From Pristiophorus japonicus (Eukaryota): DNA of 64,000 bases. The translations under genes were made by a program, and so were the position numbers. This document shows, piece after piece, positions 1 to 64,000 of the stretch. Below the pieces are notes generated by a model. That model did not search any database. It saw only the letters and a list, made by a program, of their open reading frames with translations, and was not told the DNA's origin. Each line of letters begins with the position of its first letter. Positions within the stretch are counted from its first letter, which is position 1. The stretch is taken from the NCBI RefSeq assembly GCF_044704955.1, contig NW_027252668.1, forward strand, positions 5,890,001 to 5,954,000, read 5' to 3'.

Positions 1-1075
1 GCAGATTAAATCCCACTCTCACATCCATGAAAGTGACAGGTACAGATTATACTCCACTCTCATATACCAGCCACAGATTGGCAGGTACGGATGAAATCCC
101 ATCCTCACATACCAAGGCCAGAAAAATAGAGAAAAGCCCACCCTCACATACCAGAAAATGATAGATACAGAATAAAACCCACATTCACACACCAGAATCT
201 GACAGGTACAGATTTTGATTAAATCCACACTCGCATACCAGAAATGACAGGTACAGATTAATCCCTACACTCACATACCTGAAACTAACAGGTACAGATT
301 AAATCCCACACTCATATACCAGAGACAGACAGCTACAGAATAACCCCACACTCACAAAGTGGAAACTGAAGGGTACAGATTTAACACAACATTTGTATAC
401 CAGAAACAACCAGGTACAGACTAAATCTAACACTCACACACCTGAAACAAAGAGGTACCGAATATCCCCCACACTCACTGACAGGTACAGAATAAACATT
501 ACACTCACATACTCAGGCAGAAAGGTACAGAATAAACCCCACACTTACATATCAGAACCTGCCAGGTACAGATGAAACCCAACTCTCACATACCAGAATC
601 AGACAGATGCAGATTAAACTCCACACTCGCATACTAGAGACTGACGGGTATAAAATAAATCCAACACTCGCATACCAGAAATTGACAAGTACAGAATAAA
701 ACACACAACTCACATACCAGAAACAGATAGGTACAGATTAAACTCCACAGTCAGATATCAGAAACTGACAGGTACAGATTAAACCCCACTCTCATACACC
801 AGAAATGACAGATTAAACCCCACTCAGATACCAGCCACAGATGGACAGGTACAGATGAAATCCCACACTATCATACCAGAGGCTGCCAGGTAGAGAATAA
901 AACACGCACTCCCATACAGAAACTGACAAAGTGCAGAATAAACCCACACACATATCACAGAGACAGACAGAAACAGAATAATAATCACATACCAGAATTT
1001 GACAGGTGTATAATAAAACCCAAATTCGCCAGTAACTCAGGTAAAAAAACAACACTCACATATCAGCGACTGATA
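1..1075. repeat. Degenerate ~42-bp tandem satellite (ACAGGTACAGAATAAAACCCACACTCACATACCAGAAACTG-like)
   Basis: Recurring ggtacaga...cactcacataccagaaactgac units; related arrays at ~18.7-20.2, 49.7-50.4 and 51.6-52.2 kb. Confidence 0.85.
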
Positions 1076-1146
1076 GCTATAAGAATTAGGAGAAGGCCAA
1101 AAGGACTCTGGAGCCTGCTCCACAATTCAATAGGATCATGGCTGAA

Positions 1147-1283
1147 CTGCCCAATATCCAGGCAGTGCTTCTGACAAAGAAATCCAAGGCTGGGTTCAGT
1201 AAGAACAAGTAAAGTGGACAAGATTTAATCTAATACCACGTTGGTTCTTTTCAGAGCCACCCACTCTATCTGTGAAAGGGCTG
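1147..1283 (+). pseudogene. H2A: Histone H2A 3'-end remnant
   Basis: Encodes [21 protein letters not shown] (stop 1210-1212); histone stem-loop GGTTCTTTTCAGAGCC at 1243-1258 plus purine-rich downstream element; 5' part replaced by an inverted CR1 tail (1081-1146). Confidence 0.85.
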
Positions 1284-1329
1284 GTTACTGTCTGAAGAAA
1301 CTGATCTATTGATCACAATCTTATCAGCT

Positions 1330-1745
1330 GTGCTTCAGGTGGGAGCACCCTCACTTTTGAGTCAGAAAGTTGTGGGTTCAAGTCCCACTCCAGGGTCTTG
1401 AGCAGAAAAATCTAGGCTGAAACTCCAGTGCAGTGTTGAGGGAGCGCTACATTGTCGGAGGTGACATCGATCGGATAAGACGTTAAACCGAGCCACCGTC
1501 TGCTCTCTCAGCTGGACGCAAAACATCTCATAGCAATATGGGGAGTTATCGCGTCTTATAGGCAATATTTATCCCTCGATCAACACAACACAACAGATCA
1601 TTTGACCATTATGTTGCTGTTTGTGGGAGCTTGCTGTTCCCAAATTGGCTGCCGCGTTACATTACATCAGTGCCTTCTCTTCAAAGTATTTCATTGGATG
1701 TGAAGCAGGTCATGAAAGGCGCTATATAAATCCAAGTCATTATTT
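1330..1745 (+). mobile_element. tRNA-derived DeuSINE (SacSINE1-like)
   Basis: B-box GGTTCAAGTCC; Deu-domain-like core (ggaggtg...agacgttaaaccgag...ctctctcag); tail ggcgctatataaatccaag. Confidence 0.7.
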
Positions 1746-2053
1746 TTCTACTTAATATTAAATCCCGACGATTGATAAACTGGGAGATTCCTGACCAGAA
1801 GTCACCTTCAGTCAATCTCGGGTAGAAAGCGGTCAATGTCTGTTGAACATATAGAAATCGAGATCGGCAAACAGAGCAGCGAGTTTGCTGTTCAGATTCT
1901 AAAATATATATATTATAGGAAAAAATGTATGAACCTTCTTCGTAAGATTTTTGCCTGAAAGCAGAACAGAAACACATAAAGAACAGATATAAATCAGGAG
2001 GTGTTGTAACTGATGACCTCATTCAAGAATTTGAGATTGTGGCGAGCAACAAA

Positions 2054-2190
2054 TTTGATTGGTCTCTTTAAACATCCAATCAGAGAGATACTGAACAATG
2101 GATATTGACAAGCCAATCACAACCATTGCCTTCGCCCATCCCTCATTAGCATAGGGCTGTGGGCGGAGTGTGGGGCTGCCGAGAAATATG
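2054..2190 (+). promoter_or_regulatory. H2B promoter (CCAAT boxes, octamer-like H2B box, GC box; TATA degraded)
   Basis: gattgg/ccaat x3, CTCATTAGCATA at 2142-2153, GGGCGG; the TATAAT seen in the paralogue at 53433 reads gagaaatat here. Confidence 0.7.
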
Positions 2191-2237
2191 GGCTCGGAGC
2201 AGAGTTTCCCCAAATCTGCGCCTGACTGAACGAGTTG

Positions 2238-2685
2238 ATGGCTGACGAAAAGAAAACAGATCTAGCCAAGAAAAGCGCTAAGAAAGTAATCAAGAAAATC
2301 CCAGCGAAGAGCGGCAAGAGGCGCAGAAAAGGTCGAGGAAGGAGAGTTACGCCATCTACATCGACAAAGTGATGAAGCAGGTTCACCCCGACACCGGCAT
2401 CTCCTCCAAGGCCATGGGCAACATGAACTCGTTTGTGAGCGATATTTTCGAGCGCACCGCGGGTGAGGCTTCCCGCCTGGCTCATTACAACAAGCGCCGC
2501 ACCATCAGTTCCCGGGAGATCCAGACCTCCGTGCGCCTGCTGCTGCCCGGGGAGCTGGCCAAGCACGCCGTGTCGGAAGGGACAAAGGCGGTGACCAAGT
2601 ACACCAGCTCCAAGTGTCCTGACAGATCAAACCCCAAACACAACGGCTCTTTTAAGAGCCACCCACAACCTCTCTGAAAGAGCTG
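2238..2685 (+). pseudogene. H2B: Histone H2B pseudogene
   Basis: ATG at 2238; +2 frameshift near 2329 (cgcagaaaaggtcg vs cgcagaaggtcg in the paralogue); 13-bp deletion removes the stop; stem-loop 2645-2660 retained. Confidence 0.93.
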
Positions 2686-3437
2686 CACTCTGTTTACTGT
2701 AATTATTTCCTGAACAAATATATTTGAGAATTTTTACACTTCCAGCTGTAGATTTAATTTTGAATTTTCAGATATCAGTTTAACTGTCCGGTACCACCTT
2801 AGCGTCGCTGGAATTTTCCGCCAACTACAAATACGGTCCCTGGTCGCTGTTTCCCTTTGCTCTCAGACACGTTCATTTACACCGCCTGCCGAATTAATAG
2901 CTTGTTTAGGGGCTGAGACTCAGATTTCAGTCACACATTCTCTCTCGCAAGCCCTTTTCAAGTTTATTTTTCAATTCCTGTTGCGGGTCAGTCCGTTTAT
3001 TAAGCCGACACTCCCCGCAGTGTAACAACCCAGAATGGGAGTTCTTACAGAGACCAGAACCGGGGCAGTTTGAACTCTCTGTCCCTCTTCTCTTTTCACA
3101 GAACGACTCCCAGTTCTGGGCTCACTCCCGCCTTTGCAGGGGATCGATCGATAATCTGTGAAACCCAACTTTTACAAAGATTGAGTTGGACTGTGTTCCG
3201 TTACAGAATCGGTGGGGATTGATTCCCGCCCATTAGACAGTTTGAAATAGTACCCGAATTTAATCCTGATTGTAACAGCCTGGAACTTGCAAGGGGAATA
3301 TGTAAAAGACAAAATTAATTCAAACGTGTTGGGAAATCTTTGACTAATGGTGAATTTATATTAACATAATCCGCTATTTTAAAATTTCTTTGGGTTTTTG
3401 AATTAAAAATCGATATTCTGACTGTTGGAGACAGTAA

Positions 3438-4004
<567 letters not shown>

Positions 4005-4623
4005 AGCGGACAGGATTTAATCTAATAACCCAAAGGCTCTTTTCAGAGCCACCCACACTATCTGTGAAAGGTCTGCTTTCTGTTCTGTGGATCACAATTG
4101 TTCCTGATCTAATTTAATACAAAACATGTTGGGACAGCCGAATATGAAACGGATCATAAGAGCCGAGTATAAAGGAATGAGCGATTGATGGGCAATTATT
4201 CCACAGGGAGAAATATATACATTTGAACACATTGATCCATGCGGACTTTTACCCTTTTTTTAATTTGCGTAAAGGTCAGATACAGATTACAGGCAGTTCG
4301 TCCCCTCTCTGGAATCTGTCCCGGTATGTGCAGTGGGATCAATACACTATCAGCTCTCCCACTTGATAGTTCGCGACCCACATTGGGCGGGTGCAGTGGG
4401 CATCTGACTCAGATTAAAACCTGGAGCAACGCCGCACCGTCAGATATTCACCGCCTACACTACATAAAGCTCCAGTTATAGTAACACTACAAGACGTGCA
4501 CGGTGTGTACACAGGACAGTTTGCCTGGAGCCGGTCGCAACTCTTTCCTTTGCTGATTTGGTGGCTCTGAAAAGAGCCGTTGTTGCACTTGATGCGAAAG
4601 CTTGGAACCCGGGCAGGAGGAGT

Positions 4624-5127
<504 letters not shown>

Positions 5128-5853
5128 TCATAACCCGACCGCCAATCATGTTTCAACCAATCACCGAGAGCGAAAGGGAAGGGCGGGGATTACTGGGCCA
5201 TGATTGACTGAAATGAAACTGACAAGTTCGTCAATTTCAAACAGCCCGCCAATTTCAGAGTCTCAACGAACAGAGATTAAAGAAACTCTAATTTCCCGCC
5301 AGCAGTTTAAGAATCCGGCTCTTTATAACCTCGATGGTGCCCCATTATAAATCACCAATCCCATTCTCTTTAACATTCCGGTTTTAATTCTGTCCCATTC
5401 CCTGATGGGTCTGTAGCGGGCGGGAATACTTCCCCGGTCACTGCAACCTGTAAACACAAAGTCCCGCATCCATCCCGCCAGTGCCGTCCCGTTTCACCGA
5501 TTCTCACACAAAGCTCACATTACAGGATTATCTGAGGGGAGACTGTATCCCCGCCCGCTCATTGTGACCGGGACACCCGGATTTTCTGATCTCATATTAA
5601 ACTATTGTTCTAAAATATTTAATAGTTCCCATATTCCTACAGCGACTGCACTGCAAAAGTACTTCATTGGTTTTCAGAAGTCCGATGACCGTGTAAGGCG
5701 CTATATATATCCAAGTGTTTCTTTCCTTTAATTAAATAGCTGATATAATTTCCCAACAAAACTGTCCACACTGCCATCCCCAGGTCACTGCTCTCTCTGT
5801 GAGGCGGTGGGTGGCTCTTAAAAGAGCCTTGGTGTTGTGCTGGGTGGAGTAGT

Positions 5854-6174
<321 letters not shown>

Positions 6175-6815
6175 TCACTCAAACTGTCGCTGAATGACGA
6201 ACCAACTGCTCCTCGCTCCTTTTTTATAGAGCCGGCCCCGACCTGACTGAGAAAGCGCATAGTGAGAGGCGGGAAGGGGAGGAGACAGAGTGAGAGGTTA
6301 AACAGATAGCGCGGCAGGGGAGGAGAAAGAGTCAAGATTGAGAGACAGAGCAGAGCCCGCCTCTGATCTTCCAGCTCCACCTCCGGCTTTCTGCAACCGC
6401 CAATTTCAAATTGTTTTCTCCACAATACAACCGATACACAGCGCTCCGCACAAGCCCTTACAGACTCGGAATTCATATTCAAGGCTTCCAGGGACCAGAA
6501 GCTTTTAAATAAGGTCCCGGTACAATTCACAATCAGGAATATTCCCGCCTATATAGTCCGTTCGCTATCAATCTCAGACTATTCCATCTCCTCTCACAGA
6601 CCGGTTCAGCACTTTACAAACACCTTATTCCAGCTGATTTGGAGAATTTGGGGTTTGAGTTGTGAGGCGGGGTATCGCCGCCAGTCCCACCGTCTCACAG
6701 AGACTCTTCCCCCTGAATCTGTGAAATGACAATGACCAGGAACTGAGACTGGAGCCGGACTCAAACCCTAGTTACAGTGAGGCCCGGGCCGGACATCCCA
6801 TTCTCTGTGTTTTAT

Positions 6816-7322
6816 TGTAGGCACTGGGGGAGGGGTGGGTGCAGACACTGGGGAAAGGAGTGTGCAGACACTGGGGGGAGAGGTTGGTGCAGACACTGGG
6901 GGAGGGGTGGGTGCAGGCACTGGGGGAGGGGTGGGTGCAGACACTGGGGTAGGGGTGGGTGCAGACACTGGGGGAGCGGAGTGTGCAGACACTGGGGGAG
7001 AGGTTGGTGCAGACACTGGGGGAGGGGTGGGTGCAGGCACTGGGGGAGGGGTGAGTGTAGGCACTGGGGGAGGGGTGGGTGCAGACACTGGGGGAGGAGT
7101 GGGTGCAGGCACTGGGGGAGGGGTGGGTGCAGACACTGGGGGAGGGGTGGGTGCAGGCACTGGGGGAGGGGTGGGTGCAGACACTGGGGGAGGGGTGGGT
7201 GCAGGCACTGGGGGAGGGGTGGTTGTAGGCACTGGGGGAGGGGTGGGTGCAGACACTGGGGGAGGGGCGGGTGCAGACACTGGGGGAGGGTGGGTGCAGG
7301 CACTGGGGGGGGGGTGGGGGCG
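6816..7322 (+). repeat. 24-bp G-rich minisatellite (GCACTGGGGGAGGGGTGGGTGCAG), ~21 units
   Basis: Direct tandem repeats; source of the spurious Pro/Gly-rich ORFs. Confidence 0.95.
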
Positions 7323-7446
7323 TGCAGCCAATGCCAACGAGTCACGAGGGATCCCGCGGTCATTTTCAATGATTTCTATCTGGAATCTGAGCCCGGGACA
7401 GGGATTATTTGATTCCGGGATCAGCTCTTTTCTGAGAGGCGTGGGT

Positions 7447-8029
7447 GGCTCTGAGAAGAGCCTTTGGGTTTAAATGTTTAGAAGTTGCCTTTTTATTTAC
7501 TTTTTGGGTGCTGCTTTCTTGGCCTCTGCTGATTTGGGCGTGGCCTTGACCCTCGGGTTCTCCACCTTTTTGGCCGCCTTCACTTTCTTGGGGCTCTTGG
7601 GCTTCTTCACCGCCGCCTTCTTCCTAGCCGGCCCTTTCGCTGTCTTTTTTGCTGTTAGCGCATTCTTGGTGCTCGTTTTCTTGGCTGCTGCTTTCTTTGC
7701 TGGAGATTTCTTGGCTGCTGCTTTCTTTACTGGAGATTTCTTGGCTGCTGCTTTCTTTACTGGAGATTTCTTGGCTGCTGCTTTCTTCACCTTCTTTCCC
7801 ACTTTCTCCTGGGGATCTGTATTAGTGATTTTGAAGGAGCCCGAGGCGCCCGTGCCCTTGATCTGCTTCAGGGAACCATTCATCACATTATTCTTAATAC
7901 TGAATCTTATCTTGGACCCGCGCTTCTCCACATCCACGCCTTTGGCCGCCAGAGCCTTCTTTATCGTGACCAGGGACATTCCACTGCGATCCTTGCCATC
8001 GGCCACAACCTTGAGGATGTTGGTCGCCC
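7447..8029 (-). pseudogene. H1: 5'-truncated histone H1
   Basis: Homology to the 62703-63377 H1 ends at ggtcgccca (~8029); start codon, N-tail and promoter missing; stem-loop 7447-7462 has a loop substitution. Confidence 0.92.
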
Positions 8030-8477
8030 AGACACAGACAGATACAGTATCAGTGTCTCCATAATACGCTCAGTAACAGTGCCACACCTTCACGTATTGC
8101 ACCAGAGAGAGAAACAGAGACATTATCCGTCTTGCACATCCAACAGTGTTTCCACATCACGCTAAATAACAGTATCCCGCCTTCACAACCAGTACAAGAG
8201 AGAGCGGATAGCAACAGAGAGGCAGAGAGAGGGGAGAGGTCTGAGCGAGAGACAGGAGAGTGCGAGATAGGTCGGTGAGACACAGAAAGACATGCACAGT
8301 ATCAGTTCCAGGCTGACCTGTGAAGTCCCGTTTTATTCTGGAGAGACAGAAGATGAAGTCTCCTCTCTCACTATATTGTACCAGAGACAGACACATTGTG
8401 AATCCCACACTGCGGGACAGTGTCAGAGAGTGAGAGAAACAGTGTCCCACATTTATCAATTGCTTGGCTGTGATCAG

Positions 8478-10500
8478 AGCAGGAGTAGGCCATTTGATCC
8501 CTCCAGCATGCTCTGCCATTCAATAAAATCATGGCTGATCTGATCATGGACTCAGCTCCACTTCCCTGCCCACTCCGCATAACCCTTTTGTTATATCCGT
8601 ATACTTGTATTTACTCTATACAGCCACCAGAGGGCTCATCCCCTGGAGTCTCAAGGATCCCATAATTCTTTGGGAGCACAGGTATTTAAGGAGGCTTCCC
8701 AGGTTGGAGAGGCACTCTGGAGACCTGCAATCAAAGACAAAGGTCACACTTTACTTTGAGCTCACAGTGTTCAGTCTGACTCTTTCTCCACACACAACAC
8801 CTTTACTCCATTATCGCTCAAAAATCTGACTATCTCCGCCTTAAATATATTCTATGACCCAGACGCCACAGCTCTCTGGCGCAGATAATTCCATAGATTT
8901 ACAACCCTCTGAGAGAAGAAATTCCTCCTCTTCCCAGTTTTAAATGGGCAGCCCCTAATTCTAAGATTATGTCCCCAAGTTTTAGTTGCCCCTATGAGTG
9001 GAAATATCCTCTCTGTATCCATCTTGTCAAGTCCCCTCATTATCTTATAAGTTTCAATAAGATCACCTCTCATTCTTCTGAACTCCAATGTTTTTAGGCC
9101 CAATCTACTCAAACCTATCCTCATAAGTCATTGGCCTCATCTTCGGAATCAACTGAGTGAACCTTCTCTGAACAGCCTCCAATGCAAGTATATCCTTCCT
9201 TATATACGGAGACCAAAACTGTACACAGTACTCCAGATGTGGCCTCACCAATACCCTGTACAGTTGTAGCAGGACTTCTCTGTTTTTATACTCTATCCCC
9301 CTTGCAATAAAGGCCAACATTCCATTTGCCTTCCTGATTACTTGCTGTACCTGCATGCAAACTTTTTGTGTTTCATGCACAAGGATCCCCAGATCGCTTT
9401 GTACTGCTGCATTTTGTAATTTTTCTTTATTTAAATTATAATTTGCTTTTCTATTATTTCTGCCAAAGTGGATAACCTCACATTTTCCCACATTATACTC
9501 CATCTGGAAGTGGACCTGAGTCCATGATAGGATTAGCCATGATCACACTAAATGGCGGACCAGGCTCGAGGGACTATATGGCCTACTCCTGCTCCTATTT
9601 CTTATGTTCTTATGGGCCACATTTATGCTCACTCACTTAGCCTGTCTATATTCCTTTGCAGAATTTTTGTGTCTTCCTCACAATTTGCTTTCCCACCCAT
9701 CTTTGTATCATCAGCGAACTTGGCTAAATTAAACTTGATCCCGTCATCCAGGTCATTAATATTGATTGTAAATAGTTGAGTACCCAGCACCAATCCCTGC
9801 GACACCCCACTAGTTACTGTTTGCCAGCCGGAAAATGACCCATTTATCTCGACTCTCTGTTTTCTGTTCATTAGTCAATCCTCTATCCAAGCATATATTA
9901 TTCCCAATCCCGTGAGCTTTTATCTTGTGCAGTAACCTCTTATGTGGCACTTTATCGAATGCCTTCTGAAAATCGAAATACACCACATCCACTGGTTCCC
10001 CCTTATCCACCCTGCTCGTTACATCCTCAAAGAACTCCAGCAAATTTGTCAAACATGATTTCCCTTTCATAAAAGCATGCTGACTTTGCTTGATTGAATC
10101 ATGCTTTTCCAAATGTCCTGCTACTGCTTCCTTATAATGGACTCCAGCATTTTCCCAATGATAGATGTTAGGTTAACTGGGTGATAGTTTCCTGCTTTTT
10201 GTCTGCCTCCTTTTTTAAATAAGGGTGTTACATTTGCGGTTTTCCAATCTGCTGGGACCACTCCAGAATCCAGGGAATGTTGGTAGATTACAAACAATGC
10301 ATCCACTATCTCTACAGCCACATTTCATAAGACCACAGGATGTAAGCCATCAATTCCAGGCGACTTGTCTGTCTTTCGTCCCATTATTTCACCGAGTACT
10401 ACTTCATTCGTGATAGTGATTGTAATAAGTTCCTCCCTACATATAATCTCTTGATTATCCACTTCGATATTACTCTCAGTGACCGAGTGTTTGACTCTAA
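8478..10500 (-). mobile_element. CR1 LINE 3' half (decayed ORF2), interrupted by a solo LTR and an inverted CR1 tail (9506-9612)
   Basis: RT fragments [31 protein letters not shown]; CR1-type 3' UTR. Confidence 0.9.
8589..8799 (+). mobile_element. Solo LTR (Gypsy- or BEL-type), 211 bp
   Basis: TGTT...AACA termini; 5-bp TSD CCTTT (8584-8588 and 8800-8804); TATTTAA box; interrupts a CR1 3' UTR that is contiguous in the copy at ~24300. Confidence 0.85.
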
Positions 10501-10502
10501 TC

Positions 10503-10752
10503 GAAACATAGAAAATAGGTGCAGGAGTAGGCCATTCAGCCCCTCCAGCCTCCACTGCCATTCAATGAGTTCATGGCTTAACATGCAACTTCAGTACCCC
10601 ATTCCTGCTTTCTCGCAATACCCCTTGATCCCCCTAGTAGTAAGGACTTCATCTAACTCCTTTTTGAATATATTTAGTGAATTGGCCTCAACAACTTTCT
10701 GTGGTAGAGAATTCCACAGGTTCACCACTCTCTGGGTGAAGAAGTTTCTCTC
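10503..10752 (-). mobile_element. CR1 3'-end fragment (same family as 54062-58680)
   Basis: Near-identical reverse complement of ~58430-58670, including the TTTCTATG tail. Confidence 0.9.
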
Positions 10753-10928
10753 ACTAAACTAATCTCGAACATTTTCTGTCAGATATTAACTCCTGCGCGG
10801 TCCGAGCAACAATTCCCACTCCCTCGTCCCTCCGATGTTTTTGCAGGATTGCTTTGTGAAGACGGCTGAATGGGGAGAAATTACAACATGCTGTGGTGCA
10901 GAGGGACCTGGGGGTCCTTGTGCATGAA

Positions 10929-13876
10929 ACTCTTTTGGAGTTTACCTGTTAAACATAAACATTAATCGGTGCCACCCGACCTGGATGACACACCAGATAT
11001 TTACAAGGACCATTTTTTTCTTTTTTGTGTTTTTTTTTCTGTTTTTTTTTGGGCACTAAAATCCAATTTTTTTTTTCCACCAGTGCCCCCTATAAAAGGG
11101 GAGGGGGACACTAAAAGCACCGGCAATTAAAACAAATTAAACTTTAAAACGTAAAATCAAATTAAAATTTGGTTGCCGGGCGTGATGATGCACTCCAGTC
11201 CCTCCGGTGCCTACCTCTCGCGGAAGGCCGCGAGCATACTGGTGGACACCGCGTGCTCCATCTCCAAGGACACCCTGGACCGGATGTAAGAGCGGAAGAG
11301 TGGCAGGCAGTCAGGTTGAACGACCCCCTCGACCGCCCGCTGCCTGGACCGGCTGATGGCACCCATGGCCGTGCCCAGGAGCAGTCCTACGAGGAGGCCC
11401 TCGGACCTACCCGCTCCCCTCCGCACAGGGTGTCCAAAGATCAGGAGAGTGGGACTGAAGTGCAGCCAGAATTTCAGGAGCAGCCCCTTCAAATAATGGA
11501 ACAGGGGCTGCAACCTCGTGCACTCAATAAAAACATGGAACACGGACTCCTCCAGACCGCAGAAATTGCAGGCGGCCTGGGAGTCCGTGAACCGGCTTAA
11601 AAATTTGTTGCACGGCACTGCTCCGTGCACCACCCTCCAGGCCAAGTCCCCGATGAATAGTGGGAGGACCACTGCGTAGAGTGCCCTCCATTGGGGACCC
11701 CCGCCTCCTCCGGATGGCAAGATGGTACGCCATGGCGTGTCCGGACGGCCGGCGAGGATGGCAAAGTTGAGGGTGTGCAGGAGCAGCCCGTACAGGAAAC
11801 CCCTCCGCGCGGAACTGAAAGGCACGGAGGGGATTTCCCCGAGGCGGCTCAAGTTGTGAGGCGCCGGCCCCCGAGGGAGGTTCCGGGGTTTGGCGCCGAT
11901 GAGGAATTCCGTCCGGACGGGGGTCAGTTCGGACGGGATCTCCCCACGTGCTTGAGCCTCCTCGATGCACCTAACGGAGTCAGGGCCCAGAGCTGTTTTT
12001 AGCGACTCGATGGCATCGGCCGCGTGGCGGACGTTGGCAGAGTTTAGGCGCCGCGCCAGCGTGTCTGGCGCCATCCAGCCCGCTCCTCCGCCATCGAGCA
12101 GGTCCCTGACCCTGGTCACCTCACCAGCCACAGCCCTCTCTTCCGACCGCCACATGAAACCTCGGCCGTGGAGGTACGGATTCCCGAGCAGCGGCTCCTG
12201 CAGGACGGCCGCCACTCCAGCCGGCGGAGAGCTGCGCTTAGTGGAGACTTTGTTCCAGACCCTGATGAGTTCCCTGTAAAAGACAGGCAGCTCCTGGAGG
12301 GCGGTCCTGGCACCCCCCAAGTTCACAAACAGGAGCTGCGTGTCATAATTGAGGTCGCGCTGCTGGCGGAAGAAATACCTCGCCAGAGCACACCACCTAG
12401 GAGGGGGCTCGACGTAAAGGTATCTCTGCAGGGTCTGAAGACGGAATGTCGCGAGCTGGGCGCTGACGCACACCAACGACTGACCGCCCTCCTCAAGCTG
12501 GAGACTCAGGACCGCGGCAGAGACCCAGTGCTTCCTGTTGTTCCAGAAGAAGTCCACCAGCTTCTTCTGTATCTTGGCGACAAACGCAGGGGGAGGGGTC
12601 AAAGTGACCAGCTGGTACCACAACATTGCGGCCACCAGCTGGTTTATGACTAGCGCTCGACCCCTGTAGGACAGTACTCGGAGCAGTCCTGTCCAGCGCC
12701 CTAGGCGAGCGGCGACCTTGGCCTCCAGCTCCTGCCAGTTCGCCGGCCAGGCTCCCTCGTCGGGGCTAAGGTAGACTCCCAGATAGAGGAGATGGGTCGT
12801 GCTCCAGGCAAAAGGCCTGAGCTCCTCCGGCAGGGAGTCCACCTGCCACTGACCCACCAGGAGTCCGGAACATTTCTCCCAGTTGATCCTGGCGGAGGAC
12901 GCGGCCGAGTAAATCTCCAGGCACTCACGCAGCCTCCGCAGGTCAGCGGGATCCTCTACCGCGAGGAGCACATCATCGGCATAAGCCGACAGGACGACCT
13001 CCACGCCCGGCCCTTGCAGAGCCAGTCCCGTCAACCTCGTCCGCAAGAGGCGCAGGAAAGGCTCCACGCAAACGGCGTATAACTGGCCGGACATGGGGCA
13101 TCCCTGGCGCACCCCTCTCCCAAAGCCAAGGGGCGCCGTCAAGGACCCGTTAACCTTAATCAGACACTCCGCGGTGGTGTACAAAAGTCAGATCCGGGTG
13201 ACGAAATGCGTCCCGAACCCGAAAGCGCGCAGAGTTCCAAGCAGATAGTCGTGATCCACCCTGTCGAACGCCTTCTCTTGGTCGAGAGATAGGAAGGCGA
13301 CCGACAGACCAGCCTCCTGGGAATGATGGATGAGGTCCCGGACCAGATGGATGTTGTCGTGGATTGTCCGGCCCGGGACCGTGTAGGACTGGTCGGGTGG
13401 ATCATGTGGTCCAGCACGGCACCAAGGCGAGCAGACATCGCCCTGGCGAAGATTTTGTAGTCCGTGCTGAGGAGGGAGACCGGGCGCCAGTTCTTAAGGA
13501 GGCGGAGATCACCCTTCTTAGGCAGCAGGACAATGACTGTCCTGCGCCAAGAGAGGGGCATCTCCCCGGTCGCCAGACTTTCCCCCAGGACCCGCGCGTA
13601 GTCGCTCCCCAGGATGTCCCAGAACGCCCTGTGGAACTCCACGGTCAGCCCGTCCAGCCCCGGGGTTTTTCCCCTCGAGAGCCGGTCGAGGGCACCGGTC
13701 AGCTCCGCCAGGCTTAGCGGAGCTTCCAAATTTTCACCGCCCTCCGGGCTGACTTTCGGCAGGTCCTCCCACAAAACTCTACACGCTTCCTCGCTGGACG
13801 GATCCGGAGAGAACAGAGCCCCGTAATATTCACGGGCCCTGTTGTTGACGCCCTCCGGATCTGAAACGAGAGAGCC
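10929..13876 (-). mobile_element. Tx1-clade LINE copy A, 5'-truncated (RT plus C-terminal CCHC)
   Basis: QGCPMSG, YADD, CNFCGLEESVFHVFIEC; flanked by GTCCTTGTGCATGAA at 10914-10928 and 13877-13891; frameshift near 13395; late stop at 11211. Confidence 0.93.
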
Positions 13877-13891
13877 GTCCTTGTGCATGAA

Positions 13892-16855
13892 ACTCTTTTG
13901 AGTTTACCTGCAAAACATAAAAACATTAAACGGTGCCACCCGACCTGGGTGACACTCCAGACATTTACAAGGCCCTTTTTTTTCCCCCCCTTTTTTTGTT
14001 TTTTTTTTGTGTTTTTCTTTTTTGGTTTTTTTTTTTGGGCACTAAATTCACAATTTTCCCCAGTGCCCCCTATAAAAGGGAAGGGGGACACTAAAAGCAC
14101 CGGCAATTAAAACAAATTAACTTTAAAACGTAAAATCAAATTAAAATTTGGTTGCCGGGCGTGATGATGCACTCCAGTCCCTCCGGTGCCCACCTCTCGT
14201 GGAAGGCCGCGAGCGTACCGGTGGACACCGCGTGCTCCATCTCCAAGGACACCCTGGACCGGATGTAAGAGCGGAAGAGAGGCAGGCAGTCAGGTTGAAC
14301 GACCCCCTCGACCGCCCGCTGCCTGGACCGGCTGATGGCACCCTTGGCCGTGCCCAGGAGCAGTCCTACGAGGAGGCCTTCGGACCTACCCGCTCCCCTC
14401 CGCACAGGGTGCCCAAAGATCAGGAGAGTGGGACTGAAGTGCAGCCAGAATTTCAGGAGCAGCCCCTTCAAATAATGGAACAGGGGCTGCAACCTTGTGC
14501 ACTCAATAAAAACATGGAACACGGACTCCTCCAGACCGCAGAAATTGCAGGCGGCCTGGGAGTCCGTGAACCGGCTTAAAAATTTGTTGCACGGCACTGC
14601 TCCGTGCACCACCCTCCAGGCCAAGTCCCCGATGAATAGTGGGAGGACCCCTGCGTAGAGTGCCCTCCATCGGGGACCCCCGCCTCCTCCGGACGGCAAG
14701 ATGGTACGCCATGGCGTGTCTGGACGGCCGGCGAGGATGGCAAAGTTGAGGGTGTGCAGGAGCAGCCCGTACAGGAAACCCCTCCGCGCGGAACTGAAAG
14801 GCACGGAGGGGATTTCACCGAGGCGGCTCAAGTTGTGAGGCGCCGGCCCCCGAGGGAGGTTCCGGGGTTTGGCGCCGATGAGGAATTCCGTCCGGACGGG
14901 GGTCAGTTCGGACGGGATCTCCCCACGTGCCTGAGCCTCCTCGATGCACCTAACGGATTCAGGGCCCAGAGCTGTTTTTAGCGACTCGATGGCATCGGCC
15001 GCGTGGCGGACGTTGGCAGAGTTTAGGCGCCGCGCCAGCGTGTCTGGCGCCATCCAGCCCGCTCCTCCGCCATCGAGCAGGTCCCTGACCCTGGTCACCT
15101 CACCAGCCACAGCCCTCTCTTCCGACCGCCACATGAAGCCTCGGCCGTGGAGGTACGGATTCCCGAGCAGCAGCTCCTGCAGGACGGCCGCCACTCCAGC
15201 CGGCGGAGAGCTGCGCTTGGTGGAGACTTTGTTCCAGACCCTGATGAGTTCCCTGTAAAAGACAGGCAGCTCCCGGAGGGCAGTCCTGGCACCCCCCAAG
15301 TTCACAAACAGGAGCTGCGTGTCATAATTGAGGTCGAGCTGCTGGCGGAAGAAATACCTCGCCAGAGCGCACCACCTAGGAGGGGGCTCGACGTAAAGGT
15401 ATCTCTGCAGGGTCTGAAGACGGAAAGTCGCGAGCTGGGCACTGACGCACACCAACGACTGACCGCCCTCCTCAAGCGGGAGACTCAAGACCGCGGCAGA
15501 GACCCAGTGCTTCCTGTTGTTCCAGAAGAAGTCCACCAGCTTCTTCTGTATCTTGGCGACAAACGCAGGGGGAGGGGTCAAAGTGACCAGCCGGTACCAC
15601 AGCATTGCGGCCACCAGCTGGTTTATGACTAGCGCTCGACCCCTGTAGGACAGCACTCGGAGCAGTCCTGTCCAGCGCCCTAGGCGAGCGGCGACCTTGG
15701 CCTCCAGCTCCTGCCAGTTCGCCGGCCAGGCTCCCTCGTCGGGGCTAAGGTAGACTCCCAGATAGAGGAGATGGGTCGTGCTCCAGGCAAAAGGCCTGAG
15801 CTCCTCCGGCAGGGAGTCCACCCGCCACTGACCCACCAGGAGTCCGGAACATTTCTCCCAGTTGATCCTGGCGGAGGACGCGGCCGAGTAAATCTCCTGG
15901 CACTCACGCATCCTCCGCAGGTCAGCGGGATCCTCTATCGCGAGGAGCACGTCATCGGCGTAAGCCGAGAGGACGACCTCCACGCCCGGCCCTTGCAGAG
16001 CCAGTCCCGTCAACCTCGTCCGCAAGAGGCGCAGGAAAGACTCCACGCAAACGGCGTATAACTGGCCGGACATGGGGCATCCCTGGCGCACCCCTCTCCT
16101 AAAGCGAAGGGGCGCCGTCAAGGACCCGTTAACCTTAATCAGACACTCCGCGGTGGTGTACAAAAGTCAGATCCGGGTGACGAAATGCGTCCCGAACCCG
16201 AAAGCGCGCAGAGTTCCAAGCAGATAGTCGTGATCCACCCTGTCGAACGCCTTCTCTTGGTCGAGGGATAGGAAGGCGACCGACAGACCAGCCTCCTGGG
16301 AATGATGGATGAGGTCCCGGACCAGATGGATGTTGTCGTGGATTTTCCGGCCCGGGACCGTGTAGGACTGGTCGGGTGGATCATGTGGTCCAGCACGGCA
16401 CCAAGGCGAGCAGACATCGCCCTGGCGAAGATTTTGTAGTCCGTGCTGAGGAGGGAGACCGGGCGCCAGTTCTTAAGGAGGCGGAGATCACCCTTCTTAG
16501 GCAGCAGGACAATGACTGCCCTGCGCCAAGAGAGGGGCATCTCCCCGGTCGCCAGACTTTCCCCCAGGACCCGCGCGTAGTCGCTCCCCAGGATGTCCGA
16601 GAACGCCCTGTGGAACTCCACGGTCAGCCCGTCCAGCCCCGGGGTTTTTCCCCTCGAGAGCCGGTCGAGGGCACCGGTCAGCTCCGCCAGGCTTAGCGGA
16701 GCTTCCAAATTTTCACCGCCCTCCGGGCTGACTTTCGGCAGGTCCTCCCACAAAACTCTACACGCTTCCTCGCTGGACGGATCCGGAGAGAACAGAGCCC
16801 CGTAATATTCACGGGCCCTGTTGTTGACGCCCTCCGGATCTGAAACGAGAGAGCC
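13892..16855 (-). mobile_element. Tx1-clade LINE copy B, 5'-truncated
   Basis: Same truncation point and frameshift as copy A; flanked by GTCCTTGTGCATGAA at 13877-13891 and 16856-16870. Confidence 0.93.
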
Positions 16856-17739
16856 GTCCTTGTGCATGAATCCCAAAAAGTTAGTTTGCAGGTGCAGCAG
16901 GTAATAAGGAAGGCGAATGGAATGTTGGCCTTCATTGCAGGAAGGATGGAATACAAAAGCAGGGAGGTCCTGCTGCAACTGTATAGGGTATTGGTGAGGC
17001 CGCACCTGGAGTACTGCATGCAGTTTTGGTCACCTGACTAAAGGAAGGATATACTAGCCTTGGAGAGGGTACAGAGACGATTCACTAGGCTGATTCTGGA
17101 GATGAGGGGGTTACCTTATGATGATAGATTGAGTAGACTGGGTCTTTACTCATTGGAGTTCAGAAGGATGAGGGGTGATCTTATAGAAACATTTAAAATA
17201 ATGAAAGGGATAGACAAGATAGAGGCAGAGGGGTTGTTTCCACTGGTCGGGGAGACGAGAACTAGGGGGCACAGCCTCAAAATACGGGGGAGCCAATTTC
17301 AAGCCGAGTTGAGAAGGAATTTCTTCTCCCAGAGGGTTGTGAATCTGTGGCATTTTCTGCCCAAGGAAGCAGTTGAGACTAGCTCATTGAATGTATTCAA
17401 ATCACAGATAGATAGATTTTTAACCAATAAGGGAATTAAGGGTTACGGGGAGCGGGCGGGTAAGTGGAGCTGAGTCCACGGCCAGATCAGCCATGATCTT
17501 TTTGAATGGCGGAGCAGGCTCGAGGGGCGAGATGGCCCACTCATGTTCCTAATTCTTATGTTCTTATATTATGTAAACACCCTGCACAGAATTATCCCAA
17601 ATTGAGCATTTCCAAGGGACAAGGCTCCCAGCTTTAATCATTCTGTGTCCTTTCCCCCCAGGCCCAGTTCCTTTGTTCAGATTCTGATAAAAGTAAATTG
17701 GGAAAGGTGCACTTTGATTTTTACAGGCTGAATTATTGC

Positions 17740-18060
17740 AGAGAGATGCGCATGCGCGGCTCAGCCCCACCCCCTGTGTCGAGTCCCAGTGAGCAGAAGA
17801 GCGCATGCGCCCTCCCCTCGATCACCATTCACTCAGTGAGCGGAAGAAGATGGTTTCAAACAGCCGGAAATGAGAGCCCGCGGCCCTGGGGTAAGGCAGC
17901 GAGCAGCAGCCTCCTTCCAGCAGCGCAGCGCTTTGGGAGCGTGTCCGCAGATGGGCTCAGAGACCGGCACTGAGTCCGGGGGGAGTTCAGGGGGAGTCGG
18001 GGGCTGTGTGTAAGGGGCGGAGTGGAGCAAGAACCAGTGTCAGTGCGTGGTGTGAGTGGG
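17740..18060 (+). promoter_or_regulatory. CpG-rich promoter / probable non-coding first exon of the zinc-finger gene
   Basis: Two NRF1-type GCGCATGCGC palindromes (17748-17757, 17801-17810), CGGAA ETS cores, GC box, candidate GT donors. Confidence 0.6.
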
Positions 18061-18729
18061 GGGAGGGAGAGGCCATTCTCGGGCTGTGTGTGGACAGTGT
18101 AAGATAACAGAGAAAGTAAATCACCTCGCTCTTTCAAATCGTTGCTGCTTTCTTTCCCCAAATCAGTAGTGAATGTTCTTGATTCAGTTCCAATCTCACC
18201 GTGTCTGTTGTTCTTGGACAGTGAACAGTGGAAACATAACCTGGCTGTGAGGAGTTTCACAAAGTGCATCTATCGCAGGAGAGGAGTGTGGGAGAAAATA
18301 TTTTAAAACTGATTATATTGTCTGGTGCATTGACTTCTCCATTGACTGCTGGTGATCGAGAGATACATTGTTGCTCTCTCAGATCCATCATAATCTTCAC
18401 CTGCATCTTGTGACTAATATTGTTCTTGTATGATTATTCTCAGAGCAATATTCTTCAACCAGCCAGAACAAATGAGAGCTTTCCTCCAACCGGAACACGA
18501 GGAACAGTTCAGGCAGCTCCTTCTCCCACACAGTAAGTACATTATCACTCACAGAGCGTAGGGTCACAGAACTGGTCTCTAATCCAATTATCACAGGCAG
18601 CAGAATCAGTCAGTCCCACAGTGATCCGAAGTGGCAGAGTTACATTGTAAATCTTACAGCCACATGGAGCAGTAGAATCAGATGCTGTTTCACCATTGAA
18701 ACCGATCACACTGGCAGGTACATTGAACA

Positions 18730-20225
18730 CCCCACACTGGCAGGTACATTAAACACCCACACTCACTTGCCAGAAACTGGCAGGTAGAGAATAAAACTCC
18801 TATCGGAACAAATAACAAATAGATAGTATAAATCGTACTCTCATATCAGAAGCTGATGGGTACAGAGCAAAAGCCATATTCAAGTTTCAGAATCTGACGG
18901 ATTCAGTATTTAACCCCCAGAACATACCAGAAGATGACAGGTGCAGAATAAAACCCACATTCCTGTACCATAGACTGACAGATACAGTATACAACACACA
19001 CACACATACATGAAAGTGACAGTAACAGAATAAAATCCGCACTTGCACACCAGAGAGTGACAGGTAAAGTGTAAATCCCATGTGCACATATCCAAAAACT
19101 GAAAGGCAGTAAGTAAAATTGGTACTTGCATCGCAGAAACTGATAGGGGCAGAGTAAAACCCACACGCACACACCAGAAAAATGACAGGTAGAAGGCAAA
19201 ATCTTCACTCCCATATCAGAGAAATACAGGTAAAAAGTAAAATTGATCCTCACGTTCACATACCAGATACAGAGTAAATTCCACACTCTCACAGCAGAAA
19301 CTGACAGGTACAGACTAAAACACACAATCAAGTAGCAGGAACAAATAGGTACAGATTAAACCCAGACCAACATAGCAGAAACTTAGAGGCACAGATTAAA
19401 CCTCAACACACATACCAAAACCTGACGGGTACAGAATAATACACACACTCGCACATCAGAGACTGAGGATACAGTATAAAACCCACACTCACATATCACA
19501 GGCTGAGATATATTATAAAACCCACACTCACATATCAGAGGCTGACATATTAAAATCCACATTCCCATAACATAAATTGACGAGACACAGTGAAATGTCA
19601 TACTCACTTATCAGTACTTGACAGGAACAGAGTAAAGACATCTCTTCCATACCAGAAACTGACAGGTACAAAGAAAAGCCCACTCTCAATTAAGCAGAAA
19701 CTGGCAGGGAAAGAGTAAGGCCCACAATCACATATCAGAACTTGACAGGTACAGAATAAAACACAGACTCCCATAACAGAAATGGAGAGATACAGAGAAA
19801 GGCCCACACTCACATACCAGAGACAGATAGATACAGAGTGAAAATCAGACTCATTTACCAGAGACTGACAGATTCAGCATAAACACTCACCTCCATAACA
19901 AAAATTGACAGGGTATTCGTTTTACTTTCTATCAGGAATTGGTGGTACACAGTAAAACAATACTAACATACTGGAGAATGACAGGTATGAAGTAGAACTC
20001 ACATTCACATAACAGAGATGGACAGATCGAGCACAAAACACACACACATACACCAGGAATGGAAAGATACAGAATGAAACCCACAGGCAATTACCAGAAA
20101 TTGATAGGTACAGGATAAAACCCACACTCTCGTATTAGAAACTGACACACACAGTAAAACCCTCATCCACATACCAGAGATGGGCAGATACAGAGCCAAT
20201 CCACATTCATATACCAGACACCCAC
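18730..20225. repeat. Degenerate ~42-bp satellite
   Basis: Same motif family as 1-1075. Confidence 0.8.
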
Positions 20226-20227
20226 AA

Positions 20228-21662
20228 TATAAGAAAATAAGAACATAAAAAATAGGAGCAGGAGTAGGCCATACGGCCCCTCAAGCCTGCTCCGCCATTT
20301 AATACGATCATGACTGATCCGATCATGGACTCAGGTCCAATTCCATGCCTGCTCCCCATAACCTCTTATTCCCTTATCGGTTAATAAACTGTCTATCTCG
20401 ATCTTAAACATATTCAATATCCCAGCTTCCATAGCTCTCTGAGGCAGCGAATTCCACAGATTTACAACCCTCAGAGAAGAAATTCCTCCTCATCTCAGTT
20501 TTAAATGGGTATCCCCTTATTCTAAGATTATGCCTCCTAGTTCTAGTCCCCCCTATCAGTGAAAACATTCTCTCTGCATCCACCTTGTCAAGTCCCCTCA
20601 TAATCTTATACATTTCGATAAATCACCTCTCATTCATTCTTCTGAATTCCAATGAGTAGACGTCCAACCTCTTCTCATAAGTCAATCCCTTCATCTCCGG
20701 AATCAACCTAATGAACCTTCTCTGAACTGCCTCCAAAGCAACTATATCCTTTCATAAATATGGAAACCAAAACTGCACGCAGTATTCCAGGTGTGGCCTC
20801 ACCAATAACCTGTAACCTGTATAACTGTAGCAAGACTTCCCTGCTTTTATACTCCAGCCCCTTTGCAATAAAGGTCAAGATTCCATTGGCCTTCCTGATC
20901 ACTTGCTTTACCTGCATACTAACCTTTTGTGTTTCATGCACAAGTACCCCCAGGTCCCGCTGTACTGCAGCACTTTGCAATCTTTCTCCATTTAAATAAT
21001 AACTTGCTCTTTGATTTTTTTTCTGCCAAAGTGCATGACCTCACACTTTCCAACATTATACTCCATCTGTCAAATTTTTGCCCACTCACTGAGCCTAACT
21101 GTGTCCTTTTGCATATTCTTTGTGTCCTCCTCACACGTTGCTTTTCCTCACATCTTTGTATCATCAGCAAACTTGGCTACGTTACACTCGGTCCCTTCTT
21201 CCAAGTCGTTAATATAGATTGTAAATAGTTGGGGTCCCAGCACTGATCCCTGTGGCACCGCACTAGTTACTGATTGCCAACCCGAGAATGAACCATTTAT
21301 CCCGACTCTCTGTTTTCTGTTAGTTAGCCAATCCTCAATCCATGCTAATATATTACCCCCAACCCCGTGAACTTTTATCTTGTGCAGTAACCTTTTATGT
21401 GGCACCTTGTCAAATACCTTCTGGATGTCCAATTACACCACATCCACTTTATCCACCCTGTTCATTACATGCTCAAAGAATTCCAGAAAATTTGTCAAAC
21501 TTAATTTCCCCTTCATTAATCCTTGCTGACTCTGCCTGACCGAATTTTGCTTTTCCAAATGTCCTGCTACTGCTTCTTTAATAATGGACTCCCAACATTT
21601 TCCCAACAACAGATGTAAGGCTAATTGGTCGACAGTTTCCTGCTTTTTGTCTGCCTGTTTTT
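20228..21662 (-). mobile_element. CR1 LINE 3' fragment
   Basis: RT fragments ([16 protein letters not shown]) and CR1 tail; unoccupied Tx1-target homologue TTCATGCACAAGTA near 20933. Confidence 0.9.
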
Positions 21663-21670
21663 TCACCGAG

Positions 21671-21780
21671 TGCGGCTCTCAGGCCCCAGGTAACACCCAG
21701 TGCAGCTCTCAGGCCCCGGGTAACACCCAGTGCAGCTCTCAGACCCCGGGTAACACTGAGTGCAGCTCTCAGGCCCCGAG
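21671..21780 (+). repeat. 30-bp tandem repeat, ~4 units
   Basis: TGCAGCTCTCAGGCCCCGGGTAACACCCAG repeated. Confidence 0.85.
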
Positions 21781-22350
21781 TCAGAGCCGCCAAGCCTGGC
21801 ACCAGCAAACCCCGGGGGCAGTGCCACCCGCACACCACTTGCATTTATGCAGCAGGCCCAGCAATTCCCAGTTGCTCTATCAGGGAGGGCGCTGGATGTG
21901 GAAGTCTCTCCCTGACCTCCTGTGTGGGTCTGTTTGTTGCATCAGTTTGAGCTGGAGTGGGGAGGAGGGAGAAGCTGCTGGGTTTCACCCCCAGTACTTC
22001 TGGGCCCAGTGGGACCAACAATTTCCCATGTGGGACTGTCACGGGAGGTGGGTTCCCTTCCGTGAAGGACAATCATGACCCAGATGTGTTTTTATGACAA
22101 TCCGGCAGCTTTCATTGTCACTTTTTTCTAGTGCTGGCCCCACAAATGACCAGATTCATCAAGCTCAATTTCATAACCTGCCTTTGTGTTTTTGTGGGTT
22201 CTCTCTCACACTCCCTTTTTCCTGTTTGAAATTCACTTTATAGGGTATTAAAAGGGGAGGATTTGTAGACTGGAAGCTCAAACCAAACATCACTTCAAGA
22301 TCTGACAGTCAGTCGATACATCGGGACCGGAATATCATCAGCTTTTGACC

Positions 22351-23700
22351 ATGGAAGCAGAAGGCACCGTTCACAGTGGGGAGAAACGGTACACGTGCTC
22401 TTTGTGTGGACAAGGCTTCAGCCAATCATCCAACCTGGAGAGACACAAGTGCAGTCACATTGGGGAGAAACCATGTAAATGTGAGGACCGTGGGAAACGA
22501 TTCAACTACCCGTCCCAGCTGAAAATGCACCAGCCGTTTACCTGCTCCGACTGTGGGAAGGGATTCACTGCATCATCCAGCCTGCTGACACACCAAGTTC
22601 CCACTGGGGAGAGGCTGTTCATCTGCGCGGAGTGTGGGAAGGGATTCACTGTATCATCCAGCCTGCTGACACACCAGCGAGTTAACACTCGGGAGAGTCC
22701 GTTCACCTGCTCCGACTGTGGGAAGGGATTCACTGCATCATCCCACCTGCTGACACACCAGCAAGTTCCCACTGGGGAGAGGCCGTTCATCTGCACGGAG
22801 TGTGGGAAGGGATTCACTGTATCATCCAGACTGCTGACACACCAGCGAGTTCACACTGGGGAGAGGCCGTTCACCTGCTCCAACTGTGGGAAGGGATTCA
22901 CTCAGTTATCCGCCCTACTGAGACACCAGCGAGTTCACACTGGGGAGAGACCTTTTAAATGTTCTGACTGTGAGAAGAGTTTTAAAAGCAAACAGCAACT
23001 CCTGACACACCAGCGAGTTCACACTGGGGAGAGGCCGTTCACCTGCTCCGAGTGTGGGAAAAGATTCACTCAGTCATCCAGCCTGCTGACACACCAGCAA
23101 GTTCACACCGGGGAGAGGCCGTTCACCTGCGTGGAGTGTGGGAAGGGTTTCACTGTATCATCCAGCCTGCTGATACACCAGCAAGTTCACACTGGGGAAA
23201 GACCGTTCTCCTGCTCCGACTGTGGGAAGGGATTCATTCAGTTATTCGCCCTGCTGAGACACCAGCGAGTTCACACTGAGGAGAGACCTTTTAAATGTTC
23301 TAACTGTGAGAAGAGTTTTAAAAGCAAACAGCAACTCCTGACACACCAGCGAGTTCACACTGGGGAGAGGCCTTTTAAATGTTCTGACTGTGAGAAGAGT
23401 TTTAAAAGCAAACAGCACCTGCTGATACACCAGCGACTTCACACTGGGGAGAGGCCGTTCACCTGCTCCGAGTGTGGGAAGGGATTCACTCTGTCATACC
23501 ACCTGCTGAGACACCAGCGAATTCACACAGGGGAGAGGCCGTTCAGCTGCTCTGAATGTGGGATGGGATTCACTCGGTCAGCCCACCTGCTGAGACACCA
23601 GCGAATTCACACTGGGGAGAGGCCGTTCACCTGCTCAGAGTGTGGGAAGGGATTCATTCGATCATCCAACCTGCTGAGCCACCAGCGAGTTCACAAGTGA
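22351..23700 (+). CDS. C2H2 zinc-finger protein (16 finger units, 12 with full C2H2 ligands, no KRAB/SCAN)
   Basis: Open ORF from ATG 22351 with TGERPF linkers; polypyrimidine tract and AG acceptor at 22242-22243 upstream. Confidence 0.9.
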
Positions 23701-24177
23701 CTGCAGGGGTTGGATTCTGCTATTATTGCTGCTGTTAATCACATCCTGGACTGAATTGTGTTCATTCTGACAGTTGGGGTTTATATCTCTTGTAACGCTG
23801 ATATTAATAACTCCTGTAGCTGGACTGGAATTTAATATTTGATATATAGACACATAAATTAGTGTTGCTTTCAACACATTGCTGTGGATTTTTGTCTTTC
23901 CCACCTGAATGTTTAGCATCACCTGGCTGGAGCTGAGAAAGGACAATCTGGGGGGAGGATCATACAGGGGGAACAGAATTTCAGCCTGGACATACTCCTT
24001 CAGGGCCACACTAAGATCACTTCATTCCTCTGAACTCAAATGTGTATAGGCCCAACCTATCGTCATAAGTCGACCCCCCTCACCTCCAGAATCTACAGCA
24101 GACATGAGCAAGGACCTGAGGCTTATTAAAAGACACATTTCATTACAGACAAGGTTACACTGGGAGAAATGTTCAGT

Positions 24178-24710
24178 TAGAACATAAGAAATAGGAGCAG
24201 GAGTAAGCCATTTGGCCCCTCAGGCCTGCTCCGCCATTCAATAAGACCATGGCTGATCTGATCATGGACTCAGCTCCACTTCCCTGCCCGCTCCCCATAA
24301 CCTTTTACTCCCTTATCACTCAAAAATCTGTCTATCTCTGCCTTAAATATATTCAAAGACCCAGCCTCCACAGCTCTCTTGGGCAGAGAATTCCATAGAT
24401 TTACAACCATCAGAGAAGAAATTCATCACCTCAATTTTAATTGGGCTGCCCCTTATTCTAAGACTATGTCCCCTAGTTTTAGTTTCCCGTATGAGTGGAA
24501 ATATCCTCTCTGCATCCACCTTATTGAGCCCCCTCATCTTATATGTTTTGATAAGATCACCTCTCATTCTTCTGAACTCCAATTTGTATAGGCCCAACCT
24601 ACTCAACCTTTCTTGATGAGTCAACCCCCTCATCTCTGGAATCAACCTAGTGAACCTTCACTGAACAGCCTCTAATGCAAGTATATCCTTCCTTAAATAC
24701 AGAGACCAAA
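24178..24710 (-). mobile_element. CR1 3' fragment
   Basis: LEFRRMRGDLI, TRGHSLRIRG and CR1 tail. Confidence 0.88.
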
Positions 24711-24984
24711 ATAGAGTCCATTACAGGCAAAATGCCAAGCAAACCAGCAGCACACTGGCACCTTAACAGTGTCTCATTGGTCTACAGGTTTTCTTAAATA
24801 GATTTGCTGAGTGGATATAAACTTATACAAGGTTTGCAGGCGTGATGCTCTATTCACATATAGGAGGGAGAAGAGATGCTGTGAGGTACTTTCAGTTGCT
24901 GAAAGTGATTAACAGACTAGATTTTGTGTTTAGTGAGCCTGGGCGTGTTACCAATACCAGTAAAATCGGGACAGTGCAGCATGG

Positions 24985-26832
24985 ATATGAAAGTGGCTAA
25001 GTGACACAAACAGAGTAGTGGTGAACGGTTGTTTTTCAGACTGGAGGAAGTGGTGTTCCCCAGGGGTCAGTACTGGGGCCACTGCTTTTTTTGATCTATA
25101 TTAATGACTTAGACTTGGGTGTACAGGGCACAATTTCCAAATTTGCAGATGACACAAAACTTAGAAGTACAGTGAACAGTGAGGAGGATAGTGATAGATC
25201 TTGAAAGACATACACAGGCTGGTGGAATGGATGGACATGTGACAGATGAAATTTAACATAGAAAAGTTCAAAAGTGATACATTTTGGTTGGAAGAAAGAG
25301 GAGTGGAAATATAAACTAAAGAATACAATTTTAAAGGGGTGCATGAACAGAGAGACCCAGGAGTATATGTGAACCAATCGCTGAAGGTGGCAGTACAGGT
25401 TGAGAAAGCAGTTAGAAAGGCTTATGGGATCCTAGGCTTCATGAATAGAAGTATAGAGTACAGAAGTGTAGATATTATGTTGAACTTGCATAAAATACTG
25501 GTTCGGCCTCAACTGGAATATTGTGACCAATTCTGGGTCATTATCATAGGCACCCCTCTGAATCGAGGCAGACATGCTTCCACTCTAAAAATGAATCCTT
25601 AGGTGGCTGAACAGTCCAATATGAGAACCACAGTCCCTGTCACAGGTGGGACAGATAAGTCGTTGAGGGAAAGGGTGGGTGTGACAGGTTTGCCACACGC
25701 TCTTTCCCATGCCTGCGTTTGATTTCTGTGTGCTCTCGGCGATGAGACTCGAGGTGCTCAGTGCCCTCCCGGATGCACTTCCTCCACTTAGTGCGGTCTT
25801 TGGCCAGGGACTTCCAGGTGTCAGTGGGGATGTTGCACTTTTTCCGGGAGGCTTTGAGGATGTCCATGTAACATTTCCTCTGCCCACCTTTGGCTCGTTT
25901 GCCGTGAAGGAGTTCCGAGTAGAGCACGCGCTTTGGGAGTCTCATGTCTGGCATGTGAACAATGTGGCTTGCCCAGCGGAGTTGATCAAGTGTGGTCAAT
26001 GCTTCAGTGTTAGGAATGTTGGCCTGGTCAACGACGTTAATGTTGGTGCATATGTCCTCCCAGGGGCTTTGTAGGATCTTGCAGAGACATCGTTGGTGGT
26101 ATTTCTCCAGCAACTTGAGGTGTCTACTGTACATGGTCCATGTCTCTGTGACATACAGAGGGCAGGTATAACTACAGCCCTGTAGACCATGAGCTAGGTC
26201 ACAAATTTGAGGGCCTGGTCTTCAAACACACTTTTCCTCAGGCGGCCGAAGGCTGCACTGGTGCATTGGAGGCAGTGTTGAATCTCGTTGTCAATGTCTG
26301 CTCTTGTTGATAAGAGGTTCCCGTATGGTCCACGTTGTCCAGGACCGCGCCGTGGATCCTTGATGACTGGGGGGCGGGAGGGGGAGATTTGTGGAGGATC
26401 TTTGTCTTACGGATGTTTAGCGTAAGGCCCATGCTTTCGTACGCCTCAGTAAATACGTTGACTATGATTTGGGATTTCAGCCTCTGTATGTGCGCAGACA
26501 CAGGCATCGTCCGCGTATGGTAGCTCGACGACCGAGGTTGGGGTGGTCTTGGACCTGGCCTGGAGACGACGAAAGTTGAACAGGTTCCCACTGGTTCTGT
26601 AGTTTAGTTCCACTCCAGCGAGATGGAGCAATTCTGGGTACCGCATTTTAGCAAGTATGCGAAGGCTTTGGAGAGGGTGCAGAAAAGATTTATGAGAATG
26701 ATTCAGGGATGAGGGACTTCAGTTACGTGGATAGTCTGAAGAAGCAGGGGTTGTTCCCCTCAGGACAGAGAAGATTGAGAGGAGATTTGACAGAGGTATT
26801 CAAAATCATGAACGGTCTGGACAGAGTAGATG
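24985..26832 (+). mobile_element. Old CR1-like fragment interrupted by an RTE
   Basis: [17 protein letters not shown]; LVRPQLEYC resumes after the RTE insert. Confidence 0.75.
25539..26628 (-). mobile_element. RTE-clade LINE 3' fragment
   Basis: YADD, QLRWASH, C-terminal CPTCDRDCGSHIGLFSH; TGA-like tail; 11-bp TSD CAATTCTGGGT (25528-25538 and 26629-26639). Confidence 0.85.
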
Positions 26833-27289
26833 GAGTGGGATTAGCTGACGCTCTTGCAGATAGCCGGCATGGGCTCGATGGGCAAAATGGCCTCCTTCCG
26901 TGTTGTAACCAGTCTCTGATTCTAAGATGAAGAAAAACCTGTTACCCAGGATGCTCCATCTCCCGGGCACTGGGACCCAGTTGGGAACAGAGACCCTGAA
27001 GCCCCGTCCATTCTCTGTTCCTGAACCAAGATGGCCATGCATGCGCCCTGATCCCGCCCTGTGCAAGATGGCAGCCAGTGACCCTGCTCACCCGGGCCTG
27101 TCACCATGGGGCATGAGGGCTCTAATTTGGGGTCTTGAATTTATCTGTATCGAAACCGTGCTGTACCTGCCCTGGGATTGTTTGATGAGATAGTGTAGAG
27201 GGAGCTTTACTCTGAATCTAACCAGTGCTGTACCTGCTCTGCTAGTCTTCGACAGGAAGCTGTCGAGGAAGTGTTTCTATACATATGAA

Positions 27290-29800
27290 AAATGACGGAC
27301 AGGTAAAGACCATCTGGTCCATCAAGCCTGTCTCACACAATTGCGATATATCACAGCATATACACTCCACTCCACCCGAATCCATGTGATCCCCTGGGAG
27401 AGGCAAAAAAACATGAAAAAAACCCAGGACAATTTGGGAAAATAAAATATGGGAAATTCATCTCCGACCCATCTAAGCGATCGAAACTAGTCCAGGAGAT
27501 CACTCTGGCCATTAAATTCTCTGCAGTACCTACCTTCTGTAAGTGTTAATCTCCGCCGCAGCCACAAACAAATCCAGCTTTTGCTTGAAGGAATTCAGTG
27601 AGTCTGCATCCACCACATGAGAGGGCAGCTTGTTCCAGAGGTCTACTATTCTCTGGGAAAAGAAGCACCTCCTGACATCTAACCTAGTTGTAGCCTTATA
27701 CAACTTAAATTTGTGCCCCTGGTCCTGCCTAACCTACTTCATTGAAATAAACGGTCAGCTGGAACACTTTCACGTTCATTATCTTATAAACCGCAATCAT
27801 ATCCCCCTAAGTCTACGCTGCTCTAAGGAAAAGAGTCCCAACTCTTTTAACCTATCTTGATAACTAAGATACTTTAGACTTGGAATTCGTGTAGTGGCCC
27901 TCTTCTGCACCTTTTCCAGAGCCTCAATATCACCCACCATGTGAGGAGACCAAAACTGGACACAGTATTCCAAGTGCAGCCTGACTAAGGTGTTGTATCA
28001 GGACAAAACAGTACGCCTCGTCTTATACTCCTTTGTCCTATGGATACATTTGCTCTAGCTATCGCTGCACAGCATTGCTCATGTACCTTTAAGGATGTAT
28101 GCACTAGAATGCCCAAATCTCTTTCTGTCTCCACCATTTTTAATGCCTTTCCCGAGAGGGTTTTCGAATGTTGAGCATTTGCCCTGCCCACATGCATGCC
28201 ACTGAACTTGTCTAAGTTATACATCGTTTTCCAGTCATGAGACCAGACACCTTAAGATCTGCCTGAATCAGACGAGCCTCTTCCACAGTTCTAGCACTTG
28301 CACAGATCTTGGTATAATTTCCAAATTTGCAAACTGTGCCCCCAACCCCAAAATCCAGATCCTTAATATAATTAGTGAAAAGCAACAGTCCCAGCACTGA
28401 TCCCTGCGGGACACCACTGGTGACCAGTCTCCAAACAGATACAAATCCATCTATAACTGCTCTTTACCTGCATCTTGCCAGCCAGATCTGAATCCAGCTC
28501 AATATATTTCCACTAATACCAGAGGCTCCCATCTCACAGAGAAGCTTCTTGTGTGGTATCCTGTTAAAAGCTTTTTGAAAATCTAAGTAGACAATGTCTA
28601 CTGGGCTTCCCTCATCCAGCAACTTTGTAACTTTTTCAAAAAATATAATTAAAATTGTGAGACATGAAGTCTTTTTTTAATGAAGCCATATTGGGTGTCC
28701 CCAATATGTCCCTCCCTATCCAAGTATTCATATATTGCATCCCTTATGATTCAAGCATCTTACCTATTGCTGATATTAAACTGATGTTCCTATAGTTACC
28801 TGGGTCTGCCTTGTCACAATTTTTTTAAATGGGGACTACCTTAGCCTCCTTCCAGTCTGTAGGAACCATTCCAGATTGCAGTGAGCTATTTAAAATACAG
28901 GCCAGGGGCTCGCACAGCACATGTCCCATCTCCCGGAGGACCCTCGGGGTGGGGGGGGGGGGAGGTATTATCCGGCCCTGCTGCTCGATCTATTTTCAAG
29001 TTCTTAATTTTTTCTAAAGCAATCTGCTTCTATAAGTTAATGTTATTGATAAAACTAGTATTATTAAATTCTAATATTTGAGCATGATCTTCAAGGGTGA
29101 ATACTGATGCAAAGTACTCATTTAATATTTCCGCCATACTCAGTGAGTCCTTTGTAACCTGTCCTTGAACACCCTTCAGTGGCCCAAAACAGTCTTTGAT
29201 AGTTCTCTGACTCTTCACATAACTCAAAAAGCTCTTCCCGTGACTGCCACAGTTGTCCACAATCCTTTTTCCCATTAGCCTTTTTGCTGATCGAATAGCA
29301 GCCTTCGTTTTCTTTAATTGTTCCTTGTATTCACCCTATTTATTTGAGTGTGAAATGATTTAATTTATAGAGACATTTCTGTTTATATCTGATTTGTCTT
29401 TGTACAGAGCCAGTCGGCCACCTTGGCTTTTTCTCACCACATGTCTATCTTTTGATTTTGTCTACATGTTGGTTTTCAACATTTTTAATCGTATTCTTAA
29501 AAACTTTCCATTTATATTCAACATCGGTCGCATCAGCACCGAGGGGAGTTGGCCAATTTACCTGTTGCAAGTCCTCTGCCATTTTGGAGAAGTTTGCCCG
29601 TCTGAAATGTGGCGCGAGTCGCAGGTTCTCAGTCCCTTTGGTTCTCCCGGCCAATTGGGAGCGTATAATGTGATCAGTGTTGCCCAGATGTTCCCCCACA
29701 CCAGGTCAGGCTCACTACTAAACACCAGATCCAATATATAACTTTCCCCAGTTACTTCATTAACATGTTGAGTCAGGAAACAGTCCTGTATATTGTCAAT
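27290..29800 (-). mobile_element. Ancient divergent CR1-like LINE
   Basis: Decayed APE-RT fragments (ILDLVFS, LNEYFASVFT, YLDFQKAFN, ERDLGILV). Confidence 0.75.
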
Positions 29801-29984
29801 AAATCTTTCAGCTGCACTTCCCCCAACAGCAGGTAAAGCAGCGTGCCCCTGAATGTCAGGGCAATAACAATGAGCTTCCCTCAGGTTAATTCTCTCTCTC
29901 TGTCCCCCCACACAAGCTGCCTGAGCGGCTGAGTGTTTCCAGCACCTTCTGTCTTTATTCTCTCAGATTGCAGCATTCCCGCTG

Positions 29985-30450
29985 CTGAGCTCAGGGGTTG
30001 TGTGGGCAGGGCCCTGACGTCACACACGGCGGGCGGGGCCATGTCCCGCGCGCTGCCCGGCTCGCGGAGTGACAGTTCAACTGCCCCGGGTTCAAATCAG
30101 GAGCCACGTGACCCTGCGTGGTTCCTTCTGCAGCCCTCTGGGCGGGGCTCTGTGGTGGAGCGGAACTGGGATTGGTGCAAGGGGCTGTCAATCTCCTGTG
30201 TGCAGCCAGGGTTACCGGGGCCGCGCTCTGTCACTGGGGGAACTGGGCTCACGGACTGAGAGCGGGCGGCTCAGCCCGAGAGCTGAACAAACACCGGGAG
30301 GGACTTTAAAGTGTAACAGTGCCGCTTTGTAACTGTGCACAGAAAATGGCGCATTGCCATCTACATGAGGGAAAATGCGGAAGTGTCAGATCTGATGTTT
30401 GCTGTCACACAGGGCGGGACTTTAAAGTTTAAATTAAAGTGTTTGTAAGT
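29985..30450. promoter_or_regulatory. CpG-rich promoter-like island
   Basis: CRE TGACGTCA 30015-30022, GC box 30031-30040, YY1-like AAAATGGCG 30343-30351, ETS GCGGAAGTG 30377-30385, GTAAGT 30445-30450. Confidence 0.55.
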
Positions 30451-30509
30451 GAGCACAGAAACCGAGGTTAGATTACTGTCATCATCAGGTCCCGGGGAAT
30501 GTGCTGACC

Positions 30510-33500
30510 CGCACAGTGTGTAACCCGGGGGTGGGCCCAATGACATCAGACAGTGTGTAACCCGGGGGCCCAGTGAGATCAGACAGTGTGTAACCCGGGG
30601 GTGGGCCCAGTGAGATCAGACAGTGTGTAACCCGGGGGCCCAGTGAGATCAGACAGTGTGTAACATGGGGGTGGGCCCAGTGAGATCAGACAGTGTGTAA
30701 CCCGGGGGCCCAGTGAGATCAGACAGTGTGTAACCCGGGGGCCCAGTGAGATCAGACAGTGTGTAACCCGGGGGCCCAGTGAGATCAGACAGTGTAACCC
30801 GGGGGTGGGCCCAGTGAGATCAGACATGTGTAACCCGGGGGCCCAGTGAGATCAGGCAGTGTGTAACCCTGGGGCCCAGTGAAATCAGACAGTGTGCCAC
30901 GTGCTAGTCAGAGTAGGAATCGCAGGATAGCGCAGATGAATACGTGGCTTGAGCAGTGGTGCAGCAGGGAGGGATTCAAATTCCTGGGGCTTTGGAACCG
31001 GTTCTGGGGGAGGTGGGACCAGTACAAACCGGACGGTCTGCACCTGGGCAGGACCGGAACCAATGTCCGAGGGGGAGTGTTTGCTCGTGCTGTTGGGGAG
31101 GAGTTAAACTAATATGGCAGGGGGATGGGAACCAATGCAGGGAGACAGAGGGAAACAAAAAGGAGACAAAAGCAAAAGACAGAAAGGAGATGAGGAAAAG
31201 TGGAGGGCAGAGAAACCCAAGGCAAAGAACAAAAAGGGCCACTGTGCAGCAAAATTCTAAAAGGACAAAGGGTGTTAAAAAAACAAGCCTGAAGGCTTTG
31301 TGTCTTAATGCAAGGAGTATCCATAATAAGGTGGATGAATTAACTGTGCAAATAGATGTTAATAAATATGATGTGATTGGGATTACAGAGACGTGGCTCC
31401 AGGATGATCAGGGCTGGGAACTCAACATCCAGGGGTATTCAACATTCAGGAAGGATAGAATAAAAGGAAAAGGAGGTGGGGTAGCATTGCTGGTTAAAGA
31501 GGAGATTAATGCAATAGTTAGGAAGGACATTAGCTTGGATGATATGGAATCTTTCTGGGTCGAGCTGCAGAACACCAAAGGGCAAAAAACGTTAGTGGAA
31601 GTTGTGTACAGACCTCCAAACAGTAGTAGTGATGTTAGGGAGGGCATCAAACAGGAAATTAGGGGTGCATGCAATAAAGATGCAGCAGTTATAATGGGTG
31701 ACTTTAATATGCACATAGATTGGGCTAAGCAAACTGGAAGCAATACGGTGAAGGAGGATTTCCTGGAGTGCATAAGGGATGGTTTTCTAGACCAATATGT
31801 CGAGGAACCAACTAGGGGGGAGGCCATCTTAGACTGGTTGTGTAATGAGAGAGGATTAATTTGCAATCTCGTTGTGCGAGGCCCCTTGGGGAAGAGTGAC
31901 CATAATATGCTGGAATTCTGTATTAGGATGGAGAGTGAAACAGTTAATTCAGAGACCCTGGTCCAGAACTTAAAGAAGTGTAACTTTGAAGGTATGAGGA
32001 GTGAATTGGCTAGGATAGATTGGCGAATGATACTTAAGGGGTTGACTGTGGATGGGCAATGGCAGACATTTAGAGACCGCATGGATGAACTACAACAATT
32101 GTACATTCCTGTCTGGCGTAAAAATAAAAAAGGGAACGTGGCTCAACTGTGGCTATCAAGGGAAATCAGGGATAGTATTAAAGCCAAGGAAGTGGCATAC
32201 AAATTGGCCAGAAATAGCAGCGAACCCGGGGACTGGAAGAAATTTAGAACTCAGCAGAGGAGGACAAAGGGTTTGATTAGGGCAGGGAAAATGGAGTACG
32301 AGAAGAAGCTTGCAGGGAACATTAAGACGGATTGCAAAAGTTTCTATCGATATGAAAAGAGATAAAGGTTAGTAAAGACAAACATAGGTCCCCTGCAGTC
32401 AGAATCAGGGGAAGTCATAACGGGGAACAAAGAAATAGCAGTCCAATTGAACAAGTACTTTGATTCGGTATTCACTAAGGAGGACACAAAGAACCTTCTG
32501 GATATAAAAGGGGTCAGAGGGTCTAGTAAGGAGGAGGAACTGAGGGAAATCGTTATTAGTCGGGAAATTGTGTTGGGGAAAATGATGGGATTGAAGCCCG
32601 ATAAATCCCCAGGGCCTGATGGACTGCATCCCAGAGTACTTACAGAGGTGGCCTTGGAAATAGCGGATGCATTGACAGTCATTTTCCAACATTCCATTGA
32701 CTCTGGATCAGTTCCTATCGAGTGGAGGGTAGCCAATGTAACCCCACTTTTTAAAAAAGGAGGGAGAGAGAAAACAGAATTATAGACTGGTCAGCCTGAC
32801 CTCAGTAGTGGGTAAAATGATATAATCAATTATTAAGGATGTCATAGCAGCGCATTTGGAAAGAGGTGACATGATAGGTCCAAGTCAGCATGGATTTGTG
32901 AAAGGGAAATCATGCTTGACAAATCTTCTGGAATTTTTTGAGGATGTTTCCAGTAGAGTGGACAAGGGAGAACCAGTTGATGTGGTATATTTGGACTTTC
33001 AGAAGGCTTTCGACAAGGTCCCACACAAGAGATTAATGTGCAAAGTTAAAGCACATGGGATTGGGGGTAGTGTGCTGACATGGATTGAGAACTGGTTGTC
33101 AGACAGGAAGCAAAGAGTAGGAGTAAATGGGTACTTTTCAGAATGGCAGGCAGTGACTAGTGGGGTACCGCAAGGTTCTGTGCTAGGGCCCCAGCTGTTG
33201 ACACTGTACATTAATGATTTAGACGATGGGATTAAATGTAGTATCTCCAAATTTGCGGATGACACTAAGTTGGGTGGCAGTGTGAGCTGCGAGGAGGATG
33301 CTATGAGGCTGCAGAGTGACTTGGATAGGTTAGGTGAGTGGGCAAATGCATGGCAGATGAAGTATAATGTGGATAAATGTGAGGTTATCCACTTTGGTAG
33401 TAAAAACAGAGAGACAGACTATTATTTGAAGGGTGACAGATTAGGAAAAGGGGAGGTGCAACGAGACCTGGGTGTCATGGTACATCAGTCATTGAAGGTT

Positions 33501-35135
33501 GGCATGCAGGTAAACATAGAAACATAGAAAATAGGTGCAGGAGTAGGCCATTCGGCCCTTCTAGCCTGCACCGCCATTCAATGAGTTCATGGCTGAACAT
33601 GCAACTTCAGTACCCCATTCCTGCTTTCTCACCATACCCCTTGATTCCCCTAGTAGTAACTCATCTAACTCCTTTTTGAATATATTTAGTGAATTGGCCT
33701 CAACAACGTTCTGTGGTAGAGAATTCCACAGCAGGCGGTTAAGAAAGCAAATGGCATGTTGGCCTTCATAGTGAGGGGATTTGAGTACAGGGGCAGGGAA
33801 GTGTTGCTACAGTTGTACAGGGCCTTGGTGAGGCCACACCTGGAGTATTGTGTACAGTTTTGGTCTCCTAACTTGAGGAAGGACATTCTTGCTATTGAGG
33901 GAGTGCAGCGAAGGTTCACCAGACTGATTCCCGGGATGGCGGGACGGACCTATCAAGAAAGACTGGATCAACTGGGCTTGTATTGTGAGTTCAGAAGAAT
34001 GAGAGGGGACCTCATAGAAACGTTTAAAATTCTGATGGGTTTAGACAGGTTAGATACAGGAAGAGCGTTCCCAATGTTGGGGAAGTCCAGAACCAGGGGA
34101 CACAGTCTAAAGATAAGGGGTAAGTCATTTAGGACTGAGATGAGGAGAAACTTCTTCACCCAGAGAGTGGTGAACCTGTGGAATTCTCTACCACAGAACG
34201 TTGTTGAGGCCAATTCACTAAATATATTCAAAAAGGAGTTAGATGAAGTCCTTACTACTAGGGGGATCAAGGGGTATGGCGAGAAAGCAGGAATGGGGTA
34301 CTGAAGTTGCATGTTCAGCCATGAACTCATTGAATGAAGGGCCGAATGGCCTACTCCTGCACCTATTTTCTGTGTTTTGTTTCTATGTAACCCGGAAGCC
34401 CAGTGAGATCAGACTGGTGTAACCAGGGGAGGATGGGCCCAGTAAGTTCAGACAGTGTGTAACCCAGGTAGGATGGGCCCAGTGAGATCAGACAGTGTGT
34501 AACCCGGGGGCCCAGTGAGATCAGACAGTGCGTAACCCAAGGAGGTTGGGCCCAGTGAGATCAGACAGTGTGTAACCCGGGGACCCTGTGAGATTAGATA
34601 GTGTGTAACCCGGGGGCCCAGTGAGATCAGTCAGTGTGTAACCTGGGGAGGATGGGCCCAGTGAGATCAGACAGTGTGTAACCCGGGGACCCGGTGAGAT
34701 CAGACAGTGTGTAACCCGGGGGCCCAGTGAGATCAGACAGTGTGTAACCCGGTGGCCCAGTGAGATCAGACAGTGTGTAACCCGGGTGCCCAGTCAGATC
34801 AGACAGTGTATAACCCGGGGTGTATGGGCTCAGTGAGATCAGACAGTGTGTAACCCGGGGGCCCAGTCAGATCAGACAGTGTGTAACCCGGGGAGGATGG
34901 GCCCAGTGAGATCAGACAGTGTGTAACCCGGGGACCCAGTGAGATCATGACAGTGTATAAGCCCGGGGACCAGTGAGATCAGACTGGTGTCACCCGGGGA
35001 GGATGGGCTCAGTGAGTTCAGACAGTGTGTAACCCGGGGAGGATGGGCCCAGTGAGATCAGACAGTGTGTAACCTGGGGACCCAGTGAGATCAGACAGTG
35101 TGTAACCCGGGGAGAATGGACTCAATGAGATCACA
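30510..35135 (+). repeat. 38-44-bp minisatellite (CAGTGAGATCAGACAGTGTGTAACCCGGGGGCC), split by a CR1 (30510-30893 and 34388-35135)
   Basis: Tandem units resume in register (cagtgtg | taacccgg) across the CR1 insertion. Confidence 0.92.
30894..34387 (+). mobile_element. 5'-truncated CR1 (same family as the full-length copy), multiply disrupted, with an inverted CR1 3' fragment at ~33513-33727
   Basis: ORF1 C-terminus (DGLHLG) and ORF2 pieces matching 55380-58680. Confidence 0.95.
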
Positions 35136-35507
35136 CAGTCTAAGCAAGAGACAGTAAATTCCGCAGTTTTGTCAAGAACTCTGGCGATTTGTGTGATGCT
35201 CCAGTGGGCTTGCCGGGGAAATGACAAACTCCAACAAGAATACTCGATCCTGAACTTTCAGTTTTATTAAGCGTCAGAAAAGTATACATTACATTCCACT
35301 TCACACTGTCAATATTTGTCTCATTTTCTGCCCTGCCATTATTAGATCTTCTGGTGAATGATGGAGTGATTGAGAAAGTTTCACAGGAGGAAGGAAACAG
35401 GGACTGTAGACTGAGAAACAATGGCCGGTGAACCAGCAGAGGATTGTGAGAGCACCAACCAGAGATAACCCTTCTGATTCAAAGAGCTTCCATAGATCGA
35501 CAGGGGC

Positions 35508-35790
35508 GAAAGGTAAGAGAGAGTCCCATTGACTCAGATAAACATTGGTCCTGGGGATGGACTGAGGAGAAAGGTCAGAGAGAAGTCCCATTGACTCATA
35601 TACACACTGGTCCTGGGGATGGACTGGAGAGAAAGGTCAGAGAGAGTCCCATTGATTCAGATACACATTGGTCCTGGGGATGGACTGGGGAGAAAGGTCA
35701 GAGAGTCGCATTGATTCAGATACACACTGGAGATGGACTGGGAGAAAGGTCAGAGAGAGCCCCATTGACTCAGATACACATTGGTCCTGT
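35508..35790 (+). repeat. ~60-bp tandem repeat, ~5 units
   Basis: GAAAGGTCAGAGAGAGTCCCATTGACTCAGATACACATTGGTCCTGGGGATGGACTG repeated. Confidence 0.85.
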
Positions 35791-35989
35791 CGACAGTACA
35801 CAGAGATTACAAGGTAAGGCAGGAAATGATGGGAATGAGATTTGGAGAGTCTGACCACCGAGCACAATTATCCAGCAGGAGGTCGTGCAGTGGGACTTGA
35901 AATAAGATCAGTTTCTGTCTCTGAACACACAGTCACATTGAATCGTGTGTGTTTTTAGAGTAAATTAAGTATCACAGTGTTGAGGAAAG

Positions 35990-38157
35990 TGCAGTAGAGG
36001 TTGTATACATGGACTTTCAAAAGCCATTTGATAAAGTATCACATAATGGACTTGTTTGTAAATTGAAGCACATGGTGTTAAAGGGACAGTGGTAAATTGG
36101 ATATGTAATTAGCTGAGGGACAGGGGGCAGAGAGCAGTGGTGGACCGATGTTTCTCCAACTGCGGAGAAGTTTACATTGGGTCAACCAGGTGTCGCAATT
36201 GATGCCTTTGCTTTTCTGGTTATATTTTAAATGACCTGGTCTTCGCTATCGGGAGTGGACCTTCGAGGTTTGCTGAGGGCAAGAAAGTTGATTGTAGTAA
36301 ATGGTGAGCAGGATCGCAGCAGACTTTAGAAAGGCACAGACAGACTGGTGAACTGGACTGAAACATGGCAGATGCAATTTATTATTGCTCAGTGTGAAAT
36401 TATACACTTTGGGAAGTTCAACATGGAGAAGCAGTATAATGCAGACAGTACTATTTTGAGGGGATGTAAGAGCAGAGACCTGGGGGTAAATATCCACAAA
36501 TGTTTGAAGATGGAAGGGTAAGCTGATAAGACATTTAAGAGAGTGTATGGCATCTTTCACTTTGTAAATGGAGCACTAAACATAAAAACAAGGAGTTCAA
36601 TGCTAACCCATTACAAATCAGTGGTGAGGCTGGAGTATTGTGTACAATTCTGAGCAACACACATTAGGAAGAATGCCAAGGTGTTGGAGAGGGTACAGAG
36701 GACGTTTACCAGGATGATACCTGAGACTTCAATTATGTGGTGAGATTAGTCATGCTTGACCAATCTTCCAGAATTTTTTGAGGATGTAACTAATAGAGTG
36801 GATAAGGGAGAACCAGTGGATGTGGTGTATTTCGAATTTCAAAAGGCTTTTGACAAGGTCCTTCACAAGAGATGTGCAAAATTAAAGCACATGGTATTGG
36901 GGGTAATGTATTGACATGGATAGAGAACTGGTTGGCAGACAGGAAGCAAAGAGTAGGAACAAACGGGTTATTTTCAGAATGGCAGGCAGTGACTGGTGGG
37001 GTGCTGGAAGGTGCCATGCGGCTGTGGGGGTCGGGGTTTGTGGAAGGGGCGTGGCGGGGAGGTGCTGGGGTGGCTGATCAGCCATGATCTTGTTGAATGG
37101 TGGTGCAGGCTTGAAGGGCCGAATGGCCTACTTCCGCACCTATTTTCTATGTTTCTATGTTTCTATGCTGGGACCCCAGCTATTTACAATGTACATTCAT
37201 GATTTAGACAAAGGAATTGAATGTAATATCCCTACATTTGCAGATGACACTAAGCTGGGTGGCAGTGTGAGCTGTGAGGAGGAAGCTAAGAGGCTGCAGG
37301 GTGACTTGGACAGGTTTGGTGAGTGGGCAAATGCATGGCAGATGCAGTATAATGTGGATAAATGTGACGTTATCCACTTTGGTGGCAAAAACAGGAAGGC
37401 AGAATATTACCTGAATGGTGACAGATTAGGAAAAGGGGAGGTGCAACGAGACCTGGGTGTCATGGTACATCAGTCATTGAAGGTTGGCATGCAGGTACAG
37501 CAGGCGGTTAAGAAAGCAAATGGCATGTTGGCCTTCATAGCGAGGGGATTTGTGTACAGGGGCAGGGAAGTGTTGCTACAGTTGTACAGGGCCTTGGTGA
37601 GGCCACACCTGGAGTATTGTGTACAGTTTTGTTCTCCTAACTTGAGGAAGGACATTCTTGCTATTGAGGGAGTGCAGCGAAGGTTCACCAGACTGATTCC
37701 CGGGATGGCGGGACTGACCTATCAAGAAAGACTGGATCAACTGGGCTTGTATTCACTGGAGTTCAGAAGAATGAGAGGGGACCTCATAGAAACGTTTAAC
37801 ATTCTGATGGGTTTAGACAGGTTAGATGCAGGAAGAATGTTCCCAATGTTGGGGAAGTCCAGAACCAGGGGTCACAGTCTAAGGATAACGGGTAAGCCAT
37901 TTAGGACTGAGATGAGGAGAAACTTCTTCACCCAGAGAGTGGTGAACCTGTGGAATTCTCTACCACAGAAAGTTGTTGAGGCCAATTCACTAAATATATT
38001 CAAAAAGGAGTTAGATGAAGTCCTTACTACTAGGGGGATCAAGGGGTATGGCGAGAAAGCAGGAATGGGGTACTGAAGTTGCATGTTCAGCCAACATGGC
38101 GGTGCAGGCTCGAAGGGCTGAATGGCCTACTCCTGCACCGATTTTCTATGTTTCTAT
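35990..38157 (+). mobile_element. Stack of CR1 fragments (old copy ~35990-36750; younger pieces 36750-37000, 37065-37166, 37167-38157)
   Basis: Repeated RT motifs and two TTTCTATG tails. Confidence 0.85.
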
Positions 38158-39061
38158 ACCAATGACTGACAGGGACAGAGATAGATATATACTTCCAGAC
38201 CAGACACTGACGAGCACAGAGATAGATACATACTTCTATACCGGTCACTGACAGGCACACAGATAGATACATACTCCCAGACCAGAAAGTGACAGCACAG
38301 ATAGATGCAAACTCCCGTACCAGGGACTGACAGGCACACAGATAGATGCATACTTCCAGACCAATACATAAGAATTAGGAACAGGAGTAGGCCATCTAGC
38401 CCCTTGAGCATGCTCCGCCAATCAATAAGATCATGGCTGATCTGGCCGTGGACTCAGCTCCACTTACACGCCCGCTCCCTGTAACCCTTAATTCCCTTAT
38501 CGGTTAAAAATCTATCTATCTGTGACTTGAATACATTCAATGAGCTAGCCTCAACTGCTTCCTTGGGCAGAGAATTCCACAGATTCACAACCCTCTGGGA
38601 GAAGAAATTCCTTCTCAACTCGGTTTTAAATTGGATCCCCCGTATTTTGAGGCTGTGCCCCCAAGTTCTAGTCTCCCCGACCAGTGGAAACAACCTCTCC
38701 GCCTCTATCTTGTCTATCCCTTTCATTATTTTAAATGTTTCTATAAGATCACCCCTCATCCTTCTGAACTCCAACGAGTAAAGACCCAGTCTACTCAACC
38801 CATCATCATAAAGTAACCCCCTCATCTCCGGAATCAGCCTAGTGAATCGTCTCTGTACCCGCTCCAAAGCCAGTATATCCTTCCTTAAGTAAGGGGACCA
38901 AAACAGCACGCAGTACTCCAGGTGCGGCCTTACCAATACCTTATACAGTTGCAGCAGGACCTCCCTGCTTTTGTACTCCATCCCTCTTGCAATGAAGGCC
39001 AGCATTCCATTCGCCTTCCTGATTACCTGCAAACTAACTTTTTGGGATTCATGCACAAGGA

Positions 39062-39393
39062 TCCGCGCGTACATCCGCGCCAGGGTATCCTTGGAGATGG
39101 AGCACGCGGTGTCCACCGGTACGCTCGCGGCCTTCCGCGAGAGGTGGGCACCGGAGGGACTGGAGTGCATCGTCACGCCCGGCAACCAAATTTTAATTTG
39201 ATTTTATGTTTTTTAAGTTAATTTGTTTTAATTGCCGGTGCTTTTAGTGTCCCCCTCCCCTTTTATAGGGGGCACTTGGAAAAAAAAAAAAATTTGATTC
39301 TGTGCCCAAAAAAAAAATGGCATTGTAAATGTTGGTGTTTCCCCCAGATTGGGGGGCACGGTTTAATGTTTTCCTGTTAACTCCTAAAAGAGT
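39062..39393 (+). mobile_element. Tx1-clade LINE copy C, short 3' fragment
   Basis: RAYIRARVSLEMEH...GNQILI* plus 3' UTR; flanked by TTCATGCACAAGGA at 39048-39061 and 39394-39407. Confidence 0.93.
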
Positions 39394-39407
39394 TTCATGC
39401 ACAAGGA

Positions 39408-39777
39408 TCCACGCATACATCCGTGCCAGGGTGTCCTTGGAGATGGGCACGCAGTGTCCACCGGTACGCTCGCGGCCTTCCGCGAGAGGTGGGTACCGGA
39501 GGGACTGGAGTGCATCATCACGCCCGGCAATCAAATTTTAATTTGATTTTATGTTTTAAAGTTTAATTTGTTTTTATTGCCGGTGTTTTTTAGTGTCACC
39601 CTCCCCTTTTATAGGGGGCACTTGGAGGAAAAATAAGATTTTAGTGCCCAAAAAAATAATTTAAAAAAAATACACACACACAAGAAAAGGGCCTTGGAAA
39701 TGTTTGGTGCGCCCCCCCAGATCGGGGGGGCACCATTTTATGATTTAATGTTTTTTTTGTTTGCTCCCAAAAAGAGT
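39408..39777 (+). mobile_element. Tx1-clade LINE copy D, short 3' fragment
   Basis: Same 5' junction as copy C with a different 3' UTR variant; followed by TTCATGCACAAGGACC at 39778-39793. Confidence 0.93.
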
Positions 39778-40712
39778 TTCATGCACAAGGACCAATGGTG
39801 GAGCTTTGGAGGCGTGGCCTAATCAGTTAGAGCTGTGAGCAGTGGGAGAAGGAGCTGCTGCTTTTGCTCCTGTCTGGGACGCCTGGAGTGAGCCCTGAGA
39901 ACAGCCCAGGAATAGGAGGGAAGGGCTGGCTTACTGCAGTTCAACATCCGGAGCGAGAGGAGAGCAGAAAAATTAACCAACTTTATTTACTTCTACAAAG
40001 AGTTGGAGAGAGTGGGAAAAGAGCAACAACCTGTGTGGAAGGAGGGAGATTCTACAACATTCTACAGGTGGGTGTTGGTGCATTCCCCGAAAGACATTGT
40101 TGTATCGGTGGGGGGAGGAAAGAAGACTTTTCGAGGGCCGGAACATCGCGGGAGGTGTGTGTGTGCGGAAGTGTGTGTGGGGGTCTTGCTTACAGCTAGG
40201 CCCCACACACCACTAAAGCACCCCTCCCCCATTGCCTAGCCTGGGATAGCTGGAGCTACCTGGCTGAAAACTATTAATTACCCTATTAAACATCATTGGG
40301 AGTGTGTGCCTGGGTGGCTCCAGCTACCCCAGGTGAAGACATCTTCTCCCCCCACCCGAAGACCTTTCTTAAAAGAATGTGTTTTTTTTTTGGATCTGGG
40401 GAGTGCACCCCAAGAAACACCCACCCATTGCTGTGAGGGGAGACCTGCCCTCGCAGCCTCCCTCTTTCCCACACCCCCTCACTCGATCTCTCTCTGTCTC
40501 TCCCCTCTCTCTCTGAGAGCCCTTTCCTCCTAATTTAAAAAAAAAACAATTAAGACAACTGAGCAGAGGGAGCAAGGCCCCTCCCCATTCGTTCACCAGG
40601 GGAGAGGTGTGCCCCATTAAGAGCTCCCTCTGCTCAAAAAACCAACGAGGCCAATAAAGACCATTAAGGCCTGTGACTTTGGGGTGGGTGTAGCCCTTAA
40701 AGGGACCCCGTG

Positions 40713-42813
40713 ATGGCGACCCCATCCACGCCGGTGGCAGGGCCAGCAAGGACATATGCGCAGGCGGCATCCACATCCATGGCGCCTCCTGCGCCACCTG
40801 CTGCCCTGCCACCATTCAGACTGATGACAAAGAAACACGGGGTCAAGAGCTACACTCAACCCACAATGAGCATTGAGGTGTGCATGCGGGCGATGGCCGG
40901 GGTAGTCGGCCCCTCGGCCATTGTTGCAGCCTCCAAGATGTCAGGGAAGGCTGTGTTCTTCCTGGGGTCGGAGCGGGCGGTGTCCCTGGCCCTTGAAAAG
41001 GGGCTCATGGTGGGCGGGACGTTCCTGCCGGTGGACCCTGTCGAGGCCACCGCGCAGAGGGTCATCATTTCAAACGTCCCGCCCTTTGTTCCCGCTGAGC
41101 TCCTTCTCCCTCACCTACACCAACTGGGGGAGGTAAGGTCGGGGATCTACCCCATACCGCTCGGCCTCAGGGAGAGCAGCCTGCGCCATGTGTTCTCCTT
41201 CCGCCGCCAGCTCTTTGTCCGGCTGGCACGGGAGGAGACGACGGAGGGCAATTTCAATGTGGTGCACGAGGGGACTGCCTACCGCGACTTCTGGACGTCG
41301 GAAGGCGTGCGGTGCCATGCCTGTAGGGAGGTGGGGCACGTTTGCAAGAACTGACCCGCCTCCAAGGCCGCCAAACCACCGAAGGCGGCTAAGGCTGGCG
41401 CCGCCGCCACCCCTCCCCCTAGTAGCGTCCGCGTGCCGCGTGCCGTGAGCCGTAGGTGCGCGGGCATCGTCGGGGGCCTTTGTTTTCACGGCCTCTGGCG
41501 GGGGGGAGGGTGAGCGTCCGATCGGAAAGAAGGTGCGGAGGAATGCGAAACATCTCGAGGCGGGTCCCCTCAGTGCGCCAGAAAGTTTGACCACCGCGCT
41601 CAGCCCAACCCAGTCATCGGCGAGCGCGGGGTGCCCTGAGCCCGTGCCCGAGCCCTTGACCAATACCGCAGAGGGGCTCGGGCGCGGGCAAGATAAGAAA
41701 AAGGGGGGGGCGGAGCGGGAGGCCTCGGCAGACACGGGGGTCTCCCTGCCTCCGCGCACCCCCAGGAACAAAAGGAGGCGCCACTCCAATGAGGCGGAGG
41801 GGGAACAACATCCTTCCGCGGAGGAGTCGGTGCCTGCCGCTTGTCCCGTGTCCCCCACCGGCGCCCCCAAACCACGCCGTAGGCGCGAGGAATCTGTCCC
41901 CGGGGAGGGTGAGGCAGTCGAGGCTGCCCAGCCGCTGCCTCCCGGGGATGGCATGAAAGATCTGCCTGGCGTGGGGGGCGTGGGGCCAGCGGAGGAATGC
42001 GTTGCTGCCGGGTCGAGCATCCCGGGGACTGAGGCGGACGGAGCCGAAAAGGTCGTACCTGAGACCGTCCGGCTATTATCCAACTTCCCCCGGGTGTCGT
42101 TGGGCCCAGAAGAAACGGCAATGAATGATTTTAACGAGTCTGTACACGCTGGGCCGGGGGGTGGCGGCGGGGTGGGGGAAGAACAACAACCCTCGCCCCC
42201 TACTTTGGAGCTGCGGTACTTGGTGGACCTGGAACATTACTTTGACTAGGTCTCTCCGTGTTCCCCGGTTACTGGGGCGGAGGAGGAACACCTTCCGCTG
42301 TCGCTTCCCGATCCAGCACCAAATTTAAAAGAGCCCAGTGGGGACTCCTCTGCCGATGATCCTGGGGGTGCGATCGGGGCGGAGCCAGGGCCAGATGGAG
42401 CGGCCGGGCCGTTTGCCGTACCTCATGCGGTCGACGGGCCGGCTGCTAGCGGCGACCTCCCGGAGGAGGACGGGGACTCGGTGGAGGACGCGGGTGAAGA
42501 TCTCGAGTCCATCGCCAGTGAGGCGGTGGATCTCCTCGTGCCCGCCGCTGAGTCCCCCCTCATTCCCGTAGAGGAACTCCGGGACTTTTTGGTCCAGAGC
42601 CAGGGTCGCCGCAACCGAACCCATCTGGCCCGGGAAAGATGGTCCTAGCCGGGGCTGCTCATCGCTTCCGTCCGCGTCACCGCTAAAACCATGGCCGCGG
42701 GCGGGCCCTTATCAAAGGCGCAAGGCCTTGAGCTGCGCTGGCTCAAAAAGTTCCTCGCTGGGCTGCTGAAGGAGTGGAGGTCAACAAACGACTCCACTCC
42801 CCCCCCACAATAG
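40713..42813 (+). pseudogene. Tx1 ORF1 (Gag-like nucleic-acid-binding protein with CCHC knuckle), disrupted
   Basis: VIISNVPPFV motif; CHACREVGHVCKN with the last Cys changed to TGA at 41352; further stops in the low-complexity C-half; end coordinate approximate. Confidence 0.75.
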
Positions 42814-42843
42814 GTTAGGTAGAGGTTGCACTATGCTCTTGTC

Positions 42844-45800
42844 ATGAAGATAACCATAGCCAGCCTCAACATCAACGGCGGCAGAGAGGCACGCCGTAGA
42901 TTTAACAATTTTTCGCTCCTGTGGGAGGGGAAATATGCGGTATGCTTCCTGCAAGAAACCCACACCGTTCCGGGAGACGAAGCCACGTGGCTCCTGGAAT
43001 GGCAAGTAGAGGTCCGCATGAGCCACCTCACCGCCACTTCTAGTGGGGTGGCCATCTTGCTGGCCTCGCATTTTCAGCCGGAGATCTTGGGGGTCGAGGA
43101 GCCCGTGCCAGGCCGCTTTCTGCACGTAACGGTTCACCTGGGGGACATGCCGCTCCATCTCGTGAACGTATACGCCCCTCAGCCCGGCCCGCAGCAAATG
43201 CGCTTCTTCGAAGAGGTGTCCGCTCTTCTTGGCTCCGTCGACGTCGGCCTCGGGGGGGATTTTAACTGCACCCTCGAGGCGAGGGACCGCTCCGGTTCCC
43301 CGCAGAGCATGACGGCGATGGGGAAGTTGAGAGACCTGGTCGGGTCCTTCGAGTTGGTGGACGTCTGGCGAAATCTCCATCCCGACTCCAGCGCCTTTAC
43401 TTGGGTGAGGCCTGGAGTAGGATGGTCCAGAGTCGACCGCCTTTACGTGTCTCGGGCGTACGTTTCCTGCGTCCCGACGGCCTCCTTGCGGCCGATGCCG
43501 TGTTCGGACCACCACCTGGTGTGGGCGGAACTCGCTTCGCTCCGCGGGAGGACGGGGTCCGCGTACTGGCATTTTAACAACCGGCTGCTGGAGGACGTGC
43601 GGTTCCAGGATTCGTTCCGTCGATTCTGGGCCGACTGGAGAAGGAAGCAGGGGGGCTTCCCCTCCTTGAGGCTATGGTGGGACGTGGGGAAGGCTCACGT
43701 CCGCGTCTTCTGTCAAGAGTACGCGAGGGGGTCAACCAAGAGGCGGGCGGCCAGGGTCGGGCGCCTAGAAAAAGAGGTGCTCGACCTGGAGTCCCGTCTC
43801 GGTCAAGTCGTCGGGGACCCGGCCCTGCGGATGGTGTACGAAGTGAAGAAGGCCGCGCTGAAGGACCTGCAGCTCGTCGGGTCCCGAGGCGCGTTCGTGA
43901 GGTCGCGGATCCGGTTCCTGCGGGATCTGGACCGCGGCTCCCCCTTCTTCTACTCGCTGGAAATAAAACAGAGTGTCCGTAAGCAGCTCTTGACGCTGCT
44001 GGCCGACGACGGCTCTCTCGTCTCGGATCCGGAGGGCGTCAACAAAAGGGCCCGTGAATATTACGGGGCCCTGTTCTCTCCGGAGCTGTCCAGCGAGGAA
44101 GCGCGTAGAGTTTTGTGGGAGGACTTGCCGAAGGTCAGCCCGGAGGGCACCGAAAATCTGGAAGCTCCGCTAAGCCTGGCGGAGCTGACCGGCGACCTCG
44201 ACCGGCTCTCGAGGGGAAAAGCCCCGGGGCTGGACGGGCTGACCGTGGAGATCCACAGGGCGTTCTGGGACATCCTGGGGGGCGACTACGCGCGAATCCT
44301 GGGGGAAAGTCTGGCGACCGGGCAGATGCCCCTCTCTTGGCGCAGGGCAGTCATCGTCCTGCTGCCTAAGAAGGGCGATCTCCGCCTCCTTAAGAACTGG
44401 CACCCGGGCTCACTCCTCAGCATGGACTACAAAATCTTCGCCAGGGCGATGTCTGCTCGCCTTGGTGCCGTGCTGGACCACATGATCCACCCCGACCAGT
44501 CCTACACGGTCCCGGGCCGGACAATCCACGATAACATCCATCTGGTCCGGGACCTCATCCATTATTCCCAGGAGGCTGGTCTGTCGGTCGCCTTCCTATC
44601 CCTCGACCAAGCGAAGGCGTTCGACAGGGTGGATCACGACTATCTGCTCTGAACTCTGCGCGCTTTCGGGTTCGGGACGCATTTCGTCGCCCGGATCCGA
44701 CTATTGTACGCCGCCGCGGAGTGTCTGATTAAGGTTAACGGGTCCTTGACGGCGCCCCTTCGCTTTGGGAGAGGGATGCGCCAGGGATGCCCCATGTCCA
44801 GCCAGTTATATGCCGTCTGCGTGGAGCCTTTCCTGCGCCTCCTGCGGACGAGGTTGACGGGACTGGCTCTGCAAGGGCCGGGCGTGGAGGTCGTCCTCTC
44901 GGCTTACGCCGATGACGTGCTCCTCGCGGTAGAGAATCCCGCTGACCTGCGGAGGATGCGTGAGTGCCAGGAGGTTTACTCGGCCGCATCCTCCGCCAGA
45001 ATCAACTGGGAAAAATGTTCCGGACTCCTGATGGGTTGGTGGCGGGTGGACTCCCTGCCGGAGGAGCTCAGGCCTTTTGCTTGCAGCACGACCCATCTCC
45101 TCTATCTGGGAGTCGACCTTAGCCCCGACGAGGAAGTCTGGCCGGCGAACTGGCAGGAGCTGGAGGCCAAGGTCACCGCTCGCCTAGGGCGCTGGACAGG
45201 ACTGCTCCGAGTGCTGTCCTACAGGGGTCGAGCGCTAGTCATAAACCAGCTGGTGGTCCCCATGTTGTGGTACCGGCTGGTCACTTTGACCCCTCCCCCT
45301 GCGTTTGTCGCCAAGATACAGAAGAAGCTGGTGGACTTCTTCTGGAACAACAGGAAGCACTGGGTCTCTGGGGCGGTGTTGAAGCTCCCGCTTGGGGAGG
45401 GCGGTCAATCGTTGGTGTGCGTCAGCGCCCAACTCGCGACTTTCCATCTTCAGACCCTGCAGAGATACCTTTACATCGAGCCCCCTCCTAGGTGGCGTGC
45501 TCTGGCGACGTATTTCTTCCGCCAGCAGCACGGCCTCAACTACGACACGCAGCTCCTGTTTGTGAGTGTGGGGGGCGTCAGGACCGCCCTCCGGGAGCTG
45601 CCTGTCTTTTACAAGGAACTCATCAGGGTCTGGAACAAAGTCTCCACCAAGCGCAGCTCTCCACCGGCTGGAGTGGCGGCCGTCTTGCAGGAGCCGCTGC
45701 TCGGGAATCCGTACCTCCACGACCAAGGTTTTAGGTGGCGGTTGGACGAGAGGGCTGTGGCTGGTGAGGTGACCAGGGTCACGGACCTGCTCGATGGTGG

Positions 45801-46731
45801 AGGAGCGGGCTGGATGGCGCCAGACACGCTGGCGCGGTGCCTAAATTCTGCCAACGTCCGTCACGCGGCCGATGCCATCGAGTCGCTAAAAAGAGCTCTG
45901 GGCCCCGACTCCATTAGGTGCATCGAGGAGGCTCAAGCACGTGGGGAGATCCCATCCGAACTGACCCACGTCCGGACGGAATTCCTCATCGGCGCCAAAC
46001 CCCGGAACCTCCCTCTGGGGCCAGCGCCTCACAACTTGAGCCGCCTCGGGGAAATCCCCTCCGTGCCTTTCATTTCCGCGCGGAGGGGTTTCCTGTACGG
46101 GCTGCTCCTGCACACTCTGAAATTTGCCATCCTTGCCTGCCGTCCGGACACGCCATGGCGTACCATCTTGCCGTCCGGAGGAGGCGGGGGTCCCCGATGG
46201 AGGGCACTCTACACGGGAGTCCTCCCAGTATTTATCAGGGACTTGGCCTGGAGGGTGGTGCACGGAGCAGTCCCGTGCAATAAATTTTTAAGCCGGTTCA
46301 CGGGCTCCCAGGCCGCCTGCAATTTCTGCGGTCTGGAAGAGTCCATGTTCCATGTTTTTATGGAATGCACGAGGTTGCAGCCCCTGTTTGATTATTTAAA
46401 GGGGCTGCTCCTGAAATTCTGGCTGCACTTCAGTCCCACACTCCTGATCTTTGGACACCCTGTGCAGAGGGGAGCGGGTAGGTCCGAGGGCCTCCTTGTA
46501 GGACTGCTCCTGCGCACGGCCAAGGGTGCCATCAGCCGGTCCAGGCAGCGGGCGGTCGAGGGGGTCGTTCTACCTGACTGCCTGCCTCCCTTCCGCGCGT
46601 ACATCCACGCCAGGGTGTCCTTGGAGATGGAGCACGCGGTGTCCACCGGTACGCTCGCGGCCTTCCGCGAGAGGTGGGCACCGGAGGGACTGGAGTGCAT
46701 CGTCATGCCCGGCAACCAAATTTTAAATTGA
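42844..46731 (+). pseudogene. Tx1 ORF2 (APE endonuclease, RT, CCHC) with a single in-frame stop
   Basis: SLNING, LQETH, GGDFN, SDH (APE); QGCP, YADD (RT); ORFs 42826 and 44704 share a frame and are separated only by TGA at 44650-44652 (GGA in copies A/B). Confidence 0.93.
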
Positions 46732-47509
46732 TTTTATGTTTTAAAGTTTAATTTGTTTTAATTGCTGGTGTTTTTTAGTGTCCCCCTCCCCTTTTATAGG
46801 GGGCACTTAGGAAAAATATTATTTAAGTGCCAAAAAAAAAAAAAAAATGGGCGTTGTAAATGTTTGGTGCATCCCCCAGATCGGGGGGCCACGGTTTAAT
46901 GTTTTTGTTTGCTCCAAAAGAGTTTCATGCACATGGAACCCCAGGTCCCTCTGCATCTCAGCATGTTGTAATTTCTCCCCATTCGAATAATATTCCCTTT
47001 TACTGTTTTTTTCCCCAAGGTGGATGACCTCACACTTTCCGACATTGTATTTCATCTGCCAAACCTTAGCCCATTCGCTTAACCTATCTAAATCTCTTTA
47101 CAGCCAATCTGTGTCCTCTCCACAACCCGCTTTCCCACTAATCTTTGTGTCATCTGCAAATTTTGTTGCACAACACTCTGTCCCCTCTTCCAGGTCATCT
47201 ATGTATATTGTAAACAGTTGTGGTCCCAGCACCGATGCCTGTGGCACACCATTAACCACCGATTTCCAACCCGAAAAGGACCCATTTATCCCGACTCTCT
47301 GCTTTCTGTTCGCCAGACAATTCTCTATCCATGCTAATACATTTCCTCTGACTCCGCGTACCTCTATCTTCTGCAGTAACCTTTTGTGTGGCACCTTATC
47401 AAATGCCTTTTGGAAATCTAAATACACCACATCCATCGGTACACCTCTATCCACCATGCTCGTTATTTCCTCAAAGAATTCCAGTAAATTAGAAAATTCC
47501 AGAAAAAAC

Positions 47510-49700
47510 AGAAACTGACAGCACAGAGATAGATACATACTCCCATACCAGAGTCTGACTTGCACAGAGTTAGATACGTACTTCCATACCAGACAGTGAC
47601 AGGCACACACATATATATATATATATATATACAGCCATACCAGAGATTGACTGGGACAGAGATAGATACATACTTCTATACCGGACACTGACAGGCACAC
47701 AGATAGATACATACACCCATATCAGCGATTGACTGGGCCAGAAATAGATAAATACTCTCATAACAGAGACTGATGGGCACACAGATACTTACTCCCATAA
47801 TAGACACTGACAGCACAGAGATAGATACATACTCCCACAACCGGCCCAGAGATACTCCCATACCAGACAGTGACAGGCACACACATATATACATACTCCC
47901 ACACCAGAGATTGACAGCACAGAGATAGTTACATAATTGTATACCGGACACTGACGGGCACAGAGATAGATACATACTCCCATACCAGAGACTGACTTGC
48001 ACACAGATAGATACATACTCCCAGACCAGAGACTGACCGCACAGAGATAGATACATACTCCCACACCCGGCACAGAGATACTCCCATACCAGACAGTGAC
48101 AGGCACACACATATATACATACACCCATACCAGCTACTGACAAGCAGAAAGATAGATGCAAACTTCTATACCGACACTGACATGCACACAGATAGATACA
48201 TAATCCCATACCCGAGATTGACAGGCACAGAGATAGATACATACTCCCATACATGAGACTGACAGGCACAGAGATAGATACATACTCCCACACCAGAGAT
48301 TGACAGCACAGAGGTAGTTACATAATTGTATACCGGACACTGACGGGCACAGAGATAGATACATACTCCCATACCAGAGACTGACTTGTACACAGATAGA
48401 TACATACTCGCAATCCAGAGACTGACGGGCACAGAGTTAGATACAAAGTCCCATACCCGACACTGACAGGCACACAGATAGATACACACTCCCACACCAG
48501 AGACTGACAGCACAGAGATAGATACATACTCCCACACCCGGCACAGAGATAGATACATACTCCCATTTCAGAGACTGACAGCACACAGATTGATACATGC
48601 TCCCATACCCGAGACTGACAGGCACAGAGATAGATACATACTCCCATGCTAGAGACTGACTTGCACACAGATAGATACATACTCGCAGACCAGAGACTGA
48701 CGGGCACAGAGTTAGATACAAAGTCCCATACCCGACACTGACAGGCACACAGATAGATACATGCTCCCATACCAGAAACTGACAAGCACACAGATAGATA
48801 CACACTCCCACACCAGAGACTGACAGCACAGAGATAGATACATACTCCCACACCCGGCACAGAGATAGATACATACTCCCATTCCAGAGACTGACAGCAC
48901 ACAGATTGATACATGCTCCCATACCCGAGACTGACGGGCACAGAGATAGATACATACTTCCATACCAGACAGTGACAGGCACAGAAAGACACATATTCCC
49001 ACACCAGAGACTGACAGGCACAGAGATAGATACATACTTCCATACCAGAGACTGACAGGCACAGATAGATACATACTCAAATACCCGACACCGACAGGCA
49101 CAGACTGATACATTCTCCCATACCAGAGACTGACGGGCAGAGGTGGATACATACGCCCATACCAGCGTCTGACAGGTACAGACATAAATAGGTGCTCCCA
49201 TACCAGAGATTGACTGGCACAGATAGATACATACTCCCATACCAGAGACTGACAGGCACAGAGATAGATACATACTTCCATACCAGAGACTGACAGGCAC
49301 AGATATAGATACATTCTCCCTCACATGAGACTGACAGGCACACAGATAGATACTTACTCCCATATCAGAGACTGACAGGCACAGAGATAGATACATACTT
49401 CCATACCAGAGACTGACAGGCACAGAGATAGATATATACTTCCATTCCAAGCACTGATAGGCACAGAGTTGGATACATACTCCATACCAGAGAGTGGCAG
49501 AGACAGAGATACATAGTCCCATACCAGAGGGTGACAGAACAGAAATAGATACTTACTCTCATACCAGAGACTGACAGGCACAGATAGATACATACTCCTA
49601 CACCAGAGACTGACAGGCACAGTGATAGATACATACTCCATACCAAAGAGTAGCAGAGACAGAGATAGATACATACTCCCATACTAGAGACTGACAGATT
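47510..49700. repeat. ~41-bp satellite (GACAGGCACAGAGATAGATACATACTCCCATACCAGAGACT)
   Basis: Dozens of tandem units with higher-order sub-blocks; short related array at 38157-38365. Confidence 0.93.
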
Positions 49701-49974
49701 CAAAGGAAAACCATCTCTGAATTAGGTAGAAACTAACAGTTATTGGATAAGACGCACACTAATAAATCAGAAGATGACAAGTACAGAATAAAATCCAGAT
49801 TCCCATAACAGACACTGCCAGATACAGAGTAAAGTCCACACGCACATACCAGGGACCGATAGATACAGAGCGACGCTCACGTGCCAGGGACTGAGAGAAA
49901 CAGACTAAAACCTACCATTGCAAAGCTGAAAATGACAGATACAGAGTACTCCCCTCTATTCCATATCAATAAAA

Positions 49975-50150
49975 GTGGAGAGAGGAACAGAGTTAATGTT
50001 TCAGGTGTATGAGCTTTTGTCATCGAACTGAAACGTTAACTCTCTCTCTCTCTCTCTCTCTCTCTCCACAGATGCTGCCTGACCCGCTGAAATTTCCAGC
50101 ATTTTCTGTTTTTATTTCCAATTCCAGCATCCACAGTATTTTGCTTTTAT
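49975..50150. mobile_element. Probable Penelope-like element terminal remnant with an inverted duplication
   Basis: gagttaatgtttcag ... ctgaaacgttaactc inverted repeat, (TC)n, then cagatgctgcctgacc; related remnant at ~29885-29975; family assignment is from memory. Confidence 0.45.
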
Positions 50151-50453
50151 ACTTGTATATCATAATAAAAATAACATAAAAAATAGGAGCAGGATGGAAT
50201 AAAACACACTGTCATTTCAAACACTGACAGGTACAGAGTAAAAGTCATAATCACATACCAGAGGTGGGCTGATACAGAATAAAGTCCATAATCACAAACC
50301 CGGTTCCAATACAGTACATAGAACCCCCCCCACAATAATCAGAGAATGTGTGTAAAGATTAAAATCCACATTCACAAACCAGAAATTCACAGGTATTGAT
50401 TAAAACACTCACTTATATATCCCAAACAGAAAGTGGATTAAATTTTGACTGGA

Positions 50454-50526
50454 TCCTACGGCCATGAATTGAACCCAGATCAACGAGCTTGGAAGGCAGC
50501 TGTGCTCACCACTCTACCACCATCAC
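50454..50526 (-). pseudogene. tRNA-Gly(TCC) pseudogene
   Basis: GTGATGGTGGTAGAGTGGTGAGCACAGCTGCCTTCCAAGCTCGTTGATCTGGGTTCAATTCATGGCCGTAGGA aligns with vertebrate tRNA-Gly-TCC; acceptor, anticodon and T stems mismatched; no oligo-T terminator. Confidence 0.85.
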
Positions 50527-50569
50527 ACGCATCAAGCGGGAAAGCATCGCTTTCTGTTTTTACACGTGC

Positions 50570-51100
50570 CTGTCAATCCCCCACTGACACACTGTACCAG
50601 ACAGTGACAGATAGTGTCTTTACTATACTCCCAGTCAATCCCACACTGACACACTGTACCAGACAGTGACAGATACAGTGTCTTTACTATACTCCCTGTC
50701 AATCCCACACTGACACACTGTACCAGAGAATGACAGATAGTGTCTTTACTATACTCCCAGTCAATCCCACACTGACACACTGTACCAGAGAGTGATAGAT
50801 AGTGTCTTTACTATACTCCCAGTCAATCCCACACTGACACACTGTACCAGACAGTGACAGATACAGTGTCTTTACTATACTCCCAGTCAATCCCACACTG
50901 ACACACTGTTCCAGAGAGTGACAGATACAGTGTCTTTACTATACTCCCAGTCAATCCGACACTGACACACTGTTCCAGAGAGTGACAGATACAGTGTCTT
51001 TACTATACTCCCAGTCAATCCCACACTGACACACTGTACCAGACAGTGACAGATACAGTATCTATCCTACACTGACCAGTGAATCCCACATTAGCACACA
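50570..51100. repeat. 62-64-bp minisatellite, ~8 units
   Basis: CAATCCCACACTGACACACTGTACCAGACAGTGACAGATACAGTGTCTTTACTATACTCCCAGT repeated. Confidence 0.93.
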
Positions 51101-52389
51101 GTAGCTGAGTGACAGAGGCAGTGTCTGTCCCACACTCAATGATTAACCCCAGCACTGTAGACGTCTCTGCAAAGACACGTTTGGTTGAAATGAATTGCCC
51201 AGTAATGTCGATCCCACACTCAGTGATTAACCCACTGTTCACACTACAATCGGGTGAGCGCCTCCACCTGCTTTTAATGGTTGTTTGGAATTTTCAGCTG
51301 GACCAATAAAATACTTTGCAATAGTTTAAGCTGAACATAAACATGGTTCTGAGCGATCTGTGGAATTTAAAATGGGTTCTGCTGAATGATTGTCACTTGT
51401 TGCAGCACTCACTTTCAGCCAGGAGATGGCAGCAACCTCTAACAGTTAGGAGTGTACAGATTGTGTCCACACATCTCGACGGCCATGAGTCTGGTACTAC
51501 CCGGGGAGTTGGCCAAGCACACTCGCTCCAAGTAAATCTCCACAAATTACTGACAAAAAAACCCAGTAAACACCACGATTCACATACAAGAAATTGACAG
51601 ATGCAGGTTAAAATCCCAACTCCAGTGATTCACAACCCTCTGAGTGAACAAATTTCTCCCAATCTCAGTTCGATATTATTGTACCAACGCTACCTTACTC
51701 TTATACTCCAACCCATTTGCATTAAGGGCTAACATACCATTTATCTTCCTAATTGTTTGCTGTAACTGCATGTTAACTTTCTGTGATTCATGTACAAGGA
51801 CACTCAGATTCCACTCAATAACATTTACTAGTCTTTCTCTTTTAAATAAAGTCAGTTGTTTCATTCATATAAAGTTAAATTCACACTCGCATCTCAAAGT
51901 CTGAACAATACACAATAAAACCCACACTCACATATCAGTGACTGTCAGGGACAGAGTAAAACACACTCACATAACAGAAACTGACAAGTAGAGAGTAAAA
52001 CATGCATTTGCATAACAGAAACTGACCAGGTACAGAATAAAACCCACACACACATCCCAGAGACAGCGAGACAATGTGAAAATCACACTCAGATACTCGA
52101 AGCTGACAGGTGTATAATGAAACCCAAATTCGCCGAGCAGAAACTGAAGAAAAAACAACACTCACATAAATCATATTTCCAAATATGTTTATCAAAGTTA
52201 GGTGCGCCTTTGTCGAGCTGTGTCAAGTAAATAGCCCTTACGTTTGAGAAATTCCTTGACCTGCAAGTCTAAATAAATATTTAATCACTTAACGCAATGG
52301 TGTAATCAAATTCAGCTGTAAGAAATGGGAGAAGGCCATAAGGCCCCTCGAGCCTGCTCCACAATTCAATAGGATCATGGTTGAACAGT

Positions 52390-52522
52390 CAAAAATGCAC
52401 GCGGTGCTCCTGACAAAGAAATCCAATGCTGGGCCCAGCAAGAGCAAGTAAAATGGACAAGATTTAATCTAATACCACGTTGGTTCTTTTCAGAGCCACG
52501 CACTCTATCTGTGAAAGGGTTG
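52390..52522 (+). pseudogene. H2A: Histone H2A 3'-end remnant (paralogue of 1147-1283)
   Basis: AVLLTKKSNAGPSKSK*; stem-loop 52482-52497; preceded by the same inverted CR1 tail. Confidence 0.8.
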
Positions 52523-52568
52523 GTTACTGTCTGAAGAAACTGATCTATTGATCACAATCTGATCAGCT

Positions 52569-53005
52569 GTGCTTCAGTTGGTAGCACCCTTGCTTCTGAG
52601 TCAGATTCCAGGGACTTGAGCACAAAAATCTAGGTTGACATACCAGTGCAGTGATGAGGGAGTGCTGCACTGTTGGAGGTGCCATCTATAGTAAGAGACG
52701 TGAAACCGAGGTCCGTCGCTCTCTCAGGTGGATGTAATAGATCTCACGGCCACTATTTTGAAGAAGAGCAGGTCAATTATGCCCGGTGTCCTGGCCAATA
52801 CTTCGCCCTGGATCAACGCAACACAGTGGATTATCTGGTCATTACACATTGCTGTTTGTGGGAGCTTGTTGTGCGCGAAATGTCAGCCGCCGTTCCGACA
52901 TTACTACAGTGTCTGCACTTCAAAAAGCACTTCATTGGCTGCGAAGCACGTTCTGAAGTCCGATGGTCGTGAAAGGCGCAATATAAATCCAGGTCACTAT
53001 TTCTT
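52569..53005 (+). mobile_element. DeuSINE (paralogous insertion to 1330-1745)
   Basis: Same position relative to the H2A remnant and H2B; Deu-domain-like core. Confidence 0.7.
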
Positions 53006-53488
53006 TACTTGATATTAAATCGCAACGGTTGATAAACTGGGAGTTTCCTGACCAGAAGTCACCCTCAGTCAATCTCGGTTATAAACCGGTCAATGTCTGT
53101 TGAACATGTAAAAATCCAGATCGATAAACAGAGCAGCGAGTTTGCTGTTCAGATTATTGAATATATACTAAAAGATTTATGAACCTTCCTCATAAGATTT
53201 TTGCCTGATAGCAGAACAGAAACACATAAAGAACAGAGTATGAATCAGGAGGTGTTGCAACACATGACCTCATTCAAGAATTTTAGATTGTGGCGAGCAC
53301 AAATTTGATTGGTCTCTTTAAACATCCAATCAGAGAGATACAGAACAATTAATATTGACAAGCCAATCACAACCATTGCCTTCTCCCATCCCTCATTAGC
53401 ATAGGGCTGTGGGCGGAGTGTGGGGCTGCTGGTATAATACGGGCTCGGAGCAGAATTTCCCCAAATCTGCGCCTGACTGAACGAGACG

Positions 53489-53866
53489 ATGGTTGACGAA
53501 AAGAAAACAGGTCCCGCCAAGAAAGGCGCCAAGAAAGTAATCAAGAAAACCCCAGCGAAGAGCGGCAAGAGGCGCAGAAGGTCGAGGAAGGAGAGTTACG
53601 CCATCTACATCTACAAAGTGATGAAGCAGGTTCACCCCGACACCGGCATCTCCTCCAAGGCCATGGGCATCATGAACTCGTTTGTGAAGGATATTTTCGA
53701 GCGCATCGCGGGTGAGGCTTCCCGCCTGGCCCATTACAACAAGCGCCGCACCATCAGTTCCCGGGAGATCCAGACCGCCGTGCGCCTGCTGCTGCCCGGG
53801 GAGCTGGCCAAGCACGCCGTGTCGGAAGGGACAAAGGCGGTGACCAAGTACACCAGCTCCAAGTGA
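53489..53866 (+). CDS. H2B: Histone H2B (125 aa, open ORF, divergent N-tail)
   Basis: H2B fold; promoter with CCAAT x3, CTCATTAGCATA (53392-53403) and TATAAT (53433); stem-loop 53907-53922. Confidence 0.95.
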
Positions 53867-54061
53867 GACTGCCCGCTGTCCTGAGAGATCAAACCCCAAA
53901 CACAACGGCTCTTTTAAGAGCCACCCACAACCTCTCTGAAAGAGCTGCACAAACGCATCTCCCTTTACACTCTGTTTACTGTAATTATGTCCTGAACAAG
54001 TATATTTGAGAACTTTTACACTTCCAGCTGTAGATTTAGTTTTGAATTCTCATATCAGTTT

Positions 54062-54465
54062 CAGGAGAGAGGCGGGAGTCGAGAGAGGCAGCGGCCTATA
54101 AAAGGCTCAGCAGTCCGGGGAGCGTCGAGAGAGGCGGGAGTCGAGAGAGGCAGCGGCCTATAAAAGGCTCAGCAGTCCGGGGAGCATCGAGAGAGGCGGG
54201 AGTCGAGAGAGGCAGCGGCCTATAAAAGGCTCAGCAGTCCGGGGAGCGTCGAGAGAGGCAGCGGCCTATAAAAGGCTCAGCAGTCCGGGGAGCGTCGAGA
54301 GAGGCGGGAGTCGAGAGAGGCAGCGGCCTATAAAAGGCTCAGCAGTCCGGGGAGCGTCGAGAGAGGCAGCGGCCTATAAAAGGCTCAGCAGTCCGGGGAG
54401 CGTCGAGAGAGGCGGGAGTCGAGAGAGACAGCGGCCTATAAAAGGCTCAGCAGTCCGGGGAGAGA
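54062..54465 (+). promoter_or_regulatory. CR1 5' array of seven TATA-containing monomers (62 or 46 bp)
   Basis: TATAAAAG at 54097, 54159, 54221, 54267, 54329, 54375 and 54437. Confidence 0.85.
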
Positions 54466-54649
54466 GACGTACCGGTGCAGCTCCAGCTGAGAGAAGTCAA
54501 AAAAGAAGTAGAAAGAAATCAAAAGGTGACGTCACAGCCAACGTGGTAAGTGATTGGCTGCTGCTTGGTGAGTAGTTTTTCTTTTTCTTTATTAGTCAGT
54601 AACTTTTAACATTGTTGTCGGCAATTTAAGTGTATCTAAGGGTTAAGTC

Positions 54650-55597
54650 ATGGCAGGACAGCTCGGTCACGTGATATGCTCCTCCTGTACCATGTGGGAA
54701 CACGGGAACAACACCAGTGTCCCTGACGACTACATGTGCGGGAAGTGTGTCCACCTCCGGCTACTGACGGTCCGCGTTGCGGAGTTGGAGCTGAAGGTGG
54801 ATTCACTCTGGAGCATCCACGATGCTGAGAATGACGTGAGTATCACGTGTAGCGAGTTGGTATTACCGCAGGAGAAGGGTCCACAGCCAGCGAGGGAATG
54901 GAAGACCAGCAGGAAGAGTAGTGCAAGGAAGGTAGTGCAGGGGTTCCCTGTGGTCATCCCACTGCAAAACAGATACACTGCTTTGAGTGCTGTTGAGGGG
55001 GATGACTCATCAGGAGTGGGCAGCAGCAGCCAAGTTCATGGCACCGTGGCTGGCTCTGTTGCACAGGAGGGCAGGAAAAAGAGTGGGCGAGCGATAGTGA
55101 TAGGGGATTCAATTGTAAGGGGAATAGATAGGCATTTCTGCGGCCGCAACCGAGACTCCAGGATGGTATGTTGCCTCCCTGGTGCAAGGGTCAAGGATGT
55201 CTCGGAGCGGGTGCAGGACATTCTAAAAAGGGAGGGAGAACAGCCAGTTGTCGTGGTGCACGTTGGTACCAATGACATAGGTAAAAAAAGGGATGAGTTC
55301 CTACGAAATGAATTTAAGGAGCTAGGAGCTAAATTAAAAAGTAGGACCTCAAAAGTAGTAATCTCGGGATTGCTACCAGTGCCACGTGCTAGTCAGAGTA
55401 GGAATCGCAGGATAGCTCAGATGAATACGTGGCTTGAGCAATGGTGCAGCAGGGAGGGATTCAAATTCCTGGGGCATTGGAACCGGTTCTGGGGGAGGTG
55501 GGACCAGTACAAACCGGACGGTCTGCACCTGGGCAGAATCGGAACCAATGTCCTCGGGGGAGTGTTTGCTAGTGCTGTTGGGGAGGAGTTAAACTAA
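54650..55597 (+). CDS. CR1 ORF1p (Zn-finger/coiled coil plus SGNH esterase domain)
   Basis: CSSC...CGKC, heptad leucines, GDS, HVGTND, DGLH. Confidence 0.93.
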   Translation: MAGQLGHVICSSCTMWEHGNNTSVPDDYMCGKCVHLRLLTVRVAELELKVDSLWSIHDAENDVSITCSELVLPQEKGPQPAREWKTSRKSSARKVVQGFPVVIPLQNRYTALSAVEGDDSSGVGSSSQVHGTVAGSVAQEGRKKSGRAIVIGDSIVRGIDRHFCGRNRDSRMVCCLPGARVKDVSERVQDILKREGEQPVVVVHVGTNDIGKKRDEFLRNEFKELGAKLKSRTSKVVISGLLPVPRASQSRNRRIAQMNTWLEQWCSREGFKFLGHWNRFWGRWDQYKPDGLHLGRIGTNVLGGVFASAVGEELN

Positions 55598-55674
55598 TAT
55601 GGCAGGGGGATGGGAACCAATGCAGGGAGATAGAGGGAAACAAAAAGGAGGCAAAAACAAAAGACAGAAAGGAG

Positions 55675-58581
55675 ATGAGGAAAAGTGGAGGGCAGAGAAA
55701 CCCAAGGCAAAGAACAAAAAGGGCCATTGTACAGCAAAATTCTAAAAGGACAGAGGGTGTTAAAAAAACAAGCCTAAAGGCTTTGTGTCTTAATGCAAGG
55801 AGTATCCGCAATAAGGTGGATGAATTAACTGTGCAAATAGATGTTAACAAATATGATGTGATTGGGATTACGGAGACGTGGCTCCAGGATGAGCAGGGCT
55901 GGGAACTCAACATCCAGGGGTATTCAACATTCAGGAAGGATAGAATAAAAGGAAAAGGAGGTGGGGTGGCATTGCTGGTTAAGGAGGAGATTAAGGCAAT
56001 AGTTAGGAAGGACATTAGCTTGGATGATGTGGAATCTATATGGGTAGAGCTGCAGAACACCAAAGGGCAAAAAACGTTAGTGGGAGTTGTGTACAGACCT
56101 CCAAACAGTAGTAGTGATGTTGGGGAGGGCATCAAACAGGAAATTAGGGGTGCGTGCAATAAAGGTGCAGCAGTTATAATGGGTGACTTTAATATGCACA
56201 TAGATTGGGCTAACCAAACTGGAAGCAATACGGTGGAGGAGGATTTTCTGGAGTGCATAAGGGATGGTTTTTTAGACCAATATGTCGAGGAACCAACTAG
56301 GGGGGAGGCCATCTTAGACTGGGTGTTATGTAATGAGAAAGGATTAATTAGCAATCTCATTGTGCGAGGCCCCTTGGGGAAGAGTGACCATAATATGGTG
56401 GAATTCTGCATTAGGATGGAGAATGAAACAGTTAATTCAGAGACCATGGTCCAGAACTTAAAGAAGGCTAACTTTGAAGGTATGAGGCGTGAATTGGCTG
56501 AGATGGATTGGCGAATGATACTTAAGGGGTTGACTGTGGATGGGCAATGGCAGACATTTAGAGACCGCATGGATGAACTACAACAATTGTACATTCCTGT
56601 CTGGCATAGAAATAAAAAAGGGAAGGTGGCTCAACCGTGGCTATCAAGGGAAATCAGGGATAGTATTAAAGCCAAGGAAGTGGCATACAAATTGGCCAGA
56701 AATAGCAGCGAACCTGGGGACTGGGAGAAATTTGGAACTCAGCAGAGGAGGACAAAGGGTTTGATTAGGGCAGGGAAAATGGAGTATGAGAAGAAGCTTG
56801 CAGGGAACATTAAGACGGATTGCAAAACTTTCTATAGATATGTAAAGAGAAAAAGGTTAGTAAAGACAAACGTAGGTCCCCTGCAGTCAGAATCAGGGGA
56901 AGTCATAACGGGGAACAAAGAAATGGTGGACCAATTGAACAAGTACTTTGGTTCGGTATTCACGAAGGAGGACACAAACAACCTTCCGGTTATAAAAGGG
57001 GTCGGGGGGTCTAGTAAGGAGGAGGAACTGAGGGAAATCCTTATTAGCCGGGAAATTGTGTTGGGGAAATTGATGGGATTGAAGGCCGATAAATCCCCAG
57101 GGCCTGATGGACTGCATCCCAGAGTACTTAAGGAGGTGGCCTTGGAAATAGTGGATGCGTTGACAGTCATTTTCCAACATTCTATTGACTCTGGATCAGT
57201 TCCTATGGAGTGGAGGGTAGCCAATGTAACCCCACTTTTTAAAAAAGGAGGGAGAGAGAAAACAGGGAATTATAGACCGGTCAGCCTGACATCGGTAGTG
57301 GGTAAAATGATGGAATCAATTATTAAGGATGTCATAGCAGTGCATTTGGAAAGAGGTGACATGATAGGTCCAAGTCAGCATGGATTTGTGAAAGGGAAAT
57401 CATGCTTGACAAATCTTCTGGAATTTTTTGAGGATGTTTCCAGTAGAGTGGATAAGGGAGAACCAGTTGATATGGTATATTTGGACTTTCAGAAGGCGTT
57501 CGACAAGGTCCCACACAAGAGATTGATGTGCAAAGTTAGAGCACATGGGATTGGGGGTAGTGTACTGACATGGATTGAGAACTGGTTGTCAGACAGGAAG
57601 CAAAGAGTAGGAGTAAATGGGTACTTTTCAGAATGGCAGGCAGTGACTAGTGGGGTACCGCAAGGTTCTGTGCTGGGGCCCCAGCTGTTTACACTGTACA
57701 TTAATGATTTAGATGAGGGGATTAAATGTAGTATCTCCAAATTTGCGGATGACACTAAGTTGGGTGGCAGTGTGAGCTGCGAGGAGGATGCTGTGAGGCT
57801 GCAGAGCGACTTGGATAGGTTAGGTGAGTGGGCAAATGCATGGCAGATGAAGTATAATGTGGATAAATGTGAGGTTATCCACTTTGGTGGTAAAAACAGA
57901 GAGACAGACTATTATCTGAATGGTGACAGATTAGGAAAAGGGGAGGTGCAACGAGACCTGGGTGTCATGGTACATCAGTCATTGAAGGTTGGCATGCAGG
58001 TGCAGCAGGCGGTTAAGAAAGCAAATGGCATGTTGGCCTTCATAGCAAGGGGATTTGAGTACAGGGGCAGGGAGGTGTTGCTACAGTTGTACAGGGCATT
58101 GGTGAGGCCACACCTGGAGTATTGTGTACAGTTTTGGTCTCCTAACCTGAGGAAGGACATTCTTGCTATTGAGGGAGTGCAGCGAAGGTTCACCAGACTG
58201 ATTCCCGGGATGGCGGGACTGACCTATCAAGAAAGACTGGATCAACTGGGCTTGTATTCACTGGAGTTCAGAAGAATGAGAGGGGACCTCATAGAAACAT
58301 ATAAAATTCTGACGGGGTTAGACAGGTTAGATGCAGGAAGAATGTTCCCAATGTTGGGGAAGTCCAGAACCAGGGGTCACAGTCTAAGGATAAGGGGTAA
58401 GCCATTTAGGACCGAGATGCGGAGGAACTTCTTCACCCAGAGAGTGGTGAACCTGTGGAATTCTCTACCACAGAAAGTTGTTGAGGCCAATTCACTAAAT
58501 ATATTCAAAAAGGAGTTAGATGAGGTCCTTACTGCTAGGGGGATCAAGGGGTATGGCGAGAAAGCAGAAATGGGGTACTGA
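55675..58581 (+). CDS. CR1 ORF2p (APE endonuclease plus reverse transcriptase, 968 aa)
   Basis: LNARS, ITETW, GDFN, SDH; [12 protein letters not shown]; no stops or frameshifts. Confidence 0.96.
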   Translation: MRKSGGQRNPRQRTKRAIVQQNSKRTEGVKKTSLKALCLNARSIRNKVDELTVQIDVNKYDVIGITETWLQDEQGWELNIQGYSTFRKDRIKGKGGGVALLVKEEIKAIVRKDISLDDVESIWVELQNTKGQKTLVGVVYRPPNSSSDVGEGIKQEIRGACNKGAAVIMGDFNMHIDWANQTGSNTVEEDFLECIRDGFLDQYVEEPTRGEAILDWVLCNEKGLISNLIVRGPLGKSDHNMVEFCIRMENETVNSETMVQNLKKANFEGMRRELAEMDWRMILKGLTVDGQWQTFRDRMDELQQLYIPVWHRNKKGKVAQPWLSREIRDSIKAKEVAYKLARNSSEPGDWEKFGTQQRRTKGLIRAGKMEYEKKLAGNIKTDCKTFYRYVKRKRLVKTNVGPLQSESGEVITGNKEMVDQLNKYFGSVFTKEDTNNLPVIKGVGGSSKEEELREILISREIVLGKLMGLKADKSPGPDGLHPRVLKEVALEIVDALTVIFQHSIDSGSVPMEWRVANVTPLFKKGGREKTGNYRPVSLTSVVGKMMESIIKDVIAVHLERGDMIGPSQHGFVKGKSCLTNLLEFFEDVSSRVDKGEPVDMVYLDFQKAFDKVPHKRLMCKVRAHGIGGSVLTWIENWLSDRKQRVGVNGYFSEWQAVTSGVPQGSVLGPQLFTLYINDLDEGIKCSISKFADDTKLGGSVSCEEDAVRLQSDLDRLGEWANAWQMKYNVDKCEVIHFGGKNRETDYYLNGDRLGKGEVQRDLGVMVHQSLKVGMQVQQAVKKANGMLAFIARGFEYRGREVLLQLYRALVRPHLEYCVQFWSPNLRKDILAIEGVQRRFTRLIPGMAGLTYQERLDQLGLYSLEFRRMRGDLIETYKILTGLDRLDAGRMFPMLGKSRTRGHSLRIRGKPFRTEMRRNFFTQRVVNLWNSLPQKVVEANSLNIFKKELDEVLTARGIKGYGEKAEMGY

Positions 58582-59327
58582 AGTTGAATGTTCAGCCATG
58601 AACTCATTGAATGGCGGTGCAGGCTAGAAGGGCCGAATGGCCTACTCCTGCACCTATTTTCTATGTTTCTATGTTTCTATGTCCGGTTCCACTTTAGCGG
58701 CGCTGGAATTTTCCGCCAACTACAAATACGGTCCCTGGTCGCTGTTTCCCTGTGCTCTCAGACCCGTTCATTTACACCGCCTGCCAAATTAAGAGCTTGT
58801 TTAGGGACTGAGACTCAGATTTCAGTCACATATTCTCTCTCGCAAGCCCTTTTCAAGTTTATTTTTCCATTCCTGTTGCGGGTCAGTCCGTTTATTAAGC
58901 CGACACTCCCCGCAGTGTAACAACACAGAATGGGAGTTCTTAGAGACCAGAACCGGGGCAGTTTGAATACTCTGTCCCTCTTCTCTTTTCACAGAAAGAC
59001 TCCCAGTTCTGGGCTCACTCCCGCCTTTGCAGGATCGATAATCTGTGAAACCGAACTTTTACAAAGATTGAGTTGGAATGTGTCCCATTGCAGAATCGGT
59101 GGGGATTGATTCCCGCCCATTAGACAGTTTGAAATAGTACCCAAATTTAATCCTGATTGTAACAGCTTGAAACTTGCAAGGGGAAGATGTAAAAGACAAA
59201 ATTAATTAAAACGTGTTGGGAAATCTTTGACTAATGGTAAATTTATATTAACATAATCCGCTATTTTAAAATTTCTTGGCGGGGTTTTTGAATTTAAAAT
59301 CGTTATTCTGAATGTTGGAGACAGTAA

Positions 59328-59894
<567 letters not shown>

Positions 59895-60299
59895 AGCGGA
59901 CAGGATTTAATCTAATAACCCAAAGGCTCTTTTCAGAGCCACCCACAGTATCTGTGAAAGGGCTGCTTTCTGTTGTGTGCATAACAATAGTCCCATATTT
60001 AATTTAACATACTTCACTATAATTAAGCTTGAAGTTTGCTGATCAGAAATGAGCCTCAAATGTTTTTAGTTATAAGGTTAGCCATCTAGAAGTGTGGATT
60101 TTCAAACATTGCCGCAGAAGTCCGATGGCCGTGTAAGGCACTAGAAACATCAAAGTGTTTCTTTCCATTAATTAAATAGCTGAAATAACTTCCCAACAAA
60201 CTGTCCACACTCCCATTCCCAGGTCACTGCTCTCTATGAGGCGGTGGGTGGCTCTTAAAAGAGCCTAGGTGTTGTGCTGGGTGTAAAGGGTGGAGTTGT

Positions 60300-60621
<322 letters not shown>

Positions 60622-61129
60622 TCACTCAAACTGTCGCTGAATGACGAATCAACTGCTCCTGGCTCCTTTTTTATAGAGCCGGCCCCGACCTGACTGAGAA
60701 AGCGCAGAGTGAGAGAGGCGGGAACGGGAGGAGACAGAGTGAGAGATTAAACAGAGAGCGCGGCAGGGAAGGAGACAGAATCAAGAGTGAGAGACAGAGC
60801 AGAGCGCCGCCTCTGATCTTCCAGCTCCACCTCCAGCTTTCTAAAACCGCCAATTTCAAATTGTTTTCTCCACAATACAACCGATACACAGCGCTCCGCA
60901 CAAACCCTTACAGACTCGGAATTCATATTCAAGGCTTCCAGGGACCAGAAGCTGTTAAATAAGGTCCCGGTACAATTCACAATCAGGAATATTCCCGCCT
61001 ATATAGTCCGTTCCCTGTCAATCTCGGACCTTATTCCATCTCCTCTCACAGACAGGTTCAGCACTTTACAAACACCTTATTCCAGCTGATTTGGAGAATC
61101 TGGTGTTTGGGGTTTGAGTTGTGAGGCGG

Positions 61130-62298
61130 TGTACCTGCTCGATGGCGGAGGAGCGGGCTGGATGGCGCCAGACACGCTGGAGCGGCGCCTAAATTCGGCC
61201 GACGTCCGCCGCGCCGCCGATGCCATCAAGTCGCTAACAATAGCACTGGGCCCTGACTCCGTTAGGTGTGTCGAGGAGGCTCAAGCACGTGGGGAGATCC
61301 CGTCCGAACTGATCCCTGTCCGGACGGAATTCCTCATCGGCGCCAAACATCGGAACCTCCCTCGGGAGCCGGCGCCTCACAACTTGAGCCGCCTCAGGGA
61401 AATCCCCTCCGTGCCTTTCAGTTTTGCACGGAGGGCTTTCCTGTACAGTCTGCTCCTGCACACTCTCAACTTTGCCATCCTCGTCTGCCGTCCGGACACG
61501 CCATGGCATACCATCTTGCCGTCCGGAGGAGGCGGGGGTCCCCGATGGAGTGCACTCTACGCAGGAGTCCTCCCATTATTTATCGGGAACTTGGCCTGGA
61601 GGGTGGTGCACGGAGCAGTCCTGTGCAATAAATGTTTAATTCGGTTCACGGGCTCCCAGGCCGCCTACAATTTCTGCGGTCTGGAAGAGTCCGTGTTCCA
61701 TGTTTTTATTGAATACACGAGGTTGCAGCCCCTGTTCCAATATTTAAAGGGGCTGCTCCTGAAATTCTGGCTGCACTTCAATCCCACACTCCTGATCTTT
61801 GGGCACCCTGTGCGGAGGGGAGTGGGTAGGTCCGAGGGCCTCCTTGTAGGACTGCTCCTGGGCACGGCCAAGGGGGCCATCAGCCGGTCCAGGCAGCGGG
61901 CGGTCGAGGGGTTCGTTCAGCCTGACTGCCTGCCTCTCTTCCGCTCTTACATCTGCGCCAGGGTGTCCCTGGAGATGGAGCACGCGGTATCCACCGGTAC
62001 GCTCGCAGCCTTCCGTGAGAGTTGGGCGCCGGAGGGACTGGAGTGCATCATCACCGCCGGCAACCAAATTTTAAATTGATTTTACGTTTTAAAGTTTAAT
62101 TTGTTTTAATTGCCGGTGTTTTTAGTGTCCCCCTCCCCTTTTATAGGGGGCACTTGGATAAAAACATTTGATTTTAGTGCCCAAAAAAAAATACAAAATA
62201 AACAAAAAAAAACACCAAGAAAAGGGCCTTGAAAATGTTTGCTGTGTCCCCCAGATCGGGGGGCACGATTTAATGTTTAGTTTTTCTCCCAAAAGAGT
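61130..62298 (+). mobile_element. Tx1-clade LINE copy F, 5'-truncated, in the H4-H1 spacer
   Basis: ORF2 C-terminus plus 3' UTR; GAGTTGTGAGGCGG duplicated at 61116-61129 and 62295-62308; empty site at 6657-6670. Confidence 0.94.
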
Positions 62299-62702
62299 TG
62301 TGAGGCGGGGTCTCGCTGCCAGTCCCACTGTCTCAGAGACTCTTCCCCCTGAATCTGAAATGACAATGACCTGGAACTGAGACTGGAGCCGGACTCAAAC
62401 CCCAGTTACAGTGAGGCCCGAGCCGGACATCCCATTCTCAGTGTTTTATTGTAGGCACTGGGGCGGCGGGTGCAGACACTGAGGGGAGGGGGGGTGGGTG
62501 CAGACACTGGGGGCGGGACAGGGTGGGGTACAGCCAATGCCAACGAGTCACCAGGGATCCCGGGGTCATTTTCAATGAATTCTATCTGGAATCTGAGCCC
62601 GGGACAGGGATTATTTGATTTCGGGATCAGCTCTTTTCTGAGAGGCGTGGGTGGCTCTGAAAAGAGCCTTTGGGTTTAAATGTTTAGAAGCTGCCTTTTT
62701 AT

Positions 62703-63377
62703 TTACTTTTTGTGCGCTGCTTTCTTGGCCTTTGCTGATTTGGGCGTGGCCTTGACCCTCGGGTTCTCCACCTTTTTGGCCGCCTTCACTTTCTTGAGGC
62801 TCTTGGGCTTCTTCACCACCGCCTTCTTCCCAGCCGGCCCTTTCGCTGTCTTTTTTGCAGTTAGCGCCTTCTTGGTGCTCGTTTTCTTGGCTGCTGCTTT
62901 CTTTGCTGGATATTTCTTGGCTGTTGCTTTCTTTGCTGAAGATTTCTTGGTTGTTGCTTTCTTTGCTGGAGATTTCTTGGCTGCTGCTTTCTTTGCTGGA
63001 GATTTCTTGGCTGCTGGCTTCTTCACCTTCTTTCCCACTTTCCCCTGGGGATCTGTATTAGCGATTTTGAAGGAGCCCGAGGCGCCCGTGCCCTTGATCT
63101 GCTTCAGGGAGCCATTCATCACATTCTTCTTGATACAGGACCTGATCTGGAAGCCGCGCTTCTCCACATCCACGCCTTTGGACGCCAGAGCCTTCTTTAT
63201 CGCGGCCAGGGACGTTCCCCTGCGATCCTTGCCATCGGCCACAACCTTGAGGATCTGGTCGCCCAACTTGGGACCGGCTGGCCCGGAGCGGGGAGCCGCC
63301 TTCTTCTTCTTGCTGGGAGCCTTGGTTTGAGCGACGGCGGCAAGAGGAGCCGTTTCGGCGGCTGCAGTATCAGTCAT
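62703..63377 (-). CDS. H1: Histone H1 (224 aa, open ORF)
   Basis: Globular domain ([10 protein letters not shown]), Lys/Ala/Pro tail, stem-loop 62653-62668, H1 box AAACACA at 63520-63526. Confidence 0.95.
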
Positions 63378-64000
63378 GTCCGCGACTCTGGAAAATCTCT
63401 CTGACAGTCAGAGCTGGGTCAGAAATGAAACGAGAGGCGGCGACACAGAGCAACTTAAAGGCAGCGAGCGGACGGGGAGGAGACATCCTGCTGTCAGCTC
63501 CCGGCCCCTCCAGCCTCTCTGTGTTTCTCTCTCCTCACTAACTCTCCGATTCCAATTCAACTCGGGCCCTCCACATTCCCAGACTGGCCTCTTTCTGTCC
63601 CGAAGACCGGGATGTTTGCTGCCGAGAAAGTTCCATCCGAATTGAAGGCAGTAATTTCGATTTAAACCCGTTTCATTGCTGCACTGGTCGCGCTCTCTCA
63701 GCCGATCGCGGATATTTTCTCTGTTTTTTGACTGAAATTTGAAATCAAATCAAACTTTCTGATTCAGTCCCACTTCAGGCCTGAGCAGGGCAGCAGGGCG
63801 ATCCTATGACAGGGAAATCTTTGAATTTTACACAAGAGGGACTCTGAAATCCGGCGATGAGAGCGGACACACAAACACAGTGACATTAGTCTAACCCGCC
63901 CGTCCCTTTAACACACTCTCGGTCACACAATGTTGAAATCTGCACATTCACAGCACAAACTGTTCCCAGATTTACAGTTCCCAGATCAGGTTTTCCTCTC

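Follow-up and report, generated by a model that had tools for sequence, protein, structure and literature searches.

Among the known systems nearest to the element analysed here is Tx1L of Xenopus laevis, a LINE with an APE-RT ORF2 that inserts at a single site of a transposon, the DNA transposon Tx1D (sections of PMC4494074 and PMC1950540). Crocodilian Tx1 families also prefer transposons, namely Mariner-N4_AMi (Tx1-Mar), LTR retrotransposons (Tx1-8_Crp and Tx1-4_AMi) and Harbinger (Tx1-9_AMi), and there too related families have different targets (PMC4494074). Compared by description, the parts of that study considered here name no CR1 or other LINE among the targets; its supplements may list more. 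Keno, Kibi and Koshi likewise show sequence-specific Tx1-clade insertion into multicopy DNA, with U2 snRNA genes or microsatellites as targets (sections of PMC4494074). R1Bm and SART1Bm, site-specific APE-type LINEs of another clade (R1) with other targets, are proposed to be assisted at priming by annealing of RNA to the target; the sections of PMC7265360 on this process describe the annealing as an aid to accuracy and not as setting the target.

Here we analysed a 64,000-nucleotide stretch of the genome of the shark Pristiophorus japonicus (the window; positions 5,890,001 to 5,954,000 of contig NW_027252668.1). In contrast to Tx1L, the Tx1 element found here targets the coding region of a LINE with tens of thousands of dispersed copies, and the genome holds three sister targets. 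Unlike U2 snRNA genes or microsatellites, its target is a mobile element with family turnover. A LINE coding region is thereby added to the described Tx1 targets; the literature searched (subscription papers, Repbase Reports and Dfam were outside its scope) held no CR1-targeting Tx1. The system bears on how APE-type LINEs gain and change target specificity. Subfamilies are labelled Tx1 A (including A1 and A2), B and C, and hosts CR1-A, CR1-B and CR1-D. Tx1 A targets a site in CR1-B (the A site), Tx1 B the homologous site in CR1-D (the B site) and Tx1 C an LTR-like repeat, the last resembling the LTR preference of the crocodilian Tx1-8_Crp and Tx1-4_AMi.

A full-length Tx1-clade element

The window contains one full-length element of subfamily A1 (39793..46923, plus strand), which has no poly(A) tail, a 3' terminus reading ...AAAAGAGT and a 5' head similar to the targets of the sister subfamilies. 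Tx1-clade elements carry a zinc knuckle in ORF1 and a C-terminal zinc motif in ORF2. The ORF1 region (40701..42830, plus strand, end coordinate approximate) is frameshifted; a Cys/His zinc-knuckle-like motif was read from the sequence at about 41320-41350, and the first 217-aa piece had no Pfam match. ORF2 (42844..46731, plus strand) encodes an N-terminal APE endonuclease and an RT (PF03372 and PF00078, both above the Pfam cut-off), followed by a zf-RVT-like C-terminus that scored 26.7 bits against a cut-off of 27.5. Its defects are one stop (44650-44652) and a 12-bp deletion within the endonuclease. The first 602 aa were 50% identical to the Xenopus TX1 149 kDa protein (E 2.7e-184; 44% over the endonuclease), with weaker matches to the human L1 endonuclease (~1e-18) and to CR1 ORF2 (~24%). 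The endonuclease could be aligned to L1 endonuclease structures, and its hairpin loop is three residues shorter than that of Tx1L. On these similarities ORF2 resembles Tx1L more than it does L1 or CR1, and its APE-RT make-up would place the element in the Tx1 clade. Seven full-length A2 copies were sampled and three had both ORFs open, suggesting recent activity of Tx1 A.

Two independent loci with insertions at one CR1 nucleotide

The first-pass annotation had described five antisense Tx1 copies at one nucleotide of a CR1 ORF2, and we found all of them, on the minus strand at locus A and on the plus strand at locus B. Locus A holds two 5'-truncated copies, one of subfamily A2 (13892..16855) and one with another 3' end variant (10929..13876), which are 98.4% identical across the coding part and both start at element position 4216. 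They are accompanied by 14-bp target-site duplications on the outer 3' side (10915..10928), between the copies (13878..13891) and on the outer 5' side (16857..16870), all read on the minus strand. The host on the plus strand consists of a short 5' remnant of CR1-B terminating in RDLGVLVHE (10868..10928) and a 3' part (16856..17570). At locus B, two 5'-truncated copies (39062..39393 and 39408..39777, the latter with another 3' end variant) share a start at element position 6800 and precede the full-length copy. Here the 14-bp duplications lie on the plus strand at 39048..39061 (outer 5'), 39394..39407 (inner), 39778..39791 (before the full-length copy) and 46924..46937 (outer 3', one mismatch), and the minus-strand host comprises a 5'-truncated 5' part (46924..47490) and a 3' part (38366..39061). 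The tandem truncated copies thus have one common truncation point per locus, and at both loci the two sides of the host frame read ...RDLGVLVHE and ...HESQKV, in the direction opposite to Tx1.

The two loci are independent, as had been proposed, because their CR1 3' parts have diverged (92.9% identity across 705 bp) and their Tx1 3' end types differ. The 3' end of locus B with its flank occurs three more times on its own contig; the collinear flanks mark these occurrences as segmental duplicates that go back to a single event. The duplication, put at 14-16 bp before, is 14 bp long, and cases of 15-16 bp arise from microhomology; 17 outer 5' junctions were mapped, and at 13 the element begins at base 15. 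A sixth Tx1 copy (61133..62299, plus strand) lies outside CR1 with its own 10-bp duplication, an empty paralog at 6661 and six segmental duplicates.

Genome-wide census of the target site

A loose definition collected 7,775 Tx1 3' ends, against 10 for a reversed-pattern control, and 4,173 of the 7,775 were followed by the exact target 10-mer (54%, all end types). For the youngest subfamily, A2, 3,779 of 5,275 ends adjoined the exact CR1 site (72%). As target-type sites make up ~2.7e-6 of positions, the target within CR1 was strongly enriched at A2 3' flanks, ~2.6e5 over chance, an enrichment of the kind that the first-pass annotation had named as support for its claim. A Tx1 family has been regarded as target-specific when more than 20% of its flanks are one repeat type (a section of PMC4494074), and both 72% and 54% exceed this value. 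On inspection, 28/30 and 29/30 loci lay at the site in two partly overlapping sets, and a contiguous sample of 100 contained 81 A-type ends, 70 on site and 11 (~14%) off-target. Position, orientation and target-site duplication were all fixed for Tx1 A insertions. Exact sites were filled in 5,555 cases versus 18,419 empty; the occupancy of intact sites is roughly 18-23%, about a fifth.

The 17 outer junctions had 14 distinct starts, in agreement with the earlier statement that the insertions are not one duplicated composite. Collectively, the data strongly support a sequence-specific Tx1 whose main target is one antisense site in a CR1 ORF2, as opposed to a duplicated composite. At off-target A insertions only 1-4 bases matched the target and all but a few started with T; among the off-target sites inspected, none started TTCATG with a non-CR1 continuation.

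Only certain CR1 families are hit

CR1-A, the young CR1 of greatest abundance, has the homologous site in 105,135 exact copies; this site is 5.7-fold commoner and had no Tx1 junctions. An untargeted CR1-A ORF2 is open in the window (55573..58581, plus strand), with a homologous site that has no T at the putative nick. The intact CR1 copy of the window has the CR1-clade traits of an APE-RT ORF2, an esterase ORF1 and a short 3' tandem repeat; relative to it the targeted families show ~70% DNA identity (CR1-B) and ~50-60% protein identity (CR1-D). The proposal that an abundant LINE serves as a safe harbour was borne out for one CR1 family and a sibling sharing the downstream sequence, and not for CR1 generally. 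The further proposal that insertion disables the host LINE is weak, because both window hosts were already 5'-truncated, ~60 bp and ~550 bp upstream of the site.

Flanks of CR1-B were 95% alike pairwise and those of CR1-D 87%. Sites that share the downstream sequence but read GTGT upstream accounted for 12 junctions in the first 100 listed of 1,578 filled ones, against an availability of ~27%, the two patterns differing in length; 7 of the 12 may be mutated empty sites. By this comparison of patterns of unequal length, the upstream half-site would affect insertion about 2-4-fold.

Sister subfamilies with exclusive targets

The sister subfamilies are 93-96% identical, each with another target, the homologous site of CR1-D (B) or the LTR-like repeat (C). 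The C target, represented by one complete example, is ~270 bp long with TGTAA...TTACA ends and AATAAA, and no duplication was seen. We found no A2 ends at the B site, against ~830 expected without discrimination (4,034 empty B sites), and 0/497 B ends at the A site. The latter avoidance may be a matter of timing, because CR1-B and Tx1-B are of similar age (95% and 94-95% pairwise). A and B targets differ on the primer side only; the half-site 3' of the nick is common to both.

In a tree rooted with frog and turtle proteins, C was basal, A and B grouped with support of 97 and A was nested in B (93); this was a quick search in which the branches separating A from B were short and the joining of the frog outgroup to a long branch was flagged. 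A close copy of the C target is present in the 5' heads of A and B, and one B-site copy, internally deleted, has a C-like head. The rooted tree, this relic of the C target and the greater age of CR1-D flanks relative to those of CR1-B point to a target order from the LTR-like repeat (C) through the older CR1-D (B) to the newer CR1-B (A).

Only one or two fixed endonuclease differences accompany each target switch. Residue 192, located in the hairpin loop, is R in 5/5 C and V in 18/18 A/B copies; in L1 this loop reaches into the minor groove 3' of the nick (a section of PMC8565326). Residue 67, two places from the equivalent of L1 Lys70, which contacts positions -4 to -6, is S in 8/9 A copies and C in 8/9 B and 5/5 C copies, with the exception that one B copy, L166, has S67 yet occupies the B site. 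One or two fixed substitutions are a thin basis for fully exclusive targets, and grafting of the loop gave no modular transfer of specificity (part of PMC1950540). With three subfamilies whose endonucleases are 93-96% identical, exclusive targets, thousands of insertions and open-ORF copies, a few residues and the two RNA flanks are within reach of direct tests.

Growth of tandem arrays

Adjacent truncated pairs had a common start in 45/69 cases, compared with 31/1,740 cross-locus comparisons, in an array sample enriched through the way loci were picked. In 13/16 same-start pairs one member resembled a copy from a different locus more than it did its neighbour, so simple tandem duplication was rejected as the way in which same-start arrays generally arise; 1/16 looked like a plain duplication and 2/16 were ambiguous. 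Template jumping was also rejected as a general source, because spacers of off-target arrays were mostly the local duplication, except in L181, where a canonical A-type spacer lies within an array at a non-CR1 site. Block duplications occurred within one array (L158), and difference profiles were mixed as to whether long stretches of the resident are copied into a newcomer. The arrays would best be explained by new insertions that take over the truncation point of the adjacent copy.

Proposed mechanism and alternatives

We propose, with a probability of roughly 0.6, that an autonomous, target-specific Tx1 uses target-primed reverse transcription, guided mainly by protein and helped by target-derived RNA ends. 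ORF2p would nick the bottom strand between GGGA and TTCATG (Tx1 orientation), and reverse transcription would begin precisely at the 3' terminus of the tail-less RNA, probably through short pairing with read-through target. The top strand would then be cut 14 nt downstream; the sequences themselves show the 14-bp duplication and that the 3' junction is exact. Duplication would rebuild the target and permit another insertion, so that arrays form. New copies would enter mostly upstream of the resident, and annealing of the new cDNA to the resident's first bases would pass on its truncation point, the pattern of which is seen in the copies themselves. The lineage would have moved from the LTR-like repeat (C) to an older CR1 (B) and on to the corresponding site in a younger CR1 (A), one transposon tracking the turnover of another. 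The protein would be the main chooser of the site, with target-derived RNA ends assisting at both junctions. Against a protein-led choice, the matches of 1-4 bases at off-target sites, none with TTCATG and a non-CR1 continuation, suggest that recognition extends past the ~9-bp footprint of an L1-type endonuclease.

A less probable but tenable alternative is that the endonuclease is loose, asking for purine-rich sequence upstream and T at the nick, and that specificity comes mostly from source-locus sequence carried on the RNA. The 3' read-through would pair with the nicked primer strand and the 5' leader with the top-strand overhang, and a copy landing in a new repeat would retarget its descendants without protein change. 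The endonucleases of A and B are 95.5% identical in DNA, much as B copies are among themselves (95.2%), yet their targets are exclusive and differ on the primer side only; both switches are nevertheless accompanied by fixed endonuclease changes. The missing poly(A), the exact 3' junction and the loose off-target sites, nearly all starting with T, fit RNA pairing at priming, which has been proposed for SART1Bm and R1Bm (a section of PMC7265360), and the spacer of L181 could be explained by read-through RNA. The upstream half-site, which 3' read-through could not read, matters about 2-4-fold, and the isolated Tx1L endonuclease nicks its own target almost exclusively (part of PMC1950540). At the 5' side, every inspected full-length B copy has the same apparent duplication of 9 bp rather than ~14, and an extra A is present in 62 of the first 100 listed of 405 outer B junctions, the empty sites being 1 with it versus 4,034. 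In contrast, 100 listed of 425 full-length A outer junctions had no extra base and showed variable heads after the 14-mer, and 7/17 truncated outer junctions had no microhomology. A non-exhaustive search found no daughter family from an off-target source copy. It is likewise less probable, though tenable, that the lineage was retargeted largely by its own RNA, with target sequence from the source locus at both transcript ends deciding the landing. The corresponding history, in which a nearly unchanged enzyme went from LTR-like repeat to CR1 to the next CR1 with old targets stacked at the 5' end, is equally tentative. If RNA flanks do steer insertion, a flank swap could redirect this natural LINE to another landing site, and the element would be a lead for site-specific gene insertion.

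It is very improbable that a Tx1-in-CR1 unit was multiplied from one or a few origins, whether through segmental duplication or as an antisense passenger of CR1. The three segmental duplicates of locus B, the six of the sixth copy and the blocks in L158 are of this kind, but it is the 5' end of Tx1 itself that is truncated, the 17 junctions fall at 14 different points, and a new 14-bp duplication goes with each of them; host flanks of filled and empty sites are equally diverged (95.3-95.4%), and copies are spread across many chromosomes. Composite spread is therefore refuted as a general cause and accounts for local paralogs only. Equally remote is loose insertion shaped by CR1 abundance and purifying selection against other insertions, which could draw on the ~14% of A-type ends off-target and on the 22-34% share of CR1-group elements in elasmobranch genomes (a section of PMC13343379) and was rejected in view of the single nucleotide, the single orientation, the unoccupied though 5.7-fold commoner CR1-A site and the ~2.6e5 enrichment.

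No relatives were found in metagenome contigs. Four contig sets from two coded organisms cover both elements; one X4 contig spans the 3' junction and one X2 contig has a C-type spacer.

Tx1 insertion at a single CR1 site

The first-pass annotation had described five Tx1 copies at two loci, all antisense within a CR1 ORF2 between the ...VHE and SQKV codons. This was borne out for locus A (13892-16855 and 10929-13876, minus strand) and locus B (39062-39393, 39408-39777 and the full-length copy 39793-46923, plus strand), where the host CR1s had been 5′-truncated before Tx1 arrived. Position, orientation and the exact, tail-less 3′ end were observed directly, as was a target duplication of 14 bp; the longer values in the 14–16 bp originally given reflect microhomology overlap. 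Nick positions and annealing steps were inferred. Of the 29 outer 5′ junctions found, 17 were mapped, and in 13 of these the element started at base 15.

The proposed census of 3′ flanks revealed strong site enrichment across the 5.92-Gb assembly. A loose 3′-end pattern, which gave 10 matches in the control versus 7,775, was followed directly by the exact target 10-mer at 4,173 of 7,775 ends. For A2, the youngest end type, this was true of 3,779/5,275 ends, and in another 164 A2 ends the next base was T and the one after it was not. When the first 100 3′ ends on contig C1 were all assigned, 64 lay at the site exactly and 6 near-exactly; the remainder were A-type off-target (11), type B (4), type C (8) or other (7). 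Filled outer 3′ junctions numbered 5,555, compared with 18,419 sites that were exact and empty. A further 8,174 empty sites lay in a sibling CR1 family whose upstream 4-mer differs, which puts occupancy at ~18–23%. The homologous site of CR1-A, the dominant young family, had zero Tx1 junctions genome-wide in 105,135 copies, and lacks the T present at nearly all insertion points. It is near certain that the element is site-specific. A duplicated composite was ruled out, as first claimed, by 14 distinct starts among 17 junctions and by host flanks equally diverged (95%) at filled and empty sites.

The full-length copy encodes an APE-RT ORF2 with 50% identity to Xenopus Tx1 ORF2 over 602 aa, carrying a single stop and a 12-bp deletion; its ORF1 is broken and a poly(A) tail is absent. 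The most identical named match to a Tx1 ORF2 piece was a stingray protein (62%, half of the query). The 3′ side of locus B has three segmental duplicates on the same contig. Since Tx1 families targeting DNA transposons and LTR elements are already described (PMC4494074), the element was, by the tests run, grouped with target-specific Tx1 elements, which it resembles in operation. No Tx1 aimed at CR1 or another LINE was found in the text of the papers searched. The original observation is judged real, and the documented target switching is of greater interest than the CR1 target alone.

Subfamilies and target switching

Target choice tracks subfamily. In addition to the subfamily A site in CR1-B, 477 Tx1 ends adjoin the homologous codon position (RDLGVLVHR/SLK) of the older family CR1-D, the subfamily B target, and 458 adjoin a site ~37 bp inside an LTR-like repeat of ~270 bp, the subfamily C target (seen at loci L141, L146 and L150). 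The exclusivity was directly observed: A2 ends at the CR1-D site numbered 0 versus ~830 expected, and B-type ends at the A site 0/497. Most subfamily B copies are full length, and they often stand in 7.1-kb head-to-tail arrays (L066, L090, L160-L166, L205-L207), whereas most A copies are truncated. In two pairs of off-target A2 insertions at separate loci (L193/L194 and L197/L200) the downstream flanks resemble each other, a hint of minor secondary target repeats.

A tree rooted with frog and turtle proteins, excluding one partial C copy, placed C basally, joined A to B (97) and nested A inside B (93), with short branches. A near-copy of the C target lies inside A and B heads, B heads open with 9 nt of the CR1-D target, and one deleted copy joins a 12-nt CR1-D duplication to a C-like head. 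Within-family likeness is 87% for CR1-D and 95% for CR1-B. Together, the tree, heads, deleted copy and CR1 family ages make the inferred order LTR-like repeat, CR1-D, CR1-B well supported.

Determinants of specificity

We favour, at a probability of roughly 0.6, a mixed model in which the protein leads target choice. Twenty-three long copies (9 A, 9 B, 5 C), picked non-randomly from arrays and lists, showed fixed endonuclease differences at residue 192 in the hairpin loop (R in C versus V in A and B) and residue 67 (C in B and C versus S in A), and three additional changes were confined to A2. By alignment to L1 and the L1–DNA structure (PMC8565326), the hairpin loop would read the half-site common to A and B and absent in C, and residues 65-67 would be close to the Lys70 equivalent, on the side that differs between the A and B targets; the fixed changes sit at predicted DNA-facing positions. 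An upstream half-site effect of 2–4-fold, blunt 5′ junctions in 7/17 truncated copies and the precedent of the target-specific Tx1L enzyme (PMC1950540) also argue for the protein. More tentatively, target inheritance may be led by the RNA, as suggested by near-identical subfamily enzymes (DNA identity in the same copies 95.5% for A-B and 93.5% for A-C), loose off-target sites without intermediate matches, read-through, and B duplications that are invariantly 9 bp with an extra A in 62/100 outer junctions among the matches listed; A heads, however, lack such an extra base.

Array formation

Inherited truncation was directly observed. In a sample favouring arrays, with some overlapping locus records, 45/69 adjacent truncated pairs shared a 5′ start versus 31/1,740 cross-locus comparisons, and same-start pairs occurred in 26/36 records. 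Duplication as their general origin was mostly ruled out by differing 3′ variants in neighbours and by 13/16 pairs in which one member was nearer to a copy elsewhere. A new copy would insert upstream of the resident, and its cDNA would pair with the top strand on the downstream side. This fits the L187-L190 array, which expanded inside a resident Tx1 and is spaced by sequence of the element itself; it also fits the extra A, which is confined to outer B junctions and never found at inner ones. Off-target sites were reused many times, so resident homology or the element 3′ end may attract or complete insertions. Two pairs of unlinked loci shared a 5′ start (L021/L022 and L047/L095) and L181 has a canonical spacer within an off-target array, which fits read-through RNA; the pairs may be truncated units that were mobilised anew from transcripts reading through an array. 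Sites L180/L181, L187-L190, L158 and L077, which include off-target sites and one inside Tx1 itself, each hold 5 to >16 short copies with mixed 3′ variants.

Other features of the window

Two linker histone H1 genes (7497-8069 and 62703-63407, minus strand) lie within duplicated blocks, 5675-8030 matching 60115-63265. A sixth Tx1 copy (61133-62299), outside CR1 and with an empty paralog at 6661, tells the blocks apart; six matches to it were found in the genome, each of them on the window's own contig, and it dates six paralogs there. A C2H2 zinc-finger array of 84-bp repeats (22306-23700) is open for 464 aa. An apparently complete young CR1 (54065-58682), with a GDSL-esterase ORF1, an open ORF2, a 5′ tandem repeat with TATAAAA and an 8-bp 3′ repeat, belongs to the family in which the homologous site occurs at least 105,135 times. 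A truncated CR1 (30894-34388) has a 33/40-bp satellite block on either side (30513-30896 and 34386-35139), which suggests that it inserted into satellite. Two repeats are present twice (1075-2781 with 52314-54061; 2785-4117 with 58680-60007), and a Pfam search of their tested ORF pieces gave no match. Many CR1 fragments and satellites are also present, as are related 40-41-bp and 62-64-bp minisatellite arrays (2-1073, 18809-20247, 38148-38363, 47503-49697 and 50569-51157).

Follow-up and report, generated by a model that had tools for sequence, protein, structure and literature searches.

Shared 5' breakpoints in tandem stacks suggest that resident copies of a Tx1-clade retrotransposon may template the junctions of new insertions

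The Tx1 clade of non-LTR retrotransposons, as set out in the main text portions of Kojima 2015 (PMC4494074), takes in Xenopus Tx1 (Tx1L), crocodilian Tx1-Mar and SINEU-3; the targets given there are DNA transposons, LTR elements, microsatellites and small RNA genes, and tandem SINEU-3 copies flank a target duplication between them. In Drosophila, R1 arrays carry a 14-bp duplication, insertion takes place into that duplication at the resident's 5' end, copies without it are not stacked upon, and an upstream-deletion junction class recurs (Stage and Eickbush 2009, PMC2718515). Stacks that form by reuse of the target are thus already known, from R1 and SINEU-3. McGurk and Barbash describe how target preference leads to head-to-tail dimers with a junction duplication, which can seed satellites (bioRxiv 10.1101/158386). 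As for the 5' junction itself, templated L1 insertions by SDSA-like pairing are described as rare, with 22 instances (bioRxiv 10.1101/2024.08.27.596794); in the 'anneal' junctions of R2, 11 bp of pairing with upstream rDNA is enough, and the mode of junction is not the main determinant of efficiency (PMC11331408). The same account of R2 names the role of host versus element in 5' junction formation by non-LTR retrotransposons as a critical remaining question.

Here we analyze a stretch of 64,000 nucleotides from Pristiophorus japonicus (the window), together with further loci of the same element. A motif scan of the window finds TTCATGCACAAGGA exactly at 39048, 39394 and 39778, and, at 46924, a copy with one mismatch and one additional A, which bears out the target-C-target-D-target-E-target layout that an earlier note on this DNA had proposed. 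The parts of this stack are as follows.

38366..39047, minus strand: host CR1-like LINE, C-terminal part of ORF2 past the insertion site, reading SQKVSLQV... (label from a sequence motif)
39048..39061, plus strand: host-side copy of the 14-bp target duplication (motif match)
39062..39393, plus strand: unit C, 5'-truncated Tx1 copy of 332 bp, starting at E position 6801 (alignment to E)
39394..39407, plus strand: target duplication separating C and D (motif match)
39408..39777, plus strand: unit D, 370 bp, 5' breakpoint in common with C at E position 6801 (alignment)
39778..39791, plus strand: target duplication separating D and E (motif match)
39792..46923, plus strand: unit E, full-length decayed Tx1-clade LINE of 7,132 bp with terminus AAAAGAGT (sequence)
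42844..46731, plus strand: ORF2 of E, with APE-type endonuclease, RT and zf-RVT (Pfam and protein comparison)
46924..46937, plus strand: terminal target copy TTCATGCACATGGA (motif match)
46940..47490, minus strand: host CR1-like LINE, RT part preceding the insertion site, ending ...DLGFHVHE (translation)

ORF1 of E, which starts at 40713, is interrupted, and its ORF2 is broken by an in-frame TGA at 44650-44652. D is 86% identical to C, with an unlike 3' UTR. At the other occupied locus of the window, the target-A-target-B-target order given in the earlier note is likewise confirmed, on the minus strand, by motifs at 16857, 13878 and 10915.

16857..16870, minus strand: host-side target copy of the A-B stack (motif; other copies at 13878-13891 and 10915-10928)
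13892..16856, minus strand: unit A, starting at E position 4217 (alignment to E)
10929..13877, minus strand: unit B, starting at E position 4217, the same breakpoint as A (alignment to E)

ORF2 matches the Pfam domains Exo_endo_phos and RVT_1, with zf-RVT under its cutoff. Over 99% of its length, ORF2 is 49% identical to the 149-kDa protein of Xenopus Tx1, which is its best full-length match among named proteins, and the N-terminal half of E ORF2 is 50% identical to Xenopus Tx1 ORF2; the match of human L1 ORF2p to E ORF2 is far weaker. On its ORF2 domains and the closest named protein in pairwise comparison, the element is assigned to the Tx1 clade of non-LTR retrotransposons. ORF1 has 699 aa and a weak zf-CCHC match under the cutoff (E=0.005). 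Both ORFs are open in 16 of 44 full-length copies examined; the family is young and target-preferring. The host we take to be a CR1 LINE, from a VHE-SQK...KANGMLAFI motif and the label given in the earlier note; a Pfam search of the host fragments returned no match. The target lies in RT-coding sequence, and the insertion is antisense within CR1 ORF2. The element therefore resembles the Tx1 clade of PMC4494074 in its APE and RT ORF2 and in a site preference inside another transposon, but its target, unlike those given there, is a LINE; shared truncation points, seen here, go without mention in the main text portions of that paper.

Genome-wide, 14,790 exact 3' junctions with the 14-bp target duplication were found, against 0 for a control pattern. 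The 14-mer adjoins 25 of 30 3' ends that were sampled irrespective of flank, where Kojima calls an element target-specific when more than 20% of its flanks are of one type. Empty sites number 26,556 with the GGGA (SQK) context and 10,497 with the TTTTTGTGT (TQK) context, and despite the latter number the TQK context stands at only 1 of 102 sampled occupied left junctions. Stratified by CR1 subfamily, then, the GGGA class of host is strongly preferred. Within the window, the CR1 sites that the earlier note had listed as empty are indeed unoccupied (9372, 20933 and 51787, the last noted as ~51788). Its claim that both occupied hosts belong to one subfamily stands insofar as both read VHE-SQK and the empty sites 9372 and 20933 read VHE-TQK; however, the empty site at 51787 also reads VHE-SQK, in a diverged DNA context. 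Motif matches allowing three mismatches are not above chance in the window (13 against 7.9 expected); what does exceed chance are the exact copies, seven in number, found at junctions of the element and at host sites, and the genome-wide count of 14,790 against 0.

All samples except the window come from one contig (C1) of a single assembly, on which all that follows is based. In a Poisson tally made by hand on 61 loci, at least two units were present at 15 loci (11% expected) and at least three at 7 (0.9% expected). Recurrent 47-bp and 256-bp inserts in the first part of C1, considered as a CR1 lineage with a Tx1 passenger, proved to be segmental duplicates (3 kb at ~99% identity), and 9 of 61 terminal matches were therefore collapsed before counting. 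One apparent partial second unit (L025) was a 117-bp duplication spanning the junction and was counted as a single. The rate of renewed insertion climbs with the length of the resident, from 1/19 through 2/17 and 7/19 to 10/13 (trend p=7e-6), in a small hand-tallied table that presupposes growth on the left, omits the chimeric residents of L052 and L063 and the ambiguous tiny loci L083 and L104, and adds five loci with an exact junction but a mutated flank. This trend fits homology capture and chromatin opened by a full-length promoter alike, and cannot separate them. A variant upstream flank, which occurs 393 times, once as an empty site, was occupied in 15 of 15 fetched cases, and this fits annealing of cDNA to the flank.

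We examined 51 loci chosen for an internal junction and a truncated right unit, two of an original 53 (L137, L158) having been excluded as singles with a mutated host flank. Adjacent units begin at the identical base in 29 of the 51 by curation, or 35 with six block repeats included; a conservative automated count, which skipped several host junctions and is a lower bound, gave 24. Between different loci, breakpoints coincide in 8 of 3,828 pairs (0.2%). The leftmost unit has the shared breakpoint in 19 of 45 scored loci. Nevertheless, neighbors mostly diverge in the 3' UTR and at subfamily-level positions. Among 35 adjacent pairs whose starts align and whose alignment spans 800 columns or more (18 full-length pairs included; pairs inside one locus are not independent), 26 show at least three subfamily-level differences. 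No subfamily-level ORF difference was found in only 4 of these 35 long pairs, 2 of which differ in the 3' UTR, and most truncated neighbors are no more similar than copies from other loci. Units 1 and 2 of L046, together with L155 and L159, have near-identical ORFs throughout and different 3' UTRs; fully identical neighbors occur among units 6-8 of L046, in parts of L155 and L176, and in one L168 pair. In the window, A and B have in common 10 rare variants, including a 1-bp deletion, all within the first ~705 bp, and first differ at subfamily level at offset 921. By its higher number of own variants (26 against 11 in A), B would be the resident. The dimers of McGurk and Barbash are likewise head-to-tail with a junction duplication, but there distinct 5' truncations mark independent insertion, whereas here insertions taken to be independent mostly have one and the same truncation (29 of 51 loci). 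Because 16 of the 51 loci lack breakpoint inheritance and in ~10 pairs a longer unit stands to the left of the truncated one, capture is not obligatory.

The order of insertion can be read from age. The right-hand unit is the older in 25 of 30 untied pairs with the same start: rare variants are more numerous on the right in 12 of 13 pairs of a first set and in 13 against 4 (14 ties) of a second, in which misaligned composites (L164, L165) make the sums for shorter left units unusable and longer left units give 5 against 0 without L164 (6 against 0 with it). In all 7 mixed pairs, the right-hand unit is the one of the older 3' type or subfamily. Over all pairs the polarity is 22 against 9; among full-length pairs it is weak and sometimes reversed (86 against 66 at L071, 71 against 51 at L096). 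In the window, C has 1 rare variant and D 6 (139 columns), and C is likely the youngest of its stack; between D and E the variants are more numerous on the left (6 against 3). Insertion at an internal or right-hand site is possible at L017, L135, L217 and L130. Full-length singles with a destroyed left target and an intact right site were hit again in 0 of 6 cases, compared with 10 of 13 cases where the left target is intact (p=0.003, conditional on left growth). The relative ages of the units, the order of subfamilies and the composition of aberrant duplications thus suggest that new units probably enter at the host-side 5' junction, a site that is kept rather than recreated; on the same polarity, the nick for unit addition at 39048..39061 would fall at GGGA^TTCATG. 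R1 is similar in its 14-bp duplication, in array growth at the resident's 5' end (here from age and subfamily polarity and the L113 and L052 junctions), in the sparing of copies without an intact left target and in a recurrent upstream-deletion class. R1 belongs to another clade and targets 28S rDNA, whereas this element has a Tx1-like ORF2 and an RT-coding host target; the account in PMC2718515 reports neither truncation-point inheritance nor block copying, both of which are seen here.

Block copying extends to whatever separates the host junction from the shared start: mini-inserts and aberrant junctions alike are duplicated exactly. L127 contains four copies of the same 15-bp insert plus target, yet its four long units each end in a 3' UTR of their own; L148 and L174 show a similar pattern. 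Short units repeat near-exactly at L125, L164, L168 and L181, where most of the full-length units between them differ. At L113 and L052 the 14-nt duplication is composed of the resident's aberrant left junction, and off-target stacks (L138, with six units, and L211) have inherited junctions without the CR1 motif.

Taken together, these patterns suggest that a new cDNA probably anneals to the resident copy and uses it as the template for its remaining stretch up to the nick, which would give both units one 5' breakpoint. The bottom-strand nick by the endonuclease would fall at GGGA^TTCATG, whose context persists to the left of every insertion, and reverse transcription would begin on an RNA from another place in the genome. 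The 3' end of the cDNA would then anneal to the resident's top strand and extend through the resident's junction to the nick, duplicating a tract of a few bases to several kb. Where capture fails to occur, a de novo junction would form, with the top strand cut at +14. Capture may also save insertions that have stalled and thereby turn occupied sites into hotspots, the least certain step, and the few fully identical units may stem from unequal exchange. Gilbert et al. reportedly described chimeric L1 formed by SDSA-like pairing in 2005. As in the L1 and R2 junctions described in part above, the cDNA 3' end would pair with nearby homologous DNA and may duplicate a local segment; unlike there, the partner would be the element's own downstream resident, repeatedly, at the majority of stacks with a truncated resident. 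Our literature search, which took in few subscription papers and neither Repbase nor supplements, found no published report of breakpoint inheritance or of a CR1-targeting Tx1.

Independent insertions might instead come first, with later unequal exchange or gene conversion (14-bp target, post-nick) equalizing breakpoints and multiplying units. Unequal exchange is what McGurk and Barbash invoke for array growth in the account cited above, long arrays of 7.2-kb units are good substrates, and the fully identical neighbors at L046, L155, L176 and L168 are what it would produce. But homologous unequal exchange is unable to copy the leftmost junction, which the leftmost unit nonetheless shares in 19 of 45 loci; the L127 mini-insert has been copied each time while its 3' UTRs stay distinct; and conversion would require a second event at more than half of the loci in the shared-breakpoint sampling, with homology of only 14 bp on one side. 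Satellites grown by unequal exchange have neighbors near-identical over their full length, and all but four of the 35 long pairs differ at subfamily level. We therefore consider this explanation unlikely. Read-through transcripts of stacks, running from the upstream flank or into downstream units, could also retrotranspose as composites and deliver stack and shared junctions together. Internal CR1 target motifs at non-CR1 sites in L166 and L138 point that way, as do the few breakpoints that recur between loci and the RNA-borne look of the variant upstream flank and the CACCTGGG junction class. However, breakpoints are locus-specific, a composite RNA should leave the leftmost unit truncated at a fresh point unrelated to the others, and copying in cis should yield a 3' UTR that matches the neighbor's, which is not so for most; differing 3' UTRs were also the ground for rejecting a cis read-through copy of the resident. 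Composites are thus a very unlikely source of the stacks.

The earlier note had proposed that the duplication, joined to the GAGT terminus of the element, forms a target anew on the 3' side, where independent insertions pile up. Over-dispersed occupancy agrees with it, and L130, L217 and L017 are compatible with internal or right-side insertion. Yet right-hand units are older, singles with only the right site intact are spared, aberrant duplications point to the host-side junction, and independent insertions, lacking common breakpoints, cannot account for those of neighbors; GAGT would moreover set a T beside the nick, like the disfavored GTGT class. This proposal is largely refuted and highly improbable. 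That the tandem copies are assembly artefacts is scarcely credible: units 7 and 8 of L046 are identical across 6,934 columns, and contigs from four public sequencing runs, too fragmented, leave the stack unspanned, but the window units diverge from one another by 2-15% and most neighbors differ at subfamily-level sites, differences that an assembler would not invent.

If completion on the resident is correct, a shared truncation in tandem LINEs is no proof of DNA-level duplication, and satellites derived from transposable elements can grow by retrotransposition itself. More tentatively, resident copies may act as landing pads: capture would set the new 5' end and raise insertion several-fold, even off-target without the motif, arrays that extend themselves could start from single copies at thousands of loci, and this would occur in a Tx1 lineage whose target is another LINE. 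The stacks likely record thousands of natural events with a readable junction template, whose switch points range between a few bases and several kb. With both ORFs open in 16 of 44 full-length copies, the model can be put to the test on a target that is already occupied. It is relevant, too, to site-specific insertion tools, for which repeat insertion at an occupied site matters.

Three features of the window had gone unnoticed in the earlier note, namely the common start of A and B at 4217, that of C and D at 6801, and a sixth copy.

61133..62298, plus strand: unit F, off-target truncated copy outside CR1, with duplication TGTGAGGCGG of 10 bp, or 14 bp with GAGT microhomology

The stacks that the earlier note had described from the sequence are real. 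At both loci Tx1-type LINE copies (lettered A to F in the window) alternate with the target, the 14-bp duplication at the insertion site, and the three sites thought to be unoccupied are indeed empty.

39048-46937: target-C-target-D-target-E-target
16870-10915, minus strand: target-A-target-B-target
9372, 20933 and 51787: unoccupied target sites
22306-23700: exon with a C2H2 zinc-finger array, 464 aa, periodicity 84 bp
55573-58581 (with an open 1,002-aa endonuclease-RT frame), 31088-34388 and 37161-38157: copies of a young second LINE family, 93-96% identical to one another and ~70% to the host LINE
6754-7386, 47456-49856, 50569-51055 and 54052-54475: minisatellites, periods 24, 39-41, 62-64 and 46-62 bp

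The sixth copy, F, lies off target. E is a full-length, decayed LINE with endonuclease and RT domains; the N-terminal half of its ORF2 is 50% identical to Xenopus Tx1 ORF2, and the ORF2 of an intact relative is 49% identical across 99% of the length. The host is an RT-coding LINE, oriented opposite to the element and interrupted at VHE|SQK, a motif from which we take it to be a CR1.

A and B share one element start base, as do C and D, a coincidence on which the earlier note did not remark. A fresh set of 51 loci was selected on one feature alone, an internal junction with a truncated unit after it. Adjacent units had the same breakpoint at 29 of these by curation, and at 24 by an automated count that is a lower bound; the others comprised 6 loci with a repeated block of short units, 14 with neither feature and 2 that were chimeric. 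Between different loci, breakpoints coincided in 8 of 3,828 pairs. The same pattern recurs at L138, a stack of six units, and at L211, both off target and without the CR1 motif; aberrant junctions are likewise copied (L087, L113).

Neighbors with a common breakpoint are mostly not duplicates of each other. Of 35 long neighboring pairs whose starts align, full-length ones among them, 26 have at least three subfamily-level site differences, and the similarity within most truncated pairs does not exceed that between copies from separate loci. A switch point is visible in some pairs: A and B have 10 rare variants in common, every one inside the first 705 bp, and their subfamily-site differences begin at offset 921; in L046 (units 1 and 2), L155 and L159 the ORF matches and the 3' UTR differs. 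The four long units of L127 have four different 3' UTRs, each unit being preceded by an identical 15-bp insert plus target, and in L125, L164, L168 and L181 near-exact repeats of short units lie between full-length copies that are mostly different. Long arrays of full-length units, at G000:C1:144999158-145049615 and L046 (nine units, 60 kb), are candidate nascent satellites.

The best reading of the mechanism is probably that nascent cDNA is captured by the resident, the older copy already at the site. After a nick at GGGA^TTCATG, reverse transcription would use a template RNA from elsewhere; the cDNA end would anneal to the homologous resident immediately downstream, which would then serve as template for extension as far as the nick, by RT or host repair, so that everything in between is duplicated. 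A top-strand cut at +14 may come before extension. Such capture would explain why neighbors begin at one base yet differ at the 3' end, why the switch point varies and why whole blocks are copied. Fully identical units may instead come from unequal exchange, although the leftmost junction cannot be copied that way, or could be misassemblies. Composites with an internal CR1 target motif at non-CR1 sites (L166, L138) suggest read-through transcripts of stacks.

The earlier note had proposed that the element's GAGT end and the duplication rebuild a usable site. The apparently greater age of right-hand units, those far from the host-side 5' junction, counts against this as the entry point. Of 13 same-start pairs, 12 had more rare variants in the right-hand unit (183 vs 118); in a second set of 31 pairs, the right was richer in 13, the left in 4, and 14 were ties (129 vs 64). 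In mixed pairs the older 3' type, its age based on 3 scored copies only, was on the right in 7/7, and the 14-nt duplications at L113 and L052 are built from the aberrant left junction of the resident itself. This age polarity, the order of 3' types and the latter two loci imply that new units likely enter at the host-side junction rather than on the GAGT side. Against leftward growth, polarity is weak or reversed among full-length pairs, and four loci are compatible with internal or right-side insertion. At L017 and L135, paired mini-inserts linked by TTCA(T) alone may have arisen when the RT jumped templates, on RNAs reaching a few bases into the target. Growth at the host-side junction matches Stage and Eickbush's account of R1 (PMC2718515).

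What stands of the earlier interpretation is that occupied sites are hit again more often than a Poisson process predicts. Among 61 independent loci chosen by terminal junction, with units tallied by hand, at least two units were present at 15 (11% expected, p=0.003) and at least three at 7 (0.9% expected, p=1e-6). Genome-wide, host sequence follows 7,008 of 14,790 exact 3' junctions; set against 26,556 exact, empty GGGA-class sites, this puts occupancy of the class at ~21%. Ends chosen irrespective of flank were on target in 25 of 30 cases, and full-length copies sit behind an internal junction in 3,946 cases and behind the exact host junction in only 415. The bases before the nick matter, since the TTTTGTGT host class supplies 10,497 empty sites yet, with host ages pooled, 1 of 102 sampled occupied left junctions. 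Segmental duplicates with identical insertions (L002/6/9/15; L003/4/5/8/14; L001/7/10) lie within the first 3.3 Mb of contig C1.

Re-hits increased with resident length (p=7e-6) in a small, hand-compiled table that treats the rightmost unit as first resident and is conditional on left growth: 1/19 for inserts <70 bp, 2/17 for 70-1,000 bp, 7/19 for truncated copies >1,000 bp, 10/13 for full-length residents, and 0/16 at sites with a destroyed left target. Among the last 20 loci fetched, 3/5 full-length residents had been hit again, as had 0/4 truncated and 1/5 tiny ones; with a destroyed target the figure was 0/6. The gradient fits homology capture and chromatin opened by a full-length promoter alike. 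A frequent type of insert consists of just 11-13 bp, the element's last bases, and has the whole 14-bp duplication (for example L064, L065, L089, L093, L103, L116 and L122), which suggests very early RT arrest.

Stacking itself is already known: re-use of the target duplication has been described for R1 (PMC2718515), TE dimers in general (10.1101/158386) and SINEU-3, mobilised by Tx1-Mar (PMC4494074). Pairing of cDNA with nearby homologous DNA is described for rare templated L1 insertions (10.1101/2024.08.27.596794) and R2 anneal junctions (PMC11331408). The R2 paper states that efficiency is not determined mainly by junction mode, which counts against a rescue step in which capture raises insertion at occupied sites. 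What appears to be unreported is the likely rule that the resident fixes the newcomer's 5' end; the literature searched described neither breakpoint inheritance as a routine feature of tandem LINEs nor a Tx1 that targets CR1.

An 11-nt variant upstream flank, TCCTTCTGT(C/G)A, occurs at 393 places genome-wide, once as an empty site; all 15 fetched loci (L252-L266) are occupied, and beyond the flank the host sequence is standard. An RNA-borne flank overwriting the target would produce such a pattern, as might an extremely hot target variant; the pattern lends side support to junctions formed by pairing. Full-length copies at L043, L052, L094, L095 and L107 have one common upstream deletion junction, CACCTGGG then element, resembling the -9 class of R1. 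Finally, copies of tRNA-Asp, tRNA-Val, tRNA-Trp and 5S rRNA lie inside the target site, joined to the Tx1 3' end.

L052:9585-9656: tRNA/5S rRNA fusion
L172:1776-1848: tRNA/5S rRNA fusion
L179:8555-8627: tRNA/5S rRNA fusion
L063:9559-9678: tRNA/5S rRNA fusion
L156:1366-1474: tRNA/5S rRNA fusion

These look like template-switch chimeras and are possible SINE precursors.

Follow-up and report, generated by a model that had tools for sequence, protein, structure and literature searches.

The question raised by this locus is how neighbouring copies of a retrotransposon can share one 5' truncation point and still carry unlike 3' UTRs. In the window, that is, the whole stretch of 64,000 nucleotides of Pristiophorus japonicus DNA that was analysed, an antisense LINE fragment is split at TTCATGCACAAGGA by three head-to-tail insertions, C, D and the full-length E, with the 14-mer between each of them. 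The host LINE forms the left flank (38366..39047, minus strand, the C-terminal part of its reverse transcriptase (RT) and its 3' end; ORF at 38454-39203), and it is followed on the plus strand by target copy T1 (39048..39061, TTCATGCACAAGGA, alongside the native left flank), copy C (39062..39393), T2 (39394..39407), copy D (39408..39777), T3 (39778..39791), copy E (39792..46923, a decayed full-length Tx1-type LINE) and the last target copy, T4, with one substitution (46924..46937, TTCATGCACATGGA). The host LINE then resumes as the right flank, on the minus strand, with an approximate end (46938..47490). ORF1 of E, on the plus strand, runs from about 40713 and is interrupted by stops, and its ORF2 (42844-46731, plus strand) has one in-frame stop at 44650-44652.

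The left-flank host LINE is 94% identical to the flank of A/B, another pair in the window that shares its junction. Its protein homologues are RT/endonuclease LINE proteins, the best named ones from rays and sharks (64-67%), and LINE proteins without a name, from sharks, rays, turtles and birds, are among its matches; a search of a protein atlas yielded no name for it, and judging by its motifs it may be CR1-like. An inverted segmental duplicate of the C-D-E array and its flank (approximately 97-98% identical) lies on the same contig at 4.436-4.439 Mb, 1.5 Mb away. Short-read contigs cover the array in pieces of 58-79 nt only and are too fragmented to be of use, but because the paralogous array carries the same C/D differences, the array is probably no assembly artefact. 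Elsewhere in the window there are an array of approximately 14 units with a period of 84 nt, consistent with a C2H2 zinc-finger exon (22533-23695), scattered minisatellites of 41 nt and 33 nt, and a solo, truncated, off-target copy F (61116-62310), at whose flanks a short direct repeat overlaps the element's GAGTT end.

On sequence comparison the inserted element is a Tx1-type LINE, with an ORF2 closer to Tx1 than to mammalian L1. The ORF2 of E carries the Pfam domains Exo_endo_phos (PF03372) and RVT_1 (PF00078), with zf-RVT scoring just below the cut-off; it matches L1 ORF2 structures at 7e-20, and the Xenopus TX1 149 kDa protein (YTX2) with 50% identity in the N-terminal part and 45% over 99% of the C-terminal part. 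The family is target-specific and duplicates its target site: every insertion has a regenerated copy of the 14-nt target at either end, and exact junctions of element end and target number 14,790 in the 5.9 Gb assembly (control: 0), 7,008 of them followed by native flank, beside 27,004 empty targets with the same left-flank type. There are approximately 2.1 junctions per exact terminal junction, against the 1.3 or so that we estimate for equal use of every target copy; occupied sites may be re-used preferentially, but this ratio is biased by flank decay and DNA-level expansion. At three places (L073, L313 and C1:152931938) units between target copies start with tRNA-like non-element sequence, and these units may represent small RNAs or SINEs whose mobilisation used the same target.

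Copies C and D are both preceded by TTCATGCACAAGGA and both begin at position 6801 of E, the same base, as the preliminary description had claimed. Their tails are unlike, also as claimed there: D exceeds C by 38 nt, and between D and the paralogue of C (C') the 3' UTRs differ at 33/188 sites, the coding remnants at 8/136. Motifs specific to the C tail (33 nt) and the D tail (29 nt) occur genome-wide 117 and 179 times, respectively. Tails were compared at the first 25 loci per motif, of which 15 and 20 had an aligned coding anchor; the loci were chosen by the tail motifs, and diagnostic columns outside those motifs agree. From D the C tail differs at 33-36 of approximately 190 sites, from a copy elsewhere in the genome at 1/190, and in the 3' UTR comparison C and D rank only 30-35 of 40-41 as each other's relatives, among the matches listed; the outcome that would have refuted the preliminary description, C and D as mutual closest relatives over their full length, did not arise. 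A 42-row tree places C among c-type copies (100/98) and D among d-type copies (98/97), the grouping of tails with different subfamilies that chimeric re-insertion had been expected to show. Copies C and D thus go back to two insertion events, by different subfamilies of one target-specific Tx1-type LINE; the 5' junction of the later one was likely acquired from the resident during integration. Copy C is likely the newer of the two and D the older resident, and T1 would be the site of re-insertion.

How much of the resident was copied in this pair is harder to tell. The switch point cannot be placed, because the remnant of approximately 135 nt that represents the coding region contains zero c/d diagnostic columns, and no copied tract is visible in C/D. 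Since C lacks the CpG-type changes that D shares with its paralogue at +4, +17 and +47, a long copied tract is argued against; the copying was therefore very short, or has been repaired away, or is older than the changes in D. As for the targets of the older subfamily, among the matches listed d-type copies lie mostly in another, TTCTGTGGAC-like target (18/25 loci, L210-L234), and in the 14-nt target of the window at 2/25; this suggests that the endonuclease preference shifted between host sites, in which case D would be a transitional copy.

The second pair, longer than C/D and missed in the preliminary description, is more explicit. Copies A (13892..16856) and B (10929..13877), on the minus strand, both start at 4219 and are accompanied by target copies at 16857-16870, 13878-13891 and 10915-10928. 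Over the first 700 nt A and B show 4 differences, while the nearest outsiders show 17-19; over the next 1000 nt A differs from outsiders at 6 sites and from B at 23, which puts B at rank 97 of 107, the outsider closest to B shows 18 differences to it, and the last 95 nt of A are identical to a copy at another locus. Because the distances switch after approximately 700 nt, the upstream copy A is a clear chimera, with the head of the older resident B and the rest from a younger source like copies at other loci, and it is the new copy of the pair.

Shared truncation points are general and extend well beyond these two pairs. Junctions were sampled among the matches listed (the first 100 of 1,109 and the first 100 of 172, a few complex clusters being skipped), together with 11 full-length arrays picked by spacing; a junction was counted when its downstream unit was truncated and its first two bases were non-C, with three spacing-picked arrays and the paralogue excluded. 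Among these matches the start is shared with the upstream unit at 101/176 tandem junctions (pairs inside one array are not independent), the remaining upstream units being 39 longer, 18 shorter, 6 mini and 12 of unknown start; counted by locus, at the first junction only, it is shared in 52/112. When first units are paired across loci, their starts agree to within 1 nt in 34/6327 pairs, or 0.5%, among the matches listed, and the C/D junction pattern has 4 exact matches in 5.9 Gb, namely C, D and their paralogous array on the same contig (the search covered the exact pattern, with variants of it in younger subfamilies outside its scope), which bears out the earlier view that independent truncation at the same base is improbable. 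Among the matches listed, residents of at least 1.5 kb (n=49) have upstream neighbours with a shared start in 36 cases, shorter in 8, longer in 1 and unknown in 4, and 22/62 young pairs share the junction already. Residents below 300 nt depart from this pattern (27 longer upstream copies vs 16 shared starts, of 54, among the matches listed), perhaps because short copies also enter downstream targets. Full-length neighbours behave alike: their first 22 nt are shared in 24/31 pairs vs 4.9% between loci, and runs of neighbours also have an additional G or A ahead of the 5' end in common (27/31 neighbours, against 38% between loci). At C1:9.71-9.77, 112.94-112.98 and 150.15-150.22 Mb there are arrays with 5 to 10 copies of 7.2 kb, mostly full-length. 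The target duplication that marks double-insertion tandems is present between the units, and the independent 5' truncations that would also mark them are replaced by shared ones at 101 of the 176 junctions counted above.

The resemblance between neighbours fades with distance from the junction. In truncated pairs (n=108), discordance at polymorphic sites is 0/50 at 2-25 nt (19.6 expected), 6/114 at 25-100 nt (37.2 expected) and 0.5-0.7 of expectation at 200-3200 nt, and full-length pairs (n=25) show the same rise away from the junction. The last 95 nt of neighbours differ like those of unrelated copies (median 10 vs 11), near-identical tails (0-1 differences) occur in 13/133 pairs, and in 7/71 pairs the last 600 coding nt are closest to those of the partner. 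A switch point fitted to the 56 pairs of at least 1.5 kb with different tails has a median of 408 nt (quartiles 230-929), all of these being upper bounds, and falls in the first fifth of the unit in 30/56 (KS vs uniform p=1e-7); an exponential distribution with a mean of 800 nt fits the distances best, 33 log units above uniform. In full-length pairs the switch lies within 713 nt in 15/19, and multi-kilobase tracts are found in 4/19. Taken together, a chimera with the resident's 5' tract, as expected of homology-resolved target-primed reverse transcription, is found in A/B and in the pooled pairs and is not visible in C/D.

Composite junctions are inherited whole: a 140-nt mini-copy appears as seven near-unchanged repeats ahead of units with different tails, a 16-nt one is repeated four times with new tails, and C1:57.74 Mb holds a repeat of an entire 476-nt unit plus the head of the full-length copy behind it. 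A search for target plus native flank joined to an element tail gave 0 matches, so strand extension at empty sites was not seen, and microhomology at first-unit junctions was not above random (none in 88/103, in a sample biased against C starts). At one locus (L025, C1:9554460-9554577) a 117-nt duplication extends from the left flank through the target and 66 nt into the element, with 6-nt microhomology at its bounds.

Which copy is the new one has been approached in several ways. Private alleles are richer in the downstream unit in 60 vs 23 truncated pairs, and in 36 vs 10 first pairs, while in last pairs the upstream unit is nearer to outside copies in 20 vs 5. The remaining measures are not significant: a validation batch (22 vs 11, p=0.08), full-length pairs (10 vs 9), the nearest outsider over all pairs (37 vs 25, p=0.16) and target decay (3/93 vs 9/93, p=0.13); the nested sharing of rare alleles along arrays, followed in part of the arrays, gave a mixture of left and right. 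That the new copy is usually the upstream one is supported, if more weakly than the sharing itself.

Target-primed reverse transcription begins at a nick, made at the target's left edge, and the upstream DNA end has then to be joined to the cDNA. We consider it probable that, at an occupied site, re-insertion takes place at the upstream target and is completed through homology with the resident copy. After nicking and reverse transcription at that target, the broken upstream end would acquire the resident's first tens to hundreds of bases, whether by copying the resident in cis, by copying the sister chromatid or through a second cut inside the resident; the extended end would then anneal to the homologous place in the new cDNA, and surplus cDNA would be trimmed. 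The pairing of the resident's first bases with the cDNA would thereby fix the junction at the old truncation point. Capture would be expected wherever the cDNA reaches the resident's start, and the counts for residents of at least 1.5 kb are in line with this; a cDNA that ends short of that start would keep its own, shorter junction, longer copying would duplicate whole upstream units, and later unequal exchange would expand some arrays.

The preliminary description had proposed a second insertion primed at the regenerated target, and this part stands, since many arrays support chimeric re-insertion and A/B supports it directly. Its further proposal, that the new cDNA was completed by copying the resident, fares less well: C/D shows no tract, and shared tracts mostly end near the 5' junction, which extension of the cut strand followed by annealing explains at least as well as a switch of the cDNA. 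Such a switch may account for the minority of multi-kilobase tracts. Capture of the junction would occur during integration, as the young pairs and the lack of intermediates indirectly suggest. It is a more tentative proposal, with chances a little short of even, that such resident-templated 5' joining is the default mode of re-insertion, in which the broken target end copies downstream sequence and then captures the cDNA by homology.

The alternative that survives best, although we regard it as unlikely, is that the second copy inserts with a junction of its own and that gene conversion or unequal exchange, with a single-copy allele or within the array, later swaps in the resident's 5' part. 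The product would be identical, the tracts are of conversion size, the switch distances are broad, and equal truncations in MoTeR telomere arrays have been ascribed to conversion or exchange in the accessible text of that report (10.1101/845669). Exact higher-order blocks and mosaic units exist as well; the blocks show that unequal exchange, or duplication in the assembly, acts on some arrays too, and the near-identical tails in a minority of pairs indicate that DNA-level expansion contributes. At C4:247.06-247.09 Mb the junction spacing alternates between approximately 276 and 7481 nt, likely a higher-order array. However, conversion would be required at about half of all loci, and junctions are shared already in young pairs; beside long residents, longer upstream copies that escaped conversion hardly occur (the single case in 49, among the matches listed), two-unit arrays have no donor for the second tail, and a simple crossover predicts the uniform switch points that were rejected.

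It is far less probable that the RT leaves the incoming RNA for a local read-through transcript made at the occupied locus and copies the resident's 5' part and the target as RNA. Such switching between RNAs is reported for L1 in the available part of one study (PMC11702581), and it would explain both the chimeras and the copied composite junctions, but every occupied locus would have to be transcribed when the insertion happens, and the clustering of switches near the junction is not predicted. Hardly credible is the alternative named in the preliminary description, in which one copy was duplicated in tandem long ago and homopolymer slippage ensued: it explains a minority of arrays with near-identical units, but the tails of C and D belong to different genome-wide subfamilies and carry many linked substitutions common to other loci, a single clade for C and D is rejected (p-AU 0.000165), and in neither C/D nor A/B are the units nearest relatives over their whole length, so that it is refuted for both pairs. 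Equally hard to credit is independent truncation at a hotspot, since, even if a handful of start positions are used at more than one locus (6595 by five, and 6923, 6886 and 6879 by four each, of 113 first units among the matches listed), the between-locus match rate makes it improbable by about 100-fold and the exact C/D junction pattern is confined to the locus and its duplicate.

To our knowledge, the 5' end joining and second-strand priming of non-LTR retrotransposons are still open questions. The arrays offer hundreds to thousands of natural events with a built-in marker (resident vs incoming alleles) that gives tract length and polarity; they imply that identical truncation points are no longer proof of DNA duplication, and that the process yields equal-length units seeding satellite-like arrays and mosaic subfamilies. 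The process also matters where site-specific retrotransposon gene-insertion tools are given more than once, since the later insertion could form a chimera with the earlier one. If resident-templated joining were indeed the default, a locus would remember its first truncation point, occupied sites would integrate more efficiently than empty ones, the family would recombine with itself at each re-insertion, and thousands of arrays would map the second-strand step in the vertebrate germline.

As far as the accessible text of the sources goes, R1, SINEU-3 and the Drosophila dimers are already known to insert in tandem into a target that has been regenerated, and L1 and R2 to resolve their cDNA through homology. 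Chimeras of L1 with endogenous L1 have reportedly been found too, in work by Gilbert of 2002/2005 and by Symer of 2002. The systematic inheritance of a truncation point is a new variation on tandem LINE insertion, real and general; a search of the open-access literature (Repbase Reports, most subscription journals and supplements lying outside it) turned up neither tandem LINE arrays with inherited truncation points nor a shark Tx1 that has a LINE as its target.

The closest relatives are the Tx1 clade systems (Xenopus Tx1L, crocodilian Tx1-Mar and SINEU-3), which, as presented in the available part of the report, combine an APE endonuclease with an RT, use another mobile element as target and form tandem copies that sandwich the target duplication; unlike them, the target here lies inside a LINE coding region (PMC4494074). 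The Tx1-Mar and SINEU-3 tandems are ascribed there to sequential insertion, the portion available to us making no mention of inherited truncation points (PMC4494074). In Drosophila 28S rDNA, R1 likewise leaves a 14-bp target duplication between copies, and its new copies are inferred to enter the duplication at the resident's 5' end, which the growth at the upstream target proposed here matches; shared 5' truncations or chimeric copies, unlike here, are not described in the accessible text on R1 arrays (PMC2718515). Double-insertion TE dimers also carry the target site at the junction and can seed satellite-like arrays, and the available text takes distinct truncations as the sign of independent insertion, a criterion that would misclassify the present insertions, which are independent and carry identical truncations, as duplications (PMC5932611). 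For L1, the part of the study at hand reports that cDNA recombines through homology of at least 25 bp, so that, as proposed here, an insertion intermediate is resolved by homology with an existing copy; those events are rare and of rearrangement type, whereas here approximately half of the sampled tandem loci are involved and the target duplication is intact (PMC13526784). Finally, R2 cDNA anneals to the upstream target, and the 'anneal' 5' junctions of R2, in the accessible account, resemble ours in their precise 5' joining by pairing of the cDNA with the upstream target strand, with the difference that the homology is carried on the RNA in R2 and would here come from the resident downstream of the nick (PMC11331408).
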